A DNA stretch of 64,000 bases. Origin: Candidatus Levybacteria bacterium RIFCSPLOWO2_02_FULL_37_18 (lineage in GTDB: Bacteria > Patescibacteriota > Microgenomatia > Levybacterales > UBA12049). The stretch lies in NCBI GenBank assembly GCA_001784115.1, contig MFPD01000005.1, forward strand, positions 7,074 through 71,073, given 5' to 3'. The notes below the pieces were generated by a model, which searched no databases, was not told the origin of the DNA, and worked only from the letters and a program-made list of their open reading frames with translations. Position numbers and translations under genes: made by a program. Shown here one piece after another: positions 1 through 64,000 of the stretch (within the stretch, counting starts at the first letter, position 1; each line of letters begins with the position of its first letter).

Positions 1-207
1 CTGAAGACAAATGGTTGTCCACCAAAAGAGACCACGTCTCCAGCTTGTAATTCATTAAATTGAACATGAATAGTGCCGTCTGGATTGACTGATTCCTTCC
101 AGCGAGGTCCATCAGCTTGAGCAACTCCTGCTCCTGGTGTATGCAAAGCTGCTAATGTCGCGCCTACTGTTGCTGCTCTTATTAATCTTTCTTTAATTCC
201 TGCCATA
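1..207 (-). CDS. hypothetical protein, N-terminal part only (gene continues past window start); MAGIKERLIRAATVGATLAALHTPGAG...
   Basis: ATG at 205-207 on minus strand, AAGGGGGTG Shine-Dalgarno about 7 nt upstream; frame stays open to the window edge. Confidence 0.4.
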
Positions 208-352
208 TATTTCACCCCCTTTCATTCTAAAAATTCTAAATCCTAATATCGAAATCCGAAACAAATTCAAAATTCGAATTATCAAATGTTTAAAACATTT
301 TGTATTTTTAACATTTGATATTCTTTCGGATTTCGTGCTTTGGTATTCGGAT

Positions 353-1048
353 TTATGAATTCTTGTTTGTTTTCTTTCTTAATAGATATCCTGCCGCGCC
401 AAGAGGGAAGAGAGCGAGAAGGGACAGTGCCTCAGGTCCTGTTGGAGGAGTAACTTGTGCTTTGGGAAGAGGGAACACTTCTTTCCCTCCCTTGGTTTGA
501 GCCGGTAATACTTTTTTTTCGATACAAAATTGCGCGTTATCCTGGCTTGTTTGTCCTTCGGACGAAGCAGAAGTTTGGTTGACAACGCAGACTGTTCCTT
601 GGTCTTGCGGTAGTTGAGAAGCCGGCGCAATTTTTCCCTGAACCGGGAAGGTTTTGGATTCATTGGGATTTAAAGAGTCGATTTTAAAGCTAAGGGTTTT
701 TGTATTTTTGTCAAAGCTTCCCATGCCGGTGACAAATTGTACAAATTGAGGGAAAATATCTTTTACTTCTATATTAGAAAGTTTTGTCCCACCATTGTTG
801 GTAACTACTAATCGGAAAGGAACTACATTCTCGGGCGCATATTTTGGATCATTAACACCCAAAGAATCTACCATTTCGTTTGTTTTGGGATTTGCGACTG
901 TTTTATTAATGGCTAAATTTCCCGAGGTAACGCAGGTTTGTCCTCCGCCGTAGACCGGAGTACACGTAGTTGTGCCGGCTGCAAATGTAAAGCTTGTTGA
1001 TAAGAGAAATAAAGAAAGGAGACTGCCCGCGAAAAAATACTTTTTCAT
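353..1048 (-). CDS. secreted cell-surface protein; N-terminal signal peptide (MKKYFFAGSLLSLFLLSTSFTFAAG) and C-terminal sorting-signal-like tail (VTPPTG, hydrophobic stretch, RKK)
   Basis: ORF 353..1066; chose ATG at 1046-1048 (MKKYFF); the tail PPTGPEALSLLALFPLGAAGYLLRKK resembles an LPXTG-type anchor. Confidence 0.55.
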   Translation of the reverse strand: MKKYFFAGSLLSLFLLSTSFTFAAGTTTCTPVYGGGQTCVTSGNLAINKTVANPKTNEMVDSLGVNDPKYAPENVVPFRLVVTNNGGTKLSNIEVKDIFPQFVQFVTGMGSFDKNTKTLSFKIDSLNPNESKTFPVQGKIAPASQLPQDQGTVCVVNQTSASSEGQTSQDNAQFCIEKKVLPAQTKGGKEVFPLPKAQVTPPTGPEALSLLALFPLGAAGYLLRKKTNKNS

Positions 1049-1468
1049 AAAAAACAAGAACAACACAACTTATCGTTCTAGGAAATAGGCAGTTGAAATG
1101 CATTATATATATACTATATAAGCTATGTCAATACCTTTTTGTAGGCTCTTATAATTTCTTACAATTCTCTTACTCCAGAATAAATCAGCCTGTCGTAGTT
1201 AATGTCATTTGTATATGTACTATATATATAGGTTTTAAGTATTCTTTTATTGAGAAGCCGTTTTTAGATGTATTGGCTTTACCAAGTCTGACTTGGCTTC
1301 GCCGAGTTTACACTGAGCTTGTCGAACGTGCTCGCAATGACAATTCTAAGATTTAGTGTCCCACTACTAATTTGAGCCTATCCTAGTTAAGGTGTCCCAA
1401 GTCAGGAGATAATCTAGAATTCAGAGTTTAGAATTAAGAACTAAATGTATAATGTTGCATTCTTACGT

Positions 1469-1522
1469 GAATTTCGCGGTTGTCATTCTGGTAAGTCTCG
1501 CCGAAGGCGACGCAGAATGACA
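1469..1522. repeat. TGTCAT...ATGACA palindromic element (CATTCTG/CAGAATG variant) with extended gaatttcgcNgttgtcat arm
   Basis: inverted repeat ttgtcattctg...cagaatgacaa with an inner tcgccgaaggcga palindrome. Confidence 0.7.
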
Positions 1523-1688
1523 ATGGTATTTTAGTAATTTAGCTATATCATTTACTACTACGGTCGTATTAATTTGTGATATATATAAAAAGCGGATTTT
1601 AGATGATTTTATATTCAATTTATACTCAATTGTTTATTTGTTGTTTATTTGTCACGAGTTTCGCGCTTTGTCATAATACCACTTCCAT

Positions 1689-1716
1689 GTCATTCCCGCC
1701 TTCGCGGGGATGACAA
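1689..1716. repeat. TGTCAT...ATGACA palindromic element (gtcattcccgc...gcggggatgac)
   Basis: near-perfect inverted repeat, preceded by the tttcgcgctttgtcat arm motif. Confidence 0.6.
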
Positions 1717-1865
1717 AGGAGCCTAAGAGGTCAGTCTTCTAATATGATTATTTTTCGATCGACCCAGCTCAGCTGGGGAGTCGAGAAGTTCTCGACTTCA
1801 CTGCGTTACGCTCGAACAATACCATTTGTGTTAGAAGTGTGACCCGTTACCTTATTTTTTCCATA

Positions 1866-1894
1866 TTGACAAACACAGGGGAATGTGGTGTAAT
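1866..1894 (+). promoter_or_regulatory. sigma70-like promoter upstream of rho (TTGACA, 17 nt, TGTAAT)
   Basis: -35 TTGACA 1866-1871, 17-nt spacer, -10 TGTAAT 1889-1894, about 100 nt before the rho ATG. Confidence 0.45.
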
Positions 1895-1993
1895 ACACAC
1901 GGTTAAGCGCTTCTGGAGGAAAATTTCCACACTATTGATTCTAAAATATACATTATTTATTTCATGGTGAAATCTTCCTAACTCAAAACTCAC

Positions 1994-3319
1994 ATGTCAA
2001 AAATCAACCCCGATCAAATCGGGACCAAAACCAAACCAACAGAAAAAAATACAACTCCTTCCAAAGTAGAGAAGATTATTGGCGAACCAAAGGTACCACA
2101 AGAAGTAAGTTCGCAGCAGAGTTCAAAACAGAGTTCAAACGAAGATTTAGGTGATAGTTCGTATGGGAGAACACAAAATCGCATGTATTCCAATGATGTG
2201 TTATCAAGAGAGCAGAATACCGAGCCGGTTGTAGGTATTTTAGATATCCAGCCGGAAGGCCATGGATTTTTACGGCCTAAATTTATTCCTTCTTCAAGAG
2301 ACATTTACATTTCTCAGTCACAAATTAGAAGATTTTTGCTCCGTCCGGGAGACTCGGTAGCAGGAGTAGCAAGGCCACCCAAAGACACGGAAAGGTATTT
2401 TGGGCTTTTAAAGGTTGAGACAGTAAACGGAATTCCCGCAGATGACTCTTTTAAACGGCCTCACTTTGACGATCTGACGCCAATTTATCCAAAAGCTCAA
2501 GTTGTTTTAGCCACAGGCAAAACTCCTTTATCAACCAGAATTTTAGATTTAGTTTCTCCCATTGGATTTGGTCAAAGAGGCATGGTTGTGTCTCCGCCAA
2601 AAGCCGGTAAAACAACGATTTTAAAAGAAATCGCTGCCGGAATTTCCCAGAATTTTCCCAAAGCGCATTTAATGGCAGCATTAATAGGAGAGCGACCGGA
2701 AGAAGTAACCGACATCTCACAATCTGTCAAAGGAGACGTGGTAGCGTCTAATTTTGACGAGCCGCCGGAAAGTCAAACCAGGGTCGCGGAAATAACCTTG
2801 GACAGGGCCAAGAGACTGGTAGAAATGGGAATTGACGTGATTATCCTGCTTGATTCTATTACACGGCTTGCCCGGGCATATAATCTTTCCATTGCTCCTT
2901 CGGGTCGTACTTTGTCAGGCGGATTTGATCCTGCTGCGTTATGGCCGGCAAAGCGGTTTTTTGGCGCAGCCAGAAACTGTCAGGAAGGCGGATCTTTAAC
3001 TATTATCGGTACTGCTTTGGTTGAAACCGGTTCGCGCATGGATGATTTGATTTATGAAGAATTTAAAGGTACGGGAAACATGGAACTTCATTTGGACAGA
3101 AAACTGGCAGACAGAAGAATTTTCCCGGCAATTAATGTAGAAAGAAGCGGTACCAGACAGGAAGAATTAATTTTATCGGAAAAAGATTATAAGCGGATTG
3201 TAACCATGAGAAGAATGCTTGACATGCTGGGTTCGGACGAAAGGACGCAAATGTTAATTGACAGGCTTTCCAAAACAGCCACAAATGAGGAATTCCTCGA
3301 GGGACTTGGGAAAGAATAA
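1994..3319 (+). CDS. rho: transcription termination factor Rho (low-complexity N-terminal region, then cold-shock-like RNA-binding domain and RecA-like ATPase)
   Basis: DIYISQSQIRRFLLRPGD (Rho RNA-binding domain), Walker A SPPKAGKTTILKEIA, Rho C-terminal region. Confidence 0.9.
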   Translation: MSKINPDQIGTKTKPTEKNTTPSKVEKIIGEPKVPQEVSSQQSSKQSSNEDLGDSSYGRTQNRMYSNDVLSREQNTEPVVGILDIQPEGHGFLRPKFIPSSRDIYISQSQIRRFLLRPGDSVAGVARPPKDTERYFGLLKVETVNGIPADDSFKRPHFDDLTPIYPKAQVVLATGKTPLSTRILDLVSPIGFGQRGMVVSPPKAGKTTILKEIAAGISQNFPKAHLMAALIGERPEEVTDISQSVKGDVVASNFDEPPESQTRVAEITLDRAKRLVEMGIDVIILLDSITRLARAYNLSIAPSGRTLSGGFDPAALWPAKRFFGAARNCQEGGSLTIIGTALVETGSRMDDLIYEEFKGTGNMELHLDRKLADRRIFPAINVERSGTRQEELILSEKDYKRIVTMRRMLDMLGSDERTQMLIDRLSKTATNEEFLEGLGKE

Positions 3320-3387
3320 TATAAAATTTCTAAATCCTAAATCCTAATGTTCTAACGTGTAACTGTTCACGCTTCCGACACGATCTC

Positions 3388-3455
3388 GTCATCCTGAGCG
3401 TAGTAAAGGATCTATTCGGTAAAAGATTCTTCTGCTTTCAGTCTCAGAATGACAG
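3388..3455. repeat. TGTCAT...ATGACA palindromic element (gtcatcctgagcg...ctcagaatgacag) in the rho 3' intergenic region
   Basis: inverted-repeat termini GTCATCCTGAG / CTCAGAATGAC. Confidence 0.6.
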
Positions 3456-3536
3456 TTTTATGTTAGAACTGTGACCTGTTACTCTAACGTAATTTATTTG
3501 ACTTTCTTATCAAATCTTGCTACTCTTTAAGCTCCC

Positions 3537-4655
3537 ATGTTTTCCAAATTTAAACTTCCAAAGATTGAGTGGCCTGCTGTATTAAATGTATTGTCTCTCT
3601 TTTCAAGCTTTCTATTTTACTATTGGAAGAAAAGAGTCCTAACCGCTTCGATTGTTTTTGAGAAAAACAAAAACGTGGCGGTTAGGTTTTTTATCATGAA
3701 GCGGGGTCGGTACAACCGGCCGTTTTTGCATATTACCACCATGATTGTTTTGGCAATCGGCGTTTTTATTGCTCCTTTTTTAGCAGACACCTATCCGGTG
3801 TTTTCAACAGGTTCTTCAACGTTTGCGTTTTCAACATTAAATAAAGCAGAATCTATAACAGTTGATTCACAAGTTTTTTCAACCAATGTTTCGCAAAAAC
3901 CCAGGGATAAGATAGAAACGTATATAGTACAAAAAGGAGATACGCTTTCGACAATCGCCAAGAAATTTGATATATCGGTCGAAACGATTAAATGGGCAAA
4001 TGATTTAACAGATGATGACTTAACAGTAGGGGATACTTTAAAAATTTTGCCGGTTACAGGAATATCTCATAAGGTATCAAAAGGAGATACAGTATATACA
4101 ATTGCTAAAAAATATGACATAAATCCGCAGCTCATCGTTGATTTTCCATTTAATGAGTTCGCAAACCCGGAGACATTTTCTTTAGTAGAGGGGCAGATCG
4201 TTATAGTCCCGGAGGGAGTAAAGCCGTCAGAAAAGCCTGTATTCAGGAGACAAACGTATGTAGTCCAAGGACCAATATCAATCTCTTCTGCAGGATTTAC
4301 TTGGCCTTTGCGGGGAGAAATCAGCCAGTTTGCCGCGTGGTATCACATGGCTTTAGATATTACCTCACCTGTTGGTACGCCAATTGTTGCAGCTCAGGAT
4401 GGGAAGGTCGTTAAATCCTTAATTGGAGTATGGGATGGAGGATATGGGACAAGTGTTATGGTAGATAATGGAGAAGGGTATTCTTCTTTGTATGCGCACT
4501 TGTCAGGAGTTAGCGTAGATGTAGGAGATACCGTTGTAGCGGGAAAGACAGTTTTAGGCTGGGTTGGAATGACAGGGAGAACTACAGGTCCTCATGTCCA
4601 TTTCGAAATCAGCCGCAATGGAGTCTTAGTTAATCCAATGTCGTACCTACAGTAG
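3537..4655 (+). CDS. LysM-domain (x2) M23 family metallopeptidase (peptidoglycan hydrolase); alternative start ATG at 3696 (MKRGRYNR)
   Basis: two LysM motifs (YIVQKGDTLSTIAKKF, HKVSKGDTVYTIAKKY); M23 motifs HMALDI...GYGTSVMVDNGEGYSSLYAHL...GPHVHFEI. Confidence 0.85.
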   Translation: MFSKFKLPKIEWPAVLNVLSLFSSFLFYYWKKRVLTASIVFEKNKNVAVRFFIMKRGRYNRPFLHITTMIVLAIGVFIAPFLADTYPVFSTGSSTFAFSTLNKAESITVDSQVFSTNVSQKPRDKIETYIVQKGDTLSTIAKKFDISVETIKWANDLTDDDLTVGDTLKILPVTGISHKVSKGDTVYTIAKKYDINPQLIVDFPFNEFANPETFSLVEGQIVIVPEGVKPSEKPVFRRQTYVVQGPISISSAGFTWPLRGEISQFAAWYHMALDITSPVGTPIVAAQDGKVVKSLIGVWDGGYGTSVMVDNGEGYSSLYAHLSGVSVDVGDTVVAGKTVLGWVGMTGRTTGPHVHFEISRNGVLVNPMSYLQ

Positions 4656-4822
4656 CATACAGTATAGAGTATATGGTATTATAGTATATAGCAAATAAAA
4701 TCTTGTTCCCGAATACAATATACTTTATACCCGATACTCTATACTCGTTTGGGCCTGTAGGTAAACGGCATACCGATACATTCGCATTGTATAATTCCGA
4801 GTTCAATTCTCGGCAGGTCCAC

Positions 4823-4898
4823 GGGCCGTTAGCTCAGTTGGCAGAGCGTTCGCATGGCATGCGAAAGGTCACCAGTCCAAATCTGGTACGGTCCACCA
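4823..4898 (+). tRNA. tRNA-Ala (anticodon GGC), CCA encoded
   Basis: cloverleaf GGGCCGT / TAGCTCAGTTGGCAGAGCG / TTCGC-ATGGCAT-GCGAA / ACCAG-TCCAAAT-CTGGT / ACGGTCC-ACCA; G3:U70 Ala identity pair; anticodon loop aTGGCat. Confidence 0.8.
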
Positions 4899-5394
4899 TG
4901 TCATAATTCTTCTAGTATTTTCTTTAAGGCTTAATATGGAGTGAGGTAGGTTTTGTTAGATTTTCTTCTGTTTTCTCCATTCTCTGAGGCTAAATCACCC
5001 TGATGGACAGTATCTATCTTGATATACCCTGGACTTTTCCTCTTTCACCTTTCCTTAACTTTCTGAAATTAAACCTCACTAAAACTTCCTTAACCCATTC
5101 ATACTTTTGTTTCTTGGAACCTCCTGAAAACTTGACAGGAGGTATTCCATTTAAGAATTTCCCCAGAGCATTAAAGTCATTTAAGTTTGTATCAATCATA
5201 GTAATATTCATAACCTATGATTTTACAAGACCTTAGCTTCTACATGCTCATCTTGCATGAGACAAGACTTCTTCTTGCTATTTTCATTTTTATTATATAT
5301 AATACATTTTGGATGAACCAGCTTCTTTCGTCACCGCTCTGATTTTTGAGATGGTAGACCAAAAAGAGATATGGAATCAGAGGAGGTGAGAAAC

Positions 5395-5463
5395 TAATTT
5401 ACAATTTTCAATTTACAATTTTCAAATAAATTTTGAATTTTGCATTTTGAATTTTAAATTTAC
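5395..5463. repeat. heptamer-periodic AT-rich tandem repeats (caattta / caatttt / gaatttt)
   Basis: visible about 7-bp periodicity, directly upstream of CDS 5467. Confidence 0.6.
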
Positions 5464-5466
5464 TTC

Positions 5467-5748
5467 ATGGCTTTTCAAGATCAAACATTACAATGCCGAG
5501 ATTGCGGCAAACAATTTACCTGGACAGCTTCGGAACAAGAATTCTATCAGCAAAAAGGTTTTCAAAACGCTCCGGTCAGATGTCCTGATTGTAGAACTTT
5601 AAAAAAGGCTCGAATGAACAATCAAGACCGACCACGAGAAATGAATGAGATAACATGCGCGGAGTGCGGAAGAAAAGACACAGTACCGTTTGTACCGCGA
5701 GGTGACAGACCGGTACTTTGTCGAGATTGCTTTAGAAAAGGAAAATAA
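5467..5748 (+). CDS. double zinc-ribbon protein (four CxxC pairs), basic C-terminus
   Basis: CRDCG...CPDC and CAECG...CRDC motifs; 93 aa. Confidence 0.6.
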   Translation: MAFQDQTLQCRDCGKQFTWTASEQEFYQQKGFQNAPVRCPDCRTLKKARMNNQDRPREMNEITCAECGRKDTVPFVPRGDRPVLCRDCFRKGK

Positions 5749-5844
5749 AAAGGGTTTAATCGGATCCCGTTCTACATTGCAAGACCCGCTCAGCGAGTCT
5801 TGTTACTTTAGTTGAGAGTTTATTTTCTTTCGCTAAGTGAAAGT

Positions 5845-5898
5845 CGGCTCCGAATCTAAATAAATATTCAAGATTATACTGAGCCGACTTTCAATTGT
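5845..5898. terminator. long-stem hairpin (gaaagtcggctc...gagccgactttc) between convergent genes; possible bidirectional terminator
   Basis: 12-bp perfect inverted repeat with AT-rich loop, between the 3' ends of 5467..5748(+) and 5921..(-). Confidence 0.4.
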
Positions 5899-5920
5899 CT
5901 TGCAAGTGGAAACAGGATCC

Positions 5921-8062
5921 TTATTTATTTGTAGCGGATTTAGTAGACGTAAGAGCAGGAATGGCAATCGGAGGTTTTTTCTCCGGCAATTGAGTAGTTG
6001 GTTTGTTTATCCCCAGCTTGTCTGTTGGTTTCTCAGCTGCTTTTTTCGCTTCTTCTGCTTGAGTTTTTCCCGTTTGAATCTTTTTTTCTACGCTGTCAAT
6101 TTCCACTTGAATTTTGGAACTATTGGCAGTATCAGAGGCAACTAATGTCTTAACGGTTTTATATTGCGTTAAAGCTTCCTCTAAATCGCCTTTGCTTTCT
6201 AATGCATGGCCTAAATTGTAATAACCGTTTGGCAGGTCCGGTTTTAGAGAAATTGCGATTTGGAATTGTCTTTGGGCATTATCCCATTGTCCAAGCTGGT
6301 AATAGACTCCGCCAAGGTAGATATATTGCTGCGGGTTATTTGAATCTAAAGCTTGTGCTTGTTGAGAAGCGAGTATCGCAAAGTTTTCCGCGCTCTGACC
6401 AAAGCCGATTAGGCTTCTGTAGATAGAGGAAAGATTTTCCCAGTTTTGCGAAGTTTTGGGAGAAAGACTAGTTGCTGTTTTAGCCGATTCAATTGCCTGT
6501 TGGATGAGCCTGTAAATAGTAGCTTGGGTTTGCGTATTGTCACTGCTGCCTTTTTGCTGGTTAGCTATAAATGCCGCCACGGCTATATTGGTTTGCGAGA
6601 ATACCCGGTAGTATCCGTCTCTGTACGGAAAGAGTTTGATAGCACTGTTTTGATAATCATATGTTTGAGAACCGAGGTTTTTTGAAGCCGCAACGACCGA
6701 TTTCTGAAACAAAACATCCGAGGCAACATAGAGATAGGTATAATATCCAAGCGCCAACGAAACTCCTGCCAGCAGTAAAAAAAATACTGCCGGGAGGAAT
6801 TTTCCTCTTTCTTGCGGTTTTGAGTCCACGTTTTCGATAGCAAACATTCCCCTTTTTAAAGCTACAAAATATATTTCTATGTCAAAAATACTCTGAGGAT
6901 TTGTTCCTATTGCTGCTTCGGAAACGGCAAAAAGCCCCAAAATGACAAAAAAGAGCGTAATAATAGTCGGCGAAAACGGCAAGACAAGACTTGCCGCCAA
7001 TAAGAGAAGGAGAGACAAAGAATATGGATTTTTAGAATAATTTCCTCCGGTGAAATACCCAAGGGGATGTGTTGTCTTAATGACTTTTACGGCGATATAT
7101 AGAAATGATACAAGTCCTAATACTCCGGTAGTTGCTAAGAGTTCCAAGACAAAACTTGAGGACCGGTAAAACGTTAAAGACCACATATTTGGATTTAGAT
7201 TAAACTGTGCTTGTTTAAATTTGGTAAAAACGCTGGCAAACGTGCCGAATCCCGATCCGAATAAAAATCCTTGAAACAATCTTTGAGAATCCTGAGAAAT
7301 AGAAGCAAAAGCGGTCTGAAAACCGGTTGAGAAGGGAAGGATAAGTGCTTTTTGCGGGAAAGCCAAAGCATACAGCGTAACACTTGTCCCGATAAGCGTT
7401 AGAAGTGTAGTGATAGCCAGCAATAAAAATTGCGGATCTTTTATTTGCTTTTGGAGATTTTTGATGTTTGTCTTTCTTATTCCATCAGGAAAAAGCATGG
7501 GAAAGAAGAATATTCCCAAAGCCAAAGTAATTACTAAAAAGAGAGCCTGATCGATAAGTGATCCAAACGGGCTGAAAAACTGGGTTTTGGTGTAAGAAAG
7601 CGGCAGTATATAGATTTTAAAATAGGAAAACGTGATAATAACAGAAACAACGCTGCTTGCTGAAAGGAGTACTAAAATCGAAAAAATCGCGTCAAATTTA
7701 GTCCTGAGATGATTTACAATAGCAAAGAAAAGAAGGACTGAAAAAAGAAACGGAAACAGGCTAATAATAGAATCAATTCTATTGGGTGAGAAGAAAGCAG
7801 AAACGGCGACAAAAAGAGTAAAGAGTAAGACCGGTACGTCAAAAAATGTCCTTCGAATCCTTACTGTCCCATCCTGAATCGATTTTAGTCCGATAAGAAG
7901 AATTCCCAAAAGAGAAGCAAAAGCAAGGAGAGTTTGTTTTGGCACGCTAAAAATGTCTGTGGTTTGGTTGGTCAAAATAAGCGGAAAGCCGATTAAAAAT
8001 ATGCCTAAAACAGCCAAAGAAACAAGATGTAAAGTAGAAAAATTCTTTAGTTTTAATTTCAT
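5921..8062 (-). CDS. polytopic membrane protein (O-antigen ligase / Wzy-like region) with C-terminal TPR repeats and Lys/Pro-rich tail; ORF extends open to 8335, ATG (MKLKLKNF) at 8062 preferred
   Basis: many TM helices; TPR-like LGHALESKGDLEEALTQYK; classic basic-then-hydrophobic N-terminus at MKLKLKNFSTLHLVSLAVLGIFLIGF. Confidence 0.6.
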   Translation of the reverse strand: MKLKLKNFSTLHLVSLAVLGIFLIGFPLILTNQTTDIFSVPKQTLLAFASLLGILLIGLKSIQDGTVRIRRTFFDVPVLLFTLFVAVSAFFSPNRIDSIISLFPFLFSVLLFFAIVNHLRTKFDAIFSILVLLSASSVVSVIITFSYFKIYILPLSYTKTQFFSPFGSLIDQALFLVITLALGIFFFPMLFPDGIRKTNIKNLQKQIKDPQFLLLAITTLLTLIGTSVTLYALAFPQKALILPFSTGFQTAFASISQDSQRLFQGFLFGSGFGTFASVFTKFKQAQFNLNPNMWSLTFYRSSSFVLELLATTGVLGLVSFLYIAVKVIKTTHPLGYFTGGNYSKNPYSLSLLLLLAASLVLPFSPTIITLFFVILGLFAVSEAAIGTNPQSIFDIEIYFVALKRGMFAIENVDSKPQERGKFLPAVFFLLLAGVSLALGYYTYLYVASDVLFQKSVVAASKNLGSQTYDYQNSAIKLFPYRDGYYRVFSQTNIAVAAFIANQQKGSSDNTQTQATIYRLIQQAIESAKTATSLSPKTSQNWENLSSIYRSLIGFGQSAENFAILASQQAQALDSNNPQQYIYLGGVYYQLGQWDNAQRQFQIAISLKPDLPNGYYNLGHALESKGDLEEALTQYKTVKTLVASDTANSSKIQVEIDSVEKKIQTGKTQAEEAKKAAEKPTDKLGINKPTTQLPEKKPPIAIPALTSTKSATNK

Positions 8063-8458
8063 GTTTTTGAGTGTATATTTACTGTAACAACGAAAAAATA
8101 TCTTGTCAATAGATCGAAATATAACAAAGTTGTCATACCCGCTGACATTAAACAGGTTTAATCTATGCGCCAGGTAAAAAGCTGATAAGCATGTTCCGCC
8201 GGTTAAGAAAAATGAGCTAGCAAATGATGCACTAAAAAAAAGCTGTAAAATTGTAATCTGGTGTGGTAGCAAGATAGCCTTATTATTAAGGCTATACATG
8301 GTATCCCCAAACCTGTAATGCTCTATGCCAGGCATTTTTGACAGTTTTGGGCAGCGATAACTTAGGGAAATAACTAACGATTTCAGAAATTGTTAGGTAC
8401 TTAAAAATATCTTGGTAATGGGCATGGGTAAGTATACGGCCAATAATCCACCTTTTTT

Positions 8459-8797
8459 CTACTTCATTTTTGCCATTGAGGATGGCATGAATTTGTGCAT
8501 CGTTCCTTCCAGAATGACACTATACAAGTCTTTCCAATTCGGATTCATACCTTCAACTAACTGGTTTTTCTTCCTTCTAACAAGGTTTTTAATAGTTTTT
8601 TCTCTTGCAATGGCAATCATGGGATGTTCTGCTACTTCGTAGTAAACAAGCTTGTTAATATTGTATTTGCTGGTGAATCCATTTGCTACTTTATTTTTGT
8701 GTTGCCAAACGCGTTTTATAAGATTATCGGTCATTCCGTTATAAAGTGTGGTGTTTGTTTTGTTAGTCATAATATAAACATAATATTGTTTAGACAT
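8459..8797 (-). CDS. GIY-YIG nuclease superfamily protein (UPF0213-like)
   Basis: YVYIMTNKTNTTLYNGMTDNLIKRVWQHK...KLVYYE GIY-YIG motif. Confidence 0.75.
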   Translation of the reverse strand: MSKQYYVYIMTNKTNTTLYNGMTDNLIKRVWQHKNKVANGFTSKYNINKLVYYEVAEHPMIAIAREKTIKNLVRRKKNQLVEGMNPNWKDLYSVILEGTMHKFMPSSMAKMK

Positions 8798-8958
8798 ATG
8801 TTAGATTCTATCGTGGTCGTTGCCACTCCAGAATGACAAAAATATTAAGGCGCACCAGTAGATGGGCCAAATTCTGACAGCCCCCTCCTATATTAAACTC
8901 TAATCTCTAAACACTAAATTCTAAACAATATCTAAATTACAATTTTTAAAATACCAAA

Positions 8959-9318
8959 TTATTTTGATTTTTCTACAATTGAACCAAATATTTTCATCAA
9001 CTCTAATGATTCACTAATGAGATCTTCTTGTTCTTTTGCATTTTCTGATGAAGGTTCTGTTAATCTTAACCATAATCTAGATTCTTTAGTTTCTTTTTTA
9101 CAAATTTTTACTCTTAAAACAAAGTCTTTTTTACTTAAAGATTCATTTGCTTCTATATAGTTGGCAGCCTGAGAACCTGAAGATCTAGTGAGTTGTTTTC
9201 CATATTCTATGTTAGTCATTGTTCTAGGTAGTTTTTTAACATACTCCCGCACTCTGTGAGCGAACTTAAATGTCCTTTCTTCCAAATCATATGGTTTGTT
9301 ATTTATAGTTTGTGTCAT
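8959..9318 (-). CDS. four-helix-bundle protein (family typically encoded in 23S rRNA intervening sequences)
   Basis: FAHRVREYVKKLPR...YGKQLTRSSGSQAANYIEANES pattern of the four-helix-bundle family. Confidence 0.7.
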   Translation of the reverse strand: MTQTINNKPYDLEERTFKFAHRVREYVKKLPRTMTNIEYGKQLTRSSGSQAANYIEANESLSKKDFVLRVKICKKETKESRLWLRLTEPSSENAKEQEDLISESLELMKIFGSIVEKSK

Positions 9319-9363
9319 TAGTATTTGTTTCGTATTTAGATATTAGTATTTAGAATTTTCATC

Positions 9364-12300
9364 CTATGGAGCTCCTGTATTCGGGCCGAAGCGGACAGCA
9401 CCATCATTCATAAGGAGTTTTATTTGGGTTGCGGTGAGGGCATAGTTGTAGATTCTGGCATCATCAATCTGGCCACTCATATAGCTTGTGGTAGTAATAG
9501 TTCTTGCACCAATTAACAAGTTTCCTGTGTCTGAGGTGGGGACTGTTCCGCTAAAACTTGCTGAAGCGACTTGCTTTCCATCCAGAAAAACTTTTAGGGT
9601 TGACCCATCAAGAGTACATAGCCCATGATACCAAGTGTTGTTGGATGAAATTACTCCAGTGGCTGTCGCAGTAACATGAGCTGATCCATTAAATACCTGA
9701 CACACGAGATTATTAGTATTTACGTAAAGACGGTAGACGACTCCCCAATGTGGGCTAACGTTTCCTGCTGAATGTTGTTTGTTGAGGATCTGTTGATATG
9801 TGGTGGCATTTGTAGTCCTAAACCATGCTCCGTAACTAGTATTGTTTCCAGGATTTAAGATCGAAGCATTTGCCATACTCACATAATCGTCCGTCCCGTC
9901 AAAGTTTAAAGAATAATTTCTTTTGCCTGTTACACCATTGCCCCAGGCTGTGGAGGAGGTGGGGCAGTTACCAATTGTTGTCTCGCTGCCTCCAGAACCT
10001 ACTGTTAAAGTCCCGGTATTACTATTCCCTGAAGAATCATTAATAACAGTTCCCTGGCATTCATCCATTTTGTAGTAGGCAACAGGAGCCCCTCTATTAT
10101 AATCCCAGGCAACTTGGGCCGCGGAGCGGGCATAGTTATATACTCTTACCTCGTCAATCTGACCATTAACGAACCTGCCATTAGCAGATTCATTTCCAAT
10201 TCTGGTAGTGCCTGTATTGGGAGCATCTGTGGCTGTACCGTTATCATCCTGAACTCCGTTAATATATAGTTTGGTAGCTCCAGCGCCAGTTCCAGATTTA
10301 GTTACTGCTACATGAACCCAAACATTAAGAGGTGGGGCATTGGCTGAAATTATGGTTTTTGTGCCATTAGAATTAGTTTGGAGCTTCAATACTCCTTCAA
10401 CAAAAAAATCAGTAAGTCCCTGCGAGAAAAACGTTTGAATACTTGTGCTACTTATTTTTATCCACGATTCAATTGTAAAAGCAGAACCAAGCAAAGTGGT
10501 AGGTGTAATACTGACAAAATCATCAGTGCCGTTAAAATTGCCGGCTGAACCGTGTTTTCCAGGTTTCCAATGAGGAGTGCCTGTCCCATTCCAAGTTCCA
10601 GTGTAACCATTTCCGCTTGTATCTATGACACTACTGCCACTTTTTTCCTCAAAATCCCATCTGCCAACTGGGGCTGTACAAGTAGTTGAATCTCCAGGAA
10701 TACAATACTCCTGATTTGCTGCATTTGGTTGGTAGGTTGAATTATCTGATAGTGCTCCTAAAACCAGATTAGAACCTCTGTTGTATTCCAGCTTTACCTC
10801 ATCAGCTGTGAGGGGATATGAATATACTTTAAACTCATCAATCTTGCCATCAAAATTAGCTGTGGTAGTACCACCAATTAACAAATTATTAGTATCTGCT
10901 GCTGGCGCACCAGAGCCATCTGTTGAAGTTCCTCTCAAGATGCCATTAATATAAATACTAATCTCATCATCACTATCATCTTCATACACAAGTAATATAT
11001 GGTTCCAGGAAGCAGTAGTAATAGGAGCAGAGATATTTAAGGTGGCATCGGTTGTGGCAAGGTCAAAAGAGGCTTGCACATCTAAATTTGACCCTGATTG
11101 GGAATCTACCCGAAGATAGGTAGTAGTACCTTTTTGAAAGATTTGGCCCACATCCCCTTCGCCATCTGTATCTGTATTAACCCAGGCAGAAAAAGTATAA
11201 GCACTTGTAGTATTAAGATCTATTGCGCTAGAGTTTGTGATAGTTACCACATCATCAGAACCATCAAAGTCCAGGGCTTTATCAAACTTACCAGAGAGTG
11301 AACGGGAAGCTGTTGAGGTTCCATCCAATGTAGTCCCATTACTGCCAGAATTACACACATCATTTGTGCCTCCACTACATCTATTATCTGCTCCTTCGTC
11401 AAATTTCCAGTAGGCAACAGGTCCTCCCCTGGCTCCACCAGTTGTTGATCCTCCACTGCTTCCTGCATATACCCCAGGATGCCCTGCCCCCATGTCTTCT
11501 ATAACTTGTTTTTGGGTCCGGGCATAAGCATACATCTTAAAATCATCAATTTTGCCATCAAAGTTGTCAGTAGTAGTGCCTCCAATTAAAAGATTATTGG
11601 TATCTGCGGCAGGAGCCCCAGAACCGTCAGTACTTGAACCTCTATTTACCCCATCAATATAGATCGTAATCTCATCATCACTGTCATCTTCGTAGGTAAC
11701 TGCAATATGGTGCCAGGTGTTGGTAGTAATGGGGGCGGAGATATTTAAGGTAGCATCAGTTGTGGCAAGATCCAGCTGCGCTTCAACATCAAGGTTTGCG
11801 CCTGATAAGGTATCTACCCGTAGGAAAGTAGTGGCTCCTTTTTGATAGATCTGACCACCCGAACCTTCTCCTGCAGAATCTGCGTATACCCAGGCTTCAA
11901 AGGTATAGGCAGAGTTTGTATTAAGATCTATAGCAGAGGCATTGGTAATAGTATTGACATCATCAGTCCCGTCATAATCCAAGCTTGCGCCAAACTTTCC
12001 TGGTTTCCAGGTAGCACCAGTGATAGTCCCAGTGTTAGCATTTCCAGAAGAATCATTAGCAGAAGTACCAGTTTTTTCATCCATTTTCCAATATCCAACT
12101 GGCCCTGGGGCAAAGTTGTAGAGGGAAGTGCGTTCTGCAGCAGAAAGGACTTTTTTATAAAAACGGACTTCTTCAATTCTGCCGTTCCAAGGTTGTTGAG
12201 AAGTATTCAGTCCGCCAATTACAAAGGCCGAACCGCTGTCTCTTACTCCAGTAGTATGTGCCAGACTATCTACAGTGCCATTGTTGACTTGGATATTCAG

Positions 12301-14001
12301 TGTGTTATTAACCGAATCATGCCAAACCATAATAAAGTGCCAGGTAGATGTTGAAGGACTTCCAAAACTGCTTGCTTCTAAGTTGGTTTGCGATCCCCCA
12401 GAAGGAAAAACTACAAACCTGAAACGATCACTTGATTGAAGATATTGAATGGCAAAATCATAACCAGATCCCGTGTCATTCCACTTACCTACCGCAACAT
12501 GATCGGTTGATTTGGTATCCATATAAACCCATGCTGAAATTGTAAAATCGATATCTCCAGTTGATACAGTTGAATTATCAGCAATACTCAAAGTTTCAGT
12601 ATTTGCAGAAGTAAACTGACCAGCATTACCAAACTTGCCCGGATTAGCTGTGACAGTATTGTTGTCAGTAAGAGTATTACCGTTTCCTGAAGAATCAGAT
12701 CTATTTCCAGATGCTTCATCCATCTTCCAGTAGCCTACTAATCCATCAGAAAGACTAGATTGCTTCGCTCCGCTCGCAATGACGCCGCCGCCGGAGTTGA
12801 AAGAGGAGCCTTCATTATTTGCTCTTGAGTTATAATCAGCCTTGATCTGGTCAGCAGTACGGGCATAGGGGTAGATTTTAGGTTCGTCCACGAAGCCCTT
12901 AAATGGAAAGACTACATTCGAATCATTTTCATTACCATCATTTCGATTTGATCCAATACGTAGCTTACCATTGTTCGAAACGTTCCTAACTGTAAGCCCT
13001 GTCGATGTTTGTCGTAACTTTCCATCAAGGTAAATAAGTATGCTTGTTCCTGTGCGAACACCAGTAATTTGATGCCAATTCGAATCATTAACTGAGTTAG
13101 CACCAATACCAGAATAACTATCACTTACATTTGCTGTATATAAGATAATGTCATTGTTCGTATCGATATATACAGAGTAATCTCCGTTCGTATAAGAAGT
13201 AGTGTCTTTTTTATTAATAAGATCTTGTCTAGTGCCAAAGTTACCTGTTCTTCTAAACCAAAGTTGAATAGTGAAATCTCCAGTGCCAAGGTCTAGACTG
13301 TTCGCGTCATTTACCTTTACAAAATCATCCGTACCATCAAACAGTAAGCATTTACCAGAGATACACATATCCTCAGTCTGCCAGGTGGGACTATTAGTCA
13401 AGGTGCCGTCGTTGTTGTTAGTTGTTGAATCTTGGGCTGTTGTGCCGGTGCCGTCGTCAAACTTCCAGTAAGCTACAGGAGAAGTTGCTTTTTCTTCAGA
13501 TCCAGCAGAAGCTGCTCCACCTGAGGGGGTAGTGGTAGCATCTGAGAAATCTGCAGCTTGGGTGCCATTTGCAGCAGAAGGGTTACCATAATACATGTAG
13601 ATTAAATTAGAGCCATTAATAATTGATGGCATTAAAACATCAAAATCAGTTGAGGCATCGTCACAAGGTCCTGAGGCTGAGTCCAAGTAATATTTGAGTA
13701 TCTTACCATTAGGATCAGTAAATCTCACATCTCCACAATCATCCTGAAAAGTAGTTGGTGAACCAGTTGTATCAATATCAAACTCTACTTGAGTAGGTGT
13801 TGAAACAGCAGCATTATGAGTAAAAGTTACAGCTTTTCTAAAAGCCCAATTATCATCAAACCAGGCAGCAGAGACCTTTTTAGGATTTAAAAATATAAAC
13901 CCAATCCCAGTACCGGATAAAATAAGGAAACCAATTAAATAGGTAATGAGAGCTCTCTTGGTTAATTTAATGAAACCTTGTTGAAATTGCCTTTTTGTCA
14001 T
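9364..14001 (-). CDS. giant surface protein (about 1545 aa from ATG 14001; ORF open to 14166): N-terminal TM anchor then at least 6 LamG/Concanavalin-A-like lectin repeats; contains in-frame palindromic element and an internal tandem duplication
   Basis: repeated (A/G)YWK(M/F)DE...DSSGNGNTGT...W.PGKFG Laminin_G_3-type modules; TM LITYLIGFLILSGTGIGFIFL; ATGACA start lies inside a TGTCAT element. Confidence 0.8.
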   Translation of the reverse strand: MTKRQFQQGFIKLTKRALITYLIGFLILSGTGIGFIFLNPKKVSAAWFDDNWAFRKAVTFTHNAAVSTPTQVEFDIDTTGSPTTFQDDCGDVRFTDPNGKILKYYLDSASGPCDDASTDFDVLMPSIINGSNLIYMYYGNPSAANGTQAADFSDATTTPSGGAASAGSEEKATSPVAYWKFDDGTGTTAQDSTTNNNDGTLTNSPTWQTEDMCISGKCLLFDGTDDFVKVNDANSLDLGTGDFTIQLWFRRTGNFGTRQDLINKKDTTSYTNGDYSVYIDTNNDIILYTANVSDSYSGIGANSVNDSNWHQITGVRTGTSILIYLDGKLRQTSTGLTVRNVSNNGKLRIGSNRNDGNENDSNVVFPFKGFVDEPKIYPYARTADQIKADYNSRANNEGSSFNSGGGVIASGAKQSSLSDGLVGYWKMDEASGNRSDSSGNGNTLTDNNTVTANPGKFGNAGQFTSANTETLSIADNSTVSTGDIDFTISAWVYMDTKSTDHVAVGKWNDTGSGYDFAIQYLQSSDRFRFVVFPSGGSQTNLEASSFGSPSTSTWHFIMVWHDSVNNTLNIQVNNGTVDSLAHTTGVRDSGSAFVIGGLNTSQQPWNGRIEEVRFYKKVLSAAERTSLYNFAPGPVGYWKMDEKTGTSANDSSGNANTGTITGATWKPGKFGASLDYDGTDDVNTITNASAIDLNTNSAYTFEAWVYADSAGEGSGGQIYQKGATTFLRVDTLSGANLDVEAQLDLATTDATLNISAPITTNTWHHIAVTYEDDSDDEITIYIDGVNRGSSTDGSGAPAADTNNLLIGGTTTDNFDGKIDDFKMYAYARTQKQVIEDMGAGHPGVYAGSSGGSTTGGARGGPVAYWKFDEGADNRCSGGTNDVCNSGSNGTTLDGTSTASRSLSGKFDKALDFDGSDDVVTITNSSAIDLNTTSAYTFSAWVNTDTDGEGDVGQIFQKGTTTYLRVDSQSGSNLDVQASFDLATTDATLNISAPITTASWNHILLVYEDDSDDEISIYINGILRGTSTDGSGAPAADTNNLLIGGTTTANFDGKIDEFKVYSYPLTADEVKLEYNRGSNLVLGALSDNSTYQPNAANQEYCIPGDSTTCTAPVGRWDFEEKSGSSVIDTSGNGYTGTWNGTGTPHWKPGKHGSAGNFNGTDDFVSITPTTLLGSAFTIESWIKISSTSIQTFFSQGLTDFFVEGVLKLQTNSNGTKTIISANAPPLNVWVHVAVTKSGTGAGATKLYINGVQDDNGTATDAPNTGTTRIGNESANGRFVNGQIDEVRVYNYARSAAQVAWDYNRGAPVAYYKMDECQGTVINDSSGNSNTGTLTVGSGGSETTIGNCPTSSTAWGNGVTGKRNYSLNFDGTDDYVSMANASILNPGNNTSYGAWFRTTNATTYQQILNKQHSAGNVSPHWGVVYRLYVNTNNLVCQVFNGSAHVTATATGVISSNNTWYHGLCTLDGSTLKVFLDGKQVASASFSGTVPTSDTGNLLIGARTITTTSYMSGQIDDARIYNYALTATQIKLLMNDGAVRFGPNTGAP
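10830..11990. repeat. intragenic tandem duplication (two copies of about 700 bp, about 75% nt identity) inside the LamG giant gene
   Basis: 10830-11275 aligns with 11536-11985; encoded blocks YDGTDDVNTITNASAIDLNT...NLLIGGTTTDNFDGKIDDFK and FDGSDDVVTITNSSAIDLNT...NLLIGGTTTANFDGKIDEFK. Confidence 0.8.
12757..12783. repeat. half palindromic element (agattgcttcgctccgctcgcaatgac) in frame in the giant LamG gene (encodes VIASGAKQSS)
   Basis: CTCGCAATGAC terminus plus GATTGCTTCG inner arm. Confidence 0.7.
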
Positions 14002-14124
14002 TCCCGACCTGATCGGGAATCTATATAAATATTTGTATGGATTCCGTGTCAAGCACGGAATGACAAGGAATCTAGATTGCTTCGCTAGCGCTCGGAATGA
14101 CAGAAAGATTACTCGGAATGACAT
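13997..14124. repeat. cluster of 3-4 TGTCAT...ATGACA palindromic elements (CATTCCCG/CGGGAATG, CGGAATGAC variants) between giant genes; supplies the ATGACA start of the LamG gene
   Basis: gtcattcccgacctgatcgggaatc..., cggaatgacaag, gattgcttcgctagcgctcggaatgacag, ctcggaatgacatt. Confidence 0.7.
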
Positions 14125-14190
14125 TGTTTTAACCCTTGACAAAAGTTTGTTCATAAAATTGACCAATTTATATTGGTAGTTAAAATAGAA

Positions 14191-17100
14191 TTAATTCACT
14201 ATCCACCAATTAACTTTCAACTTTTCCTCAAGAGCTTCGGGGATGCGGATTTCGAAAGTGTTAGTATTTATTTTTTGGGTTGAAACTGCTGCTGGCGTTG
14301 TGTCGGGCGTGGCAAAAATTAGGGAGTTGGGAGTAAGAGCGGTTGTTTTGATTTGGACAGATGTAAGGCCTGCGCTAATGGTAGCAATTCCGGCGCTTGC
14401 AGAGAGAGCATCTGATGTATCAATCTGTATCTTTACAGTTGTTATAATACCTTTTGTGAACAGATTTCCATTGGTGTCAATAGCCAGGGTGTTAAGGGTT
14501 AAGGGTCCGGTAAGGGTAGATATATTTGCGTTTAGACCATCTATGGAAAGCAATCCTGCTTGAACTGTTCCTGTTATGCCAACATTTGAAAGAAGTGTCC
14601 TGCCCAAAACAGTCAGCGTACCGGAGAGGGTGGCAGATTCAGAAAACTCAGAACGACTCAGAAGGTCAGAAATATCTGATGATCTGATATTCAGACTACC
14701 TGATTCACTGGATATCTGAGTATTCCGAGTATTCTGAATTGCCGTAAGGCTTGCGACTTTTTCTTCCAGGCTTGCAAGGCGGACAAGCATACTGCTTATG
14801 TCATTGCGAGGAGCGGAAACACCTCCGAGGTGTGCTTCTGCTGGAACTTCACCTCGGAGGTGAGCGCTATTACTCGCAGTGACAGAGAAGGTGTCGGATA
14901 GTGCGATATCGAGATCCCCGCTTCCGGTGAATTGAATATTCGGATCATACCACGATACTCCCAAAAGCGTATTCACCCGATCTTTACCTTCCGAATCTTC
15001 CAGCGCTCTTCCCACCACCCATCCTTTTTTAGTGGCTTTTTTTGCAACTCCGGGTGTAGAACTATATGTCAAAAAATCTCTTGGTTTTAATGTTCCGGAC
15101 TGGGTTGATACTTTAACTCGTAATTGTCCTGTCAGCCCGACCAGAACATAATTATCATCATTTTCATGCCCGCCGGCTCCGACAAATCCGGCCTGGTCAG
15201 AAAAAATACCGAGTATTTGATTTTCTTTCTCCGAACACTTAACTGCCCCGCCATCTTCATCCAAGCAAATGAGATCCCCGGGACTCATATTTGTGTCAAT
15301 TAGTGTTCCATCGCTATTTGTGGTATTTCGTGTTTTTCTAAAGTATTCTGCAAAGTCTCCGCCGTTGGTGTCGTATGTCACACTATTTTGGGTTCCATTT
15401 CCCCGTATTTTTCCTGCGATACTGCTGTTGCCGGTTAAGAATGCCACAAAATAATTTGTGGTTGTTGGAGTAAGGGTTCCGACTTTAAGCGCTAAGACAT
15501 CCGCATCTGAATTAACAGAAGAATTGGAAATAAAAGCAGAAACAGTGGCATTATTTGTTCCTTCTGCCAAAATGGCATAATTGGTTGTCGCTCCGGAAGC
15601 AGAAGCGTACAAAGCAACATTAGTCGATGTCGTTCCAGTGTTTGTTACATCAGAGTAGAGGCCATAAGCGGTGTGGGAGGCATTAGCATTTGCACCAGAA
15701 CGAGATAGATTGATTAACTTTGAATTGCCTGATGCTCCTCCTGTTGTAGCAGTAGAGGCGATATCCAGTCCTGTTCCAGTGGTTAATCCATCAACAGATA
15801 AAGACATAGTATTAGCAGTGGATACTGAATCTGCAGTTAAACTCCAGGGAGAAGTAGTAGTACCTGTGAATGTTTGAGAATATGTTCCTTGTCCTGAGGT
15901 TAAAGCTACAGCTCCAATTGATAATAATCCATGGGTAGTGCCTGTTGCTCCAGTTAAAGCAGAAGTTGTTGAAGTATCAGACGCACCATTACCACCTCCA
16001 CCTCCGGATGCCACAGAAGCAGTATTTCCAGCTGAACCATTACCATTTCCACAGCCAGTTGTACCAGAACCAGCAGGATTACCAGCACCTCCACCACCAC
16101 CATAACTATAGGTAACACAACTACCACCATTACCTCCAGCTCCCACAGTGGTATTAGCACTGCCCCCTGTGACAGTCACAGTACCAGCAGTCACTGTACC
16201 CCCATTTAACCAAGCTGTGCCTCCAGCTCCTCCGCCTCCGGGAGCAGCCCCGGCTCCACCACCACCTTGGTTGACACCACCATCTCCAGCTCCTCCATCA
16301 CTACCGGCATTTCCTCCCACAGTCACGGTTCCTGAATTGGAGATAGTACCTGAGGTGTTTATCACAATAATACCTCCACCAGCTCCACCAGCACCACCTG
16401 TACCACCTGCGCCACCGGTTGAGCTGGCATAACCCTTACCCCCACCTGCGCCACCCCCACCCCCACCCCCACCAGATCCCATTACTATTCTTAAGGTAAT
16501 GGTGGGAGTGCCAATAGCTGAAGCTGCGCTACCTGCAGAGCCAATTGCTCCAGTGCCACCAGCAACAGCAGGAGAATTTCCTCCATTAACTGCACTTCCA
16601 GCACCCCCGTCTGTTCCAGCAGTAGCATTACCTCCGCCTGCTCCCATGCCGGCAGTTCCACCAGCACCTGATCCTCCAAGACCGCAGCCTCCTCCTGACC
16701 CTCCATCAATACCGCCGGCATTAGTGGCCACCCCACCTCCGCCTCCTGAAGCTGGTCCATTCCCACTGCTGCCGGCAGTTCCTGATCCGGCAGTTCTGCT
16801 CCCTCCGCACTCAGTTGTTCCTCCCGCTCCTCCGGCCCCGCCTGATCCTCCTGTATATCCTTTTCCAGCCATAGTGACAGTTCCGCCTGGGTTAATGGTA
16901 ACAGTGCCATTTGTCTCAAACCATAATATTCCTCCTACTCCTGTTGAGGTTGACCAGGCTGGGGCTGTTAATGTTCCAGTACCTGTGACTGTGACTGATG
17001 AATATTGAGGAACTCTGACTACCTGGAAACAGGCAGTATCAGAAGAGTTACATCTGTTAACTGTGGTTTGGGTATAGGTGTTATCTAAATTGCTGTCTAC

Positions 17101-20100
17101 TGTTATTTGAGTGGCGGAATCGACAGAGCTAATATACTTTTTATCGTATAATCCTACATTAGCAGTAGTTCCATGTTTCATCTGCATGATTAAGACTATG
17201 TCATTGGCAGTAAGTCCTGTGGTTGAGGCAACAGTCACTGCTTTTTGACCTGAGGAAACAGTCCCGGAAGTAGCTCCTGTGGTAGCTGTGGAATTAATAG
17301 TGGTTGACCCAGACACAGATAAGGCTCCATCAGAGTTGATCCCCGATGGAGGATCAGCTTCAGTTGTATCAATTCTTCCAACATTAGTTCCAGTTGAGTT
17401 TTGGAAATAGATTCCGGAATTATTACCATCACCAGAGGTAGAACCAGTTGCCCTGACATTCGTGTTGTTATTAATTCCAGCAAAGTAATTATTTGCTAAA
17501 AGCGCACCATTATTAGTAAGCCGAAGTTGTGTAACTCCTGATGAACTTGCTGTTAGTAAATCGCCTGTTGTATTGTCTATCTGAAAAGCTGCCCATGATG
17601 TTCGGGCAGAGATACTTGCAACAGGCTGGGTACCGGACTGAGCAGAACCGTACATGTGGAATGTTGCAGCTGAGGTTGATGTTCCGCCAATTAAAAGATC
17701 CTGGGTGACGATGCTAGGCGATAGAGTCCCGCTTGCTTGATTCCAAAGGTTTAATAATTGTGAACCATTGGAATAAATTGTCTGGCCGTAGATATTTCTA
17801 AATTGCACGCTTGAAGTTCCCAAATCAGTTACGTTGGTAGTATTGGGTCTGACAACTCCAGCTGCTCCAGCATTTGAGGGGTTAAAAAGTATATCACCGG
17901 TGGTTGAACCGCCAATGGTTAGGGTGTTGTTTGCTGTTGTCTGGATAGAACTTGCGCCTGTTCTAAAATTAAGACTTGATGAGACTGATGCAGCTCCGGC
18001 TACATCGAGTGCTGCTGTTGGAACTCCTGTCTGGATTCCTAAATTCCCTGCATTTGTCAAAACAAGCCGGGTTGTGCCAGAAGCTGAGGCTGTGAATATG
18101 TCTGTGCTTTCGGTCTGGTTAAAAATTGCCAAAGCTTTTCCTAACACGCCGCCTGCTTCATTAACACCTGAAGTTAAATAAAATGTGCCGATATTAGCAG
18201 GCGGGTAAGCGCCATTCCCGCCAACAACAAGTTGCGCAGCAATTGTTGCAGCTTTATTTATCACAAAACTTTCTGCACTTACGATTACACTGCCTTTATT
18301 GTAAGCAGCCAAAGTTAAATCAGTTGAATTAAATACTTCGCCTGCTTGGATATAAAGGGGTGCTTGGGATTTGATAAAATTAGAAGTTGGGTTTGTAAAT
18401 ACAAGATCATACGCAAGACTTACATCTCCGGGAGCTGTTTCAGATAATGGTAGGGAAGTGGTAATACCTGTTTCTGATATGGCAAAAATAGATGAGCCCG
18501 AATCCAGAATATTAAATAAGTTGCCTGTGGTTGTGCCATTTGAGCCAATATTTAAAGCAAACAAATCTCCGGTTGCAGTTGTTGAAGACCCCGGCGACCA
18601 GTCGATATTAACAAATGTTCCCACCCCTGCTGTTCCGGTAAGCGATGTAGCAGTTGAGCGAATATCAAGAAGGGTTCCTGTAGTTAAGGTATTTGAAGAG
18701 CCTGTTGAGAGCTGGGCAAGCTTGCCTGTGGTTAATGATGAAGAACTTTCGTAAATTCCTGTTCCTGATGTTAAGGAATTTCCGGTAAAGACCCATGAGC
18801 CTGAAGTGGTTGTTCCGGTTGCATTTGAGGAAGTAAATGTCTGAGCGCCTGTGCCTGATGTAAAATTCAAAGCAGTAGCAGAGGTTGAATTACCAATTGT
18901 AATATTTCTTTGCGTTGCATCATTGCCAATATTAATGGTGCCTGTTGTTGTACCGCCAATGGTAAGAGTATTCATCTGAGTGGTTTGAATGGTGCCTGTC
19001 CCATTTCTAAAGTTGAGTGAACTGGAAATGCTGGCTGTGCCTGCTACATCCAACATGGCAGTGGGAAGAGGTACATTTCCAATTCCAACATTTCCGTTGT
19101 TTCGGATAACAAACTGCGGGACACCGGATGAGGAAGCGGTAAAGAGTGGACCAACACCTCTGTTGTCAATTTGAAATCCTGCAAAAGAGGTATTGGCTGA
19201 TACAGAAGCTGCTGGTTGTGTGCCACTTTGAGCTACTCCATATACGTGGAATTGAGCGGATGAAGAGGAGGTTCCGCCAATTAATAAATCAAGAGTGTTA
19301 TTTCTTTGGTTTAAAGCGCCGCTTGTAATATCAAACACACCACCGCCGTAAGTTGGCGAAATAACGCTTCCTTGCCAGACGCCTGTACTAATTGTTCCAA
19401 CAGAAGTCAAGGATGAACTTACAACAGCAGTTCCCAAAGTAGTTGCAGAGAGAACATCAGTTGCGTTAATTTGATAGGTTTTGCCGGTTGATAAGTTCAT
19501 GGTGCCGGTATTTAGTACTGTTCCCGAACCATTTAAAGGAGAAAGGGTAATATTGCCGGTTGTACTTCCTCCAATAGTTAGAGTATTGTTTCTTACAGAT
19601 TGGATTGAACCATCTCCCGAAAGAACCAATGCCTGTCCTGAAGCGTTTTGTGCTGACACAGATGCGGTAGGAGTGCCTGTTCCATTAAGATTTAACACTG
19701 CAAATTTTGAAGAGGAAGTTGCATTGCTGCCAAGTAAAAGATCTGCGGTTGTTTGGGTGGTAAAAAGCGAGCCACTGCCAATTTGCCAAAATCCAACAGT
19801 TCCTGAAGGCCCGGAAATGAGATTACCATTCAAATACAGATTTCGCCACATTAAAGCAGATGAGCCAAGATCAACTGCATTATTGGTAGATGGTGCTACA
19901 AAAGAAGCTGAAGTGCCATTGGCAGGAGCAAGCAAAATATTTCCGGTTGAACCACCGCCAATGGTAAGGGTTTGATTTTTGGTTGTCTGGATATTTCCTG
20001 CTGCATTTAAGGTTAGATCTCCGGAAACAGATGCTGTGGGAGTGCCACTATTGACATTGATGAAAGCAAATTTTGCTGAAGATGAAGAAGTGCCGCCGAT

Positions 20101-21558
20101 TAACAGATCAACAGTAGTATTGATTTGGTAAATTGCTCCATTTGACTGAGTCCACCAATTGATACCTCCGGATGTTGAGCCAAGCTGTGTCCAGGAGGAG
20201 CCGTTGCAATAATAGTATTGGGTCATAGGCCCGTCATAATAGAATCTTCCGGCTGTAGAAGAAGAGCAAGTGCCGGCGTCAGATTGAATACTCGGAGCCA
20301 GAGAAAGAGTGGCAGAAATACTGGCTGATCCGGCGATGTCTAATTTAAAACTGGAATCTGCGGTTGATTTTCCTAAAGCCAGGTTGTCGGTTGAAGTGGT
20401 TAAGGCAACGGAAGTTCCATTGTCTGTAAATCCTGAAATATTTAAATCAGAACTGCTGGGAGTAAAGGTGAGTTTGTTATTGGAAGTATCAATTGCAATA
20501 GCCAAACCTGATCCTGCTGCAAACGTAATGGTGTCTTTTGAATTGCCTGCATCAAAACTTGAGGAGCCTACAGTAATGGTTTTAAATACTTTTAAAGAAG
20601 AGCCGGTATCGGCGTTGGTAATTTTTAATCCATCAACGGTGATTCCATCTCCTGCCTCAAGTTTTAAGTCTCCTGTTTTGCTGCCTAACGAGATTACTCC
20701 GGTATTAGTGATTTTAGGACTTTGTCCGGAAGAGATTGAGACGCCAGTGCCTGCAGTTAGACTGTAGATAATGTTACCCGCAGTGAGTTTGCCTGAACCC
20801 AGATTTATATCTTTGTTGTCAGTTGAAATATTGCTGTTAAACTTTGCTTCGCCTTCAACTGTGAGAGTGTCGGCTAAAACAGAAGGCACATTAACTTTGA
20901 AGGTGATATTTTTAGGAATATCGGTCGCAGCCAGGACCCCGCTTTTACGTTCCAAGGCCTGGTCTTGCGAGGCTAGACCAGGGTGAGATAGTTCGGGCAG
21001 CCCTACTTCCAAAACTCCGGCTCGGTTGAGTGCGCCAACAAGCGAGGTGGAAAAGAGGAGCACAGCAAAGCCCATGATTATTCTTTTCTGAATAACTGTC
21101 AACGCTATGTCATTGCGAGGAATCTTTATTATCGAATCAAGTGTGTTTGCAGTGAAAAGAGAAGATTTTTTGGCGAGATTTGATATGGTTTGATATTCTT
21201 TGGATATTCTTGGATAGAGATTTTTGAGAATCTGATGAATGTCATTTTTAACTTGTTTGAGAAACTTACTTCTTGATTCATTTCGTTCACTCGAAGAAGA
21301 ACTAGTGGTGATCTCTTGAGATTGCTTCACCCCTTCGGGGTTCGCAATTACAAGAGAGGGAGATGTAGTGACAGTTGTCCCCCCCCCCAAGCTATAAACA
21401 CCTGTGAACTCCTGTACTTGTTTTAATGAATACCGTCTTTGGTTTCCGGGAGTTCTCCTGGGTGTTAATACTCCGTTTTTATCATACCGCCTTAGCGTGG
21501 TAATGGATACCCGAAGTAATTTGGCAGCCTCTTGAATAGTTAGTAATGTGTCGTCCAT
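14191..21558 (-). CDS. giant surface protein (2455 aa as one ORF): N-terminal Xis/MerR-type HTH (aa 1-55), G9-encoded GGG, signal/TM (MGFAVLLFSTSLVGA at 21075), long beta-rich repeat region, Gly-rich block, conserved DFAEYFRK domain, C-terminal domain ending NWWIVN
   Basis: continuous ORF; HTH LTIQEAAKLLRVSITTLRRYDKNGVLTPRRTPGNQRRYS; repeats DLLIGGTSSSSA.F.V; paralogous blocks shared with 21676..26985. Confidence 0.75.
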   Translation of the reverse strand: MDDTLLTIQEAAKLLRVSITTLRRYDKNGVLTPRRTPGNQRRYSLKQVQEFTGVYSLGGGTTVTTSPSLVIANPEGVKQSQEITTSSSSSERNESRSKFLKQVKNDIHQILKNLYPRISKEYQTISNLAKKSSLFTANTLDSIIKIPRNDIALTVIQKRIIMGFAVLLFSTSLVGALNRAGVLEVGLPELSHPGLASQDQALERKSGVLAATDIPKNITFKVNVPSVLADTLTVEGEAKFNSNISTDNKDINLGSGKLTAGNIIYSLTAGTGVSISSGQSPKITNTGVISLGSKTGDLKLEAGDGITVDGLKITNADTGSSLKVFKTITVGSSSFDAGNSKDTITFAAGSGLAIAIDTSNNKLTFTPSSSDLNISGFTDNGTSVALTTSTDNLALGKSTADSSFKLDIAGSASISATLSLAPSIQSDAGTCSSSTAGRFYYDGPMTQYYYCNGSSWTQLGSTSGGINWWTQSNGAIYQINTTVDLLIGGTSSSSAKFAFINVNSGTPTASVSGDLTLNAAGNIQTTKNQTLTIGGGSTGNILLAPANGTSASFVAPSTNNAVDLGSSALMWRNLYLNGNLISGPSGTVGFWQIGSGSLFTTQTTADLLLGSNATSSSKFAVLNLNGTGTPTASVSAQNASGQALVLSGDGSIQSVRNNTLTIGGSTTGNITLSPLNGSGTVLNTGTMNLSTGKTYQINATDVLSATTLGTAVVSSSLTSVGTISTGVWQGSVISPTYGGGVFDITSGALNQRNNTLDLLIGGTSSSSAQFHVYGVAQSGTQPAASVSANTSFAGFQIDNRGVGPLFTASSSGVPQFVIRNNGNVGIGNVPLPTAMLDVAGTASISSSLNFRNGTGTIQTTQMNTLTIGGTTTGTINIGNDATQRNITIGNSTSATALNFTSGTGAQTFTSSNATGTTTSGSWVFTGNSLTSGTGIYESSSSLTTGKLAQLSTGSSNTLTTGTLLDIRSTATSLTGTAGVGTFVNIDWSPGSSTTATGDLFALNIGSNGTTTGNLFNILDSGSSIFAISETGITTSLPLSETAPGDVSLAYDLVFTNPTSNFIKSQAPLYIQAGEVFNSTDLTLAAYNKGSVIVSAESFVINKAATIAAQLVVGGNGAYPPANIGTFYLTSGVNEAGGVLGKALAIFNQTESTDIFTASASGTTRLVLTNAGNLGIQTGVPTAALDVAGAASVSSSLNFRTGASSIQTTANNTLTIGGSTTGDILFNPSNAGAAGVVRPNTTNVTDLGTSSVQFRNIYGQTIYSNGSQLLNLWNQASGTLSPSIVTQDLLIGGTSTSAATFHMYGSAQSGTQPVASISARTSWAAFQIDNTTGDLLTASSSGVTQLRLTNNGALLANNYFAGINNNTNVRATGSTSGDGNNSGIYFQNSTGTNVGRIDTTEADPPSGINSDGALSVSGSTTINSTATTGATSGTVSSGQKAVTVASTTGLTANDIVLIMQMKHGTTANVGLYDKKYISSVDSATQITVDSNLDNTYTQTTVNRCNSSDTACFQVVRVPQYSSVTVTGTGTLTAPAWSTSTGVGGILWFETNGTVTINPGGTVTMAGKGYTGGSGGAGGAGGTTECGGSRTAGSGTAGSSGNGPASGGGGGVATNAGGIDGGSGGGCGLGGSGAGGTAGMGAGGGNATAGTDGGAGSAVNGGNSPAVAGGTGAIGSAGSAASAIGTPTITLRIVMGSGGGGGGGGAGGGKGYASSTGGAGGTGGAGGAGGGIIVINTSGTISNSGTVTVGGNAGSDGGAGDGGVNQGGGGAGAAPGGGGAGGTAWLNGGTVTAGTVTVTGGSANTTVGAGGNGGSCVTYSYGGGGGAGNPAGSGTTGCGNGNGSAGNTASVASGGGGGNGASDTSTTSALTGATGTTHGLLSIGAVALTSGQGTYSQTFTGTTTSPWSLTADSVSTANTMSLSVDGLTTGTGLDIASTATTGGASGNSKLINLSRSGANANASHTAYGLYSDVTNTGTTSTNVALYASASGATTNYAILAEGTNNATVSAFISNSSVNSDADVLALKVGTLTPTTTNYFVAFLTGNSSIAGKIRGNGTQNSVTYDTNGGDFAEYFRKTRNTTNSDGTLIDTNMSPGDLICLDEDGGAVKCSEKENQILGIFSDQAGFVGAGGHENDDNYVLVGLTGQLRVKVSTQSGTLKPRDFLTYSSTPGVAKKATKKGWVVGRALEDSEGKDRVNTLLGVSWYDPNIQFTGSGDLDIALSDTFSVTASNSAHLRGEVPAEAHLGGVSAPRNDISSMLVRLASLEEKVASLTAIQNTRNTQISSESGSLNIRSSDISDLLSRSEFSESATLSGTLTVLGRTLLSNVGITGTVQAGLLSIDGLNANISTLTGPLTLNTLAIDTNGNLFTKGIITTVKIQIDTSDALSASAGIATISAGLTSVQIKTTALTPNSLIFATPDTTPAAVSTQKINTNTFEIRIPEALEEKLKVNWWIVN
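14800..14883. repeat. palindromic element (gtcattgcgag...ctcgcagtgac) in frame in giant gene 2 (encodes HLRGEVPAEAHLGGVSAPRND)
   Basis: GTCATTGCGAG terminus with inner cctccgagg / cctcggagg palindrome. Confidence 0.7.
16000..16950. repeat. Gly-rich low-complexity coding block (GGxGGxGG...) with local GC far above the window average, inside giant gene 2
   Basis: runs of ggtgg / ggagg / ccacc codons; plus-strand ORFs here (16148..16432, 16499..17008, Pro-rich) are mirror-strand artefacts. Confidence 0.7.
21379..21387. repeat. homopolymeric tract C9 (G9 on the coding strand) encoding GGG, at the 5' end of giant gene 2 between the HTH and the signal peptide
   Basis: gtccccccccaag on the plus strand. 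Confidence 0.9.
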
Positions 21559-21675
21559 TGGGCAGGATTGAACCTATTTGGATAGATCTGTATAGGTTTA
21601 CTATTAAACTATGAAGACTTTTCACAGACTTGTCAAGAGGCAAATAATCTTATCATAAACTTATCAGGAGATTAA

Positions 21676-24600
21676 TTAATTTACTATTAACCAATTAAAG
21701 GGAATATCAGTTTTGGGTTGGTTGTTTACTCCCACAGTAAATGATTCATTTGGTACTTGGCGAAGGAGATACAAAACTTCATTATTTGTGTTGCCGTTTG
21801 GCGTGATATAAATAAGTGATTTTTCCGTCACCAAACTATTTCTAATGGTGAGTTCGGATTGGTATGCACTTATGGTAGCAATTCCTGCAGAGCCTGTGGC
21901 AATGATTTCCGAACTTGACAGAGCTAAAGCTTTACTGATCGGGCTTAGATTAAGCTTAGAAAATGTGCCGGAGCCTGAGGCTACTACATTTCCTTGTTCA
22001 CTCACTGCAAAAACAGCAGAGCCGGAAGCATTGGTAACAGTAAGCGTTTTTTCAAATGTAGCATTGCCTTTTACTTGCATATTTCCTTCGATATCAAACG
22101 TAATTAATCCGCCAAGGAAGTTAATACCTCCTTGTCTTAGCGGTTGGATTTCCAGACTGCTATCTAGCACATTAATAGAGTTATCTGTTAAAACAAGGCC
22201 GGTATTTGGGCTGCCGATACTAACAGTTCCTGTAAACGAGGCATCGGTAAAGGTGGAGGGACCGAGAGAAATAAAGCCATAATTAAACTTCGGAAAACTC
22301 AGAATACTCGGAGAATCAGATGAATTCAGATTTTTCAGATAATCAGATACGCTAAGGTTGTCTGCAATAATTGTTCCGGCGCGTAGAACTCCTCCAATGC
22401 TTGCATTACCACTATTGTTAAATTGTTCTATTGTTAAATTGTTAAATTGTCCAGATTGAGCTGTAAGTTGGCCTGAGAACGAGGCGTTGCCTGTACTATC
22501 TATAGTAGCAACAGCGCTGCCGGAGGCGTTTTGGACCTCCACGATAATGTCATTGCGAGGAGACACGTCTGACGTGTTCGACGAAGCAATCCCTTGAGAT
22601 TGCTTCGCTCCGCTCGCAATGACGAGTCTTCCGTTCACCACTACCGAATCAGAAGACAAGGGAGAAATGGTATCGGTATGGATTTGGTCAACGTAAGCAA
22701 TGGGAGAAACAACCTTAGTATCTAGTATTAAGTATTTAGTATTTAGTATATTCGTATTAAGCGTATCAATAGTTCCATTGGCAGCAGTGAGTGTTTGAGT
22801 TGCGAGCTCGGAAGTTTTGATAGAGCCTTCTACTGCGAGTTCTTTGGCATGAATGTAGCCGGCTTCTAGATTTGCAATAACAGCCTTACTAAAAGTTCCA
22901 ATACGATTTATAAGTTGGTCTGTTGCCTTGTTGTTTAAAGAAAATGATATGGTTTGGTCCTGTTGTGTTATAGTTTGGGGAACAGAACCAAATGTCGGAT
23001 CAAGATCAATCGAGAGATTACCGGTGTCAGTAAGATAAACATCGGGGTCGTGAAATGAAGGCTGGAGGATCGTGTTCACGATGCAGATATTATTGTCATT
23101 GTGAGGAGTACCGAGCTTGTCGAAGGATGACGAAGCAATTCCATCTGAAGTAGATTGCTTCACTTCGTTCGCAATGACAGAACAAGAAGGTTCTGAAAGG
23201 GCTCGGCCCACCACTCTTCCTGCCCGGGTTGCTTTCATGGCAACTCCAGGAACAGAACTGTTAGTAAGATAGTCTCCGGGTTTTATGTCTCCGCTCTCGG
23301 TCGAAACTTTTAAAGGCAACTGGCCAAGGAGGCCGACTAAAACATAGTTTGGGTCATTGTCATGGTCGCTTCCGCCGACAAAACCGGCTCTGTCTGAGAC
23401 AATTCCGAGGATATTATTGTTTGTTTGATCACACTTACCAACACCGCCGTCTTCTGCCAGACAGACAAGGTCACCGGGTTCAAAAGATTGCTTCGTCCTC
23501 CACGCTTCGCTCTGAGTCCTCGCAATGACATTACTTTTTCTAAAGTATTCTGCAAAGTCAACGCCGGTTGTGGAGTATTTGACTCCCCCTCCAAAACTTT
23601 GGATTTTTCCCTGAATCTGGCCGTTTCCATCCAGAAACGTAGTAAAATAATTTGTGTTTGATCCTGTTGTAAAACCTAATTTTAAAGCCAAGGCAACAGA
23701 ATTAGCACCTGTATCGGTATTTTCAATCATGGCTACTGCAGTTGCAGATTGACTATCGGAAACATGCAGTTTATAGGCAGGATTTGTGGTACCAATTCCA
23801 ACATTGCCGGTTGTACCCGAGACTAAAAATTTAGCAGCAGCAGTTGAATTTCCGCCAACCAGCAGATCATCAGTTATATTTGTCGGCGCAACTGTTCCAA
23901 GTGATCGTAAAAACGGCGGAGTCTGCCAGGTTGGAACACCGCCTAAGACAGTCAAAACTTGATTTGACGAGCCAATACTTCTTTTTGAAAGCGAAGTGGG
24001 ATTGGAAGATGCGGCATATAAAATATCGCCGGTTGAGTAGGTGGTTAGACCTGTTCCGCCATAATTTGCTTTTATTGATGTTGCCTGCCATGTGCCTGTT
24101 GAAATAGTTCCAACTTGTGTTAGAGAAGAATTTACAACAGCAGTTCCCAAAGTAGTTGCAGAGAGAACATCAGTTGCGTTAATTTGATAGGTTTTGCCGG
24201 AAGACAAGTTCATTGTGCCGGTATTTAGCACAGTGCCCGAACCATTGAGAGGGGAAAGAGTAATATTTCCGGTTGTATTTCCGCCGATAGTTAGGCTATT
24301 ATTCCCTGTTGTTTGAATACTTCCTGCTCCGGTTCTAAAACTTAAAGAACCGGATACAGAGGCACTTCCTGCTATATCAAGAAATGCAGAAGGGGTAGAA
24401 GTGCCAAAACCAATATTTCCTCCTTGAGTAATAACAAGATAGGAATTGGGGTTTGGCGTTGTTCCATTTACGCCAATTTGCAAATTGCCGGAAGTTGTAG
24501 AAATAGAAACAGCATAATCGAGTGTTTGTCCGCAGCCATCAGTAGTTGTGCATTGAACATGCAAAGAAGAAGGACCTACATATAGACTTTTAAATCGGGC

Positions 24601-26985
24601 AGAAGAGGATGCGCCCAAGTCAGTAACATTATCGGTTTGCGGGCCAAAATAGCCTGTGGCTTGAGAGTTTTTGGGATTGACAAGAATATTGCCGGTATTT
24701 GTTCCGCCAAGTGTGAGCGTTTGGTTATTGGTAGTTTGAATAAGGCCAGATACGTTATCAAAGGTAAAGTTGCCTTTGGAAATAATATTGCCGGATAAAC
24801 CTTCGATTCTCAGTTTTGATGAGTCAGACGCGGTTCCTCCAAGTATAAGATCATCGGTTGAATTCAAAGGCGAAATTACCTGGCTGTTTCTTTGCCACCA
24901 GCCCTGGGTTCCGGAAATAAGAGTGGGAAATACATTTTGAGTATAAATATTTTTCCAAGAAGCAAGAGGAGAGCCGATAGTATAAAGTCCGGTGTCAACA
25001 GGCGTAATATTTCCTTTGATATCAAGCGCATTTTGGGGAGCTGCAGTACCAATGCCAACCCAGCCGTCGCTGTCAATAACAAACTTGGTTGCGCCTGAGC
25101 TTGAAGCGGTAATAAGATCACCGGAGCTATTATTATTCACAATAAAAGAGGCAACCGCTGATTCAGTCGCGTTGATAATTACTTTATCGTCTATTTCAAC
25201 TGCTCCAGGGTTAAATTCTCCATTCATGGAGCTATTTATAATTGGTTTTTGAATATCAACAGAGCCAAACCCGTCAGGAGAAAGCTCGATATTGCCATTT
25301 GAACCCGGCACCGTGTTGAGAATTACAGACTTTCCGGAAAGTGTGAAAGTGCCGCCTGTGGCTTGAAATGTGGGAGAAGCATTTTGTCCGATGACTAAAT
25401 TTCCCGATGAGTTAAGAGACAGAACAACATTTTTTGCATCACCTTGGGTAATGGGCGAAAGTCCATCAAGAGTAAGAGCGTTTTGAGAGAATTGGGTGGT
25501 TGGGATTTGCTGACGGGGAGATAATTCTTCATCCGAGCCGACCTGAATGCCTAAAAAAAGCTTTTCGTTTTCAGAAAAAATAGATTCGGAAAGAGGGTTA
25601 TTTATTCCAAGTACAACAGAAAATGTTCCGTCAGAATTGGGACTTATGGTATGAACTTCTTTCCAAATTAAAGAATTTGAGAAATTGGTTGGGTGATTAT
25701 ACAAAGAAAAAGTTACATCTTTTGGGGAATTGATTGGATTATTGAGCCGATCCAGGAGTTTGCCTGTAAAAAAAAGAGTTTTTGGAGAAATATGAGTAGA
25801 AAGAATGGCTTTTGGCGGCGAATGTAAAAAATCAGTCTTATCGAAAAAGAATAATGTGCCACTCGTAACAATAATTATTAAAATGGAAAAATGAATATAG
25901 CTTGAAATTGGTGAAGCATGATATTGTTTGTACCATTTTGGTCTTTTGTGTTTGAGAAAAACAATTAATTTTTTATGGAAAGGAAGATAAGAAGTAGAGA
26001 TGGGCGCGTAAAAACTTTTGGGAATATTAGGAATATATGAAGATGATTGTTTTTGAAACAGTTTTAGAAAAGAGCTTTGTTTTTTTGCTTGATTGGCTTT
26101 TGCGAATTTTATTTTTTTTCTTAAAAAAAGAGATTCTGTCTGATTCACTAAAGCAGCCAGAGGAATGATAAAAAGATATTCCAGTATATAGTTTGATGCT
26201 TTAAGTAGTTTTTGGAATAGGCGGATGGGAGGGAAGCGAGAAAATAAATTGTCATTGCGAGGGTTTGAAAAACCCGAAGCAATCTCGAGATTGCTTCTCT
26301 CACTTTGTTCGCTCGCAATGACAGTGGGTTTATATTTTACATTCGATTCTAGGTCATCTACAGGTTTGATTATGCCTTCTTTTTCTATCCAGGCAAGATA
26401 TTTTCTTAGTGATGAGAGTTTTCTGTTGATAGATTTTGGAGCAAGCTTGGCTTCGTGAAGCAGTCTGTATTTGTATTCGTTAAAAAGAGAAGAGTCAATT
26501 TTTCTTAAGACATCTTGTTCTTTTAGGTTCCATGCATGGATTGCGCCGGTTACACGCTCTGCCCATTTTAAAAACTGGAGCACATCGTTAGTATAGTTTT
26601 TTATAGTAAGATTTGATGCGTTATAGACATACAAGTAGTTTTTAAATTCTTTTATGTGCCATATGTCTTCCTTTTTTGGAGAGGCGGGTAGAGATTTGTT
26701 AAAAGGATCTTTTAGAACAAGTCCTTCTAGTTTTAAGAAGCGAAAAAAGCTTCTCAAGGAAGACATATGTCTTTTAACTGTTTTAGGCGAAAGAGAAGTT
26801 TTTTCTTTTTTATAGATTTCGATAATGTGAGGAGTTATTTCCGGGGGGTTGAAGGTTTTATGAAAGGACTCTTGAAACCAACGGATAAACTGTCCTACAT
26901 CTGCCTTATAGTTTTTGACAGTTATTTTTGAAGGCTGTTTTTTCTGAGACTTCAAGAAAAGAATAAACGGTTGTAATAGATTCAT
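21676..26985 (-). CDS. giant surface protein (1769 aa): two tandem phage-integrase N-terminal SAM-like (core-binding) domains, in-frame palindromic element, TM helix (YIHFSILIIIVTSGTLFFF), giant ectodomain, conserved DFAEYFRK domain, C-terminal domain ending NWLIVN
   Basis: SAM-like pattern ITVKNYKADVGQFIRWF...LSPKTVKRHMSSLRSFFRFLKLEGLV and LTIKNYTNDVLQFLKW...APKSINRKLSSLRKYLAWIEKEGII; no stop between these and the TM/ectodomain. Confidence 0.75.
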   Translation of the reverse strand: MNLLQPFILFLKSQKKQPSKITVKNYKADVGQFIRWFQESFHKTFNPPEITPHIIEIYKKEKTSLSPKTVKRHMSSLRSFFRFLKLEGLVLKDPFNKSLPASPKKEDIWHIKEFKNYLYVYNASNLTIKNYTNDVLQFLKWAERVTGAIHAWNLKEQDVLRKIDSSLFNEYKYRLLHEAKLAPKSINRKLSSLRKYLAWIEKEGIIKPVDDLESNVKYKPTVIASEQSERSNLEIASGFSNPRNDNLFSRFPPIRLFQKLLKASNYILEYLFIIPLAALVNQTESLFLRKKIKFAKANQAKKQSSFLKLFQKQSSSYIPNIPKSFYAPISTSYLPFHKKLIVFLKHKRPKWYKQYHASPISSYIHFSILIIIVTSGTLFFFDKTDFLHSPPKAILSTHISPKTLFFTGKLLDRLNNPINSPKDVTFSLYNHPTNFSNSLIWKEVHTISPNSDGTFSVVLGINNPLSESIFSENEKLFLGIQVGSDEELSPRQQIPTTQFSQNALTLDGLSPITQGDAKNVVLSLNSSGNLVIGQNASPTFQATGGTFTLSGKSVILNTVPGSNGNIELSPDGFGSVDIQKPIINSSMNGEFNPGAVEIDDKVIINATESAVASFIVNNNSSGDLITASSSGATKFVIDSDGWVGIGTAAPQNALDIKGNITPVDTGLYTIGSPLASWKNIYTQNVFPTLISGTQGWWQRNSQVISPLNSTDDLILGGTASDSSKLRIEGLSGNIISKGNFTFDNVSGLIQTTNNQTLTLGGTNTGNILVNPKNSQATGYFGPQTDNVTDLGASSSARFKSLYVGPSSLHVQCTTTDGCGQTLDYAVSISTTSGNLQIGVNGTTPNPNSYLVITQGGNIGFGTSTPSAFLDIAGSASVSGSLSFRTGAGSIQTTGNNSLTIGGNTTGNITLSPLNGSGTVLNTGTMNLSSGKTYQINATDVLSATTLGTAVVNSSLTQVGTISTGTWQATSIKANYGGTGLTTYSTGDILYAASSNPTSLSKRSIGSSNQVLTVLGGVPTWQTPPFLRSLGTVAPTNITDDLLVGGNSTAAAKFLVSGTTGNVGIGTTNPAYKLHVSDSQSATAVAMIENTDTGANSVALALKLGFTTGSNTNYFTTFLDGNGQIQGKIQSFGGGVKYSTTGVDFAEYFRKSNVIARTQSEAWRTKQSFEPGDLVCLAEDGGVGKCDQTNNNILGIVSDRAGFVGGSDHDNDPNYVLVGLLGQLPLKVSTESGDIKPGDYLTNSSVPGVAMKATRAGRVVGRALSEPSCSVIANEVKQSTSDGIASSSFDKLGTPHNDNNICIVNTILQPSFHDPDVYLTDTGNLSIDLDPTFGSVPQTITQQDQTISFSLNNKATDQLINRIGTFSKAVIANLEAGYIHAKELAVEGSIKTSELATQTLTAANGTIDTLNTNILNTKYLILDTKVVSPIAYVDQIHTDTISPLSSDSVVVNGRLVIASGAKQSQGIASSNTSDVSPRNDIIVEVQNASGSAVATIDSTGNASFSGQLTAQSGQFNNLTIEQFNNSGNASIGGVLRAGTIIADNLSVSDYLKNLNSSDSPSILSFPKFNYGFISLGPSTFTDASFTGTVSIGSPNTGLVLTDNSINVLDSSLEIQPLRQGGINFLGGLITFDIEGNMQVKGNATFEKTLTVTNASGSAVFAVSEQGNVVASGSGTFSKLNLSPISKALALSSSEIIATGSAGIATISAYQSELTIRNSLVTEKSLIYITPNGNTNNEVLYLLRQVPNESFTVGVNNQPKTDIPFNWLIVN
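22549..22623. repeat. palindromic element (gtcattgcgag...ctcgcaatgac) in frame in giant gene 3 (VIASGAKQSQGIASSNTSDVSPRND)
   Basis: both termini present, inner gaagcaatc / gattgcttc arms. Confidence 0.8.
23096..23179. repeat. palindromic element (gtcattgtgag...cgcaatgac) in frame in giant gene 3
   Basis: termini plus inner gaagcaatt / agattgcttc arms. Confidence 0.75.
23487..23529. repeat. half palindromic element (gattgcttcgtcctccacgcttcgctctgagtcctcgcaatgac), identical to the right half of the intergenic copy at 27646-27692
   Basis: exact 43-nt identity with 27646..27692. Confidence 0.8.
26252..26323. repeat. palindromic element in frame between the SAM-like domains and the TM of giant gene 3 (VIASEQSERSNLEIASGFSNPRND)
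   Basis: gtcattgcgag...gaagcaatctcgagattgcttc...ctcgcaatgac. Confidence 0.8.
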
Positions 26986-27580
26986 GTTTGTATAATCAAT
27001 GTCTTTTACTTTTGTCTCGGTAGAAGAGTTGTTTTTGTTGGGCCTCGAGATTATACGAATTATACGGGTGTTTAATGATAGAAATTAATAAACTGTCATT
27101 ATTAAGAGTAGACTTTATATATCAAATTGTCAATAACCTAGAGTAAGCTAAAATTGATATAATTTTATATCTTAATATATGGTAAAAATTTTCATATTTT
27201 TATATTCCGGAGTTTTTAGCTTTGTTACGTCTTTAATTATCTTCACAAATTTCAAGTTCGGTTTTTATTCCGAATATTTTCTTATTTTTTAACTATATAC
27301 AAATATAGCATAAGAATGAATGTGGAGAAGAGTTCTAATTTTATTTTTTGATGACTATGTCCTATAGCTAGTATTACGCATAATAAAATTATATGCTATT
27401 TTAGCAATCGAAGATAAAAAGTGCCACACTATTTTTATGAGGAGATTTGGTTATAGATGTAATAAAAATGCAGGAAAATGCTTCATATTATTTTTCATAA
27501 GACACGCTCAAATTGCTTAGAATCTAAGGCTGTTTAGGATAAAAAACAAAACTAATTATACGGCTAAATAGTACATCACA

Positions 27581-27706
27581 CGAATTTCGCAGTTGTCATT
27601 GCGAGCGACCAAGTCAGACTTGGGAAGCGTGGCAATCTCATTGATGGGAGATTGCTTCGTCCTCCACGCTTCGCTCTGAGTCCTCGCAATGACAACTGCG
27701 AAATTC
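27581..27706. repeat. full-length (about 126 bp) two-tier palindromic element with extended arms cgaatttcgcagttgtcattgcgag / ctcgcaatgacaactgcgaaattcg; likely the intact form of the family
   Basis: perfect 25-nt terminal inverted repeats plus inner gcaatctc / gattgc arms; intergenic, upstream of the giant-gene block. Confidence 0.85.
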
Positions 27707-27754
27707 GTAATTAGGTTGAGAAGTGGGATGGAGGATGGGGGAATGAGGGCAGTT

Positions 27755-28705
27755 TTATTGATGTTTTTTGATCCTTTTTATAACAAAAAGAATCAGAATA
27801 AAAATACCAACAATTTCTCCGGTTTCTTTTAAAGGCAAGACAACGAATTGGACGCTTCGGGTAAATGTAGGGCCATGTTTGGACAAGGCAAGGGTAAGAC
27901 GCGCCGTATACGGTCCCAGGAGAAAGCCGTTTTGCCAAGACAATTTTGTCAGGTCACCCTCTGTGACTAAAAGTTTTTCCGAGTCTATGAGAATAGGTGA
28001 TTGTTTGATTCCTATTGCTCCAACTGTTTGAGAAAACATATTTTTGATCGTGATTATACCTTGAGGAAGTATCGCGTGACTGCCCGTGTTTCTAACTCTG
28101 AGCGTAAACGGAATCGGGCCTTTCTGAGAGAAGAAAGGACCGGAAAACTCTTCTATGGTGCCTTTCGGAGAAGAAGAAATGTTTTGAATTGAAAGTAGTA
28201 TATGGCTTGCAATTATTACTTGTGCTTTTGTAATAGTTTCTTTTTTCTCAAAAGTACTCGGTTCTGGATTAGATATAAAAAGAATAGAAAAATAATAGTC
28301 TGATTCTGTTTGTTCGGTAGGAATGTGGAGGGAAAAGGTAAGCGTTTTCTTTTGAAACGGTCCGAGTAATATCTTGTTGGTTGGCTCGTCGTCTTCTAAA
28401 ATGGTAACTTTTTTTAGAATATCCGGGTCTGGCTTTTTGTCAAAGTTCTCAAGATAGGATACATTTCCTTGACTGTCTTTGGCCCGAAATGGTTTGAGAA
28501 GAATTTCAAATTCCATTGGCTGCTCGGTACGGTTTTCTATACTAAGAGGCGTTTTGATAGTGTTGGGTGCTTTGGTTTGAATGGTAATAGAAGGCGGAGA
28601 AACTCTGAGCGATACCGAAGTTGCATATGCCTTGTTTAAAGGCAAAAGTGACATCCATGTCATTCCGAGCAAAGCGAAGAATCTTTTTAAATTTAAATTT
28701 TTCAT
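27755..28705 (-). CDS. secreted protein with N-terminal signal peptide and C-terminal TM anchor (IVGIFILILFVIKRIKKHQ); possible surface-assembly accessory protein
   Basis: signal MKNLNLKRFFALLGMTWMSLLPLNKAYA; part of the signal (RFFALLGMT) is encoded by a TGTCAT half-element at 28659-28683. Confidence 0.6.
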   Translation of the reverse strand: MKNLNLKRFFALLGMTWMSLLPLNKAYATSVSLRVSPPSITIQTKAPNTIKTPLSIENRTEQPMEFEILLKPFRAKDSQGNVSYLENFDKKPDPDILKKVTILEDDEPTNKILLGPFQKKTLTFSLHIPTEQTESDYYFSILFISNPEPSTFEKKETITKAQVIIASHILLSIQNISSSPKGTIEEFSGPFFSQKGPIPFTLRVRNTGSHAILPQGIITIKNMFSQTVGAIGIKQSPILIDSEKLLVTEGDLTKLSWQNGFLLGPYTARLTLALSKHGPTFTRSVQFVVLPLKETGEIVGIFILILFVIKRIKKHQ

Positions 28706-28709
28706 AAAT

Positions 28710-28857
28710 CTATTTGCTCGGGTCGATACAGAAAATTTCTTCGCGCCCGGCTTGGTTCAACTTTTACGTCTTCTGATCCACGTTACGGCTGTATTCCTTG
28801 GATGAATTACAGTTTATTCGCACATGCAAAATTTTGTATCTCCCCTCGCCTTAAACA
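28710..28857. repeat. 148-bp element, copy A (about 85% identical to 33748..33894)
   Basis: shared blocks ttcgcgcccggcttggttcaa, cttctgatccacgt, ttattcgcacatgc.aaatttt. Confidence 0.8.
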
Positions 28858-28868
28858 GTATAACAATT

Positions 28869-29606
28869 TTAATATGTCGGTACTGCGATATAAGTAACTG
28901 TGTTCGAGTACTGATTTGGTTTGAAGGTATTTGATATGTTTATTTTATAGATAATTTCTGATTTGCCGGTGGTTGTGTTAGCTGTTGCTCTTAGAACAGT
29001 TTGAGGAGATTGCTGTTTGGAATTATTGGCAAAATGCTTAAAGGTCTCGGGAATTAAAAAGTCATCCGCGCAATCCGAAGATATAAGATTGTCACAGCGG
29101 TAGCCGAATCCATACGTCAAAATATTTGACCACGTTGAGGCAATATCTTCTTTGCAAAAGCCGTCGTCGCAGGTAGTATCCGGAATTATGTCCGGGCTTA
29201 CCGCATTAATAAGTTCGTGGTTTTCATAAGCCGTAACAAAGTACCCAATAGATTTTGACCGGTTGGTAGAAAGAGTCGTGGTGCGGATGATAGGATTCGT
29301 TGGGGTAAGCATGCCAAAGTTGATTGTTGTATCGGAAACGGAAAATTCAAAGAAATCATCCGTGGTTATTATTGAAAAGGTTTTTTCTCCCTCCGGGGGA
29401 GGGGTAATAACCGGAATTTTTTGAGTTTGTTCTGCGGTTTGTTTGAGCTCAATTGTGTAATTGTCAGAAGACATGCTTTCAGCTCCTACAGAGCTGGAAA
29501 ATAATCCAATAAACGAATAAACGAATAATTCAATAAATAGCACAAGAATTTTTAATTTGAAATTTTTAATTTGAAATGAATTTTTAAAATTTAATTTTTT
29601 AAACAT
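28869..29606 (-). CDS. secreted beta-rich protein with signal peptide, 4 Cys, C-terminal YSNTVTYIAVPTY; hypothetical cell-surface component
   Basis: N-terminal hydrophobic signal KLKILVLFIELFVYSFIGLFSSSVGA; lies upstream of the giant-gene block on the same strand. Confidence 0.5.
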   Translation of the reverse strand: MFKKLNFKNSFQIKNFKLKILVLFIELFVYSFIGLFSSSVGAESMSSDNYTIELKQTAEQTQKIPVITPPPEGEKTFSIITTDDFFEFSVSDTTINFGMLTPTNPIIRTTTLSTNRSKSIGYFVTAYENHELINAVSPDIIPDTTCDDGFCKEDIASTWSNILTYGFGYRCDNLISSDCADDFLIPETFKHFANNSKQQSPQTVLRATANTTTGKSEIIYKINISNTFKPNQYSNTVTYIAVPTY

Positions 29607-29674
29607 TTTAATTTTATTGTCTTGCGAAGTAATATCCTGCTTCGCAGGAAAAATTGTAAATTTAAAATTAAAAA

Positions 29675-30130
29675 TTAATTCTTGGTTCCTTGTATTTCCT
29701 TGCTGTGTTCTCGGCCAAAAAAGAATGCTAAGGGTGAGACAAGAACAATTGATCCTACCTTTGCAATGTTTTCATATACAGCATTTGAAAGAATTTCCGG
29801 AAGAAATATAGCCACAATTCCCAGTACAAATACAAAAACAGTTGTCGGTTCAAAGACAAATACCAACCCAAACGTGATAAAATAAAGAAGAAAAAATAAG
29901 CCGGATGACAATTTACCGGTTATAAAAACAAAAAAAAGCACAATGGTAATAACGCCAAAAATAGCCAAGGGTTCTGGAATATGTTTTTTTCGAAACAAAA
30001 GAAATGCATATAATCCTGCCGCGATTATTCCCAGGATGAGATATATTGCATTAGAAAAAGGAAGAATATCGCGGACAAAAACAATTGCACAGGCTGTCAA
30101 AATAAGGAAGGATTGGTATAACAATTTCAT
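29675..30130 (-). CDS. small integral membrane protein (4 predicted TM helices), hypothetical
   Basis: hydrophobic segments throughout; 151 aa. Confidence 0.5.
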   Translation of the reverse strand: MKLLYQSFLILTACAIVFVRDILPFSNAIYLILGIIAAGLYAFLLFRKKHIPEPLAIFGVITIVLFFVFITGKLSSGLFFLLYFITFGLVFVFEPTTVFVFVLGIVAIFLPEILSNAVYENIAKVGSIVLVSPLAFFFGREHSKEIQGTKN

Positions 30131-30185
30131 GCTTGTAAGGGAAAACTATAACTATTATACTTAATATACCTATTATAACGATTAT

Positions 30186-33002
30186 ATGAAAGACTACAAG
30201 CCTTTGGAAATTGAGGTTAAGTGGAAAAAAATGTGGGACGAGAAAAAAATATACAGCCCTGATTTGGACAGCGTAAAAAGGCCATTTTATAACCTGATGA
30301 TGTTTCCCTATCCGTCTGCGGAAGGACTTCACGTAGGCTCGGTCTTTACATTCACCGGCGTTGATACATACGGAAGATTTAAACGCATGCAGGGATTTGA
30401 TGTCTTCGAACCCATGGGACTTGACGGGTTTGGAATTCACAGTGAAAACTATGCCTTAAAAGTGGGCCGCCATCCAAAAGAACAGGCAAAACGATCAGAA
30501 GAGAACTTTTATCGACAGCTTTCTTCTATTGGAAATGGGTTTGACTGGAGCAGAAAACTAGAAACATATGATCCAAACTATTACAAATGGACTCAATGGA
30601 TCTTTATACAGCTCTTTAAAAGAGGACTTGCATACAGAAAAAAAGCTCCGGTAAACTTCTGTCCTTCATGTAAAACAGTTCTTTCGGATGAGCAGGTCAT
30701 TGATGGGAAATGCGAGAGGTGTGGTTCGGTTGTCGAAAAAAGAGAGCTTGAACAATGGTTCTTTAAAATCACTGACTATGCAGAGCGACTTTTGAATAAT
30801 ATCCCAAAGTTGAACTGGACAGAAAAAGTTAAGATTGCCCAAAGGGATTGGATCGGAAAGCGGGAAGGAACCACAATCCGCTTTGTCATTGCGAGGACCC
30901 AGAACGAAGTGAAGGGGACGAAGAAATCTCAAAAAGATCAGATTATCATGGGTTCTGCGAACCCTCGCAATGACAGTCAATATATTGAGGTTTTTACCAC
31001 ACGGGGCGATACGCTGTATGGGGCGACGTTTATTGTTTTGGCACCCGAGCACCCGGTCGTCGCTTCGCTCCTCCGGAATTCAGAATTAGAAAAGATACGA
31101 AAGTACGTTGAGGAGGTCAAAAAGAAAACGGAGATTGAAAGGGGAGCACAAGGGAAAGAGAAGACAGGGGTATTTACCGGTTTATACGCGATCAATCCGA
31201 TTAATAATGAATCAATTCCTGTATGGATTGCAGATTACGCGTTGATGGGTTATGGCACAGGAGCATTATTTGGAGATGCGCATGACGAGCGGGACGTAGC
31301 GTTTGCTAAAAAATATGGAATTCCTCTAAAAGCAACTCTTATTACAGGAGACAAAGAAAGAGACGAGCGTATTCTAAAGCTTGAAGAATGTTTTACCGGA
31401 GACGGGACATTGGTTGATTCGGGGGAATTTTCAAGGTTGTCTTCACAGCAAGCACGGGAAAGAGTAGCAGAATGGCTCGAAAAGAATAAAAAAGGAGGCA
31501 GAAAAGTAACGTATCATCTTCGCGACTGGCTTATTAGCAGGCAGAGATACTGGGGGCCGCCGATACCGATGATCTACTGTCAAAGTTGTGCAGGTAAAGG
31601 CAGATCTTGGTTTAATTCCATTGACAGTAAAGAAGAGAATGTATCAAGTATTAAGTATAAGGTATCAAGCAAGGACGGGAAATTTCTTAATACTAAATAC
31701 GTAATACATACTACTGATGACATGGTAGGATGGTATCCAATTCCCGAGGAAGACCTGCCTGTCATCCTGCCCGATGTCCAAGATTGGAGGCCTGAAGGAA
31801 CCGGAGTCTCGCCCTTGGCAAATCATCCGGAATTTTATAAAACAACGTGTCCTAGTTGCGGTGGAAAAGCAAGGCGGGAAACAGACGTCTCGGATACATT
31901 TTTAGATTCTGCTTGGTACTTTTTTAGGTATTTAGCAACGGAGATACATGATGTGCCGTTTCCTTCGGAAGGGTTCATAAATTCCAAATCAACAAATCAA
32001 CAAATCAACAAATCAACAAATTTGATGATTGGAAATTGGAAATTGGAAATTGGAAATTTCGCGAAGCGAGTAAAGTGGCTTCCCGTAACTATGTACATTG
32101 GCGGAGCAGAACATTCGGTTCTCCACCTATTATACTCCAGGTTTATTACTATGGCGTTTAAGGATTTGGGTTTGATTGATTTTGAAGAGCCGTTTGCTCG
32201 GTTTTACGCACATGGACTTATTATTAAAGATAGAGCGAAAATGAGCAAAAGCAAAGGCAATGTCATAAATCCGGACGAGTATTTGGCAAAATACGGCGCA
32301 GATGTTTTACGGGCGTATTTAAGGTTTGTAGGGCCATTTGATATGGGAGGCGATTTTAGGGACAGCGGAATTGAGGGAATGCAGAGATTTTTGAAACGAG
32401 TTTGGAGATTGGTTAATGATGTCATCGCGAGCGAAGCGAAGCAATCTTCTGACCCGAAAGAGATTGCTTCGCCCTCCTTTGGCGAGGCTCGCAATGACAA
32501 TGAGGGAAAACGAGTAATGAATAGGATAATCAAGGGAGTAACAGATGATCTGGAGGCTCTGCGATTTAATACTGCCATGGCAAAGCTGATGACGTGGTAT
32601 AACTATCTTTCTCAGCAAAAAAATGTAAGTAAAAAAGAGCTTGAGACATTTTTAAAGCTTCTGGCGCCTATTGCGCCTTTTATAACCGAGGAATTATATC
32701 AAAATGTCATTGCGAGTCCGGAGGGCGCTGCAATCTCAGATGACGGAAGTTTTCGATCTGTTCATCTTCAACCGTGGCCGTCATACGAGCCTAAGATGCT
32801 GGAAGAAGGAGAAGTAACAATTGTGGTTCAGGTGAATGGGAAAGTTCGTGATTCGTTCACAGTTCATAGTTTACAGTTCACAGAACAAAGCAAAGTTGAA
32901 AAGAAAGCAAAAGAGAGTTCAAAGATAAAAAAGTATATAGAGGGGAAAAAGATTAAGAAAGTCATTTATGTTGAGGGGAAAATTATCAATTTTGTCGTCT
33001 AA
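30186..33002 (+). CDS. leuS: leucyl-tRNA synthetase, carrying three in-frame palindromic-element insertions and one heptamer-repeat insertion
   Basis: LeuS N-terminus MKDYKPLEIEVKWKKMW...FPYPSAEGLHVGSVFTF; KMSKSKGN motif; VKWLPVTMYIGGAEHSVLHLLYSRF. Confidence 0.9.
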   Translation: MKDYKPLEIEVKWKKMWDEKKIYSPDLDSVKRPFYNLMMFPYPSAEGLHVGSVFTFTGVDTYGRFKRMQGFDVFEPMGLDGFGIHSENYALKVGRHPKEQAKRSEENFYRQLSSIGNGFDWSRKLETYDPNYYKWTQWIFIQLFKRGLAYRKKAPVNFCPSCKTVLSDEQVIDGKCERCGSVVEKRELEQWFFKITDYAERLLNNIPKLNWTEKVKIAQRDWIGKREGTTIRFVIARTQNEVKGTKKSQKDQIIMGSANPRNDSQYIEVFTTRGDTLYGATFIVLAPEHPVVASLLRNSELEKIRKYVEEVKKKTEIERGAQGKEKTGVFTGLYAINPINNESIPVWIADYALMGYGTGALFGDAHDERDVAFAKKYGIPLKATLITGDKERDERILKLEECFTGDGTLVDSGEFSRLSSQQARERVAEWLEKNKKGGRKVTYHLRDWLISRQRYWGPPIPMIYCQSCAGKGRSWFNSIDSKEENVSSIKYKVSSKDGKFLNTKYVIHTTDDMVGWYPIPEEDLPVILPDVQDWRPEGTGVSPLANHPEFYKTTCPSCGGKARRETDVSDTFLDSAWYFFRYLATEIHDVPFPSEGFINSKSTNQQINKSTNLMIGNWKLEIGNFAKRVKWLPVTMYIGGAEHSVLHLLYSRFITMAFKDLGLIDFEEPFARFYAHGLIIKDRAKMSKSKGNVINPDEYLAKYGADVLRAYLRFVGPFDMGGDFRDSGIEGMQRFLKRVWRLVNDVIASEAKQSSDPKEIASPSFGEARNDNEGKRVMNRIIKGVTDDLEALRFNTAMAKLMTWYNYLSQQKNVSKKELETFLKLLAPIAPFITEELYQNVIASPEGAAISDDGSFRSVHLQPWPSYEPKMLEEGEVTIVVQVNGKVRDSFTVHSLQFTEQSKVEKKAKESSKIKKYIEGKKIKKVIYVEGKIINFVV
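30885..30974. repeat. palindromic element (90 bp, 30 aa, in frame) inside leuS: VIARTQNEVKGTKKSQKDQIIMGSANPRNDSQ
   Basis: gtcattgcgag...ctcgcaatgac termini. Confidence 0.8.
31985..32060. repeat. heptamer tandem repeats (caaatca x4 then ggaaatt x4) in frame inside leuS (KSTNQQINKSTNLMIGNWKLEIGNF)
   Basis: direct 7-bp repeats visible in sequence. Confidence 0.85.
32422..32499. repeat. palindromic element (78 bp, 26 aa, in frame) inside leuS: VIASEAKQSSDPKEIASPSFGEARND
   Basis: gtcatcgcgagcgaagcgaagcaatc...gattgcttcgcc...ctcgcaatgac. Confidence 0.85.
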
Positions 33003-33074
33003 ATTTAGCAATCATTTCGATTGAATGCCAGTGAGTATTTTTTATAAGATTAGATTGTAAAATATTGCCAAACC

Positions 33075-33734
33075 ATGAATTTTAGCCTCAATAATACCTT
33101 TTTTAAGGAATTTAGCTTCGAGCATCTTCGCTCTACTTATCCTATAATCATTAAAAAATACCGTTTTTCGCTCCTGCTTGGCATAGCAGGTCTGATATTC
33201 TTTGGATATGGTTTGATTACTTTATTAAGTTCGAGTAATTCTGATGATGAGATTGAGTATAAACCTGTTGTTGCTAACCAAACGAACGAAAATAAAGGGA
33301 CTATGGTTGTTGATGTCAGCGGAGCTGTGGTTAATCCCGGCGTGTATAAACTGAGTATTGATTCACGGGTTTGGGACGGCTTAATAAAAGCAGGAGGTTT
33401 ATCAAGCGGAGCAAACAGGGAATGGGTATCTAAGAATTTAAATTTAGCCGCAAAGCTTTCTGACGGAGGCAAAATATACATACCAACAGGGCAAACAGGC
33501 ATCACGAGCACCATGGGCAGCATAAAAGGAGAGAACTTAGGTTCGGTTGAGGGATTTATAGATATTAACACGGCAAGTGAAGGAGAGCTGGATTCGCTGC
33601 CGGGTATAGGGCCTGTAACCGCGCAAAAAATCATTCAAAACAGGCCATACAGTGCCACAGAAGACCTTATTTCAAAAAAAGTTGTTACAGGTAAAGTGTT
33701 TGAGAAGATTAAAGGGAAAATATCAGTGTACTAG
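33075..33734 (+). CDS. comEA: competence protein ComEA (SLBB domain plus helix-hairpin-helix DNA-binding)
   Basis: MVVDVSGAVVNPGVYKL...; C-terminal DINTASEGELDSLPGIGPVTAQKIIQNRPY HhH motif. Confidence 0.85.
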   Translation: MNFSLNNTFFKEFSFEHLRSTYPIIIKKYRFSLLLGIAGLIFFGYGLITLLSSSNSDDEIEYKPVVANQTNENKGTMVVDVSGAVVNPGVYKLSIDSRVWDGLIKAGGLSSGANREWVSKNLNLAAKLSDGGKIYIPTGQTGITSTMGSIKGENLGSVEGFIDINTASEGELDSLPGIGPVTAQKIIQNRPYSATEDLISKKVVTGKVFEKIKGKISVY

Positions 33735-33747
33735 TGTACTAAATATG

Positions 33748-33894
33748 CTTATTCGCTCGGTTCGATATAGAAAATTTCTTCGCGCCCGGCTTGGTTCAAT
33801 TTCTATGTCTTCTGATCCACGTAACGGCTTTACTCCTTGGCTGTTGGTGCAATTTATTCGCACATGCGAAATTTTATATCTCACCTCGCTTTAA
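33748..33894. repeat. 147-bp element, copy B (about 85% identical to 28710..28857), directly upstream of the comEC start
   Basis: aligned by eye over its whole length to copy A. Confidence 0.8.
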
Positions 33895-33897
33895 AAT

Positions 33898-35208
33898 ATG
33901 AACAAAGTTCAGATCGCAGTTGCAGTATTTTTATTTATTGCACTTTTGTTGAGGTTCTATTTCTACTTCCATAATCAAATTCCTTATCAAGACGGGGAGA
34001 AAGTAGAACTGGAAACCACGCTTTTTTCCCAACCAACCGTAGGCAGATTTAATCAAAAACTATTTATCCAAACCAAGCGGGGTCGAGTTTGGGTCATACT
34101 ACCTACGTATCCTCAGTATCATTACGGAGATATTATCCAAATTTCAGGCTCAATAAAATTAAAATCAAGCACTCAGAATAGTGGAATGCTAAGGAAAGAA
34201 AGGGTTATTCCGGTAATCTATTTTCCCGAAGTTGCGCCTGGAAAAAATGATAAAAATTTTGGGTTAGCCCCGATTCAATCGGGGTTAGCAATTGCTTCTT
34301 TCTTTCGCCAAAAAATGATTACGCTTTTTCAAAATTCTCTCTCTTCACCTTCGTCCAGTCTTTTGCTGGGAATTGTTTTTGGGATTAAAGAGTCCGTGGG
34401 TACGCAATTTACCTATCATTTACGAGTGTCGGGGGTTATGCACGTGGTGGCTGCGTCAGGAATGAATGTGACCATGGTAATTGCTTTTTTAACGCCGATT
34501 TTTTTATTAATCTTTCGGCGCCAAATAGCATTACTGCTTGTTGGTGTATGTATCCTATTTTACGCGTTTGTTTCAGGGCTCCAGGCATCGATTGTGCGGG
34601 CAAGCATTATGGGAATGTTTGTTTTAGCAGCTCAAGTCACGGGCAGGCAAACATGGCCTCTCTATGGGCTTTGTATGGCCGGATTTTTAATGCTTTTTAT
34701 AAGTCCTCAAACACTTTTTGACATAGGGTTCCAACTTTCGTTTATATCAACACTCGGATTATTGTTTATTCGACCGCTTATTGGTTTTAAAAATGTATTA
34801 GGAGATGATATGGCAACAACTATCTCTGCTCAAATCGCGACACTTCCCATACTCCTTGGGAATTTTGGCAGTTATTCAGCAGTTTCTGTGGTTGTAAATG
34901 GGTTGGTATTATGGACAGTACCAATTCTAATGATTATTGGAGGAATTGGGGGGCTGATTGGCCTTGTATTTGAACCACTAGGTAAACTTCTCCTTTTTGT
35001 CTCCCTCCCTTTTTTGATATATTTTGAGATGGTAGTGTCATGGTTTGGAGAGCATTCGGGGACAATCTCAGTATCTTCTTTTCCGTGGGAACTTGGAGCG
35101 GGGTATTATTTGATACTTAGTTCCTTTGTTCTCTATTTCCAGAAAACTCGGAATACTCGGAAAATCAGTAATTCAGCACATCAGAAAGCCAGAAAATCAG
35201 AACAATGA
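33898..35208 (+). CDS. comEC: ComEC/Rec2 competence channel, membrane portion (DUF4131 plus Competence domain)
   Basis: LRVSGVMHVVAASGMNVTMVIAF ComEC signature; polytopic. Confidence 0.8.
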   Translation: MNKVQIAVAVFLFIALLLRFYFYFHNQIPYQDGEKVELETTLFSQPTVGRFNQKLFIQTKRGRVWVILPTYPQYHYGDIIQISGSIKLKSSTQNSGMLRKERVIPVIYFPEVAPGKNDKNFGLAPIQSGLAIASFFRQKMITLFQNSLSSPSSSLLLGIVFGIKESVGTQFTYHLRVSGVMHVVAASGMNVTMVIAFLTPIFLLIFRRQIALLLVGVCILFYAFVSGLQASIVRASIMGMFVLAAQVTGRQTWPLYGLCMAGFLMLFISPQTLFDIGFQLSFISTLGLLFIRPLIGFKNVLGDDMATTISAQIATLPILLGNFGSYSAVSVVVNGLVLWTVPILMIIGGIGGLIGLVFEPLGKLLLFVSLPFLIYFEMVVSWFGEHSGTISVSSFPWELGAGYYLILSSFVLYFQKTRNTRKISNSAHQKARKSEQ

Positions 35209-36071
35209 AGAAGCATCTACTTATTATTTGTCTTTCTCTTTTAGCTTTAGCGGGGTTGATCTTGTATCAGCGTTTTATATTTTTTGATGGTAAACTACAT
35301 CTGGTTTTTTGTGATGTGGGCCAGGGAGACGGAATATTTATTCGCACACCGAATGGAAAAAATATTATTGTAGACGGAGGGCCGGATGACAAGATTGTAT
35401 CGTGTTTGTCTTCTCACATGCCGTTTTGGGAGAAAATTATACACATGGTTATACTCACTCATCCCCACGCGGATCACCTAAACGGCCTAATTCCTGTAAT
35501 AAAACGATATACTGTTTTATCTTTTGATACTGAAAAAATCGAAAATAAAACAGGAGGGTTTTTGCAGTTAACGCAAGTAATTCAAAAAAAGAAAATACCA
35601 ATGAGGTTTCTTTGGCAAGGAGACACTTTTGGCATAAAAGACGGAGTTACGCTTACTATTGCCGGCCCAAGTAAAGAGTTTTTGGATGAGACGAGTCCTG
35701 GAGGAACAATCGGAGAGACAAAAGAATTCGGCTCCGTCCAAACACTTGTTTCGTATGGTTCTTTTAGAATACTTCTTACAGGTGATAGTCAGGCACAAGA
35801 ATTAGAAGATGCGCTAAAAAGTGGTATTTTGAATACTATTGATGTATTCCAGATACCACATCATGGTTCGAAAACGGGAGTTAATCGGGAAATAATCGAA
35901 AAGCTTAATCCGAAATTAGTAGTGATTTCTGTAGGAAAAAACAACTACGGCCACCCAAGTCCGGAGGTTGGGGAGTTATTAAGAAATAAAGAGATTAAAG
36001 TGCTAAGGACAGATAAAAATGGAAGTATAGAGATTATAAGCGACGGGAGGAAATTTGAAATTAAAAAATAA
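35205..36071 (+). CDS. ComEC C-terminal metallo-beta-lactamase domain as a separate, overlapping ORF
   Basis: HPHADH motif (VILTHPHADHLNGL), IPHHGS; 4-nt overlap ATGA with the upstream ORF. Confidence 0.75.
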   Translation: MKKHLLIICLSLLALAGLILYQRFIFFDGKLHLVFCDVGQGDGIFIRTPNGKNIIVDGGPDDKIVSCLSSHMPFWEKIIHMVILTHPHADHLNGLIPVIKRYTVLSFDTEKIENKTGGFLQLTQVIQKKKIPMRFLWQGDTFGIKDGVTLTIAGPSKEFLDETSPGGTIGETKEFGSVQTLVSYGSFRILLTGDSQAQELEDALKSGILNTIDVFQIPHHGSKTGVNREIIEKLNPKLVVISVGKNNYGHPSPEVGELLRNKEIKVLRTDKNGSIEIISDGRKFEIKK

Positions 36072-36918
36072 TATTCTCAGATTCGTCTTCTAAGATAACA
36101 TCTTGAATTTGGTCAAAATCGTCGTTTTCGTTTACAAAAGACTCGTAAGAAAGTTGGGGATTGGTTTTAGAAAAATAACTTAATACTTCATCCGGTTGCG
36201 TCCATTCCGTTGTTCTCTGCCCAATATATTCAGGATACGAAGATGGTTGTCCCCAGCTTCGCAAGGCGTGGCCTTGCGAAGCTAAAGCTTGTTTATGAAT
36301 ATAGCGTGATAAATGAAGAAATTGTTCTTCCGTTAGAACAGAAACCCCTTTATACGTATCTTGATATAATGATCCCGTTCTCTTGTATTTCTTATTAAAG
36401 TACATAGTATATCGTGTGCATAATGAATTCATAAATTTATCTATCGAAAGTGCATTTTTTTGCTTGACAAAAAAATGAAAATGATTTGGCATTAAGCAAT
36501 AGGCAAGTAAGGTAATTTCGTCCGCAAAATTATTAAGTCGCAACGCTTTTAGAATTTTATATTTTTCTCTAGAAGATATGTTGGGATCAGCAAGTTGTGT
36601 CCTAAGACCTATTTCGTCTTTCGGAAGTAAATATTCCTCAAGATAACTTAAAAACACAGCATAATCTTGCATGTCTAAAAATATTAATCTTTTTTCAACC
36701 CCTCGATTATAAAGATGATAGTAGCCATTTTCTAAATATTGTTTGACTCTGTTTTTAGCAGGCATATAAAAAGTGTAAAGTTTGCAAAGTTTTTTGTCAA
36801 GAGGTAATTGAGTTCCAAGGCGTGGCCTTGCGAAGCTAGCACTTGCGAAGCTAGCACTTGCGAAGCTAGCAAAACGGGTACCAAGGGTACCAATACGGTA
36901 AAAACCCGTCAAGGTCAA
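36061..36918 (-). CDS. REP-associated tyrosine transposase (RAYT) / IS200-IS605-like HuH Y1 transposase; likely true start near 36765 (MPAKNRVKQY); upstream in-frame part is 15-bp tandem repeats
   Basis: YHLYNRG...NHFHFFV (HuH) ...SRYIHKQALA (catalytic Tyr region), the Y1_Tnp pattern of RayT-like proteins. Confidence 0.65.
   Translation of the reverse strand: MTLTGFYRIGTLGTRFASFASASFASASFARPRLGTQLPLDKKLCKLYTFYMPAKNRVKQYLENGYYHLYNRGVEKRLIFLDMQDYAVFLSYLEEYLLPKDEIGLRTQLADPNISSREKYKILKALRLNNFADEITLLAYCLMPNHFHFFVKQKNALSIDKFMNSLCTRYTMYFNKKYKRTGSLYQDTYKGVSVLTEEQFLHLSRYIHKQALASQGHALRSWGQPSSYPEYIGQRTTEWTQPDEVLSYFSKTNPQLSYESFVNENDDFDQIQDVILEDESENIIF
36826..36870. repeat. 15-bp tandem repeat x3 (cttgcgaagctagca) at the 5' end of the RAYT ORF, plus the palindrome aaggcgtggccttgcgaag also present at 36262-36284
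   Basis: direct repeats; encoded peptide ASFASASFASASFA. Confidence 0.8.
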
Positions 36919-36927
36919 GCTCGAAGA

Positions 36928-38151
36928 CTAAATCGGGATGGAGAAGGTGATGGTGGTGCCCTTGCCAGGCTCGGAATCTAATGTAATAATTCCGCCGTGG
37001 GCATCTATAATTTGTTTGGAAATAAACAACCCAAGTCCGGTGCCTGCAACGTGATTTTTTATTTCGCCTGCGTTTTTGCCGCTATCAATTTGATAAAACT
37101 TGGAAAACAATTCTCCTTGTTGTTCTTTAGGAATGCCAATTCCCGTGTCAGCCACAGAAACAGTAAGCTTTTTTGTTCCGCTTTGTATTAGCTGCGCGCT
37201 AACAGTTATCTTGCCTTTTTCTTGAGTAAATTTAACGCTGTTTGAAATTAAGTTGTTTAACACTTGTCCAATGCGGATTGGGTCAAGCATGACTTCTTTT
37301 GGCACGCTTTTGTCAATTTTAGCCAAAAGTTCAATCTTTTTATTCTTAGCTTGCACAGAAAATACCTCAACAACTTGCTCGATTAATTTTTTTATATCAC
37401 TAGGAGTTTTTTGGATGGTAAACTTGGAAGCTTGGATTTTTGCCAGGTCTAAAAGCGATGATATTTGATCCAAGATTCGTTTGGATTGATCATGTATTAA
37501 CGTAAGCATTTTTTCTCGTTCTTCTCTGCTCAATTTTTTGTTGGTAACCAGTATTTTGGACGCGCCTTTGACAGCGGTAATGGGAGCTCTGAGTTCGTGA
37601 ATCATCATGTTGACAAAATCATCTTTGACAATTGACAAAGAATTGTCAAATGTAACGTCTTTGATGACAAGACAGACAAGGGAGATTCTGGACTCCTCAC
37701 TTCGTTCGTCTCCAGAATGACGAAGAATGATCGGAGCAAGGTTCACTTTGAGAGTTTTTTCTTCTAATTTAATTTCCTGTTCTTCCAGAGCTTTGTTTTC
37801 CGTCAAAGTTTGTTCAACCATTTTCTTTAAATCAAATGTAGGAGGCAGGCTATTGACAATATCAGCCAGTTTTGGCTTGTTTGCCTTTATGCGTAGAATC
37901 TTTTTCGCGGAGGCATTGACAAACGGCAGTTCGTTAACACCGTCAATCATAATGATGCCGTCGGCTAAGTTTTCTAATACATTTTGAGCTATTTGTTCAT
38001 GTATTGATATGGTTTCGAAATCTTTTTTTGACACTCTTTCTTTTTTTAGTTTTTGTTCTTCAATAAATAATCCTAAGGCAGCAACTCCAAGGCAAATGGC
38101 GGCAAGACTCGGAAGAATAACAGGTAAATTAAGCAGGATTTGTAGATTCAC
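36928..38151 (-). CDS. sensor histidine kinase (N-terminal TM, HisKA plus HATPase_c), carrying an in-frame palindromic element (37683-37730)
   Basis: H-box MIHELRAPITAV; G-boxes GTGLGLFISKQIIDAHGG. Confidence 0.85.
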   Translation of the reverse strand: MNLQILLNLPVILPSLAAICLGVAALGLFIEEQKLKKERVSKKDFETISIHEQIAQNVLENLADGIIMIDGVNELPFVNASAKKILRIKANKPKLADIVNSLPPTFDLKKMVEQTLTENKALEEQEIKLEEKTLKVNLAPIILRHSGDERSEESRISLVCLVIKDVTFDNSLSIVKDDFVNMMIHELRAPITAVKGASKILVTNKKLSREEREKMLTLIHDQSKRILDQISSLLDLAKIQASKFTIQKTPSDIKKLIEQVVEVFSVQAKNKKIELLAKIDKSVPKEVMLDPIRIGQVLNNLISNSVKFTQEKGKITVSAQLIQSGTKKLTVSVADTGIGIPKEQQGELFSKFYQIDSGKNAGEIKNHVAGTGLGLFISKQIIDAHGGIITLDSEPGKGTTITFSIPI

Positions 38152-38157
38152 AGGTCA

Positions 38158-38529
38158 TTATTTTTCTTTGAGCAAACTTTTGGCTTTACTCACAACGTCT
38201 TGGGGCTCGACCTGGTATTTTAAAATGTAATCGGCAGCGCCTGCGTTAATCGCGCCTTTAATCAACTGGTCCTGGCCAAAATTGGAAAGCATGGAGACGA
38301 CAATTTTTTTGGTATCCGGATCACTTTTTAAGGTTTTTAGCACTTCCGATCCTTCGATGTCAGGCAAAACTTGGTCAAGGAGAATGATGTCCGGTTTTTC
38401 TGATTTGGCTTTGGCCAGGCCTGATTTTCCGTCGTAAGCAACTACTGTCTGAAAGCCGGCGTTTTTTAACGCGGTTTGGAAAACCGTTGCCAGTGCCTGG
38501 TCATCATCGACTAAAAGGATTTTCGCCAT
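38158..38529 (-). CDS. single-domain response regulator (CheY-like receiver)
   Basis: MAKILLVDDDQALATVF...DIILLDQVLPDIEGSEVLKTLK. Confidence 0.85.
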   Translation of the reverse strand: MAKILLVDDDQALATVFQTALKNAGFQTVVAYDGKSGLAKAKSEKPDIILLDQVLPDIEGSEVLKTLKSDPDTKKIVVSMLSNFGQDQLIKGAINAGAADYILKYQVEPQDVVSKAKSLLKEK

Positions 38530-38598
38530 AAACTTAAAGTATCAGGTAGAAGCAGCATTGTCAATAGGCTGAAAATTGGATTTTAGGCAGTTTATCAG

Positions 38599-39431
38599 TT
38601 ATCTCGTAAAGACTACTGTTTCTTGGGTCTTTTGGGTGGGTATAACGTGTTGTCTTAATTTGGTAATTGCATGTGTATGAATTTGACAAACGCGACTCTC
38701 AGAGACTTCAAATATTCGAGCAATTTCGGCAAATGTAAGACCTAATGTATAATAAAGGGAAAGTGTTAGTTTTTCCCTATGGTTAAAACTTTCCATAGCT
38801 CCTTGCTATAGTTGTTATAACTTCCTGTTTTAAAACATGCTCTTTAGGGCTTATTTCACTGCTTGGCAAGGTATCCTTTAAAGTTTGCTTGTTGTCTCTG
38901 TCATCTTCAAGATGCAGCTGCTTTTCCTAGAGAAATAAAAGAAATGCGGCCATTATTTTCTACAATTTTTAATTGCTCTTGTGATAAGCCGGTTATAGTT
39001 ATACAAGAGAGTTCTTCCATAGTAGGCTGCCTTTCGTTTGCATTCATAAAAAGCGCAACGGCATCTTTTACACTATTAAGTCTTTTTCTGGCATTGCGTG
39101 GAAGATCGTCAAATGCTCTTAGCTGGTCAGCAACAGCTCCACTAATTCTTTTCTGAGCATACGACCCAAATGGAATATCATAACTTCCATCAAAAGAAAT
39201 AGCTGTTTGGACAAGTCCTTCAAAAGCAGCAGCAATAAAATCATCCTGTTCCAATACCCGGTCATCAGGAGACAGACTTTTATGTTTTTGATATGCTTTT
39301 AATCCTAAAAATGCAGCTAAGCGGGTATTTCCGACAATTCGTTGTTCTATTTCCTGGGATAATGTGGCAGGAGAAGGTTCTGGTGATACTTCTGCTCCTT
39401 TTACTGGAATTGCCAATTCCGCTATTGCCAT
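38599..39431 (-). pseudogene. FliA/sigma-28-like sigma factor split into two ORFs in different frames (regions 2-3: 38907..39431; region 4: 38599..38796)
   Basis: region 2/3 IPFGSYAQKRISGAV...DLPRNARKR; region 4 LSLYYTLGLTFAEIARIFEVSESRVCQIHTHAITKLR; 110-nt gap and a frame change between them. Confidence 0.6.
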
Positions 39432-39450
39432 ACAGGGGGAGTATACATTA

Positions 39451-39483
39451 CCAATTTACAATTTACAATTTACAATTTACAAT
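39451..39483. repeat. heptamer tandem repeat (caattta x4.5) immediately upstream of the argS start
   Basis: ccaatttacaatttacaatttacaatttacaatg. Confidence 0.85.
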
Positions 39484-39489
39484 GAAAGA

Positions 39490-41385
39490 ATGAAACATGT
39501 TATTCGCAAAGAGATCGAAAGAGTTCTTAAGGACATGGGACTGGTTCGTGTCGAGTTTACGATAGAGCATCCGGGGGAAAGTTCGCATGGAGACTACTCG
39601 TCAAATATAGCGTTGGTTGTGTTTGGTGAATTCGAAGCACGAAACTCGAAAATCGAAACAAATTCAAAAAATATAAAACTCAAAACACCCTTGGAATTAG
39701 CACAGGAAATAGTAAAAAATTTCAAATTTCGGATTTCATCCATTCAACAAGTTCAGGACAAGAATTTCAAATTTATTGACCGGGTGGAAGTGGCGGGGCC
39801 TGGGTTTATAAATTTCTGGTTGACAAAGGAGTATTTGTTTGATTCGATGATTCGAATCATTAAAGCAAAAGAAGAGTTTGGGAAAGGAGGTGGTTTAAAA
39901 AATAAAAAAGTTATGGTTGAATACACAGATCCCAATCCGTTTAAAGAGTTTCATATAGGACACTTATATAGCAACGCGGTTGGAGAGTCATTAAGCAGGC
40001 TTTTTGAAGCACAAGGGGCAGAAGTCAGAAGGGCCAATTATCAAGGAGATGTGGGAATGCACGTTGCAAAATCCCTGTACGGGATTTTGCAACAATTCAG
40101 AATTCACAATTCACAATTCAGAATTGGCGAAGAATTACAGAAACTCGAGAAAGAATCACTCAATGAACGGATTGAGTTTTTGGGGCAGGCGTATGTATTG
40201 GGAGCAAAAGCTTATGAAGAAGACGAAAAGGTCAAGCAAGAGATACATGTCTTAAATAAGCAAATTTACGAACTTGATCCAAAAATTAAAGACATCTATT
40301 TACAAGGAAGACAATGGAGTCTGGATTATTTTGAGACAATTTACAAGCGCTTGGGTACAAAATTTGATGGTTATTATTTTGAAAGTGAAGCAGGAGAAAT
40401 TGGTTTACAACTTGTTTATGAATATCAAAAAAAGGGAGTTTTTGCAGAAAGCGAAGGTGCTGTAATTTTTCCCGGAGAAAAATATAATCTCCATAACAGG
40501 GTGTTTGTAAATTCCTTGGGATTGCCAACGTACGAAGCCAAAGAACTAGGGCTGAATAAAAAAAAGTATGAAGATTATCCTTTTGATGCGTCTGTTATCG
40601 TAACAGGAAATGAAATCAACGAGTATTTTAAAGTGCTTCTTTGCGCGATGGAACAAGTAATCCCCGAAGTTGCCCAAAAAACCAAACATATTGGTCATGG
40701 CATGGTACGTCTTCCACAGGGAAAAATGTCGTCAAGGACTGGCAATGTAATAACAGGCGAGTGGCTTTTGGATGAAGCAAAGCGGAGAATTAGTTCAAAA
40801 TTTTCGGAAATGGCGGACAAGACAGCAGAAATGGTAGCGGTAGGAGCGGTAAAGTATGCGCTTTTAAAATCCGGAATAGGGAGGGATATTGAATTTAGTT
40901 TTGACGAGTCGATAAGTTTGGAAGGAAACTCAGGGTCGTACCTCCAATACACGTACGTGAGGACGCAGAGTGTACTCTCTAAATTTCAAATAAATACCAA
41001 TAACCAAAAAGATTTAAAATTGGAAATTGGAAATTGGAAATTGGAAATTGAAGAAGAAAATATTCTTCGACTATTGTATCGGTTTCCGGAAGTGGTGGAA
41101 GAAGCAAGCGGGCACTTGGCGCCGAATTATATTTGCAGTTACTTGTTTGAGCTGGCTCAGGCCTTTAATCTGTTTTACCAAAAACACAAGATCCTAGATC
41201 AAAACGTCATCCCGAACTTGTTTCGGGATCCCCAACATTCTGATAATGAGATGCTGAATCGAGTTCAGCATGACAAGAATAAGGATGATACAAAAAGGTT
41301 CAGAATACTGCTTACTGCATCAGTGGGGCAGGTATTATACAATGGATTATACATGCTGGGTATTGCGGTTCCGGAGAGAATGTGA
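39490..41385 (+). CDS. argS: arginyl-tRNA synthetase (start MKHVIRKE at 39490), with two in-frame heptamer-repeat inserts and one in-frame palindromic element
   Basis: HPGESSHGDYSSNIAL, FHIGHLYSNAVGESL (HIGH-like), C-terminal DALR anticodon-binding region ending PERM. Confidence 0.9.
   Translation: MKHVIRKEIERVLKDMGLVRVEFTIEHPGESSHGDYSSNIALVVFGEFEARNSKIETNSKNIKLKTPLELAQEIVKNFKFRISSIQQVQDKNFKFIDRVEVAGPGFINFWLTKEYLFDSMIRIIKAKEEFGKGGGLKNKKVMVEYTDPNPFKEFHIGHLYSNAVGESLSRLFEAQGAEVRRANYQGDVGMHVAKSLYGILQQFRIHNSQFRIGEELQKLEKESLNERIEFLGQAYVLGAKAYEEDEKVKQEIHVLNKQIYELDPKIKDIYLQGRQWSLDYFETIYKRLGTKFDGYYFESEAGEIGLQLVYEYQKKGVFAESEGAVIFPGEKYNLHNRVFVNSLGLPTYEAKELGLNKKKYEDYPFDASVIVTGNEINEYFKVLLCAMEQVIPEVAQKTKHIGHGMVRLPQGKMSSRTGNVITGEWLLDEAKRRISSKFSEMADKTAEMVAVGAVKYALLKSGIGRDIEFSFDESISLEGNSGSYLQYTYVRTQSVLSKFQINTNNQKDLKLEIGNWKLEIEEENILRLLYRFPEVVEEASGHLAPNYICSYLFELAQAFNLFYQKHKILDQNVIPNLFRDPQHSDNEMLNRVQHDKNKDDTKRFRILLTASVGQVLYNGLYMLGIAVPERM
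41015..41050. repeat. heptamer tandem repeat (ggaaatt x4) in frame in argS (LKLEIGNWKLEIEEE); a second tract (ttcacaa / ttcagaa) lies at 40093-40126
   Basis: direct 7-bp repeats. Confidence 0.85.
41206..41274. repeat. palindromic element (gtcatcccgaacttgtttcgggatcc...gctgaatcgagttcagcatgac) in frame near the argS C-terminus
   Basis: TGTCAT-type termini with two internal hairpins; encodes VIPNLFRDPQHSDNEMLNRVQHDK. Confidence 0.75.
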
Positions 41386-41444
41386 GATAATAACCAAACT
41401 CAAAAGTCAAAGGTCAAAAGTTCAGGTCAAAAGTAAAAAGTATT

Positions 41445-41490
41445 GTCATGCCGAACTTGTTTCGGGATCCTGAAATAAATTCAGGATGAC
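41445..41490. repeat. palindromic element (gtcatgccgaacttgtttcgggatcctgaaataaattcaggatgac), intergenic
   Basis: inverted termini GTCATGCCGAAC / TTCAGGATGAC. Confidence 0.7.
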
Positions 41491-41523
41491 TTTTCGTCAA
41501 TTTTGCCTTTTGCATTTTGATTT

Positions 41524-42834
41524 TTGAATTTTATTACCATGCAATACCAGCGGAGTGTTTTTCCCAATGGTCTTCGCGTACTCACCATCCCCATGCCTTC
41601 GTTTGAGAGCGCTACGGTTTTGGTAATGGTGAGAGCTGGCTCTCGGTACGAAACAAGAAGAAATAACGGCATTTCCCATTTTTTAGAGCACATGGCGTTT
41701 AAAGGGACCTCAAGGCGGCCTTCTGCTTTGGAAATTTCTTCTTTAGTCGACGGAATCGGCGGAGAAGTAAATGCATTCACCGGCAAAGAAACCACGGGCT
41801 ATTACATAAAATCCCAGGCAACACATATTGATTTGTCTTTGGATATTTTGTCAGACATGCTGCAGAATTCCTTGTTTAAGACCGAAGAAATTGACAAAGA
41901 GCGGGGAGTAATTTTGGAAGAAATAAATTTATACGAAGATACGCCGGCTCGAAAAATCGGCGACGTGTATGAAAAACTTTTGTACCAAGATACGCCAATG
42001 GGTTGGGATATTGCCGGAGAAAAAGACGTGATTAAAAGCATTACCCGGGAAGATTTTGTACAGTACATGGAGAGTTTGTACAGCGCGGATAACATTACTG
42101 TTGTTGTTGCGGGCGGAGTTGACAGCAAAAAAGCAGAAGAGTTAGTGGAAAAATACTTCGGGAAAATGCATGCTTTTGACATACAAAGTTATATAAAAGT
42201 ACTAGAAAAACAAGACAAGCCCGAGGTTTTGATTAAGCATAAAAAAACAGAGCAGGTACACATTGCTTTGGGTGTGAGGACTGTTTCGATAAATCATCAT
42301 CACAAGTATCCGCTCTTAGTTCTTTCAGCTATTTTAGGTGGGGGAATGAGCAGCAGGTTGTTTTGTGAAGTCAGGGAAAAAAGAGGACTGGCCTATTATG
42401 TTCGTTCGAGTTCGGATCATTATCAAGACTGCGGAAGCTTAGTAACGACAGCAGGAGTTGATGCCAAACGGGTCGAGCAGGCGATAGAAGTAGTCGTTCA
42501 AGAGTACAATAAAATCTCAAATCAACAAATCAACAAATCAACAAATCAACAAATTTCAAAGGAAGAATTGAAGAAAGCCAAGGAGTATTTGAAGGGGCAT
42601 ATGGTGTTAGAGCTCGAAGACAGCAGGTCGGTGGCTGGATTTTTTGCTTCGCAGGAGTTACTCGAAGAAGGAATTAAAGCACCGGAGGATATATTGCACG
42701 CCATAGACAGAATTACCTTAGAAGACATAAAGCTGGTAGCAAAGACGTATCTTGTTGCGGAAAAACTGAATCTGGCGGTGATTGGTGATTTTGAGGACAA
42801 GGATCGGTTCGAATCCCTCTTGCAATTACAATGA
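41524..42834 (+). CDS. M16 family (insulinase-like) zinc peptidase, with an in-frame heptamer repeat insertion (42519-42555)
   Basis: HFLEHMAFKGT inverted zincin motif (HxxEH); 436 aa. Confidence 0.85.
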   Translation: MNFITMQYQRSVFPNGLRVLTIPMPSFESATVLVMVRAGSRYETRRNNGISHFLEHMAFKGTSRRPSALEISSLVDGIGGEVNAFTGKETTGYYIKSQATHIDLSLDILSDMLQNSLFKTEEIDKERGVILEEINLYEDTPARKIGDVYEKLLYQDTPMGWDIAGEKDVIKSITREDFVQYMESLYSADNITVVVAGGVDSKKAEELVEKYFGKMHAFDIQSYIKVLEKQDKPEVLIKHKKTEQVHIALGVRTVSINHHHKYPLLVLSAILGGGMSSRLFCEVREKRGLAYYVRSSSDHYQDCGSLVTTAGVDAKRVEQAIEVVVQEYNKISNQQINKSTNQQISKEELKKAKEYLKGHMVLELEDSRSVAGFFASQELLEEGIKAPEDILHAIDRITLEDIKLVAKTYLVAEKLNLAVIGDFEDKDRFESLLQLQ

Positions 42835-42856
42835 TTATAAATGTTATAATATCAAT

Positions 42857-42902
42857 GTCATCCTGAATTTATTTCTGGATGCCGAAACAAGTTCGGCATG
42901 AC
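42857..42902. repeat. palindromic element (gtcatcctgaatttatttctggatgccgaaacaagttcggcatgac), intergenic before ndk
   Basis: same family as 41445..41490 (shared arms in a different order). Confidence 0.7.
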
Positions 42903-42913
42903 AAGGAGAACAT

Positions 42914-43378
42914 ATGGAAAGAAGCGTAATACTAGTCAAGCCGGACGGAGTGCAAAGGGGATTGATTGGCGAGATTATTCGTCGATTCGAAAGAAAAGGT
43001 CTCCGACTGGCCGGCTTAAAAATGATTAGTCTTGATGATGCGCTTTTGGATGAATGGTACGCGCATCACAAAGATAAGCCATTTTTTGGGAAGTTAAAGG
43101 CGTACATGAAATCATATCCGGTTGTGGCAATGCTTTTAGAAGGGTTGGATGTTGTTGTAACGATTCGAAAAATGATTGGAATTACAAAAGCCAGAGAAGC
43201 AGAACCGGGGACAATACGAGGTGATTTTGCCATGAGCCAGCAATACAATTTAATTCACGCCTCGGAAAATGCTGAAATTGCCAAACGGGAAGAGGAATTA
43301 CTGTTTGACAAACGTGAAATTTTTGAATGGAAAAAGCTTGATTACGATCACATTTACCTCGAAGACGAGCGATTATAG
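42914..43378 (+). CDS. ndk: nucleoside diphosphate kinase
   Basis: ERSVILVKPDGVQRGLIGEIIRRFE, GTIRGDFA, NLIHASEN. Confidence 0.85.
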   Translation: MERSVILVKPDGVQRGLIGEIIRRFERKGLRLAGLKMISLDDALLDEWYAHHKDKPFFGKLKAYMKSYPVVAMLLEGLDVVVTIRKMIGITKAREAEPGTIRGDFAMSQQYNLIHASENAEIAKREEELLFDKREIFEWKKLDYDHIYLEDERL

Positions 43379-43393
43379 AAAGTAGTTTACCTC

Positions 43394-44593
43394 TTGACAA
43401 ATCCCATACTTAATATTAATATTAGGAATATGATCCCAAGATTAATTGAAGATTTAGTATTATCAAGCTTAAAATCATCCGGGAAAGTGATTCTCGTGCT
43501 TGGGGCAAGACAGGTAGGAAAAACCACTTTAGTCAAAGACATTGGCAAAAAATTAGAAGAAGAGGGAAGCAGGGTAGTATATCTTAATTGTGACTTATCT
43601 GAGGATATATCAGCCATTAATACCATCTCAAAGACTATTTTAGAAAGGTTATTGGCACATACAGATATTATTCTTATTGATGAGGCACAAAGGTTAGATA
43701 ATCCTGGACTTACATTAAAAATTATTTACGATAACTTCAAACAGGTTAAGGTTCTGGCTACAGGTTCGTCTAGTTTTGACCTGAAAAACAAACTTAGTGA
43801 TCCTTTGACCGGACGTTACCTTGATTTTACACTTCATCCTTTGTCGTTTACTGAGATTTTAGGTGAGCAGGCCCAGACAAACGAAGCAATCTTAAAGGGT
43901 AAAGCAGATGCACTTTTGTCTCAAGCCATGCTTTATGGGCTATACCCGGAAGTTTATTTAGAAAACAGACCGGAGCAGAAACAGGTCTTACTTGAGCGAA
44001 TAGTAGAAAGCTATCTATATAGAGATATTTTAACTTTTGGGCGGATTAAAAATTCCCAGGCAATAAAAGACTTAGCTAAGGCGCTGGCTTATCAAATTGG
44101 CTCAGAAGTTAACGAAAATGAGCTTTCCAACAGGCTAAAAATTGACAGGAAAACAGTTGTTTCATATCTTGATATTTTGGAAAAATCTTATGTAATAGTT
44201 GGTGTTCACCCTTATTCGAAAAACCCCAGAAGGGAGATTGGCAGCCAGTATAAAGTATACTTTGTTGATTTGGGAATTAGAAATGCTTTAATTGGCGACT
44301 TTAATCCAATTAATCTAAGAGCTGATGCCGGATTTTTATGGGAGAATTTTCTTTTTATTGAGAGACGGAAAAAGTTTGCCAATGCCTCAAAAAGTATTAC
44401 TTCTAACTTTTGGAGAAGCTATTCAGGTGCTGAGGTGGATTATATAGAGAAAACTACTAATGAGAAACTTAGGGCGTTTGAATTTAAATACGGTAGAACC
44501 TCTTTAAGCAGAGGTGCACACTCTTTTACGAACGATTATGGAATAACAGTAGAGCTGATTAACCACGGAAACTATGTGGGATTTATCTGTTGA
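43394..44593 (+). CDS. AAA-family ATPase with DUF4143 C-terminal domain (COG1373-like)
   Basis: Walker A GARQVGKTTLVKDI; DEAQR Walker B-like. Confidence 0.7.
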   Translation: MTNPILNINIRNMIPRLIEDLVLSSLKSSGKVILVLGARQVGKTTLVKDIGKKLEEEGSRVVYLNCDLSEDISAINTISKTILERLLAHTDIILIDEAQRLDNPGLTLKIIYDNFKQVKVLATGSSSFDLKNKLSDPLTGRYLDFTLHPLSFTEILGEQAQTNEAILKGKADALLSQAMLYGLYPEVYLENRPEQKQVLLERIVESYLYRDILTFGRIKNSQAIKDLAKALAYQIGSEVNENELSNRLKIDRKTVVSYLDILEKSYVIVGVHPYSKNPRREIGSQYKVYFVDLGIRNALIGDFNPINLRADAGFLWENFLFIERRKKFANASKSITSNFWRSYSGAEVDYIEKTTNEKLRAFEFKYGRTSLSRGAHSFTNDYGITVELINHGNYVGFIC

Positions 44594-44599
44594 TGTTAT

Positions 44600-46680
44600 C
44601 TGTCGAGCTTTACGTAAAAGTTAGAACTTCCTTTTTACGTTAATATGGTAGTCGGCGTCTGTGGACGCCTCCTGATCTTCCTATCGCTCGGCCTTCGGCC
44701 TCGCTCTATGTATTTTTTGCGCGCGTTTTCCCGTTGGGACGGGATACGATTTTGATTATAGCAGATTCCGTATCAACCCACCCTCCCGACAAAAGGAAGC
44801 GGCACCCCCGCTTTTGGGCGAGAGGTCGCCACTAGGGCCTTTTCATTACCCATAAGTTTGTAATTTAGGCTCAAGTATGTATATACTGAAAGTGTATGAA
44901 TACAACTGCTCTGTTCCCTGTTGATCTGGGTGACAAAAGACTGGACAACCGGTGTAACAAGCTGATTGAACAATTAATGGCCAAACCTTCCTCTAGTATT
45001 CCTCAAGCCTGTATGAGCTGGAAAGATACCAAAGCAGCTTACCGGTTCTTTGCCAATGACGAGATTGATCCTGAGGATATTTTTGAGGCTCACTACAAAG
45101 AAACGGTGAGAAGAATACAAAAGACTGATGGAGTCATCCTTGTTCCGCAGGATACCACAGATTTAAGTTATACCACACACAAGAAAACCACAGGACTTGG
45201 TAGCATGGGTAGCTTTAAAAACTTGTATGGTATGCATGTCCATTCTGCACTGGCTGCAACAGAGGCTGGTATACCCCTGGGACTTTTGTCCCAGTACCGC
45301 TGTGCCCGTGATCCAAAACAGTTTGGGAAGAAAACCAAAGACAGAAACAAAACCTACATGCTTCCCATTGAGCAGAAGGAAAGCATTAAATGGATTAAAA
45401 CCGTTGAAGCAGTTGAACAGGCCATACCAGAGGGTAAAACCGTAGTTGTCATTGGGGATCGGGAATCAGATATCTACCCACTGTTTGCTCACAAAAGAAA
45501 GGAAAATGTTCACCTGCTTGTCCGTGCCTCATCCAATCGTGGGGTGGACAGTGAGGAAGGGAAGTTGTTTGCAACAATGGAGGCATTACCAAAGAAAGGA
45601 ACCATCGCCATCCAGCTTTCTAAAACACCTGTGCGTAAACCAAGACAAGCAACCCTGACCATCAAATACACGGAGGTTACACTGAAGTCCCCAAACGTAG
45701 GCAAAGGACGGGCAAAAGGCAGAGTTTCTCTTTTCTGTGTATCCAGGCCAAAGAGGAACACCCACCAAAAGGAGAACAGGCTGTTTCCTGGACCCTTTTG
45801 ACAACATACCCTGTCCACAGTTTTGCTGATGCAGTCGTCATCACCACCTGGTATACCAGAAGATGGCTGATTGAAAGATTCCACTTTGCCTTAAAAAGTG
45901 GCTGCAAGATTGAAGAATTACAACTCCACGAGAGAACAAGACTGGAGCGTGCGTTGGCTCTGTACTCAGTCGTTGCCTGGCAACTGCTTTGGATGACCTA
46001 TGAGGCCAGAGAACATTCCACTGATCCTTGTACCAAAATTCTCTCCACCCATGAATGGCAGGCTCTAGTGAGCATGAGTGAAGGCAGAAAAACCAGAAGA
46101 ACCAAACCACCCACCATGCAGGAAGCAGTTCACCTGATTGCTAAACTGGGAGGCTTCTTGGGAAGAAAAGGAGACAAAGAACCTGGAGTTAAAACCCTTT
46201 GGGTAGGTCTTTCGCAGACTGTCAGATATTGCTGCCACCTGGCAATTACTGCTTCGTGTTGATGAAGATGTGGGTAAGGGATAGGCCTTGGGGAAGCCTC
46301 GCCAATGTTTTCTCATTTTTATTAAATACAGTATCTTACGAGCTTTTAATCTAATTTAGTTTCGCTGCGCCGTCGGCGGGGTGGATCCGCTGTTCGCCCC
46401 CGCCTTTATTATTTTACCCCTTCCTGTTCATGAAGCTTCGGTCGCATCGGCGACCTTGTGGTAACTCGGTTGGCTCGCCCCGTTTTCTTTTAAATAAAAA
46501 ATGATTTCTCACGGGGCTCGCTTTTGTCGGGCTACCTATCCAAAATATATCTTAAGTTAAAGTTTCCCTGACGGTAGCCCTCCTTTTAGCAGAGACTCCA
46601 TGATGGAGCGGGGGCGGCGGACCGCCACCAAAACCAATCGGCCGAAATGGGATAAATTGGCCGACTTTGTGTTAGACTTA
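44600..46680. mobile_element. high-GC segment (visibly higher GC than flanks) with hairpin-rich ends, containing an IS4/Tn5-like transposase gene; foreign origin suspected
   Basis: compositional contrast visible in sequence; GC-rich hairpins at 44640-44860 and 46330-46640, including a GC hairpin plus T-run at 46375-46420. Confidence 0.5.
44896..46262 (+). pseudogene. IS4-family (IS50/Tn5-like) DDE transposase, frameshifted near 45725-45800 (ORFs 44896..45801 and 45798..46262)
   Basis: N-terminal AAYRFF...DTTDLSY and C-terminal AKEEHPPKGEQAVSWTLLTTYPV...YTRRWLIERFH...IAKLGGFLGRKGD align with the Tn5 transposase pattern; the continuation is in the -1 frame after a ttttct run. Confidence 0.75.
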
Positions 46681-46685
46681 GACAT

Positions 46686-47513
46686 ATGGTCGATACCAAA
46701 ATTGCCATTTTTAAGGGTAAAGAGATTAGAAAAACTATTTATAACAATGAGTGGTGGTTTTCGGTTATTGATGTAGTAAAAGTATTAACAGGCACTGATA
46801 GACAGAGGAAATATTGGAATGACTTAAAAGTTAAGCTTGTTAAAGAGGGTTACGTTGAGTTGTCCGAAAAAATCGGACAACTGAAATTAGAATCGTCTGA
46901 TGGGAAAAAATACTTAACAGATTGTGCAAGCACTGAAACAATATTTCGTATCATTCAAGCAATTCCTTCTCCAAAAGCAGAACCCCTTAAAAGGTGGCTT
47001 GCCAGAATTGGGTATGAAAGGATACGAGAAATTGAAGATCCAGAACTTGCAACAAAAAGAACCAGAGCTTTGTATAAAGCAAAAGGTTATCCCGATGACT
47101 GGGTAGAAAAACGAATGAGAGGTATCGCCATCCGTGAGGAGCTTACCGACGAGTGGGATAAACGAGGAGCTAAGATGCAAAAAGATTATGAAATTCTGAC
47201 AGCTGAGATTTCCAAAGCAACTTTTGGTGTTACTCCAAGCCAGTACAAAAAGTTAAAAAGTCTAAAGCGCGAAAACCTGCGTGATCACATGGATGATTTC
47301 GAACTCATTTTTACCATGCTTGGGGAAAGGGCCACTACTGAAATTCATCGCAACGAGAATTCAAAAGGAGTTCCGAAGCTAAGAAGTGATGCAAAAGCCG
47401 GCGGTGATATTGCCGGAGGAGCAAGAAAAAAACTTGAGAAACGGCTTAAAAGATCAATTGTCTCAAGAGAAAACTACCTACCTAAAAAAAGAAAGGTCAA
47501 ACAACTGACATGA
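46686..47513 (+). CDS. DinD-like DNA-damage-inducible protein (Bro-N domain at N-terminus)
   Basis: KGKEIRKTIYNNEWWFSVIDVVKVLTG Bro-N-like motif; C-terminal part resembles E. coli DinD. Confidence 0.6.
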   Translation: MVDTKIAIFKGKEIRKTIYNNEWWFSVIDVVKVLTGTDRQRKYWNDLKVKLVKEGYVELSEKIGQLKLESSDGKKYLTDCASTETIFRIIQAIPSPKAEPLKRWLARIGYERIREIEDPELATKRTRALYKAKGYPDDWVEKRMRGIAIREELTDEWDKRGAKMQKDYEILTAEISKATFGVTPSQYKKLKSLKRENLRDHMDDFELIFTMLGERATTEIHRNENSKGVPKLRSDAKAGGDIAGGARKKLEKRLKRSIVSRENYLPKKRKVKQLT

Positions 47514-47581
47514 TGTCTGATATCATTGCTGATAAAGAATGGAGAGCATCGTTGTTGGCAGGATACGTGGTACAGATTGGT

Positions 47582-47803
47582 TTATATAGATTTAAATAGT
47601 TCTGACAGAGATACTTTTAGGATTTGAGCAATCTTAATAAGTTTTTTCAGAGTAGGATTTTTCTCCCCTCTTTCTACAAATCCCATATAGCTTCTGTCGA
47701 CTCCAACTTTAAATGCTAAGTCTTCTTGTGTCATTTCGTTTTCTTTTCGTAACTCCTTAATTCTTTGCCCCAATCTTTTGTGAGTAGCTGATAAAGACTC
47801 CAT
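47582..47803 (-). CDS. XRE-family HTH transcriptional regulator (Cro/CI-type)
   Basis: LGQRIKELRKENEMTQEDLAFKVGVDRSYMGFVERGEKNPTLKKLIKIAQILKVSLSELF. Confidence 0.8.
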   Translation of the reverse strand: MESLSATHKRLGQRIKELRKENEMTQEDLAFKVGVDRSYMGFVERGEKNPTLKKLIKIAQILKVSLSELFKSI

Positions 47804-47927
47804 ATGCTACCCAAGATTAAGTCAAAAGGGACTATCAGACCAGCTTCTGCTTGTAGCTTTATTATTAAATTTTTTGATATATTGGGACTATAGGTAGCGT
47901 AAAAGTGCATCTTTATGACGGCTATTT

Positions 47928-48620
47928 TTGATGTTTCATTTTGGCTATATTTCCTTTTTTTTCTTTATTGCTATTTTTTTAGCCTTCTTTGTTCCAGGAG
48001 ATCTTGCTTTAAGAAGATTACAACTTTCCTCTTTTCAGAGATTCGTTTTAGGAACAATTTTAGGTATGGTTCTATGGGGCTGGCAAGGTTTTATATTTGG
48101 TTATCTTGGGTTAAGATGGTTATCGTACCCATATCTCTTGATAGCTTTTACTTTTTGGGTAAAAACCTATATTAAGGGTAATAGAATTAATCCATTTGAA
48201 AAACTCAGAAGTAGAAAAATAAATTTATTATTGCTTGCTCTCATTCTGACTGGTAGTTTAATACAACTTACCAGGGTTTGGTTTACTGGCACTCTTTATT
48301 CTAATGGGCTTTATTTTTGCTGTGGCAACACAAGCGATAGTCTTTTTCATATAGCGTTAACAAATCAAATAGTAAAAACATTTCCCCCTTTTCAGCCTGG
48401 TATGTTTGGCGTTATAGTTCATAATTATCATTATTGGAGCAATCTTGTTATTGCAGAACTTATAAGAGTTTTTCACTTGCCCTTAATAGCTACTCAATAC
48501 CAGTATTCAACCTTACTTATATCAACATTTTTGGGTCTTTCAGCTCTTGTATTCGGTCAAGTAATCAAGCTTGGTAAATCTTTTGTTTTGTGGCTGATGA
48601 TTTTCTTCAAGCTTTTCTGA
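47928..48620 (+). CDS. polytopic membrane protein, probably 3'-truncated (possible ArnT/PMT-like glycosyltransferase N-terminal region); its 3' end overlaps an IS fragment
   Basis: about 7 hydrophobic helices; ends abruptly where the minus-strand transposase fragment begins. Confidence 0.4.
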   Translation: MMFHFGYISFFFFIAIFLAFFVPGDLALRRLQLSSFQRFVLGTILGMVLWGWQGFIFGYLGLRWLSYPYLLIAFTFWVKTYIKGNRINPFEKLRSRKINLLLLALILTGSLIQLTRVWFTGTLYSNGLYFCCGNTSDSLFHIALTNQIVKTFPPFQPGMFGVIVHNYHYWSNLVIAELIRVFHLPLIATQYQYSTLLISTFLGLSALVFGQVIKLGKSFVLWLMIFFKLF

Positions 48621-48890
48621 TGCAAACTTAGGTTTAAAATCTGAGTACTCTTCCTTAACTTTCTTCAAAGCTTCGTTTCTGATAGCCTCATCAATATGGT
48701 GATTGCTGACTCTGTCTTTAAGCTGATGAATTAAAGCTTCATAACCTCTTTCCCTAACAGCTTTTTTGAGCCTTTTGATTTGTCTTAAAGACAGTTTTAA
48801 TGTTGTGGCTGCTTGGCCATTAGTAATCTTCCCTTGAAGTAAAGTTGTCATTACAGTAATCTTTTCCTGCTCTCTTGTAGTAGAAGACAT
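48540..48890 (-). pseudogene. N-terminal HTH fragment (116 aa) of an rve/DDE transposase of the IS481/ISNCY type; catalytic domain absent
   Basis: TTLLQGKITNGQAATTLKLSLRQIKRLKKAVRERGYEALIHQLKDR matches the N-terminal HTH of integrase-core transposases. Confidence 0.55.
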
Positions 48891-49045
48891 AAAAACCCAT
48901 GGTAGGAATAATACTCCATCAGTGTGGGTATTTTAAGGTGACATTTCTAAATTGGTGGGGGTGACGTTTCTAAATAAAGATAAGAATAGATTTCCAGAAG
49001 TTGCCAACTTGCTTAGCGGATAGTATAATAAAAAGCACATTAACT

Positions 49046-49118
49046 GCTGAGGTAGCCAAGGTGGTCAAGGCACCTGTCTGAAGAACAGGCTATGTCAGTT
49101 CGACTCTGACCCTCAGCA
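49046..49118 (+). tRNA. tRNA-Phe (anticodon GAA)
   Basis: GCTGAGG acceptor / CCTGT-CTGAAGA-ACAGG anticodon arm / GTCAG-TTCGACT-CTGAC T-arm / CCTCAGC-A. Confidence 0.75.
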
Positions 49119-49149
49119 CCCTTCGATAATTCAGCATAAACTGTAAACT

Positions 49150-49821
49150 CTAAAACTTGTCTCCTCCAAAAATTAAATCCGTTGTAGTGCCGGTTACGCC
49201 GATTCCAACATGACTCCAGGCAGAATTGAGTTGGTTATCATTATGCGGTTTATCTCCAGCGTATACCCATTCAATTAAATGAACCCCTAATAATTGAAAG
49301 CCTATGCTTGAGTTTTCTCCAAGACTTCTAAATCCAAGTTTTTTATAGTTATTTTCGTCTTTAAGGTAATTATTAAACCCTTCGTGTTTGTCTGTGTTTC
49401 CATTTTTTGCAAAAAAATCACTCCTGCTTTGCGCATATTCAGCAAGAGTTTGATTCCATTCCAGCCTTCCTCTTCCGTTTCTTTCCCTATATACATTTAA
49501 GGCGTCGAGAATTTCCTGAGGAGTCCCCATTCTTTCGTCTTTACCTACTTTCATAGTCCAGGTATATTTGTCTAATTGTTTGGCAATTCCCCATGGCTCT
49601 GAGTCTTCTGAAAAGGTATTAATTTTAGGCTCGGGGCGGAGTTTTGGAGTTGGAATGAAAGTGGGTCGAGGGGATATAACTGGTTTAATAACTTGAATAG
49701 ATTTGTCTTGAACTTTTCGCGATAAAGATTGAATCCTGCTATTTATAAAAATATTTGCGTCGATGGTTAAAACAAGAAGAAATATTACTAAGATAAATTG
49801 GACGTTTTTCGAAAATCTCAT
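49150..49821 (-). CDS. secreted CAP/SCP/PR-1-like domain protein
   Basis: signal-anchor N-terminus; CAP motifs LGENSSIGF and NSAWSHVGIGV. Confidence 0.65.
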   Translation of the reverse strand: MRFSKNVQFILVIFLLVLTIDANIFINSRIQSLSRKVQDKSIQVIKPVISPRPTFIPTPKLRPEPKINTFSEDSEPWGIAKQLDKYTWTMKVGKDERMGTPQEILDALNVYRERNGRGRLEWNQTLAEYAQSRSDFFAKNGNTDKHEGFNNYLKDENNYKKLGFRSLGENSSIGFQLLGVHLIEWVYAGDKPHNDNQLNSAWSHVGIGVTGTTTDLIFGGDKF

Positions 49822-49822
49822 G

Positions 49823-49896
49823 TGGGCCCGAGAAGAGTCGAACTTCTGACCTTTGCAATGTCAATGCAACGCTCTAACCAACTGAGCTACGAGCCC
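49823..49896 (-). tRNA. tRNA-Val (anticodon GAC)
   Basis: minus strand: GGGCTCG / TAGCTCAGTTGGTTAGAGCG / TTGCA-TTGACAT-TGCAA / AGAAG-TTCGACT-CTTCT / CGGGCCC-A. Confidence 0.85.
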
Positions 49897-49958
49897 TAGG
49901 CTTATATTCTACCAATGGTGTACTATTCTGTAAAGTCAAACCTGCTATAATTTAAACA

Positions 49959-50537
49959 ATGAATCGAAAACAAGCATACGAGCTTCTTATCAAATATCTA
50001 TATAATAAAAACTTATTAAAACATAGCTTGGCAGCGGAGGCTTCCATGAAAACAATCTACAAACATCTGCATGGTGAAGATCTTAATGAGATTGAACAGG
50101 AGAAATGGGGAATAGCAGGACTATTGCATGATATAGATTACCAGCTTGCCCAAGAAACAAATCAACTTGACAAACACGGACTTTTGATTTTTGAAAAAGA
50201 ACCTGGCGTGATTCCAGAAGATATTGCGCATGCAATAAGAACGCATAACTTCGAAAACACCAAAGAAACGCCTGTAACCGATATTGCCTGGGCAATAGCG
50301 TGCGCTGACCAATTAACAGGCTTTATTGTCGCAGCAGCCTTAGTTCATCCTGATAAAAAATTAGAGCCTTTAACTAGTGAATTTATTAAAAATCGAATGA
50401 AAGAAAAATCATTTGCCAAAGGCGCAAACAGAGAATCTATACTTTTATGCGAAGAAAAATTAGGTATTCCGCTTAATACATTTATCGAACTTATCCTTTC
50501 GTCAATGAAATCTATTAGCAACCAGCTAGAACTATGA
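49959..50537 (+). CDS. HD-domain phosphohydrolase
   Basis: H...HD motif (LKHSLAAEASMK...GLLHDIDY). Confidence 0.7.
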   Translation: MNRKQAYELLIKYLYNKNLLKHSLAAEASMKTIYKHLHGEDLNEIEQEKWGIAGLLHDIDYQLAQETNQLDKHGLLIFEKEPGVIPEDIAHAIRTHNFENTKETPVTDIAWAIACADQLTGFIVAAALVHPDKKLEPLTSEFIKNRMKEKSFAKGANRESILLCEEKLGIPLNTFIELILSSMKSISNQLEL

Positions 50538-50718
50538 GCTCCGCAGGTGTAAGCGTATACCACCCCAAGGGTGTAATTCTCTAACACGAAAAACGGCTCA
50601 AAAGACTCGAGCAAACTAATCATGCAGGTTAAGAAGATATAAAGAACCGGTTGGAAATCAAAGGTGGCTTCAAAAAACTTCTCTTTATAAAAAGTCATCT
50701 ATCTGATATAGTTATGCT

Positions 50719-52503
50719 ATGGATAATGATAAAGAATATCTAAACAATCTAAGACACTCCTGCGCGCATTTACTTGCTGCAGCTGTTCGAAGTTTGTGGC
50801 CAGAGACAAAAAATGCCATTGGTCCGGCAATTGAGAATGGATTTTATCAGGATTTTGATCTGGGAGACGTAAAACTGCCTGAAACTGATTTTGAGAAAAT
50901 CGAAAGCAAAATGCATGAAATTGCTTCTTTATGGCATGAATTCGAGACTAAAGAAGTTTCAGCCGAACAAGCAAGAAAAGATTTTGCCTGGAATCCATAC
51001 AAACTTGAACTTATCGAAGAATTTGCAAGCGGTGGTAAAAAAATTATGGAAAATAACCCAGGTAATTTTCTTGACCTGTGCAAAGGAGGGCATACCGATA
51101 ATCTAAAAGAAGAACTCAAACACTTTAAATTACTTTCTGTTGCCGGAGCATATTGGAGGGGAAACGAAAAAAATAAAATGCTTACACGAATTTATGGTAC
51201 TGCTTTTGCGACAAAAGAAGCATTAGATGAGCATTTGCACATGCTTGAAGAAGCAAAAAAAAGAGACCATAGAAAAATTGGCAAAGAGCTTGGGCTTTTT
51301 GTGTTTTCTGATTTGGTTGGTCCCGGACTTCCGCTATTTACCCCGAAAGGCTCAACCATTCGACGCATACTGGAGAGATTTATCGTGGATGAAGAACTTA
51401 AAAGAGGATATATGCACGTATATACGCCTCCTCTTGCAAAAACCGATTTATATAAAACGTCCGGCCATTACCCGTATTACAAAGATACAATGTACCCGCA
51501 CATGCAAGTTGATGAAGACGAGCTTATTTTGCGTCCTATGACGTGTCCACATCACTTTATGCTGTATAAATCAACTCCTCACAGTTATAAAGAACTTCCT
51601 GTCAGACTTGCAGAAATTTCTCCTCAATTTCGGTATGAAAAAAGCGGTGAGCTAACAGGGCTTATGCGGGTGAGAATGTTTACGCTTTCGGACGCACACA
51701 TTATAGCCCGGCCCGATCAGGCAGAAGAAGAAATAAACAATGTTTTAGATTTAATTGAGTCTGTAAATAGCAAGTTTGGGCTTGTGAAGGGAAAAGATTA
51801 TAAATATCGTCTTTCTTTGGGAGACAGAAACGACGAAAAAAAATATTATAAAGATGATGCTTTGTGGAATAAAGCAGAAGATATTTTAAGAAAAGTCTTA
51901 ACCAAGCGTAGCGCTCCCTTTTATGAAGCAGAGGCAGAAGCTGCATTTTATGGCCCAAAAATTGACGTGCAAATGAAGAATGTATCGGGTAAAGAAGAAA
52001 CCGCGTGTACCGTCCAATATGACTTCGTTATGCCAAAGCGTTTTAACTTAACATATATTGACTCAGATGGCAAAGAAAAGGAACCGATTGTAATTCACCG
52101 AGCATCAATTGGTGCAATAGAGCGCACCATGGCATTTTTAATAGAAAAGTTTGGGGGGGCATTGCCCCTTTGGCTTTCGCCTGTTCAAATAGTATTGATT
52201 CCTATAGCTGACCGGCATATTCAACATGTCCATACTGTAAACAATACACTCATAACTAATAACATCCGATCATCTATTGATGATCGTTCTGAGGGCATGC
52301 AAGCTAAAATTCGCGATGCTACTTTACAAAAAGTGCCTTATATGGGTATAATAGGAGATAAGGAAGTTGAAAGTTCGAAGTTGAAAGTTCAAAGTGACGA
52401 ACCAATGATTTCCGTAAGAACCAGGGATGGAAAAGACCACGGACGTGTAAAACTGTCCGATTTTATTAAACAGGTTCAAGACGAAATTGATAAAAAAACA
52501 TAA
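50719..52503 (+). CDS. thrS: threonyl-tRNA synthetase (begins at the second additional domain; no TGS domain), with an in-frame 16-bp tandem repeat near the C-terminus (52362-52395)
   Basis: HSCAHLLAAAV, RDHRKIGKELGLF, class II motifs; anticodon-binding C-terminus. Confidence 0.9.
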   Translation: MDNDKEYLNNLRHSCAHLLAAAVRSLWPETKNAIGPAIENGFYQDFDLGDVKLPETDFEKIESKMHEIASLWHEFETKEVSAEQARKDFAWNPYKLELIEEFASGGKKIMENNPGNFLDLCKGGHTDNLKEELKHFKLLSVAGAYWRGNEKNKMLTRIYGTAFATKEALDEHLHMLEEAKKRDHRKIGKELGLFVFSDLVGPGLPLFTPKGSTIRRILERFIVDEELKRGYMHVYTPPLAKTDLYKTSGHYPYYKDTMYPHMQVDEDELILRPMTCPHHFMLYKSTPHSYKELPVRLAEISPQFRYEKSGELTGLMRVRMFTLSDAHIIARPDQAEEEINNVLDLIESVNSKFGLVKGKDYKYRLSLGDRNDEKKYYKDDALWNKAEDILRKVLTKRSAPFYEAEAEAAFYGPKIDVQMKNVSGKEETACTVQYDFVMPKRFNLTYIDSDGKEKEPIVIHRASIGAIERTMAFLIEKFGGALPLWLSPVQIVLIPIADRHIQHVHTVNNTLITNNIRSSIDDRSEGMQAKIRDATLQKVPYMGIIGDKEVESSKLKVQSDEPMISVRTRDGKDHGRVKLSDFIKQVQDEIDKKT

Positions 52504-53083
52504 GAAAAGACAAGAACACAGAAGATTTTACCGGGTAAACGAGCGCATTTTTGCTAATCAGCTTCGTGTATTAGGAAGCGATGGCAAGCAAATTGGAATA
52601 CTTTCAAAGTATGAAGCGCTACAAAAAGCCCGACAAGAAGAACTTGATTTGGTCGAGGTGGCACCAACAGCTAAACCGCCGGTTGCAAAAATTATTGATT
52701 TCAAAAAATTCCTGTACCAAGAGGAAAAAAAGAAAAAGGAAGAAAAGAAAAAGGCAAAAGTTTCCGAGACAAAAGAAGTACGTCTTGGACCGTTTATGGA
52801 TGATCATGACTTACAAGTCATGATACGACGAGGAAGAGAATTTTTAGAAGACGGAAATAAAGTAAAGCTCGTTTTAAAATTTATCGGAAGACAAATAGCA
52901 CACCCTGAATTTGGTCAAGAAATAGTCAAAAAAGTAATAACAGATCTTTCGGACATTTCCAAAGTAGATAGAGTTGCCCATTTTGAAGGAAAACAACTCA
53001 TCGCTCTTCTGTCGCCGGAAAGGAAAAAACAATATGTTTACGGCAAAGTTGAAAACCAAAAAGTCAGCACTCAAACGGTTTAA
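52487..53083 (+). CDS. infC: translation initiation factor IF-3 (start uncertain; overlaps the thrS 3' end)
   Basis: INERIFANQLRVLGSDGKQIGILSKYEALQKARQEELDLVEV...KVKLVLKFIGRQIAHPEFG. Confidence 0.85.
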   Translation: MIKKHKKRQEHRRFYRVNERIFANQLRVLGSDGKQIGILSKYEALQKARQEELDLVEVAPTAKPPVAKIIDFKKFLYQEEKKKKEEKKKAKVSETKEVRLGPFMDDHDLQVMIRRGREFLEDGNKVKLVLKFIGRQIAHPEFGQEIVKKVITDLSDISKVDRVAHFEGKQLIALLSPERKKQYVYGKVENQKVSTQTV

Positions 53084-53237
53084 AGTTACCAAAACAGGTA
53101 AGGTTATTTTTAGGGGGCAATACCAAGGACATTTAATGCGTAAAAAATCTTCCAGGCGCAAGAGGAGACTTGCCGAACCACGCGTTTTACAAGGAACATT
53201 TGCCAAAAAAATCAAGAAAATACTTAACTTAAGTTAA
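53034..53237 (+). CDS. rpmI: 50S ribosomal protein L35 (start MFTAKLKTKKSALKRF at 53034, AGGA SD 9 nt upstream)
   Basis: KLKTKKSALKRFKVTKTGKV L35 signature. Confidence 0.85.
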   Translation: MFTAKLKTKKSALKRFKVTKTGKVIFRGQYQGHLMRKKSSRRKRRLAEPRVLQGTFAKKIKKILNLS

Positions 53238-53246
53238 GTATTTTCG

Positions 53247-53298
53247 CAGTCCTAAACTTGATTCAGAATCCTAGATGCTGAATCAAGTTTAGCATGAT
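53247..53298. repeat. palindromic element (ctaaacttgattcagaatcctagatgctgaatcaagtttag) between rpmI and rplT
   Basis: perfect 15-nt inverted arms. Confidence 0.7.
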
Positions 53299-53345
53299 AT
53301 TATTTTAAACTGTAATTTTGAATTTTGATTTTTTAATTTTATAGT

Positions 53346-53696
53346 ATGGCTAGAGTAAAAAGAGGAATAGTTTCCAGACGAAAACATAAAAAGTTACTCT
53401 CTAAAACTAAAGGCTATCGAGGCACAAAAAACCGGCTTGTCAAAGTGGCAAAAGAAGCCTCTCTCCACGCCGGAGCGTATGCTTTTCATGGCAGAAAACT
53501 AAGAAAACGAGATTTTAGGAGTCTTTGGATCACCCGAATCGGAGAAGCAGTACAAAAAGAAGGACTTTCATATTCCGTATTTATGAACAAGCTTAAAAAA
53601 GCAAATATTATGCTTGATCGAAAAATGCTTAATGAATTGTTATCCGAAGATCCTGCTTCCTTTAAAGGGATAGTCAAAAGTGTCAGTAAAAATTAA
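53346..53696 (+). CDS. rplT: 50S ribosomal protein L20
   Basis: MARVKRGIVSRRKHKKLLSKTKGYRGTKNRL. Confidence 0.9.
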   Translation: MARVKRGIVSRRKHKKLLSKTKGYRGTKNRLVKVAKEASLHAGAYAFHGRKLRKRDFRSLWITRIGEAVQKEGLSYSVFMNKLKKANIMLDRKMLNELLSEDPASFKGIVKSVSKN

Positions 53697-53764
53697 TTTT
53701 CCTCAATTTTAACTCAATCTCGAATCTCTCATCATTTTATGCTATTCTTACAGTATACGAACGT

Positions 53765-53832
53765 GTCATCCTGAATTTATTTCAGGATATCGTTCTTCAA
53801 GGATTAAGATTCCGAAACAAGTTCGGAATGAC
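53765..53832. repeat. palindromic element (gtcatcctgaatttatttcaggat...ccgaaacaagttcggaatgac) between rplT and pheS
   Basis: TGTCAT / ATGACA termini with two internal hairpins. Confidence 0.75.
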
Positions 53833-53846
53833 AAAAGAAAACTTTT

Positions 53847-54881
53847 ATGGAAGAAGCGCTTATAAATATTAAAAATACTGCCCTTTCTTTTATACTGGAA
53901 ACCGACGATCCTAAAAATCTTGAGGAAATTAAACTGCAGTTTTTAGGCAGAGGAGGTAAATTGACCCTTGCAATAAAAGAAATAACAAGACTTCCCCAAG
54001 AAAAAAGAAGAGAAGTAGGAATGCTTGCCAATGAGGTTAAACAGACAATAGAAAATACAATCTCAGAGCGCTTGCAAAAGTTAACCCAAAAAAAACATAT
54101 AAGCCTTTCAAAAAAACTTGACGTAACAAATCCTGGTGCAAAACCTCCTTTGGGCCATTTACATTTAGTTACCCAAGCCATCGAAGAAATAACCTACATT
54201 TTTGAGCATATTGGGTTTAGTCGCGTTAGATATCCTGAGATCGAATGGGATTATTATGCCTTTACGGCGCTTAATTTCCCAAAAGACCACCCGGCCCGCG
54301 ACGATTGGGAAACTTTTTTTATAAAAGAAGAAACAAACCCTAAGATGGGAGAGATACTATTAACGCCTCATACCTCCTCAGGACAAGTCAGGGAAATGCA
54401 AAAAAAACAATTGCCCATAAAAATGCTTAATATTGCCAAATGTTATAGAAGACAATCCGACGTATCCCACACACCTATGTTTCATCAATTTGAAGGATTA
54501 GTAATGGGAAAAGATATTTCTATTTCACATTTGAAAGGAACATTAGACTATTTTGTCAAATCTTATTTTGGAGAAAAACGCCAGTTCCGTATTAGACCGT
54601 ATCATTTTCAGTTTACAGAACCATCATTTGAGGTTGATGTAACGTGTGGCGTTTGTCTTGGAAAAGGGTGTAAGCTTTGTAAAGCTGGATGGTTGGAAAT
54701 GGGAGGAGCAGGAATGGTTCATCCAAACGTTTTAAAATTTGGAGGAATTGATTCCAAGGAATTCACCGGATTTGCATTCGGTTGGGGAGTTGAAAGAGTA
54801 CTTATGATGAAAGAAGGAATTGAAATAGATGACTTACGATTACTGTATTCAAATAAACTTGAATTTTTAGAACAATTCTAA
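53847..54881 (+). CDS. pheS: phenylalanyl-tRNA synthetase alpha subunit
   Basis: FHQFEGLVMG, IRPYHFQFTEPSFEVDV, GWGVERVLM. Confidence 0.9.
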   Translation: MEEALINIKNTALSFILETDDPKNLEEIKLQFLGRGGKLTLAIKEITRLPQEKRREVGMLANEVKQTIENTISERLQKLTQKKHISLSKKLDVTNPGAKPPLGHLHLVTQAIEEITYIFEHIGFSRVRYPEIEWDYYAFTALNFPKDHPARDDWETFFIKEETNPKMGEILLTPHTSSGQVREMQKKQLPIKMLNIAKCYRRQSDVSHTPMFHQFEGLVMGKDISISHLKGTLDYFVKSYFGEKRQFRIRPYHFQFTEPSFEVDVTCGVCLGKGCKLCKAGWLEMGGAGMVHPNVLKFGGIDSKEFTGFAFGWGVERVLMMKEGIEIDDLRLLYSNKLEFLEQF

Positions 54882-54884
54882 GCT

Positions 54885-56837
54885 ATGAATATAAAAATAT
54901 TAGACAGCTGGTTACGCGAATTTTTACAAGCAAAAGCAACTCCAAAACAAATTTCTCAAAATTTGTCTCTAACAAGTGTTTCCATTGAAAGAATACAAGC
55001 GTATAAAAAAGATTTTATATATGATATTGAGGTCACAACCAATAGACCTGATCTTGCGAGTGTTAGTGGAATTGCAAGAGAAGCTTCTGCTGTTTTACCT
55101 CAATTCGGTATTGATGCGAAATATACCCCTCCTTCTTTGTCAAAACCTAAAGACATAAAAGAGAAAACAAAAGTTACTATTGTTAATGATAAAACTATTG
55201 TAAATAGAGTATGCGCAGTCGCAATGGAAGTAACCGTAAAACCGCCTCCTGATAAAATTACGGAAAGGCTCCTTACTTCAGACATTAGGAGTCTAAACAA
55301 TCTCATCGATATAACAAACTATGTTATGAGAACCATCGGACATCCGACGCATGTATTTGATCTTGATAAAATCGGCAAACAAACAGTTATTATCAGACCA
55401 TCTAAAAAAGGGGAGAAAATTAAAACTCTGGATAAAAAAGAGTACATTCTGCCCGGAGGGGATATTATTGCAGAAGACGGAAATGGAGAAATTATTGATC
55501 TTCTGGGAATTATGGGACTTGCCAACAGTGTGGTTTCGGAAAGTACGAAAAGAATTTTATTTTTTCTTGACAATAATAACCCCAGTCATCTTAGAAAAAC
55601 GTCTATGACTCTTGGCATTCGCTCGGACGCTGTTGCCTTAAATGAAAAAGGAGTAGACCCCGAGCTTGCCATGGATGCGTTTTTATTCGGTATTGATCTG
55701 TATAAAAAATTTGCTGATGCAAAAATAATTTCTGAAATTATTGACATTTATCCAAATAAACCAAGATTAAAAACAATCTCTGTTTCAAAAGAAAAAATTG
55801 ATGCTGTTATTGGAATTCCCGTCTCTCTAAAAACTTCTTTAGAAATTTTAGGCAATCTTGGTTTTAAAACAAAAACAAGTGGAAAAAATATATTTGTTAT
55901 CGTTCCATCATATAGAGAAAAAGACATTGCTATAGAGGAGGACCTTATTGAAGAAATTGCAAGAGTGTATGGATACCATAATATTCCGTCGGTTCTTCCG
56001 AAAATTTCGGTTCCCAAAACTCCCGCACTTGAAAAAAATGAATTTTTTTGGGAACGCCGTTTTAAAGAAGCATTAAAATACTGGGGATTTACAGAAACAT
56101 ATACGTATTCTATGGTTTCTGAGGATTTATACGAAGGTCCAATTGAGCAAGCGGTCACGATTAAAAATCCGCTTTCAACCGATTGGATATATATGAGAAA
56201 AACCCTTGTTCCCAGTTTACTCTCTGTTTTAAAAGAAAATTCAAATAGAGATGAGGTAAAATTATTCGAACTGGCAAATGTCTATACGAAAAAGGAACAT
56301 GACCTCCCTAAAGAGACGCTAAGCTTAGCTGGCGTAATTAGAAAACCTTCACTTTCTTTTTTTGAAGTAAAAGGAATAATTGAACAATTACTTCACAACG
56401 CAGGTATTGATAATCTTTCATTTAAAAAAAGTGACTCCGTGCCTGGTGCTGATATTTTGATAGGTACAGCACATACCGGATCAATAGAAGTGCTGGATGA
56501 TGAGGTTGTTAATTTTGAACTTAACTTTGAAGAAATAGTAACACATGCAACGCTCAAAAAAATCTATAAACCGATTTATAAATACCCGCCAGTTATAGAG
56601 GATATTGCAATTATTATCTCGGAAGATGTCCCAACAAACGAAATCAGAGAAGAGATCCTAAAACAAAGTAGTCTTATTGAAGATGTAAGTTTACTTGATA
56701 CTTTCGAGAATACACGCACATTTCACATTCTATACCAAAATCCGGAAAAAAATTTAACGTCAAAGGATATCGAACCGATTAGGACAAAGATTCTTGCGGC
56801 TCTTACAGAAAAATTCGGAGCGAAATTAAAGGAATAA
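54885..56837 (+). CDS. pheT: phenylalanyl-tRNA synthetase beta subunit (short form)
   Basis: B3/4 and B5 domains plus C-terminal FDX-ACB; immediately follows pheS. Confidence 0.85.
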   Translation: MNIKILDSWLREFLQAKATPKQISQNLSLTSVSIERIQAYKKDFIYDIEVTTNRPDLASVSGIAREASAVLPQFGIDAKYTPPSLSKPKDIKEKTKVTIVNDKTIVNRVCAVAMEVTVKPPPDKITERLLTSDIRSLNNLIDITNYVMRTIGHPTHVFDLDKIGKQTVIIRPSKKGEKIKTLDKKEYILPGGDIIAEDGNGEIIDLLGIMGLANSVVSESTKRILFFLDNNNPSHLRKTSMTLGIRSDAVALNEKGVDPELAMDAFLFGIDLYKKFADAKIISEIIDIYPNKPRLKTISVSKEKIDAVIGIPVSLKTSLEILGNLGFKTKTSGKNIFVIVPSYREKDIAIEEDLIEEIARVYGYHNIPSVLPKISVPKTPALEKNEFFWERRFKEALKYWGFTETYTYSMVSEDLYEGPIEQAVTIKNPLSTDWIYMRKTLVPSLLSVLKENSNRDEVKLFELANVYTKKEHDLPKETLSLAGVIRKPSLSFFEVKGIIEQLLHNAGIDNLSFKKSDSVPGADILIGTAHTGSIEVLDDEVVNFELNFEEIVTHATLKKIYKPIYKYPPVIEDIAIIISEDVPTNEIREEILKQSSLIEDVSLLDTFENTRTFHILYQNPEKNLTSKDIEPIRTKILAALTEKFGAKLKE

Positions 56838-56839
56838 TT

Positions 56840-57163
56840 ATGCATACTGCCTACCTTGTTTTAATTTCGATTCTTTTTGCAATTACCATAATCGTTGACC
56901 GATTCTACGCAAAAGTTTCAAACCGTTATCTCTCTAAACTTTTCATAGCAATTCTATTTAATTTCAGCATCTTTTTCTTTCTGGTATATGTTGGCATCCA
57001 CATGAATATTTGGTATTACAACAACCAAGGAATATTGGGAATGTATTATCTTTCGATTCCGTTTGAAGAATATCTGTATATGATATTTGCTCCCTACTCC
57101 TCAATTGTATTATGGGAAAGCTTTCATAAAACAATAAAAAGAAACGTTAAGAAAAAAAGATAA
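56840..57163 (+). CDS. lycopene-cyclase-domain (CrtYc/Yd-type) small membrane protein
   Basis: about 107 aa, 3 TM, PhEE motif (SIPFEEYLYMIF). Confidence 0.45.
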   Translation: MHTAYLVLISILFAITIIVDRFYAKVSNRYLSKLFIAILFNFSIFFFLVYVGIHMNIWYYNNQGILGMYYLSIPFEEYLYMIFAPYSSIVLWESFHKTIKRNVKKKR

Positions 57164-57165
57164 TT

Positions 57166-57465
57166 ATGAATTTTACATTTTTCTTCTACCTTTTATTTTT
57201 TCTGCCTTTGTTAATCTTTTTTGTATGGGTCACAAAAGAAAAAGTTTTAAAAGATGAACCAATATTTTGGGAATATACGGCAGGCATAGTTTTTCTACTT
57301 ATTATCCTTGGAGACATTGCCATAAATACTCAACAATGGTTTTGGACACGATCATCAACAATGGGAATATATATTGGCAATCACCCAATTGAAGCTATTA
57401 TTCAAGCATCTATTACTCCTCTATTTATCATCTCCGTTTGGGAATTCATAAAAAGGCAAAAATAA
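57166..57465 (+). CDS. second lycopene-cyclase-domain-like small membrane protein (partner of 56840..57163)
   Basis: 99 aa, 3 TM, degenerate motif NHPIEAII; adjacent gene pair layout. Confidence 0.4.
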   Translation: MNFTFFFYLLFFLPLLIFFVWVTKEKVLKDEPIFWEYTAGIVFLLIILGDIAINTQQWFWTRSSTMGIYIGNHPIEAIIQASITPLFIISVWEFIKRQK

Positions 57466-57472
57466 TAATTCC

Positions 57473-59818
57473 TTATTCTACGGGAGTAGATGTTGGGGTA
57501 GGGGAAGGAGTTGATGTTGGAATATTTGTTGGGGCAGGAGTGGGAGTGTCAGAAACAACTCGAGTAGATTTTTCGGTTGGTGGATGATATAAAGGATCGT
57601 CTTTATAGGTTTCATTAACCCATTTATCAATTCCTTCCTGCCATCTGTTTTTTCCATCTCCGGAAACAGGATCATCTTCGTGTAAAACGATAAACTTTTT
57701 TGTTTCATATTCGTTTTTTGCTATTTCGCTGTCGCTTGCCAATTTTTTTGAATCTGCTTTAGAAATTTTAAGCGTTTTATAAATTTCTGACTGTCCCTGG
57801 GGTTGAGTTCCTTTTATAAAATATTCTGCTCTCGTTGGTTTTCCTTCAACCGGAAGACCTCCTCCTAATGAATCTATCGTTACTGCTTCAACGTTTTCTG
57901 GTGGTTCAAAATCACCGCTTGGATGAGTTTTAAGCGCTTCTAAAATAATTCTTCGCCAAATTGGGGCCGCGCCTGTTACACCAGAGGCGACATTTCCCAT
58001 AGGACTATTGTCATTATTACCAACCCAGGTTGTCACCAAAACACTTGGCGTCCAACCGATTGTCCAGTTGTCCCGCTTGTCATCTGTTGTGCCGGTTTTA
58101 ACAGCAATAGTTCTTCCTCTAACATGTAAATAGCTGTTTTCCCCAAAGGTTATAAGTCTGGCATTATTATCCGAAAGTATATGGGAAATAATAAAGGCAA
58201 CTTCAGGACTTATCACCCGTTTTGGAGCTGTTTTTTTATACTCGTATAATACTTTTCCTTTTCTATCCGTAACCTTTAAGATTGTAATTGGATCAACTTT
58301 GTATCCACCATTAGCAAACGCGCTGTATGCTCCTGCGATTTCAATAATTCTGACTTCTCCTCCTCCCAAAGTAATGGACAACCCAAACCGTTTTATATTC
58401 TCATTGGTTGGAGCAAGTGTTAATATTCCCATACTATTTGCCGTGGTTAACATATTTTTTACCCCAACCAAAGACAGCATTTTTACCGCTGGAACATTTA
58501 AAGACGAGCCTAACGTAAACCGCATTTGTACAGGACCGTGATATTTTCTGTCGTAATTTTCCGGCTCGTAGTCTTTTTCTTGCCCTGGGTTAGGAAATAC
58601 GGTTTTTGTATCCAAAAAAAGTGTTGACGCAGTATATCCTTTTTCCAGAGCTGTTGCGTACGTAATTGGTTTTATGGCCGAGCCGGGTTGCCTAAGACCA
58701 TCAACTACAACATTAAACTGCCCGCTGAATTTTTCATCTTTTTTCTCATTTTCTTCCATGCCTTCAAAAAAGTTTTTGCTGCCAACCATTGCCAATACTT
58801 CACCTGTTTTAGGATCAACTGCTATACTTGCACCATTGCCGACTTTTAAAGATTTTGCTGATTCGACTTCTTCTTTGACAATTTTTTCCGCTTGTTCTTG
58901 TAATTTGTAATCCAAGGTTGTGGTAACCTGTAATCCGCCGCTTTCGACAACATTTTCGCCAAATTGTTTAATCAATAAATCTTTAACATAAAAAGAAAAA
59001 TGCGGTGCTTTTATAGATGAATCGTTGGATTGAAATTGAATGGAAGGAAGCGCTTTTACACTGTCCAGCTCTTGCTTACGAGTAATATATCCGTCTTCTC
59101 TCATGCGGCGCAATACATCCGTAGTCCTCGCAATATATGCTTTTGGATACTTGCCATTTGGGGAATAATACGAAGGCCGTTGGGGAAATCCTGCTAAAAC
59201 CGCAGACTCAACCAAATTTAGTTCTTTAGCTTTTTTACCAAAATACCGCTGCGACGCAGCTTCTACACCAACCGCAGTTCCACCATAAGGAGCAACGTTT
59301 AAATAGAGCTCCAATATCTGGTCTTTAGAATATTTTTTTTCTACTTCAATCGATAGAATAAATTCCTTAATTTTTCGAGGCAATGTCCTTTCGGAAGAAA
59401 GCAAGGCATTTTTTACTAATTGTTGAGTTAGAGTAGAACCCCCGGTTACACCCCGAAAAAGAAGAGTATCTTTTATTACCCGCAAATACCCCAAGACAGA
59501 AAAACCTTGGTTTGTGTAAAAATCTTTGTTTTCTATGGCAATGGTTGCTTGTTGAAAAATTTTGGGAATACCCGAAAGAGAAACGTACGTCCTGTCTTGC
59601 TCTTTAAACACGTCGTACAAAACTACTCCATTTCTGTCTAAAATCTTTGTGGACTCAGATAAGTTGCTTGCGGATAATTTTCCCGGAGTCGGTAAATCTC
59701 TTGAATACCACAGGAATAATAAAAATGTAATAACGACAAATGTTATAAGGCCATAAAACGAAAAGGTAACCAACGTATGAACAAAAAAAATATTACTTCT
59801 TCTTTGCCGTCGCCTCAT
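57473..59818 (-). CDS. class A penicillin-binding protein (PBP1A: transglycosylase plus transpeptidase) with Pro/Thr-rich C-terminal tail
   Basis: GT51 motifs RGVTGGSTLTQQLVKN; transpeptidase KTGTT; N-terminal TM. Confidence 0.9.
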   Translation of the reverse strand: MRRRQRRSNIFFVHTLVTFSFYGLITFVVITFLLFLWYSRDLPTPGKLSASNLSESTKILDRNGVVLYDVFKEQDRTYVSLSGIPKIFQQATIAIENKDFYTNQGFSVLGYLRVIKDTLLFRGVTGGSTLTQQLVKNALLSSERTLPRKIKEFILSIEVEKKYSKDQILELYLNVAPYGGTAVGVEAASQRYFGKKAKELNLVESAVLAGFPQRPSYYSPNGKYPKAYIARTTDVLRRMREDGYITRKQELDSVKALPSIQFQSNDSSIKAPHFSFYVKDLLIKQFGENVVESGGLQVTTTLDYKLQEQAEKIVKEEVESAKSLKVGNGASIAVDPKTGEVLAMVGSKNFFEGMEENEKKDEKFSGQFNVVVDGLRQPGSAIKPITYATALEKGYTASTLFLDTKTVFPNPGQEKDYEPENYDRKYHGPVQMRFTLGSSLNVPAVKMLSLVGVKNMLTTANSMGILTLAPTNENIKRFGLSITLGGGEVRIIEIAGAYSAFANGGYKVDPITILKVTDRKGKVLYEYKKTAPKRVISPEVAFIISHILSDNNARLITFGENSYLHVRGRTIAVKTGTTDDKRDNWTIGWTPSVLVTTWVGNNDNSPMGNVASGVTGAAPIWRRIILEALKTHPSGDFEPPENVEAVTIDSLGGGLPVEGKPTRAEYFIKGTQPQGQSEIYKTLKISKADSKKLASDSEIAKNEYETKKFIVLHEDDPVSGDGKNRWQEGIDKWVNETYKDDPLYHPPTEKSTRVVSDTPTPAPTNIPTSTPSPTPTSTPVE

Positions 59819-59857
59819 TATTTAATTATAATCGCTCCTTAGAAAATATGCTATACT

Positions 59858-61045
59858 TTGAGCATGGATAAGATTGAAGAATTATTAACAAGAGGTGTGG
59901 ATAGTATTTATCCTACCAAAGAAGAACTGGAAAAAGTCTTGCGTTCTGGAAAGAAGTTAAAACTGTATCAAGGTTTTGATCCAACCGGAACAAATCTTCA
60001 TATAGGACACATGGTGGGTTTTAGGAAACTACGAGCATGGCAGGATTTGGGTCACCATGTTATTTTTTTAATTGGCGATGGCACAGGCCAGGCAGGAGAC
60101 CCGTCTGGCAAAACAAAGGCTCGCGAAAAATTCTTTACCCGAGAAGAACTAAGAGCAAACGCTGTTGACTATGTAAAACAAGCCGGCAAAATAGTGCGAT
60201 TCGAAGGGGAAAATCCTGTCGAAATTTTGTTCAACGGTGATTGGCTAAACGAACTAAAACTGGTTGAAATTTTAAATATTATGGATCATGTATCGTTCCA
60301 ACAAATATTGGAACGGGATTTATTTCAGGAAAGATTAAAACTGGGCGAAGAAATCAAATATCGAGAATTTTTTTATCCGCTGCTTCAAGGGTATGATTCG
60401 GTAGCTATGGAGGTTGATCTTGAACTTGGAGGTTCCGATCAAACATTCAACATGTTAGTAGGAAGAAAGCTGGTCAAAGAAATGTTAAAAAAAGAGAAAT
60501 TTGTGATGACAACTCCACTTCTTACCGATTCAGAAGGAAGAAAGATTGGAAAAACAGAAGGCAATGTAATAGCTCTTACCGATAATCCAAATGATTTGTA
60601 CGGGAAAATCATGGGATTGCCAGATGACGTCATTATAAAAGGATCCGAATATCTTACCGATGTTTCCATTGATCAAATCAGGAAATTCAAACAACAAGAC
60701 CCACTGAATGCTAAAAAACAATTGGCATTTGAGATTGTTAAACAACTACATAGTCAAAAAGATGCTCAAGAAGCAGAAGAACAGTTTGAAAAAACAGTTC
60801 AAAAACACGAAATTCCGCAGGATGTTCCGGAAGTAGAACTAAAAAAAGAAACTCCTGTAAATGAAGACTTACTTGTTACATTGGGCTTTGCAACGTCAAA
60901 ATCAGAAGCTAGAAGACTTTTTGAACAAGGTGGAGTAGAAATAGATGGAGAAAGAATGAGTGAGCCTCCAAATAATCCCGTTAAAGAAGGAATGATTCTT
61001 AAAGTTGGCAAGCGAAAATTTGCAAAAATAAAGATTAAAGGTTAA
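59858..61045 (+). CDS. tyrS: tyrosyl-tRNA synthetase (with C-terminal S4 domain)
   Basis: HIGH (LHIGHMVG), KIGKT (KMSKS-like), C-terminal S4-like domain. Confidence 0.85.
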   Translation: MSMDKIEELLTRGVDSIYPTKEELEKVLRSGKKLKLYQGFDPTGTNLHIGHMVGFRKLRAWQDLGHHVIFLIGDGTGQAGDPSGKTKAREKFFTREELRANAVDYVKQAGKIVRFEGENPVEILFNGDWLNELKLVEILNIMDHVSFQQILERDLFQERLKLGEEIKYREFFYPLLQGYDSVAMEVDLELGGSDQTFNMLVGRKLVKEMLKKEKFVMTTPLLTDSEGRKIGKTEGNVIALTDNPNDLYGKIMGLPDDVIIKGSEYLTDVSIDQIRKFKQQDPLNAKKQLAFEIVKQLHSQKDAQEAEEQFEKTVQKHEIPQDVPEVELKKETPVNEDLLVTLGFATSKSEARRLFEQGGVEIDGERMSEPPNNPVKEGMILKVGKRKFAKIKIKG

Positions 61046-61066
61046 AATACTGCCGCATGGTGTTGT

Positions 61067-61093
61067 GTCATCCTGAACTTGATTCAGAACGAC
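61067..61093. repeat. palindromic element (gtcatcctgaacttgattcagaacgac) between tyrS and purH
   Basis: GTCATCCTGAA / TTCAGAACGAC imperfect inverted repeat. Confidence 0.6.
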
Positions 61094-61094
61094 A

Positions 61095-62747
61095 ATGAAT
61101 ATGCGAACAAAAATTCAAAAGTATGCTTTAATTAGTGTCTTTGATAAAAAAGGTATTGCAATTTTGGCAAAAAAACTTCATGAACTTGGGTACAAAATTA
61201 TTTCAACCGGTGGCACTGCAAAATACCTTACTCAAAATCGAATACCAAATATACCCGTTAGCACCGTCACTCATAAACCCGAATGCTTTGACGGTAGGAT
61301 TAAAACAATCAGCTTTGAAATTGAAGGTGGAATATTATTCGACCGGACAAATCCCGATCACGTTGACCAAGCAAAAAAGTTTAAAATCAAACCAATTGAT
61401 ATTGTTGTATGCAATTTATATCCTTTCGAACAAACTTCTGCAAAGCAGAATACAACACTTGAGGAGGTTGTGGAGCACATTGATGTTGGCGGTCCAACGA
61501 TAATCCGAGCAGCAGCGAAAAACTATAAAAACGTGTTGATTGTGGTGGATCAGAATGATTATGATAGCGTGGAAACGTACCTCGAGAGTCGTCATTCTGG
61601 CAAGGTCGCTTCAACGACCGCATCCAGAATCTTCCAAGGCAATGAGAGATCCTGGACAGAGAGTTCAGCTCTCACAAGCCAGGATGACGAAGGATTTAGA
61701 AAACCATTAGCTGCCAAAGCGTTTGCCCATTTATCGGTTTATGATTCCCAAATAGCCTCGTTTTTATCAGCTGAGCTATTCCCCAAAGAAATTACTATTC
61801 CCGGCAGACTCCAAACTCACCTTCGCTACGGAGAAAACCCGCATCAGCAAGCAAGCTTATATGTGATCCCAAACCAAACCTCAATATTAAAAAACTTAGA
61901 GCAACTTTCAGGAAGAAAATTATCTGCAACAAATGTGGAAGACATAAATGCCGGAATTGAATCAGTCAGATTTTTTAAAAAACCCTGTGCTGTTGTGATA
62001 AAACATAATAATCCCTGCGGAATCTCTCTTGGCGAGACGTCAAAACAGGCACTTCAAAGATCCATACTTGCAGATGCAGAGTCAGCATTTGGAGGCGTAA
62101 TTGTGTTAAATAAACCGCTTGATGTTGGGGCCGCAAAAGTTATTGCAGATTTTAAAGACGAAAAAAGAAGTAATATAGACATTGTTGCCTCTCCTTCAAT
62201 TGAAAAAAGAGCCTTGGAATTATTAAAAACTGTAAGAAAATCAATGGGCGTATACGAATTTGGTGATATACAAAAAATCAACCCCCTGCAAATAAAAGCG
62301 CTCGATGGAACTTTTATTCTCCAAACTACCGATGCAGTCGACGAACAAAGTTTTAACTCCTGGAAAGTTGTCACCACAACAAAACCAACCAAAATACAAC
62401 TGGAACAAGCCAAACTTGCTTGGAGATTTATCTCTCGTATTCGATCAAACGCAATCGTGATAGTTGACAAATCCCTGCCAATGACAAGGGGAATCGGCAC
62501 GGGTCAAACCTCACGGATTAGATCGGTAAAAATCGCCCTTGAGCAAGCAGGCGGGTATGCCAAAGATGCAATTTTAGCAAGTGATAGTTTTTTCCCTTTT
62601 GATGACGTAATTAAACTCGCTTCCGAGTACAAAATAGGTACAATTATCCAGCAAGGCGGATCTATCAACGACAAAGCTTCAATTGATGCTTGTAACAAAA
62701 CCTGTATTCCCATGATTTTTACCCATAGACGTGCTTTCTGGCACTAA
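61095..62747 (+). CDS. purH: bifunctional AICAR transformylase / IMP cyclohydrolase
   Basis: N-terminal MGS-like ALISVFDKKGI...STGGTAKYL; C-terminal GIGTGQTSRIRSVKIA. Confidence 0.85.
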   Translation: MNMRTKIQKYALISVFDKKGIAILAKKLHELGYKIISTGGTAKYLTQNRIPNIPVSTVTHKPECFDGRIKTISFEIEGGILFDRTNPDHVDQAKKFKIKPIDIVVCNLYPFEQTSAKQNTTLEEVVEHIDVGGPTIIRAAAKNYKNVLIVVDQNDYDSVETYLESRHSGKVASTTASRIFQGNERSWTESSALTSQDDEGFRKPLAAKAFAHLSVYDSQIASFLSAELFPKEITIPGRLQTHLRYGENPHQQASLYVIPNQTSILKNLEQLSGRKLSATNVEDINAGIESVRFFKKPCAVVIKHNNPCGISLGETSKQALQRSILADAESAFGGVIVLNKPLDVGAAKVIADFKDEKRSNIDIVASPSIEKRALELLKTVRKSMGVYEFGDIQKINPLQIKALDGTFILQTTDAVDEQSFNSWKVVTTTKPTKIQLEQAKLAWRFISRIRSNAIVIVDKSLPMTRGIGTGQTSRIRSVKIALEQAGGYAKDAILASDSFFPFDDVIKLASEYKIGTIIQQGGSINDKASIDACNKTCIPMIFTHRRAFWH

Positions 62748-62789
62748 AAAGTTAAAAATTCAAAATTCAAAATTACAGTTTAAAATAAT

Positions 62790-62841
62790 GTCATGCTGAA
62801 CTGGATTCAGCATCTAGGACACTGAAACAAGTTCGGGGTGA
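62790..62841. repeat. palindromic element (gtcatgctgaactggattcagcat...ctgaaacaagttcggggtgac) between purH and purD
   Basis: TGTCAT-type termini, internal hairpins shared with 41445.. and 53765.. copies. Confidence 0.7.
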
Positions 62842-62893
62842 CCTTTGGTCAATTTTTCACTTTTAACTTTGAACTTTTAATTTGATACTCACC

Positions 62894-64000
62894 ATGAGAA
62901 TTAAAAAGCAAAATACAGTTCTTGTAGTTGACGGAGGGGGAAGAGGAGCAGCTTTGGTTGATGCGTACGCAAAAAGTAAGCATGTTTCCCTGCTTTTGGC
63001 TATTCCGGGAAATGACCTCATGCGAATAAATACAAAAAAACCTGTCAAGATTTTTACTCATCTCAAAACCACAAGTATTAAAAAAATTTTAGAAATTTGT
63101 AAAAAGGAACATGTAGATTTAGTTGACGTTGCACAAGATAATGCTGTGGAGTCGGGATTAGTTGATGAACTTGAAAAAATTGAAATTTCCGCTTTTGGAC
63201 CCACCAGGCTTGCAGGACAGATTGAATGGGATAAAGCCTGGGCAAGAAAATTCATGAAGACTTATAATCTCCCAACCCCATCATATAAAATTTTTAAAAG
63301 CCGGCAGGACGGAATTGACTTTGTTAAAAAGCAAAAAGATCAAAAATGGTTTGTGAAAGCGTATGGACTCGTAGAAGGAAAAGGAGCGCTTCCGGCCGAA
63401 AACAACCAACAAGCTATAGAAAGAATCAAAGAAATGAAACGATTTGGAAAAGCCGGAGAAGTATTTCTACTTGAGCAGTGGCTTGTCGGAGAGGAATTTT
63501 CCTCATTTATCCTTGCGGACGGTAAAAGCTTTCAGCTTATAGGATCTGCTCAGGATCATAAACGTGTATTTGACGGGGATTTGGGAAAAAACACCGGAGG
63601 CATGGGTTGTTCGACACCTCCTCTTGTCTTAACAGCAAAAATCCTAAAACAAGTTGAAAACATTTTTAAAAAAACGCTCATTGGCCTTCAAAAGGAAGAA
63701 AGGATATACAAAGGAATTCTTTACCTGGGAGGAATTATAGTCAAAGGAAATGTGTATATTATTGAATTTAACGCGCGCTGGGGAGATCCGGAAGCAGAAG
63801 TTATTATCCCGGGTATTAAAAATGATCTGTTTGAGATATCAACTGCTGTGATTAACGGTACGCTAAACACAATTAAAGTCGACTTTGATAACAAAGCCAG
63901 AATTGCTGTTGCCGGTGCGTCAAAAGGATACCCGGAAGACTACTCAGCTGTCAAAGGAAAAGAAATAATAGGTTTGGAAAAGGCTCAAAAAATTCCGGAA
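62894..64000 (+). CDS. purD: phosphoribosylamine-glycine ligase, 3'-truncated by window end
   Basis: MRIKKQNTVLVVDGGGRGAALVDAY...ATP-grasp region EFNARWGDPEAEV. Confidence 0.85.
   Translation, partial: MRIKKQNTVLVVDGGGRGAALVDAYAKSKHVSLLLAIPGNDLMRINTKKPVKIFTHLKTTSIKKILEICKKEHVDLVDVAQDNAVESGLVDELEKIEISAFGPTRLAGQIEWDKAWARKFMKTYNLPTPSYKIFKSRQDGIDFVKKQKDQKWFVKAYGLVEGKGALPAENNQQAIERIKEMKRFGKAGEVFLLEQWLVGEEFSSFILADGKSFQLIGSAQDHKRVFDGDLGKNTGGMGCSTPPLVLTAKILKQVENIFKKTLIGLQKEERIYKGILYLGGIIVKGNVYIIEFNARWGDPEAEVIIPGIKNDLFEISTAVINGTLNTIKVDFDNKARIAVAGASKGYPEDYSAVKGKEIIGLEKAQKIPE

Follow-up and report, generated by a model that had tools for sequence, protein, structure and literature searches.

A 64,000-nt stretch of Candidatus Levybacteria DNA, referred to here as the window, contains a minus-strand block that, judging from sequence comparison, is probably a chromosomal cell-surface appendage locus kept across Candidatus Levybacteria (Patescibacteria/CPR, class Microgenomatia). 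Two of its products, of 1769 and 2455 aa (the core and accessory giants), are by prediction single-pass, N-in, phage-tail-fibre-like proteins, and the DNA-binding module on the cytoplasmic end of each might couple attachment to gene control. An earlier sequence-only reading had proposed minus-strand open reading frames of 245, 316, 1769 and 2455 aa together with a third, LamG-type giant, and the recomputed coordinates show that all are real (Table 1).

Table 1. Features of the locus, with positions counted along the window.
Feature	Position	Strand	Basis or remark
804-aa polytopic membrane protein, ~10 hydrophobic helices, C-terminal TPR repeats	5921..8335	-	Pfam TPR families, hydropathy
GIY-YIG domain protein	8459..8797	-	Pfam 6e-12
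Four-helix-bundle protein (23S_rRNA_IVP / TIGR02436)	8959..9318	-	Profile match
LamG giant: signal anchor, DUF2341, six Laminin_G_3	9364..14001	-	1545 aa from M56, NCBI call
Accessory giant, 2455 aa: MerR/Xis-type HTH, tail-fibre-like repeats, Gly-rich tract, C-terminal end NWWIVN	14191..21558	-	
G2 site DFAEYF of accessory giant, aa 2068	15340-15357	-	Predicted
G10 homopolymer, codons 57-60, directly after HTH	21379..21388	-	
MerR / HTH_17 / excisionase-type HTH, aa 5-55 of accessory giant	21394..21546	-	Pfam, NCBIfam
Core giant, 1769 aa: tandem integrase core-binding domains, membrane helix, tail-fibre-like ectodomain, G2 autochaperone, C-terminal domain	21676..26985	-	Pfam, NCBIfam
Shared C-terminal domain of core giant, end NWLIVN	21679..21918	-	PF24146 K1-lyase_C 2e-4
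DFAEYF, predicted Peptidase_G2 autocleavage site before D1143 of core giant	23542..23559	-	Cleavage would free 627-aa C-terminal fragment
Gene-conversion-like tract in core giant, counterpart 19415-19590 in accessory giant	24128..24303	-	176 nt, 89.2%
Only TM helix of core giant, aa 363-381, N-in	25843..25899	-	Hydropathy, model, charge
Two tyrosine-recombinase core-binding (SAM-like) four-helix domains, aa 4-88 and 110-205 of core giant	26371..26976	-	Predicted cytoplasmic
AT-rich non-coding gap upstream of core giant, 769 bp	26986..27754	-	GC 0.32
Tandem 9-nt repeat GTATAATTCGTATAAT, candidate operator	27050..27065	-	64 nt before giant's ATG
Sigma-70-type promoter of core giant, TTGACA-N17-TACTCT, TACTCTAGG just before	27105..27133	-	Sequence reading (predicted)
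316-aa protein: signal peptide, two PapD/Ig-like beta-sandwich domains, C-terminal membrane helix (PamC/D/R or WxLIP class)	27755..28705	-	
245-aa secreted PamT-like protein (tip-pilin-like acceptor subunit)	28869..29606	-	Profile matches, signal, context

Across 14 contigs of Levybacteria MAGs, assembled independently (JGI, NCBI and ENA), the encoded 1769-aa product shows no difference, and six loci from other assemblies, derived from different samples, are 99.8–99.98% identical to the window, with just 1–26 substitutions over 20–25 kb. The giant reading frames are therefore not assembly chimeras, and their continuity holds. The assemblies disagree solely in a Gly-rich stretch of the 2455-aa gene (~16660–16980; 2454 versus 2455 aa), where one of them is broken; indels are confined to this low-complexity tract.

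Comparison with 80 related loci (1.29 Mb in total, individually labelled L007, L080 and so on) refutes the notion that the block is a single unit. The conserved core comprises a PamT-like gene, a chaperone-like gene, a long AT-rich gap, an integrase-like giant and a TPR membrane protein, typically ordered as ComEA-LeuRS followed by the divergent PamT-like and chaperone-like genes, the gap, the giant and the TPR gene. Both small genes lie upstream of the giant in 54 of 57 related loci, and the TPR gene comes immediately behind the giant in 31 of 44, whereas a MerR giant stands behind it in only 3 of 44. In the window, the LamG giant, the four-helix-bundle gene and the GIY-YIG gene separate the core giant from the TPR gene; none of the three is conserved in this neighbourhood among related loci, and the MerR giant is an occasional accessory. 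A LamG reading frame follows the giant in just one of the 80 loci (L015), a 23S_rRNA_IVP-family gene also follows giants in L008 and L009, and the GIY-YIG gene is not a conserved neighbour of the giant across the 80 loci. Profile searches confirm both the four-helix-bundle protein and the GIY-YIG gene, and Pfam likewise recovers the third giant as a LamG array (six Laminin_G_3 domains plus DUF2341). Its reading frame (9364–14166, minus strand) would encode 1600 aa from a TTG start, and its match to TafC lies under the cut-off and is due to the LamG domains alone. Three paralogous giants had been claimed; the 1769- and 2455-aa proteins are paralogues, but the LamG giant shows no significant similarity to either (best E 0.01–0.13).

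The core giant begins with two stretches of Phage_int_SAM_1 (Pfam, E 7e-21), and it matches XerC/XerD models only at positions 3–93 of ~295. In the structure model both core-binding domains exceed a pLDDT of 90, and XerA (5hxy) superposes at 1.7 Å over 86 columns with 27% identity, so the integrase-core-binding-like N-terminus suggested earlier is confirmed by profile and model alike. Ten residues are invariant in 98 sequences (K24, N25, Y26, D29, F33 and R72; K129, Y131, D134 and R188), and they sit in the two helices that bear the recombinase core-binding signature, in both copies. A single hydropathy peak (modelled helix 359–383) follows the module and is preceded by KHKRPKWYK; the net charge is +36 for aa 1–362 versus −32 for the ectodomain, and the N-terminal module is accordingly predicted to be cytoplasmic, as had been proposed. 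At least 244 homologues of 1100–3000 aa are alike at their N- and C-terminal ends and variable in the middle. A search at E≤1e-30 gave 191 cluster representatives, with the module at or near residue 1 in the 150 listed, and relatives occur in at least 329 species genomes.

The accessory giant carries a MerR-type module instead, followed by a membrane helix at aa 160–178. The Xis-like domain proposed for it is confirmed by profile searches (Pfam MerR 2.3e-12, MerR_1 4e-9 and HTH_17 7e-8; NCBIfam HspR 1.6e-10, BldC 1.6e-7 and excisionase 9.5e-6). Its relatives are MerR/HTH_17-fused giants of 1500–3900 aa from Levybacteria, Roizmanbacteria and other Patescibacteria, and some related giants bear HTH_31, HTH_23/28 or AbiEi_4 at the N-terminus instead. 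The presence of different DNA-binding folds on related giants argues that selection acts to preserve DNA binding as such. As the earlier reading had stated, profile searches of the block and of the remainder of the 64-kb window reveal no recombinase catalytic domain, and database names such as "site-specific integrase" are thus wrong. Despite the likeness of these N-termini to the core-binding domain of Xer-type recombinases and to MerR-type HTH domains, the giants are neither recombinases nor classical MerR regulators, since they lack a catalytic domain and a MerR dimerisation/effector domain.

Outside the cell, the fibre giants would extend a phage-tail-fibre-like part, presumably trimeric, with a variable, recombining middle. 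GNxGIGTxxPxxKLxV repeats link them to the prey-recognition fibres of Bdellovibrio (Bd2133 repeats, E 1.3e-6), and the chaperone domain of tailspike Dpo31 is also among the fibre-profile matches. The shared domains claimed for these giants are borne out: the DFAEYFRK...GDL(V/I)CL regions align over 269 aa at 45% identity (E 2e-55), and homology also extends to the C-terminal domains (31% over 71 aa, E 3e-5). The latter both match PF24146 (K1-lyase_C) at 22–23 bits, under the cut-off of 27; the conserved end would resemble a phage capsule lyase C-terminus. Residues N1764, W1765 and N1769 of this domain (core-giant numbering) are invariant, and the domain is present in 52 of 54 complete giants.

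The DFAEYF motif points to an autochaperone of the phi29 gp12 type (MEROPS/Pfam Peptidase_G2; PDB 3gqh). DFAEYF is the exact start of the fragment released from gp12, and the family profile aligns its D with residue 1 of that fragment (DFAEYFESLGG..., E 3.9e-5); further downstream the giants retain the GxxV(x)L...K...IGV(I/V)S pattern. Across 32 sequences D1143, A1145, E1146 and K1150 never vary. The Pfam Peptidase_G2 match of the core giant (5e-4) is under the cut-off (19.9 versus 25 bits) but is precomputed on many homologues, which carry PF11962 or PF13884. Unlike in gp12, the fragment after the site is 388–627 aa rather than 163 aa, with extra conserved domains, and the setting is extracellular and cellular rather than a virion. 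The chaperone should cut itself before the D after folding. phi29 gp12 is reported to use ATP in maturation and ATP is absent outside the cell, which counts against this proposal.

Among cell-encoded fibres, a likeness is seen to the mosaic adhesive trimer (MAT) fibres of Bdellovibrio bacteriovorus, a bacterium that likewise lives on others. These are themselves phage-tail-fibre-like (PMC10769870; PDB 8ond): their N-terminal end is conserved, the middle or tip is mosaic, and at the C-terminus stands either an autoproteolytic chaperone (S74) or an alternative tip. Unlike the giants, MAT fibres start with a signal peptide, and their N-terminal domain is thought to attach to the surface of the predator; they possess neither a membrane helix nor a cytoplasmic DNA-binding module. 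The window giants have a G2-type chaperone (S74 in some relatives). The earlier interpretation as host-attachment adhesins fits these homologies (phi29 tail-spike autochaperone, MAT fibres, K1-lyase C-terminal domain and LamG), and the likely job of the giants, given homology and presumed lifestyle, would be to attach to host cells or to a polymer on a surface. Levybacteria are tiny bacteria, thought to be host-attached; to our knowledge they have no known host, which counts against this reading.

The two small upstream genes, announced earlier as secreted partners, are both real but not anonymous, and appear to belong, as distant relatives, to the Pam pilus / WxL-WxLIP class. The 245-aa protein has a hydrophobic N-terminal signal (aa 18–36) and four cysteines (146/151 and 171/179) whose spacing would allow two pairs. 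It matches NCBIfam CPR_Pam_pilin_C (7.8e-6; 26 bits versus a curated cut-off of 55) and CPR_pilus_PamT (1.2e-5; 24.8 versus 240), and its orthologues in L007 and L009 match full-length PamT (1.4e-11 and 1.3e-9). The 316-aa protein has a PapD/WxLIP/RbmA fold plus a C-terminal helix, a fold compatible with a chaperone or an anchor role without discriminating between them. In Pam pili, which are CPR-specific and reported in Microgenomatia, PamC/D/R have C-terminal helices, PamC/D being chaperones and PamR the anchor, and a gene for a tail-fibre-like protein is reported to lie alongside pam operons (Troman et al., bioRxiv 2026, 10.64898/2026.03.03.709456). Shared with that system are a secreted single-domain PamT-type subunit, a two-beta-domain protein with a C-terminal membrane helix and the CPR setting, but the window matches all fall under NCBIfam cut-offs, and neither a PamA/B/E pilin nor an ATP-synthase neighbourhood is present here. 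No major pilin being found in the window, a true pilus may not be made; two-domain Pam-type pilins adjoin the giant in L064, L065 and L068. WxLIP is an Ig-Ig-TM protein that binds WxL by strand insertion (PMC10599100; PDB 9i1y, 9i25). In contrast to Firmicutes WxL/WxLIP clusters, the giants rely for anchoring on an N-terminal helix rather than on a C-terminal WxL domain, and their NW(W/L)IVN domain matches K1-lyase_C instead of WxL; neither the giants nor the 245-aa protein gave a match to the WxL domain (PF13731). The small genes may thus encode a minimal Pam/WxL-type surface complex in which the membrane-held 316-aa protein, by analogy with PamC/D/R and WxLIP, stabilises or anchors the secreted PamT-like subunit by beta-strand complementation. 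The idea that this is not a described system stands in part: our literature search found no paper on DNA-binding fusions of fibre giants, and the preprint (10.64898/2026.03.03.709456) does not mention such fusions on the fibre gene, but Pam pili with a co-localised tail-fibre-like gene have been described there.

The AT-rich leader of about 770 bp is also real: 769 bp at 32% GC, against ~39–40% locally. Equivalent gaps in 54 related loci span 275–5240 nt (median ~1.3 kb; GC 0.31 versus 0.395). The window gap has no Rfam match and holds a single palindromic repeat element (27595–27693). Related leaders in the anchored set show the promoter layout again, as tactctaggNNNTTGACA-N17-TATTCT, and TACTCTAGG occurs 22 times in gaps, always forward, an enrichment of ~27-fold. 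Downstream of the predicted promoter lies a tandem GTATAAT repeat, which we newly note as a candidate operator of the integrase-like giant. GTATAAT-NN-GTATAAT (≤1 mismatch) occurs 74 times in the 1.29 Mb of the 80 loci; on a strict count 65 copies lie ≤400 nt upstream of the giant on the same strand, and most of the remaining nine, on inspection, are likewise just upstream. Arrays of at least three units are upstream of the giant in 10 of 12 cases, and the window holds one exact match versus 0.6 expected by chance at ≤2 mismatches. No conserved RNA pairing was found at the repeat in 67 sequences, and in L080 the repeat block has been inverted by itself, a point in favour of a site acting at the level of DNA. 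The 9-bp period does not equal the helical repeat, which counts against operator binding.

The enzyme-free modules at the fibre base (two core-binding domains or a MerR-Xis HTH) could tether or read DNA. Their most concrete candidate target is the GTATAAT repeat downstream of the core giant's own promoter, and binding there would amount to autoregulation by a membrane-tethered regulator. An upstream motif at orthologous genes is, however, expected for any regulator and does not by itself identify the giant's own N-terminus as the binder. It is possible, if doubtful, that the modules have lost DNA binding and were co-opted as a positively charged cytoplasmic plug, membrane-insertion aid or oligomerisation platform for a very large type-II membrane protein, GTATAAT being read by an unrelated regulator or forming part of the promoter. 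The lack of a catalytic partner or MerR effector/dimerisation domain in profile searches would fit this, as would the very basic cytoplasmic part, in which the non-domain linker supplies +19 of the +36, and the resemblance of GTATAAT to a repeated perfect −10 box. Against it, the invariant residues cluster in the core-binding signature helices of both copies, and the recurrence of unrelated DNA-binding folds at the same position is hard to explain unless nucleic-acid binding is kept.

A further role for DNA-reading modules, which we consider unlikely, would be contact sensing, in which binding or pulling of the fibre alters the DNA-binding head by clustering or proteolytic release and attachment switches transcription, first at the giant's own GTATAAT promoter. 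This would liken the giants to ToxR/CadC-type bitopic regulators or, by analogy, Notch. Members of the ToxR, CadC and TcpP class have an N-terminal cytoplasmic DNA-binding domain, one membrane helix and an extracytoplasmic domain. The likeness is one of architecture only (DNA-binding domain, single helix, large ectodomain): that class has OmpR-type winged helices and small periplasmic sensors, whereas here core-binding or MerR folds are joined to a 1400–2300-aa fibre. An oriented tandem site downstream of the promoter in nearly all relatives would suit such a sensor, as would the free HTH-only product, of 85 or 69 aa, that slippage of the G10 tract by +1 or −1 would yield. In the conserved neighbourhood, however, no protease site, site-2 protease gene or other signalling partner was found, a membrane tether restricts the protein to membrane-near DNA, and G10 is invariant in six assemblies.

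That invariance also bears on the suggested contingency tract, which is G10 (21379–21388) rather than G9. A phase- or antigen-variable locus, with G-tract slippage and paralogue recombination reshuffling the fibres, is improbable: G10 does lie within the coding sequence right after the HTH, the family middle is variable and the paralogues share the 176-nt tract, but its length is the same in all six independent assemblies from different samples, whose few differences are substitutions, with indels only in the Gly-rich tract. These six assemblies thus lend the contingency idea no support. The shared tract itself, once called near-identical, exists at 89% over 176 nt (82% over 238 nt if extended), within regions otherwise ~45–50% identical at the protein level, and the mosaicism claimed earlier holds: both fibre giants are paralogues of mosaic composition that share their C-terminal domain. 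A decayed prophage or integrative element (fibres plus truncated integrase and excisionase), or an assembly chimera joining recombinase fragments to fibre genes, can hardly be right and is largely refuted, for although integrase- and Xis-type N-termini, phage-type fibre/autochaperone domains and nearby GIY-YIG and IS200-like genes recall one, the same fusion stands on the 14 independent contigs and in the ≥329 species genomes, at a constant site beside LeuRS, ComEA and ComEC, with a conserved membrane helix after the N-terminal module and no capsid, terminase, baseplate or catalytic recombinase gene in the window. The in-frame repeat insertions reported for the block are real and palindromic but not special to it; they also occur twice in LeuRS and are a genome-wide habit.

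The locus occupies the minus strand from 5.9 to 30.1 kb, and the table below gives its genes in transcription order. Its gene order and family size, and the domain identities, topology signals and autocleavage motif of its proteins, were established by sequence and structure comparison. It is flanked by housekeeping genes, with Rho, an M23 peptidase and tRNAs at one end and LeuRS, ComEA, ComEC and several further aminoacyl-tRNA synthetases at the other. The sequence-only reading had described three giant paralogues; the two fibre giants (1769 and 2455 aa) are related, and the LamG protein is unrelated to both, leaving two paralogues. The LamG giant is the array it was taken to be, with six Laminin_G_3 domains and a DUF2341 domain. 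Membership of the TafC fimbrial family was rejected for this protein (NCBIfam 226 vs 410 bits, arising from the LamG domains alone).

Coordinates of the genes, repeats and elements discussed, in the numbering of the whole stretch
Feature	Coordinates	Strand	Remarks
245-aa ORF (PamT-like)	28869-29606	-	
316-aa ORF (chaperone-like)	27755-28705	-	
Gap	26986-27754	-	769 bp, between 316-aa ORF and 1769-aa ORF
1769-aa ORF (integrase-like core giant)	21676-26985	-	
2455-aa ORF (MerR giant)	14191-21558	-	
LamG ORF	9364-14166	-	1545 aa from M56
Four-helix-bundle gene	8959-9318	-	119 aa
GIY-YIG gene	8459-8797	-	112 aa
TPR membrane protein	5921-8335	-	804 aa
GTATAAT tandem repeat	27050-27065	-	64 nt before ATG of 1769-aa giant
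TTTTCAC(A), inverted	21619-21625		promoter of 2455-aa gene
G10 homopolymer	21379-21388		
Gly-rich, GC-rich low-complexity tract	~16660-16980	-	inside 2455-aa gene; GC up to 0.495
Array of five 9-nt units	30145-30187	-	55-nt divergent gap, LeuRS / 151-aa membrane-protein ORF
Palindromic elements	22549-22623, 23095-23178, 26251-26322		1769-aa gene
Palindromic element	14800-14883		2455-aa gene
Palindromic elements	30885-30974, 32421-32498		LeuRS (essential gene)
Palindromic element	27595-27693		intergenic
Three tandem copies of CGAAGCTAGC	36831-36870		15-nt period
IS200-like (Y1_Tnp) ORF	36061-36918		

The fibre giants belong to a large family. At least 244 homologues of the 1769-aa protein were found, with lengths of 1100-3000 aa, and the best 120 all share residues 1-640 and ~1050-1769 around a variable middle. 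An exhaustive search with residues 1-400 gave 191 cluster representatives at E<=1e-30; in the 150 that were listed, which reach 6048 aa, the N-terminal module begins at residue 1 or close to it. Scanning one genome per species placed relatives in at least 329 species, most of them titled Levybacteria or Patescibacteria. The 2455-aa protein also has relatives in several CPR lineages, namely giants fused to MerR/HTH_17, some of which carry other HTH types.

Single-sequence PDB searches with the C-terminal parts of both giants, as with the 245-aa and 316-aa proteins, gave nothing useful; the fibre homologies came from the family profile. In phi29 gp12 this profile matches the autochaperone fragment that is released (3gqh), and the aligned region opens precisely at DFAEYF, where the fragment begins; the profile also matches the chaperone domain of tailspike Dpo31 and, over short stretches, the beta-helix repeats of the Bdellovibrio MAT fibre Bd2133 (8ond; E 1.3e-6). 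A Peptidase_G2 motif is present: DFAEYF opens the domain that would be released, and its Asp and Glu are conserved. D1143, A1145, E1146 and K1150 are invariant among 32 sequences, and DFAEYF recurs at residue 2068 of the 2455-aa giant. Pfam PF11962 scores 19.9 bits on the 1769-aa protein against a cut-off of 25 and is precomputed on many homologues. The DFAEYFRK region said to be common to both fibre giants is 45% identical over ~270 aa, and their last ~70-80 residues, ending NW(W/L)IVN, are homologous as proposed; the last 86-98 residues match K1-lyase_C. The DNA tract described as near-identical between the two genes measures 176 nt at 89%. By these likenesses, the fibre giants would trimerise, cleave themselves and be displayed at the surface, where they may adhere to a host or polymer.

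Each fibre giant has a single hydrophobic helix (residues 363-381 and 160-178 of the 1769-aa and 2455-aa proteins, respectively), preceded by basic residues, with a net charge in the core giant of +36 inside and -32 outside, a topology suggesting Sec-dependent insertion with the N-terminus inside. In the model of residues 1-640 of the core giant, two four-helix domains predicted with confidence come first; a disordered linker that holds a palindromic element, a long helix, the membrane helix and a confident beta-sandwich (residues 404-494) follow in that order. A Foldseek search was run with this whole multi-domain model, so that E-values were weak; recombinase matches were clear, and the juxtamembrane beta-sandwich had no informative match.

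The predicted recombinase-type N-termini were borne out by profile searches. The 1769-aa protein carries two copies of the core-binding (SAM-like) four-helix domain (Phage_int_SAM_1, E 7e-21); the first can be superposed on XerA at 1.7 A (27% identity), and the family profile matches the integrase N-terminal domain 3nrw. The catalytic domain (Phage_integrase PF00589, R-H-R-Y) had no match in this protein or its listed homologues, and the sequence-only reading was right that the block has no catalytic recombinase; the rest of the window lacks the domain too. Of the ~295 positions in the XerC and XerD NCBIfam models only 3-93 are matched, with 64-75 bits against cut-offs of ~330, and identity as a tyrosine recombinase was rejected because the catalytic domain is missing. 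The excisionase-type HTH expected on the 2455-aa protein is likewise present: MerR, HTH_17 and excisionase-type profiles match, and Pfam MerR scores 2.3e-12, above cut-off, at residues 7-43. MerR models are matched over their first 38-50 positions only. Neither the C-terminal coiled-coil dimerisation helix of MerR proteins nor their effector-binding region was found in the 2455-aa protein, in which a G-tract, then a repeat insertion and then the membrane helix come after the HTH. In a rival reading of rather low probability, the cytoplasmic heads have been co-opted and no longer bind DNA.

The names given to these giants, "site-specific integrase" and "MerR family transcriptional regulator" at NCBI and "XerD" at JGI, cover ~5-10% of each protein, and they mislead. 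Surface proteins of 1300-3900 aa, among them the homologues P0012, P0016, P0028, P0131 and P0134, have been named from their N-terminal 60-200 residues alone. Hundreds of giants are publicly mislabelled in this way, so that mobile-element and regulator genes are overcounted in CPR genomes.

The 245-aa protein may be a pilus component. Its matches to NCBIfam CPR_Pam_pilin_C (7.8e-6) and CPR_pilus_PamT (1.2e-5) are significant yet below cut-off, and PamT is matched along its whole length by orthologues of the protein from related loci (1.4e-11 and 1.3e-9). The spacing of its four cysteines allows two possible pairs, 146/151 and 171/179; paired cysteines are reported for Pam pilins (Troman et al., 10.64898/2026.03.03.709456). 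Modelled from 91 sequences (pLDDT 91.9), the 316-aa protein has a signal-like helix, then a pair of beta-sandwich domains and a helix at the C-terminus; the top structural matches are V. cholerae RbmA, Enterococcus faecium WxLIP and the chaperone-usher chaperones CfaA, CsuC, Caf1M, FimC, EcpB and SafB. An NCBIfam scan of this protein and its orthologues matched no family, so that its likeness to PamC, PamD and PamR, as a PapD-/RbmA-like protein of two domains ending in a transmembrane helix, is one of fold and architecture only. PamC and PamD are described as PapD-like chaperones that bear a membrane helix at the C-terminus, and PamR as an RbmA-like anchor (Troman et al., 10.64898/2026.03.03.709456); WxLIP is an Ig-Ig-TM protein that binds WxL via strand insertion (Hassan et al., PMC10599100). 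The architecture of the 316-aa protein matches PamC, PamD, PamR and WxLIP alike; the protein may serve as chaperone or anchor, roles that the fold does not separate.

For WxLIP, defined by a DUF916 and DUF3324 Ig-like pair plus a transmembrane helix, fold and architecture agree; Pfam WxLIP_PGBD reaches 20.9 bits on the 316-aa protein against a cut-off of 27.3, and PF06030 is precomputed on several homologues. The WxL domain itself (PF13731) had no match at E up to 10 in the 245-aa protein or the C-terminal domains of the giants. Major two-domain pilins (PamA, PamB, PamE) were found neither at 27755-30130 nor among the other window ORFs scanned, and of 54 related loci just three have them. In these three, proteins of 470-501 aa with a C-terminal Pam_pilin_C domain (L064:5609-7063, L065:5464-6876, L068:6070-7575) are probable two-domain Pam pilins by sequence, and the pilin-like gene and a second chaperone-like gene follow the PamT-like gene and precede the giant. 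Within the window, the 245-aa and 316-aa proteins may interact by strand complementation.

Across 80 related loci, ComEA and LeuRS lie on one strand, followed divergently by the PamT-like gene, the chaperone-like gene, the gap, the integrase-like giant and the TPR protein. Both small genes are present in 54 of the 57 loci with enough upstream sequence, and 15 of these 54 have a second chaperone-like gene. The next gene downstream of the giant encodes the TPR protein in 31 of 44 cases and a MerR giant in three; the C-terminal domain is kept in 52 of 54 complete giants. The MerR giant, the LamG giant and the four-helix-bundle and GIY-YIG genes, which in the window are interposed between the core giant and the TPR gene, look like additions to the ancestral arrangement. 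The four-helix-bundle gene is Avd-like, which raised the idea of a diversity-generating retroelement (DGR) target; this reading was dropped because neither a reverse transcriptase nor a TR/VR-like repeat pair was found in the window. The TPR protein is polytopic (~10 helices) with C-terminal TPR repeats; its membrane part has no assigned family, and a role in surface glycosylation or assembly is conceivable.

The gap that precedes the giant in related loci is AT-rich and invariably long, at 275-5240 nt; no small ORF within it is shared between loci. It is mostly unconserved, with a conserved 3' part made up of a canonical promoter (TACTCTAGGNNNTTGACA-N17-TATTCT), 20-45 nt of variable sequence and (G)ATAATNN-GTATAATNN-GTATAAT-(C/T)T(C/T)G(A/T)(A/G)GCT. 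The tandem 9-nt repeat GTATAAT-NN-GTATAAT lies 10-330 nt upstream of the giant start and downstream of the TACTCTAGG-TTGACA-N17-TATTCT promoter, often as three units followed by CTCGAGGCT. In the window this promoter reads TTGACA-N17-TACTCT. With at most one mismatch it occurs 74 times in 1.29 Mb of related loci, and 65 copies fall within 400 nt upstream of a giant on the giant's strand; most of the other nine are also just upstream of a giant, whose start was called too early or whose gap is longer. Rfam at gathering score found four tRNAs only and, at E<=1, nothing in the leader, and RNAalifold predicted zero conserved pairs in 67 leaders; a riboswitch or leader RNA was rejected on both grounds. 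In the related locus L080 (9533-9557), a three-unit block is inverted relative to promoter and gene, ~445 nt from the start codon. Because Rfam is empty, RNA pairing is not predicted and the L080 block alone is inverted, we favour the repeat as a candidate protein-binding DNA site.

The conserved promoter of the MerR giants differs (TTGACAtCCtGTGAAAA). Its spacer, counted from the sequences, is 18 nt, whereas MerR target promoters have 19-20 bp. It contains an inverted TTTTCAC(A), a motif enriched 5-7-fold in chaperone-giant gaps (L010-L089) over the rest of the loci; the motif resembles a DnaA-box-like 9-mer, and its enrichment may partly be a mere effect of AT-rich non-coding sequence. A replication origin, considered for the AT-rich gaps and 9-mer arrays, was rejected, as GC skew keeps its sign near 27-30 kb. 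The head of the locus bears a further array, of five tandem units (A/G/T)TATA(A/T)T; related loci have no repeat arrays upstream of the PamT-like gene, and this one is therefore particular to the window's genome. As a lead only, E. coli dif contains CATAATGTATATTATG, loosely like the GTATAAT motif.

To our knowledge, host recognition and attachment in CPR/Patescibacteria are largely obscure beyond a few cultured Saccharibacteria, and we know of no cultured member of the Levybacteria. The locus unites Pam/WxL-like parts with MAT-like tail-fibre proteins, two kinds of appendage; because it combines them and occurs in at least 329 species-representative genomes, it is, judged by sequence, a prime candidate for the Levybacteria attachment machinery. 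The sequence-only reading did not recognise the combination as a described system. Taken singly, the parts all have known relatives: the Pam/WxL parts, MAT-like fibres, G2 autochaperone and bitopic regulators in general. We found no paper on integrase- or MerR-fused giant proteins in Patescibacteria, nor, as far as we could see, any description of the combination in which tail-fibre-like giants carry, at their cytoplasmic end, recombinase core-binding or MerR modules devoid of an enzyme, together with a gene-specific tandem repeat.

The repeat offers a concrete handle on whether a surface fibre doubles as a transcription factor. Hypothetically, the cytoplasmic heads bind DNA and the core giant regulates itself through the GTATAAT repeats; an attractive idea is that the giant's own tandem core-binding domains bind the tandem repeats. 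In a further, rather unlikely proposal, the giants would form a new class of contact-sensing transcription factors tethered to the membrane, with an adhesive fibre of micrometre scale as the sensor. Operator DNA would be bound by the core-binding domains or, in the paralogue, by the MerR HTH; the core giant's operator would be the GTATAAT repeats downstream of its own promoter, and host contact or fibre tension would alter DNA binding or release the head. If true, one protein would link attachment to gene expression in a genome-reduced episymbiont. A phase-variable contingency locus is improbable. The homopolymer, read earlier as G9, is G10 in the window and in all six other assemblies. A prophage remnant or assembly chimera can be all but dismissed; the latter is excluded for the giant ORFs because the same protein and locus recur across independent assemblies, the exact 1769-aa protein lying on 14 contigs from JGI, NCBI and ENA (including the Rifle Candidatus Levybacteria MAGs GCA_001782445.1 and GCA_001782355.1), with six of the encoding loci 99.8-99.98% identical to the window. 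The continuity of the giant ORFs is upheld by this recurrence, and assemblies disagree solely at the Gly-rich tract, which gives 2454 or 2455 aa and at which one assembly (L004) breaks.

The in-frame repeat insertions noted from sequence do exist. The full palindromic elements (GTCATTGCGAG...CTCGCAATGAC) number seven and span 72-99 nt, with every length divisible by three; six lie in frame within coding genes and encode ...VIAS..AKQS...PRND-like peptides, mostly in linkers or loops. Such motifs appear in only 1 of 31 homologues, and the insertion is a trait of the window's genome, not of the locus. The elements are reminiscent of Rickettsia palindromic elements. A separate 15-nt repeat lies at the upstream end of the IS200-like ORF.

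Follow-up and report, generated by a model that had tools for sequence, protein, structure and literature searches.

A G10 tract in a giant Levybacteria gene, read as a probable incidental feature of a native one-gene protein with a MerR-type helix-turn-helix head

Introduction

Is a long coding run of guanines near the 5' end of a giant gene a genetic switch, an assembly error or a tract that the protein simply tolerates? The locus that raises this question, gene 2, lies in a 64,000-nt stretch of DNA from Candidatus Levybacteria bacterium RIFCSPLOWO2_02_FULL_37_18 (MFPD01000005.1:7074-71073), the whole of which is hereafter called the window. A sequence-only reading of the window had placed the run between an excisionase/MerR-type helix-turn-helix (HTH) and a giant adhesin, and had proposed either a phase-variable fusion switch or a homopolymer error that creates or hides a two-gene arrangement. 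Poly-G/C contingency loci, which produce translational phase variation, are known from Campylobacter, Neisseria, Haemophilus and Helicobacter. CPR bacteria are believed to spend their lives attached to host cells and, to our knowledge, almost nothing is known of how they sense or regulate host contact. Our literature search found no paper on phase variation or a contingency-locus mechanism in CPR bacteria, and none on the protein architecture described here, of which the Pam pilus preprint makes no mention. Tract lengths at this locus, for which time-series reads from the aquifer of origin already exist, could show whether simple-sequence phase variation operates in these bacteria.

Results

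A DNA-binding-type head on a giant, predicted membrane protein

Gene 2 is annotated as a single gene of 2,454/2,455 aa in four independent assemblies, and five further assemblies carry it as one gene with the same start, open to the contig end. The features of the locus are collected in Table 1.

Table 1. Features of gene 2 and its surroundings, in positions counted from the first letter of the window
Feature	Coordinates	Strand	Description
Gene 2, single ORF, 2,455 aa	14191..21558	minus	ATG at 21558, stop codon 14191-14193
Parts of the gene 2 protein			MerR-type HTH, linker, one transmembrane (TM) helix, ectodomain of ~2,270 aa
MerR/BldC/excisionase-type winged HTH, residues 5-55	21394..21546	minus	Pfam matches
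Cytoplasmic linker, residues 56-159	21082..21393	minus	predicted cytoplasmic
G10 homopolymer	21379..21388	minus	coding strand (C10 on plus); last base of Leu57 (TTG) and Gly58-60
TM helix (signal-anchor), residues 160-178	21025..21081	minus	IIMGFAVLLFSTSLVGALN; predicted from hydrophobicity and AlphaFold2
Internal in-frame ATG, Met162	21073..21075	minus	within the TM helix; not supported as an independent start
Extracellular region, residues 179-2455	14194..21024	minus	predicted
Conserved start context	21556..21565	minus	CTGCCCAATG
Leader inverted repeat	21571..21598	minus	AACCTAT-N14-ATAGGTT
Sigma-70-like promoter of gene 2	21608..21636	minus	TTGACA 21631-21636, 17-nt spacer, CATAGT 21608-21613
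Tandem 11-bp direct repeats	21644..21665	minus	TGATAAGTTTA / TGATAAGATTA (coding strand), just upstream of the -35
Gene 1, upstream paralogue, 1,769 aa	21676..26985	minus	two Phage_int_SAM_1 domains, then TM, giant ectodomain
Downstream (LamG) gene, about 1,545-1,600 aa	9364..14166	minus	TM helix 73-91, DUF2341, six LamG domains

The N-terminal head is an HTH of the excisionase/MerR type, as had been proposed, and the peptide quoted in that proposal (LTIQEAAKLL...QVQEF) corresponds to residues 6-51. Three Pfam profiles matched it above their cutoffs, namely MerR (PF00376; residues 5-55, E 2.3e-12, 46.9 bits, cutoff 28.2), MerR_1 (PF13411; E 4.2e-9, 36.8 bits against a cutoff of 21.6, limited to profile positions 2-50 of 69) and HTH_17 (E 6.9e-8, 33.1 bits against 27). 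These were the only HTH types among the Pfam matches, and an OmpR/PhoB-type winged HTH was not found there. Matches to the NCBIfam profiles HspR, BldC and excise were confined to the HTH, every one of them under its cutoff, and the nearest PDB sequences were those of SoxR (2zhg), BldC (6amk/6ama) and GlnR. The recognition and wing residues of MerR proteins (TLRR...RTxGxxRRY) are conserved. AlphaFold2 gave a pLDDT of ~83-89 over residues 1-50, the HTH being the sole confident part of a model built from four sequences with a mean pLDDT of 43. The domain is therefore of DNA-binding type, with DNA binding and a regulatory role putative on the strength of this resemblance. Two more specific identities were rejected. 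A full MerR family regulator would have a C-terminal coiled-coil dimerisation helix and effector-binding domain, instead of which a disordered linker, a TM segment and an ectodomain follow. A stand-alone Xis or recombination directionality factor would account for the HTH_17 match, yet the domain sits inside a 2,455-aa protein, and the neighbouring "integrase-like" gene has core-binding domains only, without the catalytic domain.

Past the HTH, residues 54-93 of the linker region are Ser/Thr-rich and predicted to be disordered, and AlphaFold2 places a long helix at residues 89-143 and another helix at 151-179. The sole strongly hydrophobic segment of the protein is at residues 160-178 (Kyte-Doolittle 19-mer score 1.95), with MGFAVLLFSTSLVGA as its core. 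Its N-side flank is rich in K/R (...VIQKR), and the segment is therefore read as an internal signal-anchor. The sequence-only reading had taken MGFAVLL for the beginning of a signal peptide, and asked whether an independent start precedes it. There is indeed an ATG at this point (Met162), but what it begins is part of the internal TM anchor: a Sec-type cleavable signal peptide was discarded because the segment lies at residues 160-178 and a start at Met162 would leave no charged n-region. Such a start is neither needed nor supported. Genes throughout the window essentially lack a Shine-Dalgarno (SD) motif, so this motif is useless as a start test, and a promoter-like site at 21074-21102 was treated as chance, since its -10 overlaps the Met162 ATG and it cannot serve that codon.

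At the N-proximal end of the ectodomain is a conserved module (VNVPS...LTAxNVxYSLTAGxGIS...ITNTGV). No Pfam, PHROG or NCBIfam domain matched the ectodomain, and given that PHROGs and NCBIfam leave it without annotation, "adhesin" is still an assumption. Tandem repeats were looked for within gene 2 and none were found. The single hydrophobic segment, together with a positive-inside bias across the family (see below), predicts a bitopic N-in topology with a cytoplasmic DNA-binding domain. We infer a single-pass membrane protein, with the HTH and linker inside and a fibre- or repeat-like part outside.

The neighbouring genes share parts of this design. Gene 1 encodes two tyrosine-recombinase core-binding domains (Phage_int_SAM_1) without a catalytic domain, followed by a TM helix at residues 363-381, and paralogues of its type have at least 50 relatives. 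Like gene 2, it combines a single TM segment and a cytoplasmic DNA-binding-type head with a homologous, paralogous ectodomain, and both proteins have the same C-terminal ending (...NW[LW]IVN); unlike gene 2, its head has a different fold (the two Phage_int_SAM_1 domains) and its gene has no homopolymer. On the other side, the LamG gene starts 25 nt beyond the gene 2 stop. The two are probably co-transcribed, and the LamG gene would consequently feel polarity from a frameshift in gene 2.

The fused layout is shared by the family

If the homopolymer had created the fusion, relatives should carry two genes. The three homologues retrieved in a first pass (33-43% identity) all combine an HTH and a variable linker with a TM helix and the conserved module of the ectodomain, and a Levyibacteriota genome contig repeats this layout in a single ORF, which is at least 1,425 aa long (MerR_1 6e-14). 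When 1.84 billion cluster representatives were searched with a profile, there were 170 hits at E<=1e-30. Among the best 150 of these, an HTH was at the start in 117 and was followed by a TM helix in 109, and lengths reached 5,762 aa. We also retrieved 36 metagenome loci by the ectodomain module alone, based on a four-sequence alignment: the HTH was in the same reading frame in 24, and in none of the 36 did a separate HTH gene directly precede the giant ORF. A scan of genome contigs with an alignment containing the HTH returned mostly generic MerR HTHs, with one full-length relative (L003).

Family linkers have a median length of 56 aa (range 14-173), and around the single TM helix the K/R excess is on the N-side in 71 members and on the C-side in 18. 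Some relatives have 2-8 tandem HTHs, and the same homology group includes soluble proteins with 2-4 HTH copies (P0121, P0122, P0139 and P0157). The few members with a source label are mostly Patescibacteria (CPR). Gene 2 has all the features that define the family, that is, the N-terminal MerR-type HTH, one TM helix and the module in one ORF. As far as these sequences can tell, the ancestral, native layout is a single ORF for the HTH, linker, TM helix and giant ectodomain. Public records name such proteins "MerR family regulator", "excisionase" or "site-specific integrase, partial", which hides their true nature.

These comparisons bear directly on the proposal that the tract results from a sequencing or assembly error, the true locus being a small HTH/excisionase gene followed by an adhesin gene that starts at MGFAVLL. 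A database protein (P0001) does begin at MGFAVLL. However, its scaffold has an N10 gap immediately upstream, which explains that start, and itself carries G10. The same in-frame G10 is agreed by 11 assemblies from JGI, NCBI and ENA records, the 101-codon linker is open in the fused frame only, with both alternative frames reaching a stop 9-25 codons past the tract, and Met162 lies inside the TM helix, as described above. Every relative examined is a single ORF, and the two-gene arrangement (an HTH gene, then an adhesin gene) was not seen in any of them; the comparison of orthologous loci thus gives no sign of a two-gene operon. We regard an error that hides two genes as hardly credible and effectively refuted: G10 is genuine. 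By the same evidence, the tract neither creates nor hides a fusion, and the notion of a "fusion switch" is left largely without support.

A conserved promoter and leader precede the HTH

The region upstream of gene 2 also has counterparts in the family. Its sigma-70-like promoter lines up with one of the form TTGACA-N17-TAGTAAT that is conserved among distant relatives, and the tandem repeats upstream of the -35 are the counterpart of TGATATGATT repeats, present in two to three copies and conserved upstream of relatives, which also have TGGACAAA repeats. The gene 2 repeats are a candidate regulator-binding site. Another supposed direct repeat, D3 in the promoter spacer, was dismissed as a separate element, being a variant form of the conserved spacer CTGTGAAAA. 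At the place of the gene 2 leader repeat, almost every relative has an inverted repeat or a hairpin whose sequence differs; an Rfam search of the leader gave no match. The start context CTGCCC(N)ATG marks the beginning of the HTH in 15 loci that have this domain, and no locus without an HTH has it.

An in-frame G10 tract of constant length

The run consists of ten G, one more than the nine (21379-21387) of the sequence-only reading, which had rightly placed the HTH in frame with the giant gene through a coding poly-G tract. The run encodes Gly58-60; across it, the codons read TTG GGG GGG GGG ACA, two codons past the HTH domain. It is the longest homopolymer in the window, where the others are A/T runs of up to 8 and one G7 (52153-52159), and, in a genome of 39.5% GC, no other G/C run in the 64 kb reaches 8. 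Dinucleotide-preserving shuffles gave an expectation of 0.18 for a G9 pattern; two overlapping hits were observed, a number reached in 2 of 100 shuffles. The tract is thus unusual for a 64-kb window (p ~0.02), though not overwhelmingly so over an assumed genome of ~1 Mb. Its codon choice is also atypical: GGG is the rarest Gly codon here (12.7%) and occurs three times in a row, while the 19 other poly-Gly runs in the ORFs of the window are all free of long G runs.

The consequences of a slip were computed in silico. With G9, translation ends at a TAA (21348-21350) after 69 aa and with G11 at a TAG (21302-21304) after 85 aa; across G8, G9, G11 and G12, termination came after 69-85 aa in every case. 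The junction peptide ...EFTGVYSLGGGTTVTTSPSLVIANPEGVK of the in-frame product is replaced by GGGQLSLHLPLL and GGGDNCHYISLSCNCEPR in the shifted frames. A frameshift at codons 57-60 of 2,455 removes ~97% of the protein and keeps the whole HTH in both shifted frames. A slip of one G either way would hence part an intact HTH from everything downstream, as had been predicted, and a poly-G run this long qualifies, formally, as a candidate for slipped-strand switching. By its length alone, G10 must be a mutational hot spot.

Length variation is the sign by which such switching would be recognised. The in-frame G10 was identical in 11 out of 11 assemblies at the consensus level, where minority variants are invisible, and no tract-length variant was found among them. 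These assemblies come from at least three BioSamples and include several haplotypes told apart by SNP or indel variants. They represent one nearly clonal population (>=99.8% identity) and are, therefore, of limited independence as samples. In 38 related loci (249 kb), G/C runs of 9 or more were absent, as was GGG from 110 family linkers. When the four predicted slip products were looked up as exact sequences in 15 billion proteins, none was found, which is weak evidence because the full-length protein is missing from that collection too. Likewise, metagenome contigs scanned for the tract flanks with a variable gap gave no match; the identical sequence exists in JGI contigs, so this negative reflects the content of the collection.

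How should the tract be read? It could be an adaptive contingency locus, in which G10 slips often during replication and ON and OFF cells are mixed, the fusion itself still being native. ON cells would have the tethered HTH and the giant protein, and OFF cells a free peptide of 69-85 aa and less LamG protein, with stochastic variation of a surface exposed to hosts or phages. The low chance expectation of G10 at this GC content, its anomalous codons and a length far beyond any G/C run in the 249 kb of relatives speak for this reading. So does its setting at a domain boundary near the 5' end of a surface-protein gene in a low-GC genome, which is the classic one for contingency loci, where a frameshift costs almost the whole protein and spares the HTH. 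Two published accounts (PMC2831843, PMC8355987) describe coding homopolymeric G/C tracts, for example in Campylobacter, as an established route to reversible gene inactivation. Against it stand the same in-frame length in all 11 assemblies and all distinguishable haplotypes, the lack of a comparable tract in relatives at this or any other position and, weakly, the missing truncated products. Moreover, a single such tract in 64 kb gives no sign of a phasome. Given the absence of consensus length variation and of comparable tracts in relatives, phase variation stays a hypothesis, one that we consider doubtful.

Alternatively, RNA polymerase or the ribosome could slip on G10 in a programmed manner, so that one allele yields the tethered protein and the free HTH in a fixed ratio. 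The position of the tract, at the edge of the HTH, and the early stops in both shifted frames would suit this; soluble multi-HTH proteins in the same homology group, moreover, make a free HTH plausibly functional. However, known productive transcriptional slippage sites are mostly A/T runs, and neither a stimulatory structure nor a conserved shifted-frame ORF was found. The tract is also absent from relatives and the out-of-frame tails look arbitrary, and we judge programmed slippage very improbable.

A length fixed in frame in every sampled population, and no relative with such a tract, lead us to read G10 as a lineage-specific, incidental tract tolerated in a disordered linker. On balance it is rather probable that gene 2 is native as a single gene and owes no fusion to a homopolymer, and that G10 is incidental and tolerated, not a demonstrated switch.

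Discussion

At its present length, the tract just encodes Gly-Gly-Gly. A slip of one G would yield a soluble HTH-only peptide with loss of the giant protein, and would probably lower expression of the downstream LamG gene. In the intact protein, the tethered HTH may bind DNA at the membrane and may link gene control to the state of the giant ectodomain, possibly by acting on the conserved repeats at its own promoter.

A broader view would make the whole family outside-in devices, in each of which one TM helix joins a DNA-binding head to a fibre that is thousands of residues long, with a lineage-specific stochastic switch (G10) as an addition. Each head would consist of between one and eight HTHs of the MerR type, or of a pair of recombinase core-binding domains in the case of the paralogue. 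Such a device might relay contact with a host cell or surface to DNA through autoregulation at the repeat-bearing promoter or through release of the head, and in this Levybacteria lineage G10 might toggle between a tethered head with its fibre and a free head without it. We think this combined view improbable. Even so, with heads, promoter and leader conserved across distant lineages, the family is a specific candidate, open to testing, for how contact could be linked to gene control. Should the combined view hold, CPR bacteria would have in G10 their first described contingency locus. If there is no phase variation, the finding shrinks to a correctly assembled run of Gly codons in a disordered linker.

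Compared with known contingency loci, gene 2 shares a G/C homopolymer of at least 8 in the 5' part of a surface-protein ORF, a low-GC genome and truncation by a shift of ±1. It differs from them in having no length polymorphism in 11 assemblies, no tract in homologues and no genome-wide set in evidence.

The gene 2 protein also recalls three known kinds of proteins. RodZ, built of an HTH, a TM helix and a periplasmic domain, is likewise bitopic with its HTH in the cytoplasm. Its HTH is of the Xre type and binds MreB, not DNA; by analogy, the gene 2 HTH could be a protein-binding module. ToxR and CadC, one-component regulators, have a cytoplasmic N-terminal winged HTH, one TM helix and an extracytoplasmic C-terminal domain, a topology predicted for gene 2 as well. 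Their HTH is of the OmpR type, whereas the one here is MerR-type, and in place of their compact sensor the family has an outside part of 1,000-5,700 aa of fibre-like repeats, with 2-8 HTHs in some members. The head resembles minimal MerR proteins such as BldC and excisionases (and the HTHs of HspR, SoxR and GlnR), which share the winged HTH of ~50 aa, the RTxGxxRRY wing and the lack of a coiled-coil or effector domain. Unlike the gene 2 HTH, which is the N-terminus of a giant membrane protein, BldC and excisionases are small and soluble, and for BldC, HspR and excise the NCBIfam scores of the gene 2 HTH fall well short of the family cutoffs. BldC forms head-to-tail multimers on direct repeats, and the tandem direct repeats at the promoters of the family would be compatible with binding of a BldC-like kind.

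Fusion of the HTH to the giant ectodomain

Gene 2, the giant minus-strand ORF, encodes a protein with a MerR-type helix-turn-helix (HTH) and one transmembrane (TM) helix. Residues 1-55 matched Pfam MerR (E 2.3e-12), MerR_1 and HTH_17, all above gathering scores, which bears out the MerR/excisionase-type domain proposed in the sequence-only reading; NCBIfam HspR, BldC and "excise" matched within the HTH only, with scores far below their cutoffs. The nearest solved sequences were the HTHs of SoxR, BldC (6amk/6ama) and GlnR, with which gene 2 shares the wing motif RTxGxxRRY. The supposed signal peptide turned out to be the sole strongly hydrophobic segment of the protein (residues 160-178), with ...VIQKR just before it. 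AlphaFold2 modelled the HTH confidently (pLDDT about 83-89), residues 54-93, including the Gly triplet, as disordered, and residues 89-143 and 151-179 as a long helix and a helix, respectively.

Features of the giant-gene locus (window coordinates)
Feature	Position	Strand	Description
Gene 2 ORF	ATG 21558 to stop at 14191	minus	2,455 aa
Homopolymer, ten G on coding strand	21379-21388	minus	TTG GGG GGG GGG = Leu57 + Gly58-60
Start context CTGCCCAATG	21556-21565	minus	counterpart of CTGCCC(N)ATG
Leader inverted repeat AACCTAT-N14-ATAGGTT	21571-21598	minus	
Promoter TTGACA-N17-CATAGT	21608-21636	minus	aligns with relatives' promoter
Tandem repeats TGATAAGTTTA/TGATAAGATTA	21644-21665	minus	counterpart of TGATATGATT repeats
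Gene 1	21676-26985	minus	two Phage_int_SAM_1 (XerC/D-like core-binding) domains at head, TM helix 363-381

An initial homologue search returned three proteins (33-43% identity), each with a MerR HTH, a variable linker, a TM segment and a conserved ectodomain module, and a Levyibacteriota genome contig showed the identical layout in a single ORF of at least 1,425 aa. When 1.84 billion cluster representatives were searched with a profile, 170 proteins, up to 5,762 aa long, matched at E<=1e-30. Among the best 150 of these 170 matches, the HTH lay at the start in 117 and was followed by a TM helix in 109. The few organism labels were mostly Patescibacteria (labelled proteins, 1,195-5,517 aa), under the public names "MerR family DNA-binding transcriptional regulator", "excisionase family DNA binding protein" and "helix-turn-helix domain-containing protein". 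In 110 members, the HTH-TM linker ranged from 14 to 173 aa, and only one had a second strongly hydrophobic segment. K/R content around the TM helix was higher on the N-side in 71 of them and lower in 18; an N-in topology is probable for the gene 2 protein, and its tethered HTH would be expected to bind DNA.

To avoid bias toward the HTH, 36 metagenome loci were retrieved with the ectodomain module alone. The HTH was upstream in the same stop-free frame in 23 of them and, in locus L112, in the same frame with a single stop between; the rest were more distant members without an HTH. At none of the 36 did a separate HTH gene directly precede the giant ORF, the two-gene arrangement for which comparison with related loci had been proposed. 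The fusion is thus real: one native gene, with a layout conserved across the family. The HTH was correctly read as in frame with the giant gene, but its reading as a fusion switch is largely unsupported, the single-ORF layout being the family norm. A homopolymer sequencing error at a true two-gene locus is essentially excluded; a 100%-identical fragment starting at MGFAVLL begins there only because ten N's lie just upstream in its scaffold.

Tandem MerR-type HTHs, in two to eight copies, occur in some members (P0024, P0076, P0158; also P0018, P0020 and others), preceding the TM helix wherever the protein also shows one, while small soluble proteins (P0121, P0122, P0139, P0157) carry two to four copies. 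The L112 homologue (frame 2) has two HTHs, and its lone in-frame stop falls within a conserved ...SN*GLLS, where relatives have T or S. Contigs L099 and L100 are 99.5% identical and differ by indels that add up to 35 gap positions; the giant ORF stops early in L099 (3551-6799) and runs to the locus end in L100.

The G10 tract

The coding poly-G run had been counted as nine; it is in frame with both the HTH and the giant ORF, as claimed, but comprises ten G. It is the longest homopolymer of the window. Dinucleotide shuffles gave an expectation of 0.18 for a G9 pattern; 2 of 100 reached the observed count. Among Gly codons GGG is used least (12.7%), and in the window's ORFs the 19 other runs of Gly are written in mixed codons. 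A slip of one G would indeed uncouple the HTH from the adhesin ORF: in silico, products end at 69-70 aa with G9 or G12 and at 84-85 aa with G8 or G11, and each keeps the whole HTH. None of these four products occurs in a 15-billion-protein collection, a result of little weight, as the full-length gene 2 protein is equally absent from it.

The Candidatus Levybacteria population from which the window comes is represented by many assemblies. A neighbouring-gene lookup yielded ten more contigs (JGI, NCBI and ENA records), which brings the assemblies, scaffold L001 included, to 11, drawn from at least three BioSamples. Every one contains GGTGTTTATAGCTT-G10-ACAACTGTCAC, with gene 2 called as one gene from the HTH start. 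The contigs are >=99.8% identical to the window, yet carry several shared variants, SNPs as well as indels, among them A>G at 21520, the loss of 3 bp at 16572-16574 and an indel of 7 bp at 29663-29669. Because the assemblies agree on the tract though distinguished by these variants, its length is not an assembly accident, and G10 is genuine and in frame. No tract-length variation was found at the consensus level across these 11 assemblies of a nearly clonal population.

Elsewhere in gene 2, contig L085 carries 20 substitutions within 67 bp (window 16873-16939), not confined to A positions, and the L086 assembly breaks in the same area (around 16660-16980). Repeats exchanging sequence, or a patch of local hypervariability, could explain this cluster. 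Genes 1 and 2 share a 176-bp segment with 89% identity (24128-24303 and 19415-19590).

Among 38 related loci (249 kb), there was no G/C run of nine or more and no long run in the HTH-TM linker, and GGG was found in 0 of 110 family linkers; the tract is, therefore, specific to this lineage. In one rough Logan assembly (L002), a frameshift at a G6 run (L002 10879-10884) splits the homologous gene at a point much deeper into it (..DTDLGG* then, in another frame, ADLGSASYRFNNLW), and G5 would restore the frame. This single case could be a pseudogene, an OFF state or an assembly error.

We favour, as probable, the reading of G10 as an incidental run that encodes Gly3 and that the disordered linker tolerates. 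A working contingency switch is the less likely account. In its favour are how long the tract is, how improbable its codons are, where it lies (at the boundary of a domain, near the 5' end) and a product located at the surface, all of which match established G/C-tract behaviour in other bacteria (PMC2831843, PMC8355987); against it, the tract is fully invariant across assemblies and absent from all relatives. Programmed slippage at G10 is very improbable. The proposed fusion switch is an unlikely reading: its in-frame tract is confirmed, but neither length polymorphism (11/11 G10) nor recurrence (38 loci) was found. The limited literature collection searched contained nothing on this architecture or on phase variation in CPR.

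A conserved control region

Of more interest than the fusion switch are the family itself and the control region conserved in it. Upstream of the HTH start (window 21556-21700), the DNA is strikingly conserved in loci L094, L095, L101-L108, L110, L114 and L003, where the proteins are only 30-45% identical. In these relatives, two or three tandem TGATATGATT repeats with period 11 come first, followed by CAGCC-TTGACA, which a 17-nt spacer separates from TAGTAAT; next comes a leader that contains TGGACAAA direct repeats, an inverted repeat or hairpin, or both, and last GCTGCCC(N)ATG. The upstream DNA of gene 2 fits this alignment, and the leader had no Rfam match. Fifteen HTH-bearing loci, but no HTH-less locus, have CTGCCC(N)ATG at the start of the gene.

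For about 34 ORFs across the window, the 25 nt upstream of the start almost never held a Shine-Dalgarno-like motif, and this organism apparently initiates translation without reliance on such pairing. Since its genes generally lack the motif, a ribosome-binding-site test for a separate adhesin start is non-discriminating; the conserved start context instead points to the ATG at 21558 as the probable start of gene 2. The promoter/leader region could be the operator for the family protein's own HTH.

Gene 1 and neighbouring genes

Gene 1, the upstream giant paralogue, has an ectodomain and C-terminus homologous to those of gene 2. At its cytoplasmic head it has a pair of tyrosine-recombinase core-binding domains but no catalytic domain, and this paralogue supports a DNA-directed role of the cytoplasmic head. 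At least 50 relatives have this head, most labelled "site-specific integrase, partial", also "site-specific recombinase XerD".

Upstream of the giant genes lie three small envelope-protein genes (minus strand, 27755-30130), which might be related to the Pam pilus chaperone and pilin genes of CPR (bioRxiv 10.64898/2026.03.03.709456); among their products is a 316-aa protein that matches WxLIP_PGBD weakly, with a signal at its N-terminus and a TM helix at its C-terminus. Small genes for the 23S rRNA intervening-sequence protein (four-helix bundle) and a GIY-YIG gene (minus strand, 8459-9318) adjoin the giant genes, as also in the distant relative L002 (2140-2478, 8529-8903). Window 30186-38151 encodes LeuRS, ComEA, ComEC (split into Competence and Lactamase_B ORFs), an IS200-like Y1 transposase and a histidine kinase; DNA-uptake machinery, therefore, adjoins the surface-protein gene cluster.

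Comparison with known systems

Contingency loci share tract length and frame dependence with G10, but it departs from them in polymorphism and recurrence. Judged by its context, gene 2 is no excisionase, and it lacks the effector domain of MerR regulators. Its product probably has a regulatory role, possibly including autoregulation via the promoter repeats, by analogy with ToxR/CadC-type membrane-bound regulators, which its topology resembles, although its HTH is MerR-type, unlike that of ToxR-like regulators.

Follow-up and report, generated by a model that had tools for sequence, protein, structure and literature searches.

Two recombinase-type core-binding domains head a membrane-anchored giant protein of Candidatus Levybacteria: a candidate link between cell surface and DNA

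Why should a giant, predicted surface protein begin with two domains of the kind found at the N terminus of tyrosine recombinases? The question is raised by a gene of Candidatus Levybacteria (contig MFPD01000005.1), located within a stretch of 64,000 nucleotides that we analysed as a whole and refer to as the window. Levybacteria belong to the Candidate Phyla Radiation (CPR), whose members are believed to live fixed to host cells. An earlier note on this DNA had drawn attention to the segment 25830-26985, which corresponds to aa 1-385, from the first core-binding (CB) domain, CB1, through the transmembrane (TM) helix. The complete product (NCBI OGH22711.1, 'hypothetical protein') is encoded by a single ORF (Table 1), and the in-frame fusion read by the note holds: a single polypeptide is translated that joins two CB domains, without a catalytic domain, through a TM helix to a giant extracytoplasmic region. 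The identical protein was found on 14 contigs from several samples, indicating that the fusion is not an artefact of assembly. In the literature, we found no prior description of an integrase/SAM-like plus transmembrane fusion, or of a membrane-anchored CB domain, in Patescibacteria/Levybacteria, and integrase or DNA-binding domains go unmentioned in the giant-gene preprint.

Table 1. Positions in the window of the giant gene, its parts and the neighbouring features
Feature	Position	Strand	Description
Whole gene	21676..26985	minus	1769 aa, ATG start; two CB domains, linker, basic juxtamembrane region, TM helix, giant ectodomain
CB1, aa 4-97	26695..26976	minus	Phage_int_SAM_1 core-binding domain, four-helix bundle, pI 10.3, net charge +12
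CB2, aa 107-212	26350..26667	minus	Second core-binding domain; family-invariant motifs TIKNYxxD and NRKLSSL
Linker, aa 213-250	26236..26349	minus	Hypervariable, disordered; pLDDT below 50 at aa 220-245
Juxtamembrane helix, aa 251-310	26056..26235	minus	Opens with conserved (Y)SxFPPxRLxQK; net +9
Basic pre-TM motif, aa 325-362	25900..26013	minus	Family consensus YAPLxISTK...RPxWYKxYHSY
Single TM helix, aa 363-385	25831..25899	minus	Predicted N-in/C-out, positive-inside rule
Extracytoplasmic region, aa 386-1769 (1384 aa)	21679..25830	minus	Acidic, pI 4.8, Ser/Thr/Asn/Gly-rich, fibre-like
IMC-like segment (Peptidase_G2/S74), aa 1116-1206	23368..23640	minus	19.9 bits, under the Pfam cutoff of 25
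Leader element GTATAATTCGTATAATCTCGAGGC	27042..27065	minus	9-bp -10-like units in tandem, then a conserved 3' flank; 57-80 nt ahead of the ATG
Putative sigma70-type promoter	27105..27133	minus	TTGACA-17 nt-TACTCT
Next gene, 2455 aa	14191..21558	minus	MerR HTH aa 5-55 (E 2.3e-12), linker, TM aa 160-178, giant ectodomain
Five tandem 9-bp TATAAT-like units	30145..30186	minus	Directly upstream of the cluster's first gene

The two tandem integrase SAM-like domains proposed in the note were recovered by Pfam analysis of aa 1-250, in which Phage_int_SAM_1 (PF02899) matched two stretches, the best at aa 7-88, with E 2.8e-23 and 82.4 bits against a cutoff of 22.3; SAM_4 and SAM_5 matched the same query as well. 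The NCBIfam models of XerC, XerD, XerA and XerS aligned through their N-terminal ~100 positions only, and did so twice (aa 7-97 and aa 109-213), with scores far under the cutoff (83 against 335 bits). By sequence, the CB domains of the giant protein appear closest to those of XerC/XerD type. CB1 and CB2 are duplicates of one another within the chain (30% identity, E 1e-11), near-identical in the helix-2 motif T[VI]KNYxxDV and in SSLR. Two 4-helix bundles (aa 4-86 and 111-202) were predicted by AlphaFold2 with pLDDT above 90. The best Foldseek matches in the PDB were recombinase CB domains (3nrw, XerA 5hxy, Tn1549 Int, IntI 2a3v and lambda Int), with a probability of ~1.0, yet with a whole-model E-value of 0.07, which is not significant.

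In tblastn searches, a true Xer protein (P0052) matched the window at the two CB domains only (26985-26674 and 26607-26368), and its catalytic part gave no match anywhere in the window, in agreement with the note. The catalytic domain PF00589 was not detected by Pfam on the whole 1769-aa protein, and the recombinase active-site residues R-K-H-R-H-Y are absent from it. As both are missing and the CB pair is fused to a membrane anchor, the protein is not a recombinase, and the label 'site-specific integrase, partial' carried by homologues, its 'partial' arising from contig ends, is a systematic misannotation. Recognition of the family, which runs to hundreds of clusters, corrects the names of these relatives.

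The protein has only one hydrophobic maximum (aa 363-381), as expected from the single TM helix of the note, with a basic N-terminal side (7 K/R and 0 D/E in residues 330-362) and an acidic C-terminal side. The cytoplasmic part is strongly basic, net about +35, and the ectodomain carries a net charge of -31. N-in/C-out topology was predicted on the positive-inside rule, and the giant protein would accordingly be a type-II (N-in/C-out) single-pass surface fibre. The AlphaFold2 model contains a long helix at aa 252-309 and the TM helix at aa 359-388. A second, short hydrophobic stretch (aa 263-280) precedes the very basic part of the juxtamembrane helix and leaves the topology somewhat doubtful; this helix is probably cytoplasmic and membrane-associated. 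The pre-TM motif shows the highest conservation in the protein, with 52% mean pairwise identity, and within the linker a palindromic repeat element occurs in frame (26251-26322; arms GTCATTGCGAG / CTCGCAATGAC). The note had also considered that translation might begin only downstream of the TM helix. In-frame ATG, GTG or TTG codons are absent between codons 135 and 280 and between codons 280 and 428, and codon 280 has no Shine-Dalgarno sequence. An internal start near the TM helix was thus ruled out for want of usable start codons.

The label 'adhesin' used in the note was not supported. No adhesin domain was found in the ectodomain, the sole match being a sub-threshold one to the phage-fibre intramolecular-chaperone (IMC) domain, and searches of solved structures and phage protein families with the ectodomain yielded no homologue. 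The IMC-like segment of the 1769-aa protein is broken up by a repeat-element-like peptide. At the equivalent place in homologues, IMC matches rise above the cutoffs, with 35.5, 35.1 and 26.1 bits for Peptidase_G2 and 55.4 bits for Peptidase_S74. The position is internal here and in the homologues, about 850-930 of about 1400 in the latter, and ~500 residues follow.

The homologous fusions that the note had suggested looking for in relatives proved abundant. The Levyibacteriota family comprises 544 clusters at 50% identity (E<=1e-30), with full lengths of 1200-6048 aa; 292 relatives were found in species genomes and 52 homologues were word-indexed. In nearly all of the best 150 of the 544 cluster representatives, profile position 1 coincides with residue 1. 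A single open frame of 685 aa or more, the longest exceeding 3790 aa, was observed in 61 of the 75 loci examined, with the TM helix at about aa 320-440 in nearly all of these 61. The remaining 14 loci are short, mostly because of contig ends, and four of them (L079-L082) end within 167 codons. Mean pairwise identity was 41-43% for the CB domains, 32-48% for the ectodomain and 14% for the linker. Judged from these alignments, the CB domains are under constraint and the linker is not, and the CB-TM-giant fusion is the norm across the Levyibacteriota family, conserved throughout the lineage.

A second conserved feature lies upstream of the coding frame. A linear element, (ATAATnnG)TATAATnnGTATAAT-CTCGAGGCTAA, was found in the leader of the family gene, downstream of a conserved TTGACA promoter, in 69 loci. 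It is built of 9-bp GTATAAT repeats, two to four in number, with CTCGAGGCTAA after them, and its family consensus, (g)ATAATcnGTATAATCcGTATAAT cTcGagGCTaaa, is nearly invariant across these loci, the encoded proteins being merely 30-45% identical. A perfect TTGACA precedes the repeats in 62 of the 69 loci as part of a conserved TTGACA-16/18-TAnnnT arrangement, and this promoter would place the repeats in the initially transcribed region. Between the best-scoring -10 hexamer and the start of the array downstream, the distance varies from about 10 to 72 bp. Among 71 tandem TATAATN3TATAAT sites in 1.14 Mb of loci, about 66 are located directly upstream of a family gene. In a DNA-only metagenome scan, a family gene came next after 41 of 43 matches to the full element but after 6 of 68 matches lacking the 3' flank, which suggests that the element is almost private to the giant-fibre family. 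A structured RNA or riboswitch in the leader was rejected, since no Rfam match was obtained in the 770-bp upstream region at E<=1 and RNAalifold returned an open chain for the 69 anchored leaders, with no conserved fold. A loxP- or dif-like reading of the repeat (ATAAT..CGTATA) is conceivable but plays no part in our interpretation. We regard the leader element as a candidate operator or pause site.

The next gene of the cluster follows the same design, DNA-binding domain, TM helix and giant ectodomain, on an unrelated DNA-binding domain. Genes of this MerR-HTH-TM-giant type were identified in the window, in L030 with two tandem HTH, and in L059. A broad homologue search with the N terminus of the MerR-type giant returned its own fragment only; by tblastn in the loci, three relatives were detected. 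The first gene of the cluster (29675-30130) encodes a 151-aa membrane protein, and the TATAAT-like array preceding it adjoins the divergent leuS start; at this place, the array is present in this window only and absent from the other loci. A similar 5-unit TATAAT-like array occurs somewhere in L008. The other proteins of the operon are without exception membrane-bound or secreted, and among them Pfam at relaxed thresholds gave only a weak WxLIP_PGBD match, in a 316-aa protein. The comEC-comEA-leuS synteny is kept in many loci; the ComEA and ComEC genes lie on the opposite strand as a separate unit.

Our tentative first choice, to which we give not quite an even chance, is that the CB pair is a membrane-tethered, sequence-specific DNA-binding module, possibly acting on its own leader repeats and feeding back on its own gene. 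The pair would remain in the cytoplasm, tied to the membrane via the flexible linker, and would bind DNA sequence-specifically, the most likely target being the direct repeats that its own gene carries in the initially transcribed region. The near-identical motifs of CB1 and CB2 fit a repeated half-site. Binding would feed back on transcription of a very costly gene, could take place in cis during insertion of the nascent protein, and might be modulated by ectodomain events such as host contact or IMC-driven trimerisation or cleavage. In a bolder form, which we think unlikely, the nascent CB pair would occupy the triple GTATAAT operator in the leader of precisely that gene copy from which it is being transcribed and co-translationally inserted, giving a cis, one-at-a-time feedback in which occupancy changes upon pull on the trimeric ectodomain, its cleavage or its engagement by a host cell. 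DNA binding, and with it the ToxR-like regulation or DNA tethering raised in the note, would be favoured by the MerR-type neighbour, the precedent of FliZ and the family-private -10-like repeat. CB domains as a rule bind DNA weakly when separated from the catalytic domain, which counts against CB binding, and the 9-bp repeat period is short for a CB footprint, which counts against binding at the leader.

The leader element could indeed be explained without any CB contact, as a site of sigma70-dependent promoter-proximal pausing, as a loading site for antitermination or processivity factors on a 5-18 kb gene, or as tandem -10 boxes for very high expression. The CB pair would then be a cytoplasmic protein-interaction or oligomerisation module without nucleic-acid contact that, for example, brings the nascent giant protein to a partner in export, assembly or division. 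The variable distance of the repeats from the conserved promoter, the linear leader devoid of RNA structure and the membrane or secreted nature of all operon partners agree with this proposal, as does the fact that CB domains also contact protein in recombinase synapses; the known trigger of sigma70-dependent pausing is a consensus -10-like hexamer within the initially transcribed region (lambda PR', lacUV5). We consider it doubtful, as the most conserved residues fall in the helices through which recombinases and FliZ touch DNA, the CB domains have pI values of 9.4-10.3, and a MerR HTH is fused in parallel next door. We know of no role for a MerR HTH except DNA binding, and the parallel fusion therefore speaks for DNA binding as the property under selection. 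Should the CB pair bind DNA, it might still do so as a structural tether, holding the chromosome either largely or wholly without sequence specificity or at a dif-like site, and without transcriptional regulation; the nucleoid would be coupled to the fibre base for positioning, segregation or DNA handover near the comEC-comEA neighbours. The strongly basic cytoplasmic part, the nearness of the domains to XerC/XerD-type CB domains, the kept synteny and the adjoining second gene of like design point in this direction. The synteny, however, may merely mirror genome relatedness, ComEA and ComEC are encoded in a separate unit on the other strand, and both the private, nearly invariant leader element and the invariant recognition-helix motifs would be left unexplained, so that we judge a mere tether unlikely.

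Binding of the RNA form, GUAUAAU repeats in the gene's own 5' UTR, with co-translational autoregulation of translation or mRNA stability, would require that the element is transcribed, as it is if the conserved TTGACA-17-TAnnnT promoter is used. The N terminus emerges beside its own mRNA, and the motif is linear and unstructured, in line with such a mechanism. We nevertheless hold it to be very improbable, because to our knowledge RNA binding by CB domains has no precedent. The top PDB sequence match to CB1, 9i5v chain '14' ('RaiA', P. gingivalis), is a ribosome entry, but its modelled part comprises 34 residues, all from another, unrelated region; it is silent on RNA binding and was dropped as a clue. 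Hardly credible at all is a decayed integrase fragment, a mis-assembly or a chance read-through of an untranslated region. The 'partial' integrase labels, an in-frame stop that splits CB2 in three Shapirobacteria loci, and contig L005, where a 267-aa ORF with two CB domains runs into uvrB, might be taken for decay. Against this stand the identical gene on 14 contigs, the fusion in one frame in 61 of 75 species loci and in nearly all of the best 150 of 544 cluster representatives, the lack of an alternative start codon, and the origin of the 'partial' labels in contig ends. With CB domains as conserved as the ectodomain and with invariant motifs, the relic of an integrated element that the note had allowed for was rejected together with mis-assembly and read-through, the last of which the note itself had thought unlikely.

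New in this analysis are the MerR HTH neighbour of the same design and the family-private leader element in 69 loci. The family-wide fusion and the private GTATAAT repeat make a surface-DNA link in tiny bacteria testable, and a recombinase-derived module beside a MerR HTH, each on the cytoplasmic end of a giant fibre, provides a concrete hypothesis of surface-to-DNA coupling that can be tested in vitro. The CB-TM-giant family may add a new example of recombinase parts reused as regulators. If the bolder form of this reading, which we think unlikely, is true, the protein and its MerR-type neighbour would represent a class of fibre-coupled transcription factors in ultrasmall episymbiotic bacteria, by which surface contact could reach gene expression without two-component systems.

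FliZ, the flagellar class-2 regulator of E. coli and Salmonella, represses through a CB-like domain on -10-like elements, and its site just downstream of the flhDC start is -10-like and not used as a promoter (PMC3367168). The likeness lies in a CB-like part without catalysis and in GTATAAT boxes likewise downstream of a conserved promoter; FliZ binds -10-like DNA via CB helix 2, the helix that carries T[VI]KNYxxDV in both CB domains here. FliZ is small and soluble, has a single CB-like domain and controls a global regulon, whereas the giant protein has two CB domains, is membrane-tethered as part of a giant surface protein, and has a candidate site private to one gene. On the predicted topology it is laid out like ToxR, TcpP and CadC, as a single chain whose DNA-binding domain lies N-terminally in the cytoplasm and is joined by one TM helix to a domain outside the membrane. 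These regulators use an OmpR-type winged helix and a small outside sensor domain; the giant family has a tandem CB pair (MerR in the neighbour) and an outside fibre of 1,000-5,700 aa with an IMC domain. XerC, XerD and phage integrases are the source of the CB (Phage_int_SAM_1) fold, from which the giant protein departs in lacking PF00589, in carrying two CB domains in one chain and in its membrane anchor. MrpR/YopR (SPbeta) and SroF (phi3T), tyrosine-recombinase-derived DNA-binding regulators that were among the Foldseek matches, are soluble phage repressors and, unlike the giant protein, keep an inactive catalytic-domain fold. MYRF is comparable in that a DNA-binding domain, a TM helix and a self-cleaving IMC trimerisation domain share a single chain. 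Its IMC domain lies on the cytoplasmic side, between the DNA-binding domain and the TM helix, and cleavage frees the DNA-binding domain; in the giant protein the order is DNA-binding domain, TM helix, fibre and IMC-like segment, and since this segment lies far outside the membrane, in mid-ectodomain, its cleavage could not release the CB domains. In phage tailspikes and tail fibres, the IMC domain (Peptidase_S74/G2) is C-terminal and self-cleaved after trimer folding, whereas here it is internal, with a long stretch of the fibre still to follow.

Both N-terminal domains of the 1769-aa protein, CB1 (aa 4-97) and CB2 (aa 107-212), were assigned to the tyrosine-recombinase core-binding (CB, SAM-like) family. 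The earlier note had described tandem integrase-N-terminal domains here, and Pfam Phage_int_SAM_1 indeed gave a strong match in two stretches (E 2.8e-23; 82 bits against a cutoff of 22). The XerC, XerD, XerA, and XerS models of NCBIfam aligned through their N-terminal ~100 positions only, at aa 7-97 and aa 109-213, with scores far below the whole-protein cutoffs. A true Xer protein used as query (P0052) aligned to the window only at the two CB sites, via its first 107 residues alone, and the PF00589 catalytic domain was not found in the 1769-aa protein by Pfam search, in agreement with the note that no catalytic integrase domain is present. Since this domain was tested for and was absent, identity as a tyrosine recombinase was rejected. 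CB1 and CB2 are 30% identical (E 1e-11), share the motifs T[VI]KNYxxDV in helix 2 and SSLR in helix 4, and are duplicates of each other. AlphaFold2 with a 20-sequence alignment predicted two four-helix bundles (pLDDT >90); C-terminal to them are a linker predicted as disordered (220-245), one long helix (252-309), and the transmembrane (TM) helix (359-388). The top PDB fold matches were recombinase CB domains (3nrw, XerA, Tn1549 Int, IntI, and lambda Int), and the matches also included MrpR and SroF, catalysis-free repressors of recombinase fold. Match probabilities were about 1 and E-values weak (0.07) because the whole 420-residue model was the query; the CB identification rests on sequence evidence rather than on these fold matches.

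The identical protein, recorded as 'hypothetical protein' in Candidatus Levybacteria MAGs (OGH22711.1 and others), was found on 14 contigs from several samples, and is therefore not an assembly accident. A word-indexed search yielded 52 relatives of 32-51% identity, most of them cut by contig ends and labelled 'site-specific integrase, partial'. Their alignment shows a common order of two CB domains, a hypervariable linker, YSxFPPxRLxQK, a pre-TM motif (YAPLxISTK...RPxWYKxYHSY), the TM helix, PPRILSFQGRLTD, and a conserved ectodomain start. A search of one genome per species gave 292 stretches coding for relatives, and the informatively named records among 80 of these were Levyibacteriota or Patescibacteria. 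Of 75 family loci examined, 61 have an uninterrupted frame of 685 aa or more, reaching >3790 aa, that starts with the CB domains; nearly all of these include a TM helix at about aa 320-440. The remaining 14 frames are shorter, mostly through a contig end. When 1.84 billion representatives were searched exhaustively with a profile, 544 clusters were detected at E<=1e-30, with full-length members of 1200-6048 aa. Of the 150 clusters listed, nearly all match the profile from their first residue, and the few clusters best aligned from the TM region carry the tandem CB N-terminus too. Database names for the family are hypothetical or, wrongly, integrase.

Among 28 complete members, mean pairwise identity was 41% for CB1, 43% for CB2, 52% for the pre-TM motif, and 32-48% for ectodomain parts, but only 14% for the linker, indicating that the CB domains are under purifying selection. 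The suggestion of the earlier note that they might be a relic of an integrated element was accordingly excluded, as they are conserved to the same extent as ectodomain parts. Four distant relatives (L079-L082) have a stop within 167 codons. In three of these, from Shapirobacteria (L080 ~10489, L081 ~10410, and L082 ~10504), the in-frame stop lies in the same loop of CB2, past helix 2. An ATG comes 2-6 codons beyond the stop, and the unchanged frame goes on to encode the remainder of CB2, the TM helix, and the giant ectodomain. The arrangement represents either programmed readthrough or a domain split in two. The leader repeat described below is present in L080 and L082. At another locus (L005, 274-1077), an ORF of 267 aa has both CB domains and the leader repeat but no TM helix or ectodomain, and runs directly into uvrB near the contig start; it may be a stand-alone variant, a truncated variant, or a chimeric assembly.

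The topology check proposed in the note gave one TM segment: the single strong hydrophobic segment is at aa 363-381, and the 33 residues preceding it include 7 K/R and no D/E. The regions on its N-terminal side are basic (pI 10.3 for CB1, 9.4 for CB2, 10.4 and 10.2 for juxtamembrane parts), while the C-terminal 1384 residues have an acidic composition (pI 4.8, net charge -31). Together with the lack of a signal peptide, this distribution points to an N-in/C-out type-II anchor. A caveat is the second short hydrophobic stretch at aa 263-280. As a second TM helix it is implausible, because the most basic loop would end outside and the fibre inside; it is therefore read as a putative membrane-associated or oligomerisation helix. 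The note had also raised internal initiation, but no in-frame ATG, GTG, or TTG was found between codons 135 and 280 or between 280 and 428, and no Shine-Dalgarno sequence at codon 280. In the absence of a usable start near the TM helix, the TM-containing product must begin upstream of the conserved protein sequence. Neither outcome that the note named as refuting its observation, a missing SAM-like hit or initiation confined to sites past the TM helix, was borne out.

Topology and composition are the basis for the label 'surface protein'. The note's further term, adhesin, is not supported: no adhesin domain was found in the ectodomain. No ectodomain homologues were found in solved structures or phage protein families. 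A match to the Peptidase_G2 intramolecular-chaperone (IMC) domain at aa 1116-1206 was sub-threshold, and four of six homologues tested gave IMC matches above threshold at the equivalent position (three Peptidase_G2, one Peptidase_S74). From these matches, the family members resemble trimeric surface filaments of phage-fibre type that carry an IMC domain internally.

Upstream regions of the CB-giant genes contain short blocks of 80-95% identity, whereas the proteins are merely 30-45% identical. The leader element consists of two to four direct 9-bp repeats, each with a -10-like heptamer, and a conserved flank (CTCGAGGC); the core consensus over 69 loci is (g)ATAATcnGTATAATCcGTATAAT cTcGagGCTaaa. 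In 1.14 Mb of flanking sequence, on both strands, 71 TATAATN3TATAAT sites were detected, about 66 of them directly upstream of the CB-giant gene. The exact pattern occurs twice in the 64-kb window, against 0.8 expected with one mismatch allowed: in the leader of the CB-giant gene and in a five-unit array before the first gene of the same cluster, an array not conserved at this position in other loci. As an independent test, the DNA motif by itself was searched for in metagenome contigs. Where a hit had 400 nt or more of sequence after it, a family gene followed in 41 of 43 cases with the 3' flank and in only 6 of 68 without it. The element is almost private to the family's giant gene.

In 62 of the 69 loci, the repeat array ends 54-125 bp downstream of a perfect TTGACA, which is followed after 16-18 bp by a TAnnnT hexamer; in shuffled controls, only 2 of 69 sequences matched the score of a typical real promoter. 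The array begins about 10-72 bp past the -10 hexamer. Given this conserved promoter upstream, the repeats are most likely located in the initially transcribed region. A folded RNA was rejected, since neither an Rfam family nor a conserved RNA fold was detectable in the leader, and the element is predicted to act as a linear site. At some loci (L017 ~270-735 and L033 ~5500-5960), a ~155-aa ORF (MS..LIY.DLTY.IR.AIF...) lies between the leader repeat and the giant gene; its N-terminus may resemble the small four-helix proteins from 23S rRNA intervening sequences.

Features of the window discussed in the text
Feature	Position	Strand	Description
1769-aa giant gene	21676-26985	-	ORF with ATG start; CB region at 5' end
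Leader element GTATAATTCGTATAATCTCGAGGC	27065-27042	-	57-80 nt before ATG
Putative promoter	27133-27128 (TTGACA), 27110-27105 (TACTCT)	-	motif; 17-nt spacer
Five tandem 9-bp TATAAT-like units	30145-30186	-	fill the 55-bp gap between leuS and first cluster gene; touch leuS start codon
Core cluster, conserved in most loci	27755-30130 and 5921-8335, around giant gene	-	same order in most of L009-L079
MerR-giant gene, 2455 aa	14191-21558	-	MerR HTH (E 2.3e-12), linker, TM aa 160-178, giant ectodomain
Third giant gene, 1600 aa	9364-14166	-	six Laminin_G_3, DUF2341, neurotoxin-receptor-binding-like domain
Palindromic repeat element	26251-26322, 22549-22623, 27580-27708, 30885-30974, 32488-32716		scattered in window
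Palindromic element, single arms	1331, 12773, 14800, 21109, 23519

The cluster, always divergent from leuS-comEA-comEC, encodes upstream of the giant gene a 151-aa protein with five TM helices, a secreted or anchored protein of 245 aa, and a 316-aa protein that has a signal peptide and a C-terminal anchor and matches WxLIP_PGBD weakly; a ~800-aa multi-TM/TPR protein is encoded after the giant gene. The cluster may provide an apparatus that assembles or anchors the fibre. In the window, two extra giant genes are inserted into the cluster. The 1600-aa product has a basic N-terminus of ~70 aa before its TM helix, partly derived from a repeat element, and no recognisable DNA-binding domain. The short palindromic element of the window has arms GTCATTGCGAG and CTCGCAATGAC and the peptide signature VIAS..(K)QS..IAS..PRNDN. 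It is inserted in frame in leuS, in the MerR-giant gene, and twice in the 1769-aa gene, once in the linker between CB2 and the TM helix and once in the ectodomain; such in-frame insertion recalls the palindromic elements of Rickettsia.

The MerR-HTH-TM-giant design is also found at L059 (14276-end) and L030 (5846-end), the latter with two tandem MerR HTH domains ahead of the TM helix. That two unrelated DNA-binding folds occupy equivalent positions in proteins of one kind suggests that DNA binding is the selected N-terminal function, and this parallel is the strongest indirect argument for it. Upstream of the MerR-giant gene (21600-21640, minus strand), TTGACA and TAGTTT are separated by 19 nt. 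An over-long spacer is a hallmark of MerR-controlled promoters, and its presence hints that this gene may also be autoregulated.

We propose that the CB pair, tethered at the membrane, would bind DNA in the cytoplasm, and DNA binding as such is probable. The best candidate target would be the element in the leader of its own gene, as two CB domains with the same recognition motifs would fit direct repeats of one half-site; binding to these particular repeats is a tentative prediction, on balance doubtful. As the product would be inserted co-translationally, its N-terminus would be made beside its own gene, making cis feedback on a very costly gene plausible. Alternatively, the protein could be a non-regulatory DNA tether, or the CB pair could bind RNA. 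The CB pair might also serve in protein interaction, with the repeats used for sigma70-dependent pausing, processivity loading, or as tandem promoters; pausing is favoured by the fact that -10-like hexamers in early transcribed DNA are a known trigger of sigma70-dependent pauses. Release of the DNA-binding domain as in MYRF was excluded, because the IMC domain of the CB-giant protein lies outside the cell.

No prior description of a CB-TM-giant family was found in the searchable literature. What is surprising is how the domains are combined, that a MerR version exists in parallel, and that the operator-like element is gene-private; each of these can be tested directly. As to known classes, we rate the CB-giant protein as a predicted member of the membrane-tethered DNA-binding proteins. 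The closest functional precedent is FliZ, a catalysis-free protein whose CB-like domain (helix 2, R108) binds -10-like sequences; one of them, immediately past the flhDC start, does not serve as a promoter (PMC3367168). The CB-giant protein is like FliZ in domain type and possibly in site type, and like ToxR and CadC in topology. It would thus work most like a hybrid of FliZ and ToxR/CadC, carried on a phage-fibre-like giant ectodomain.
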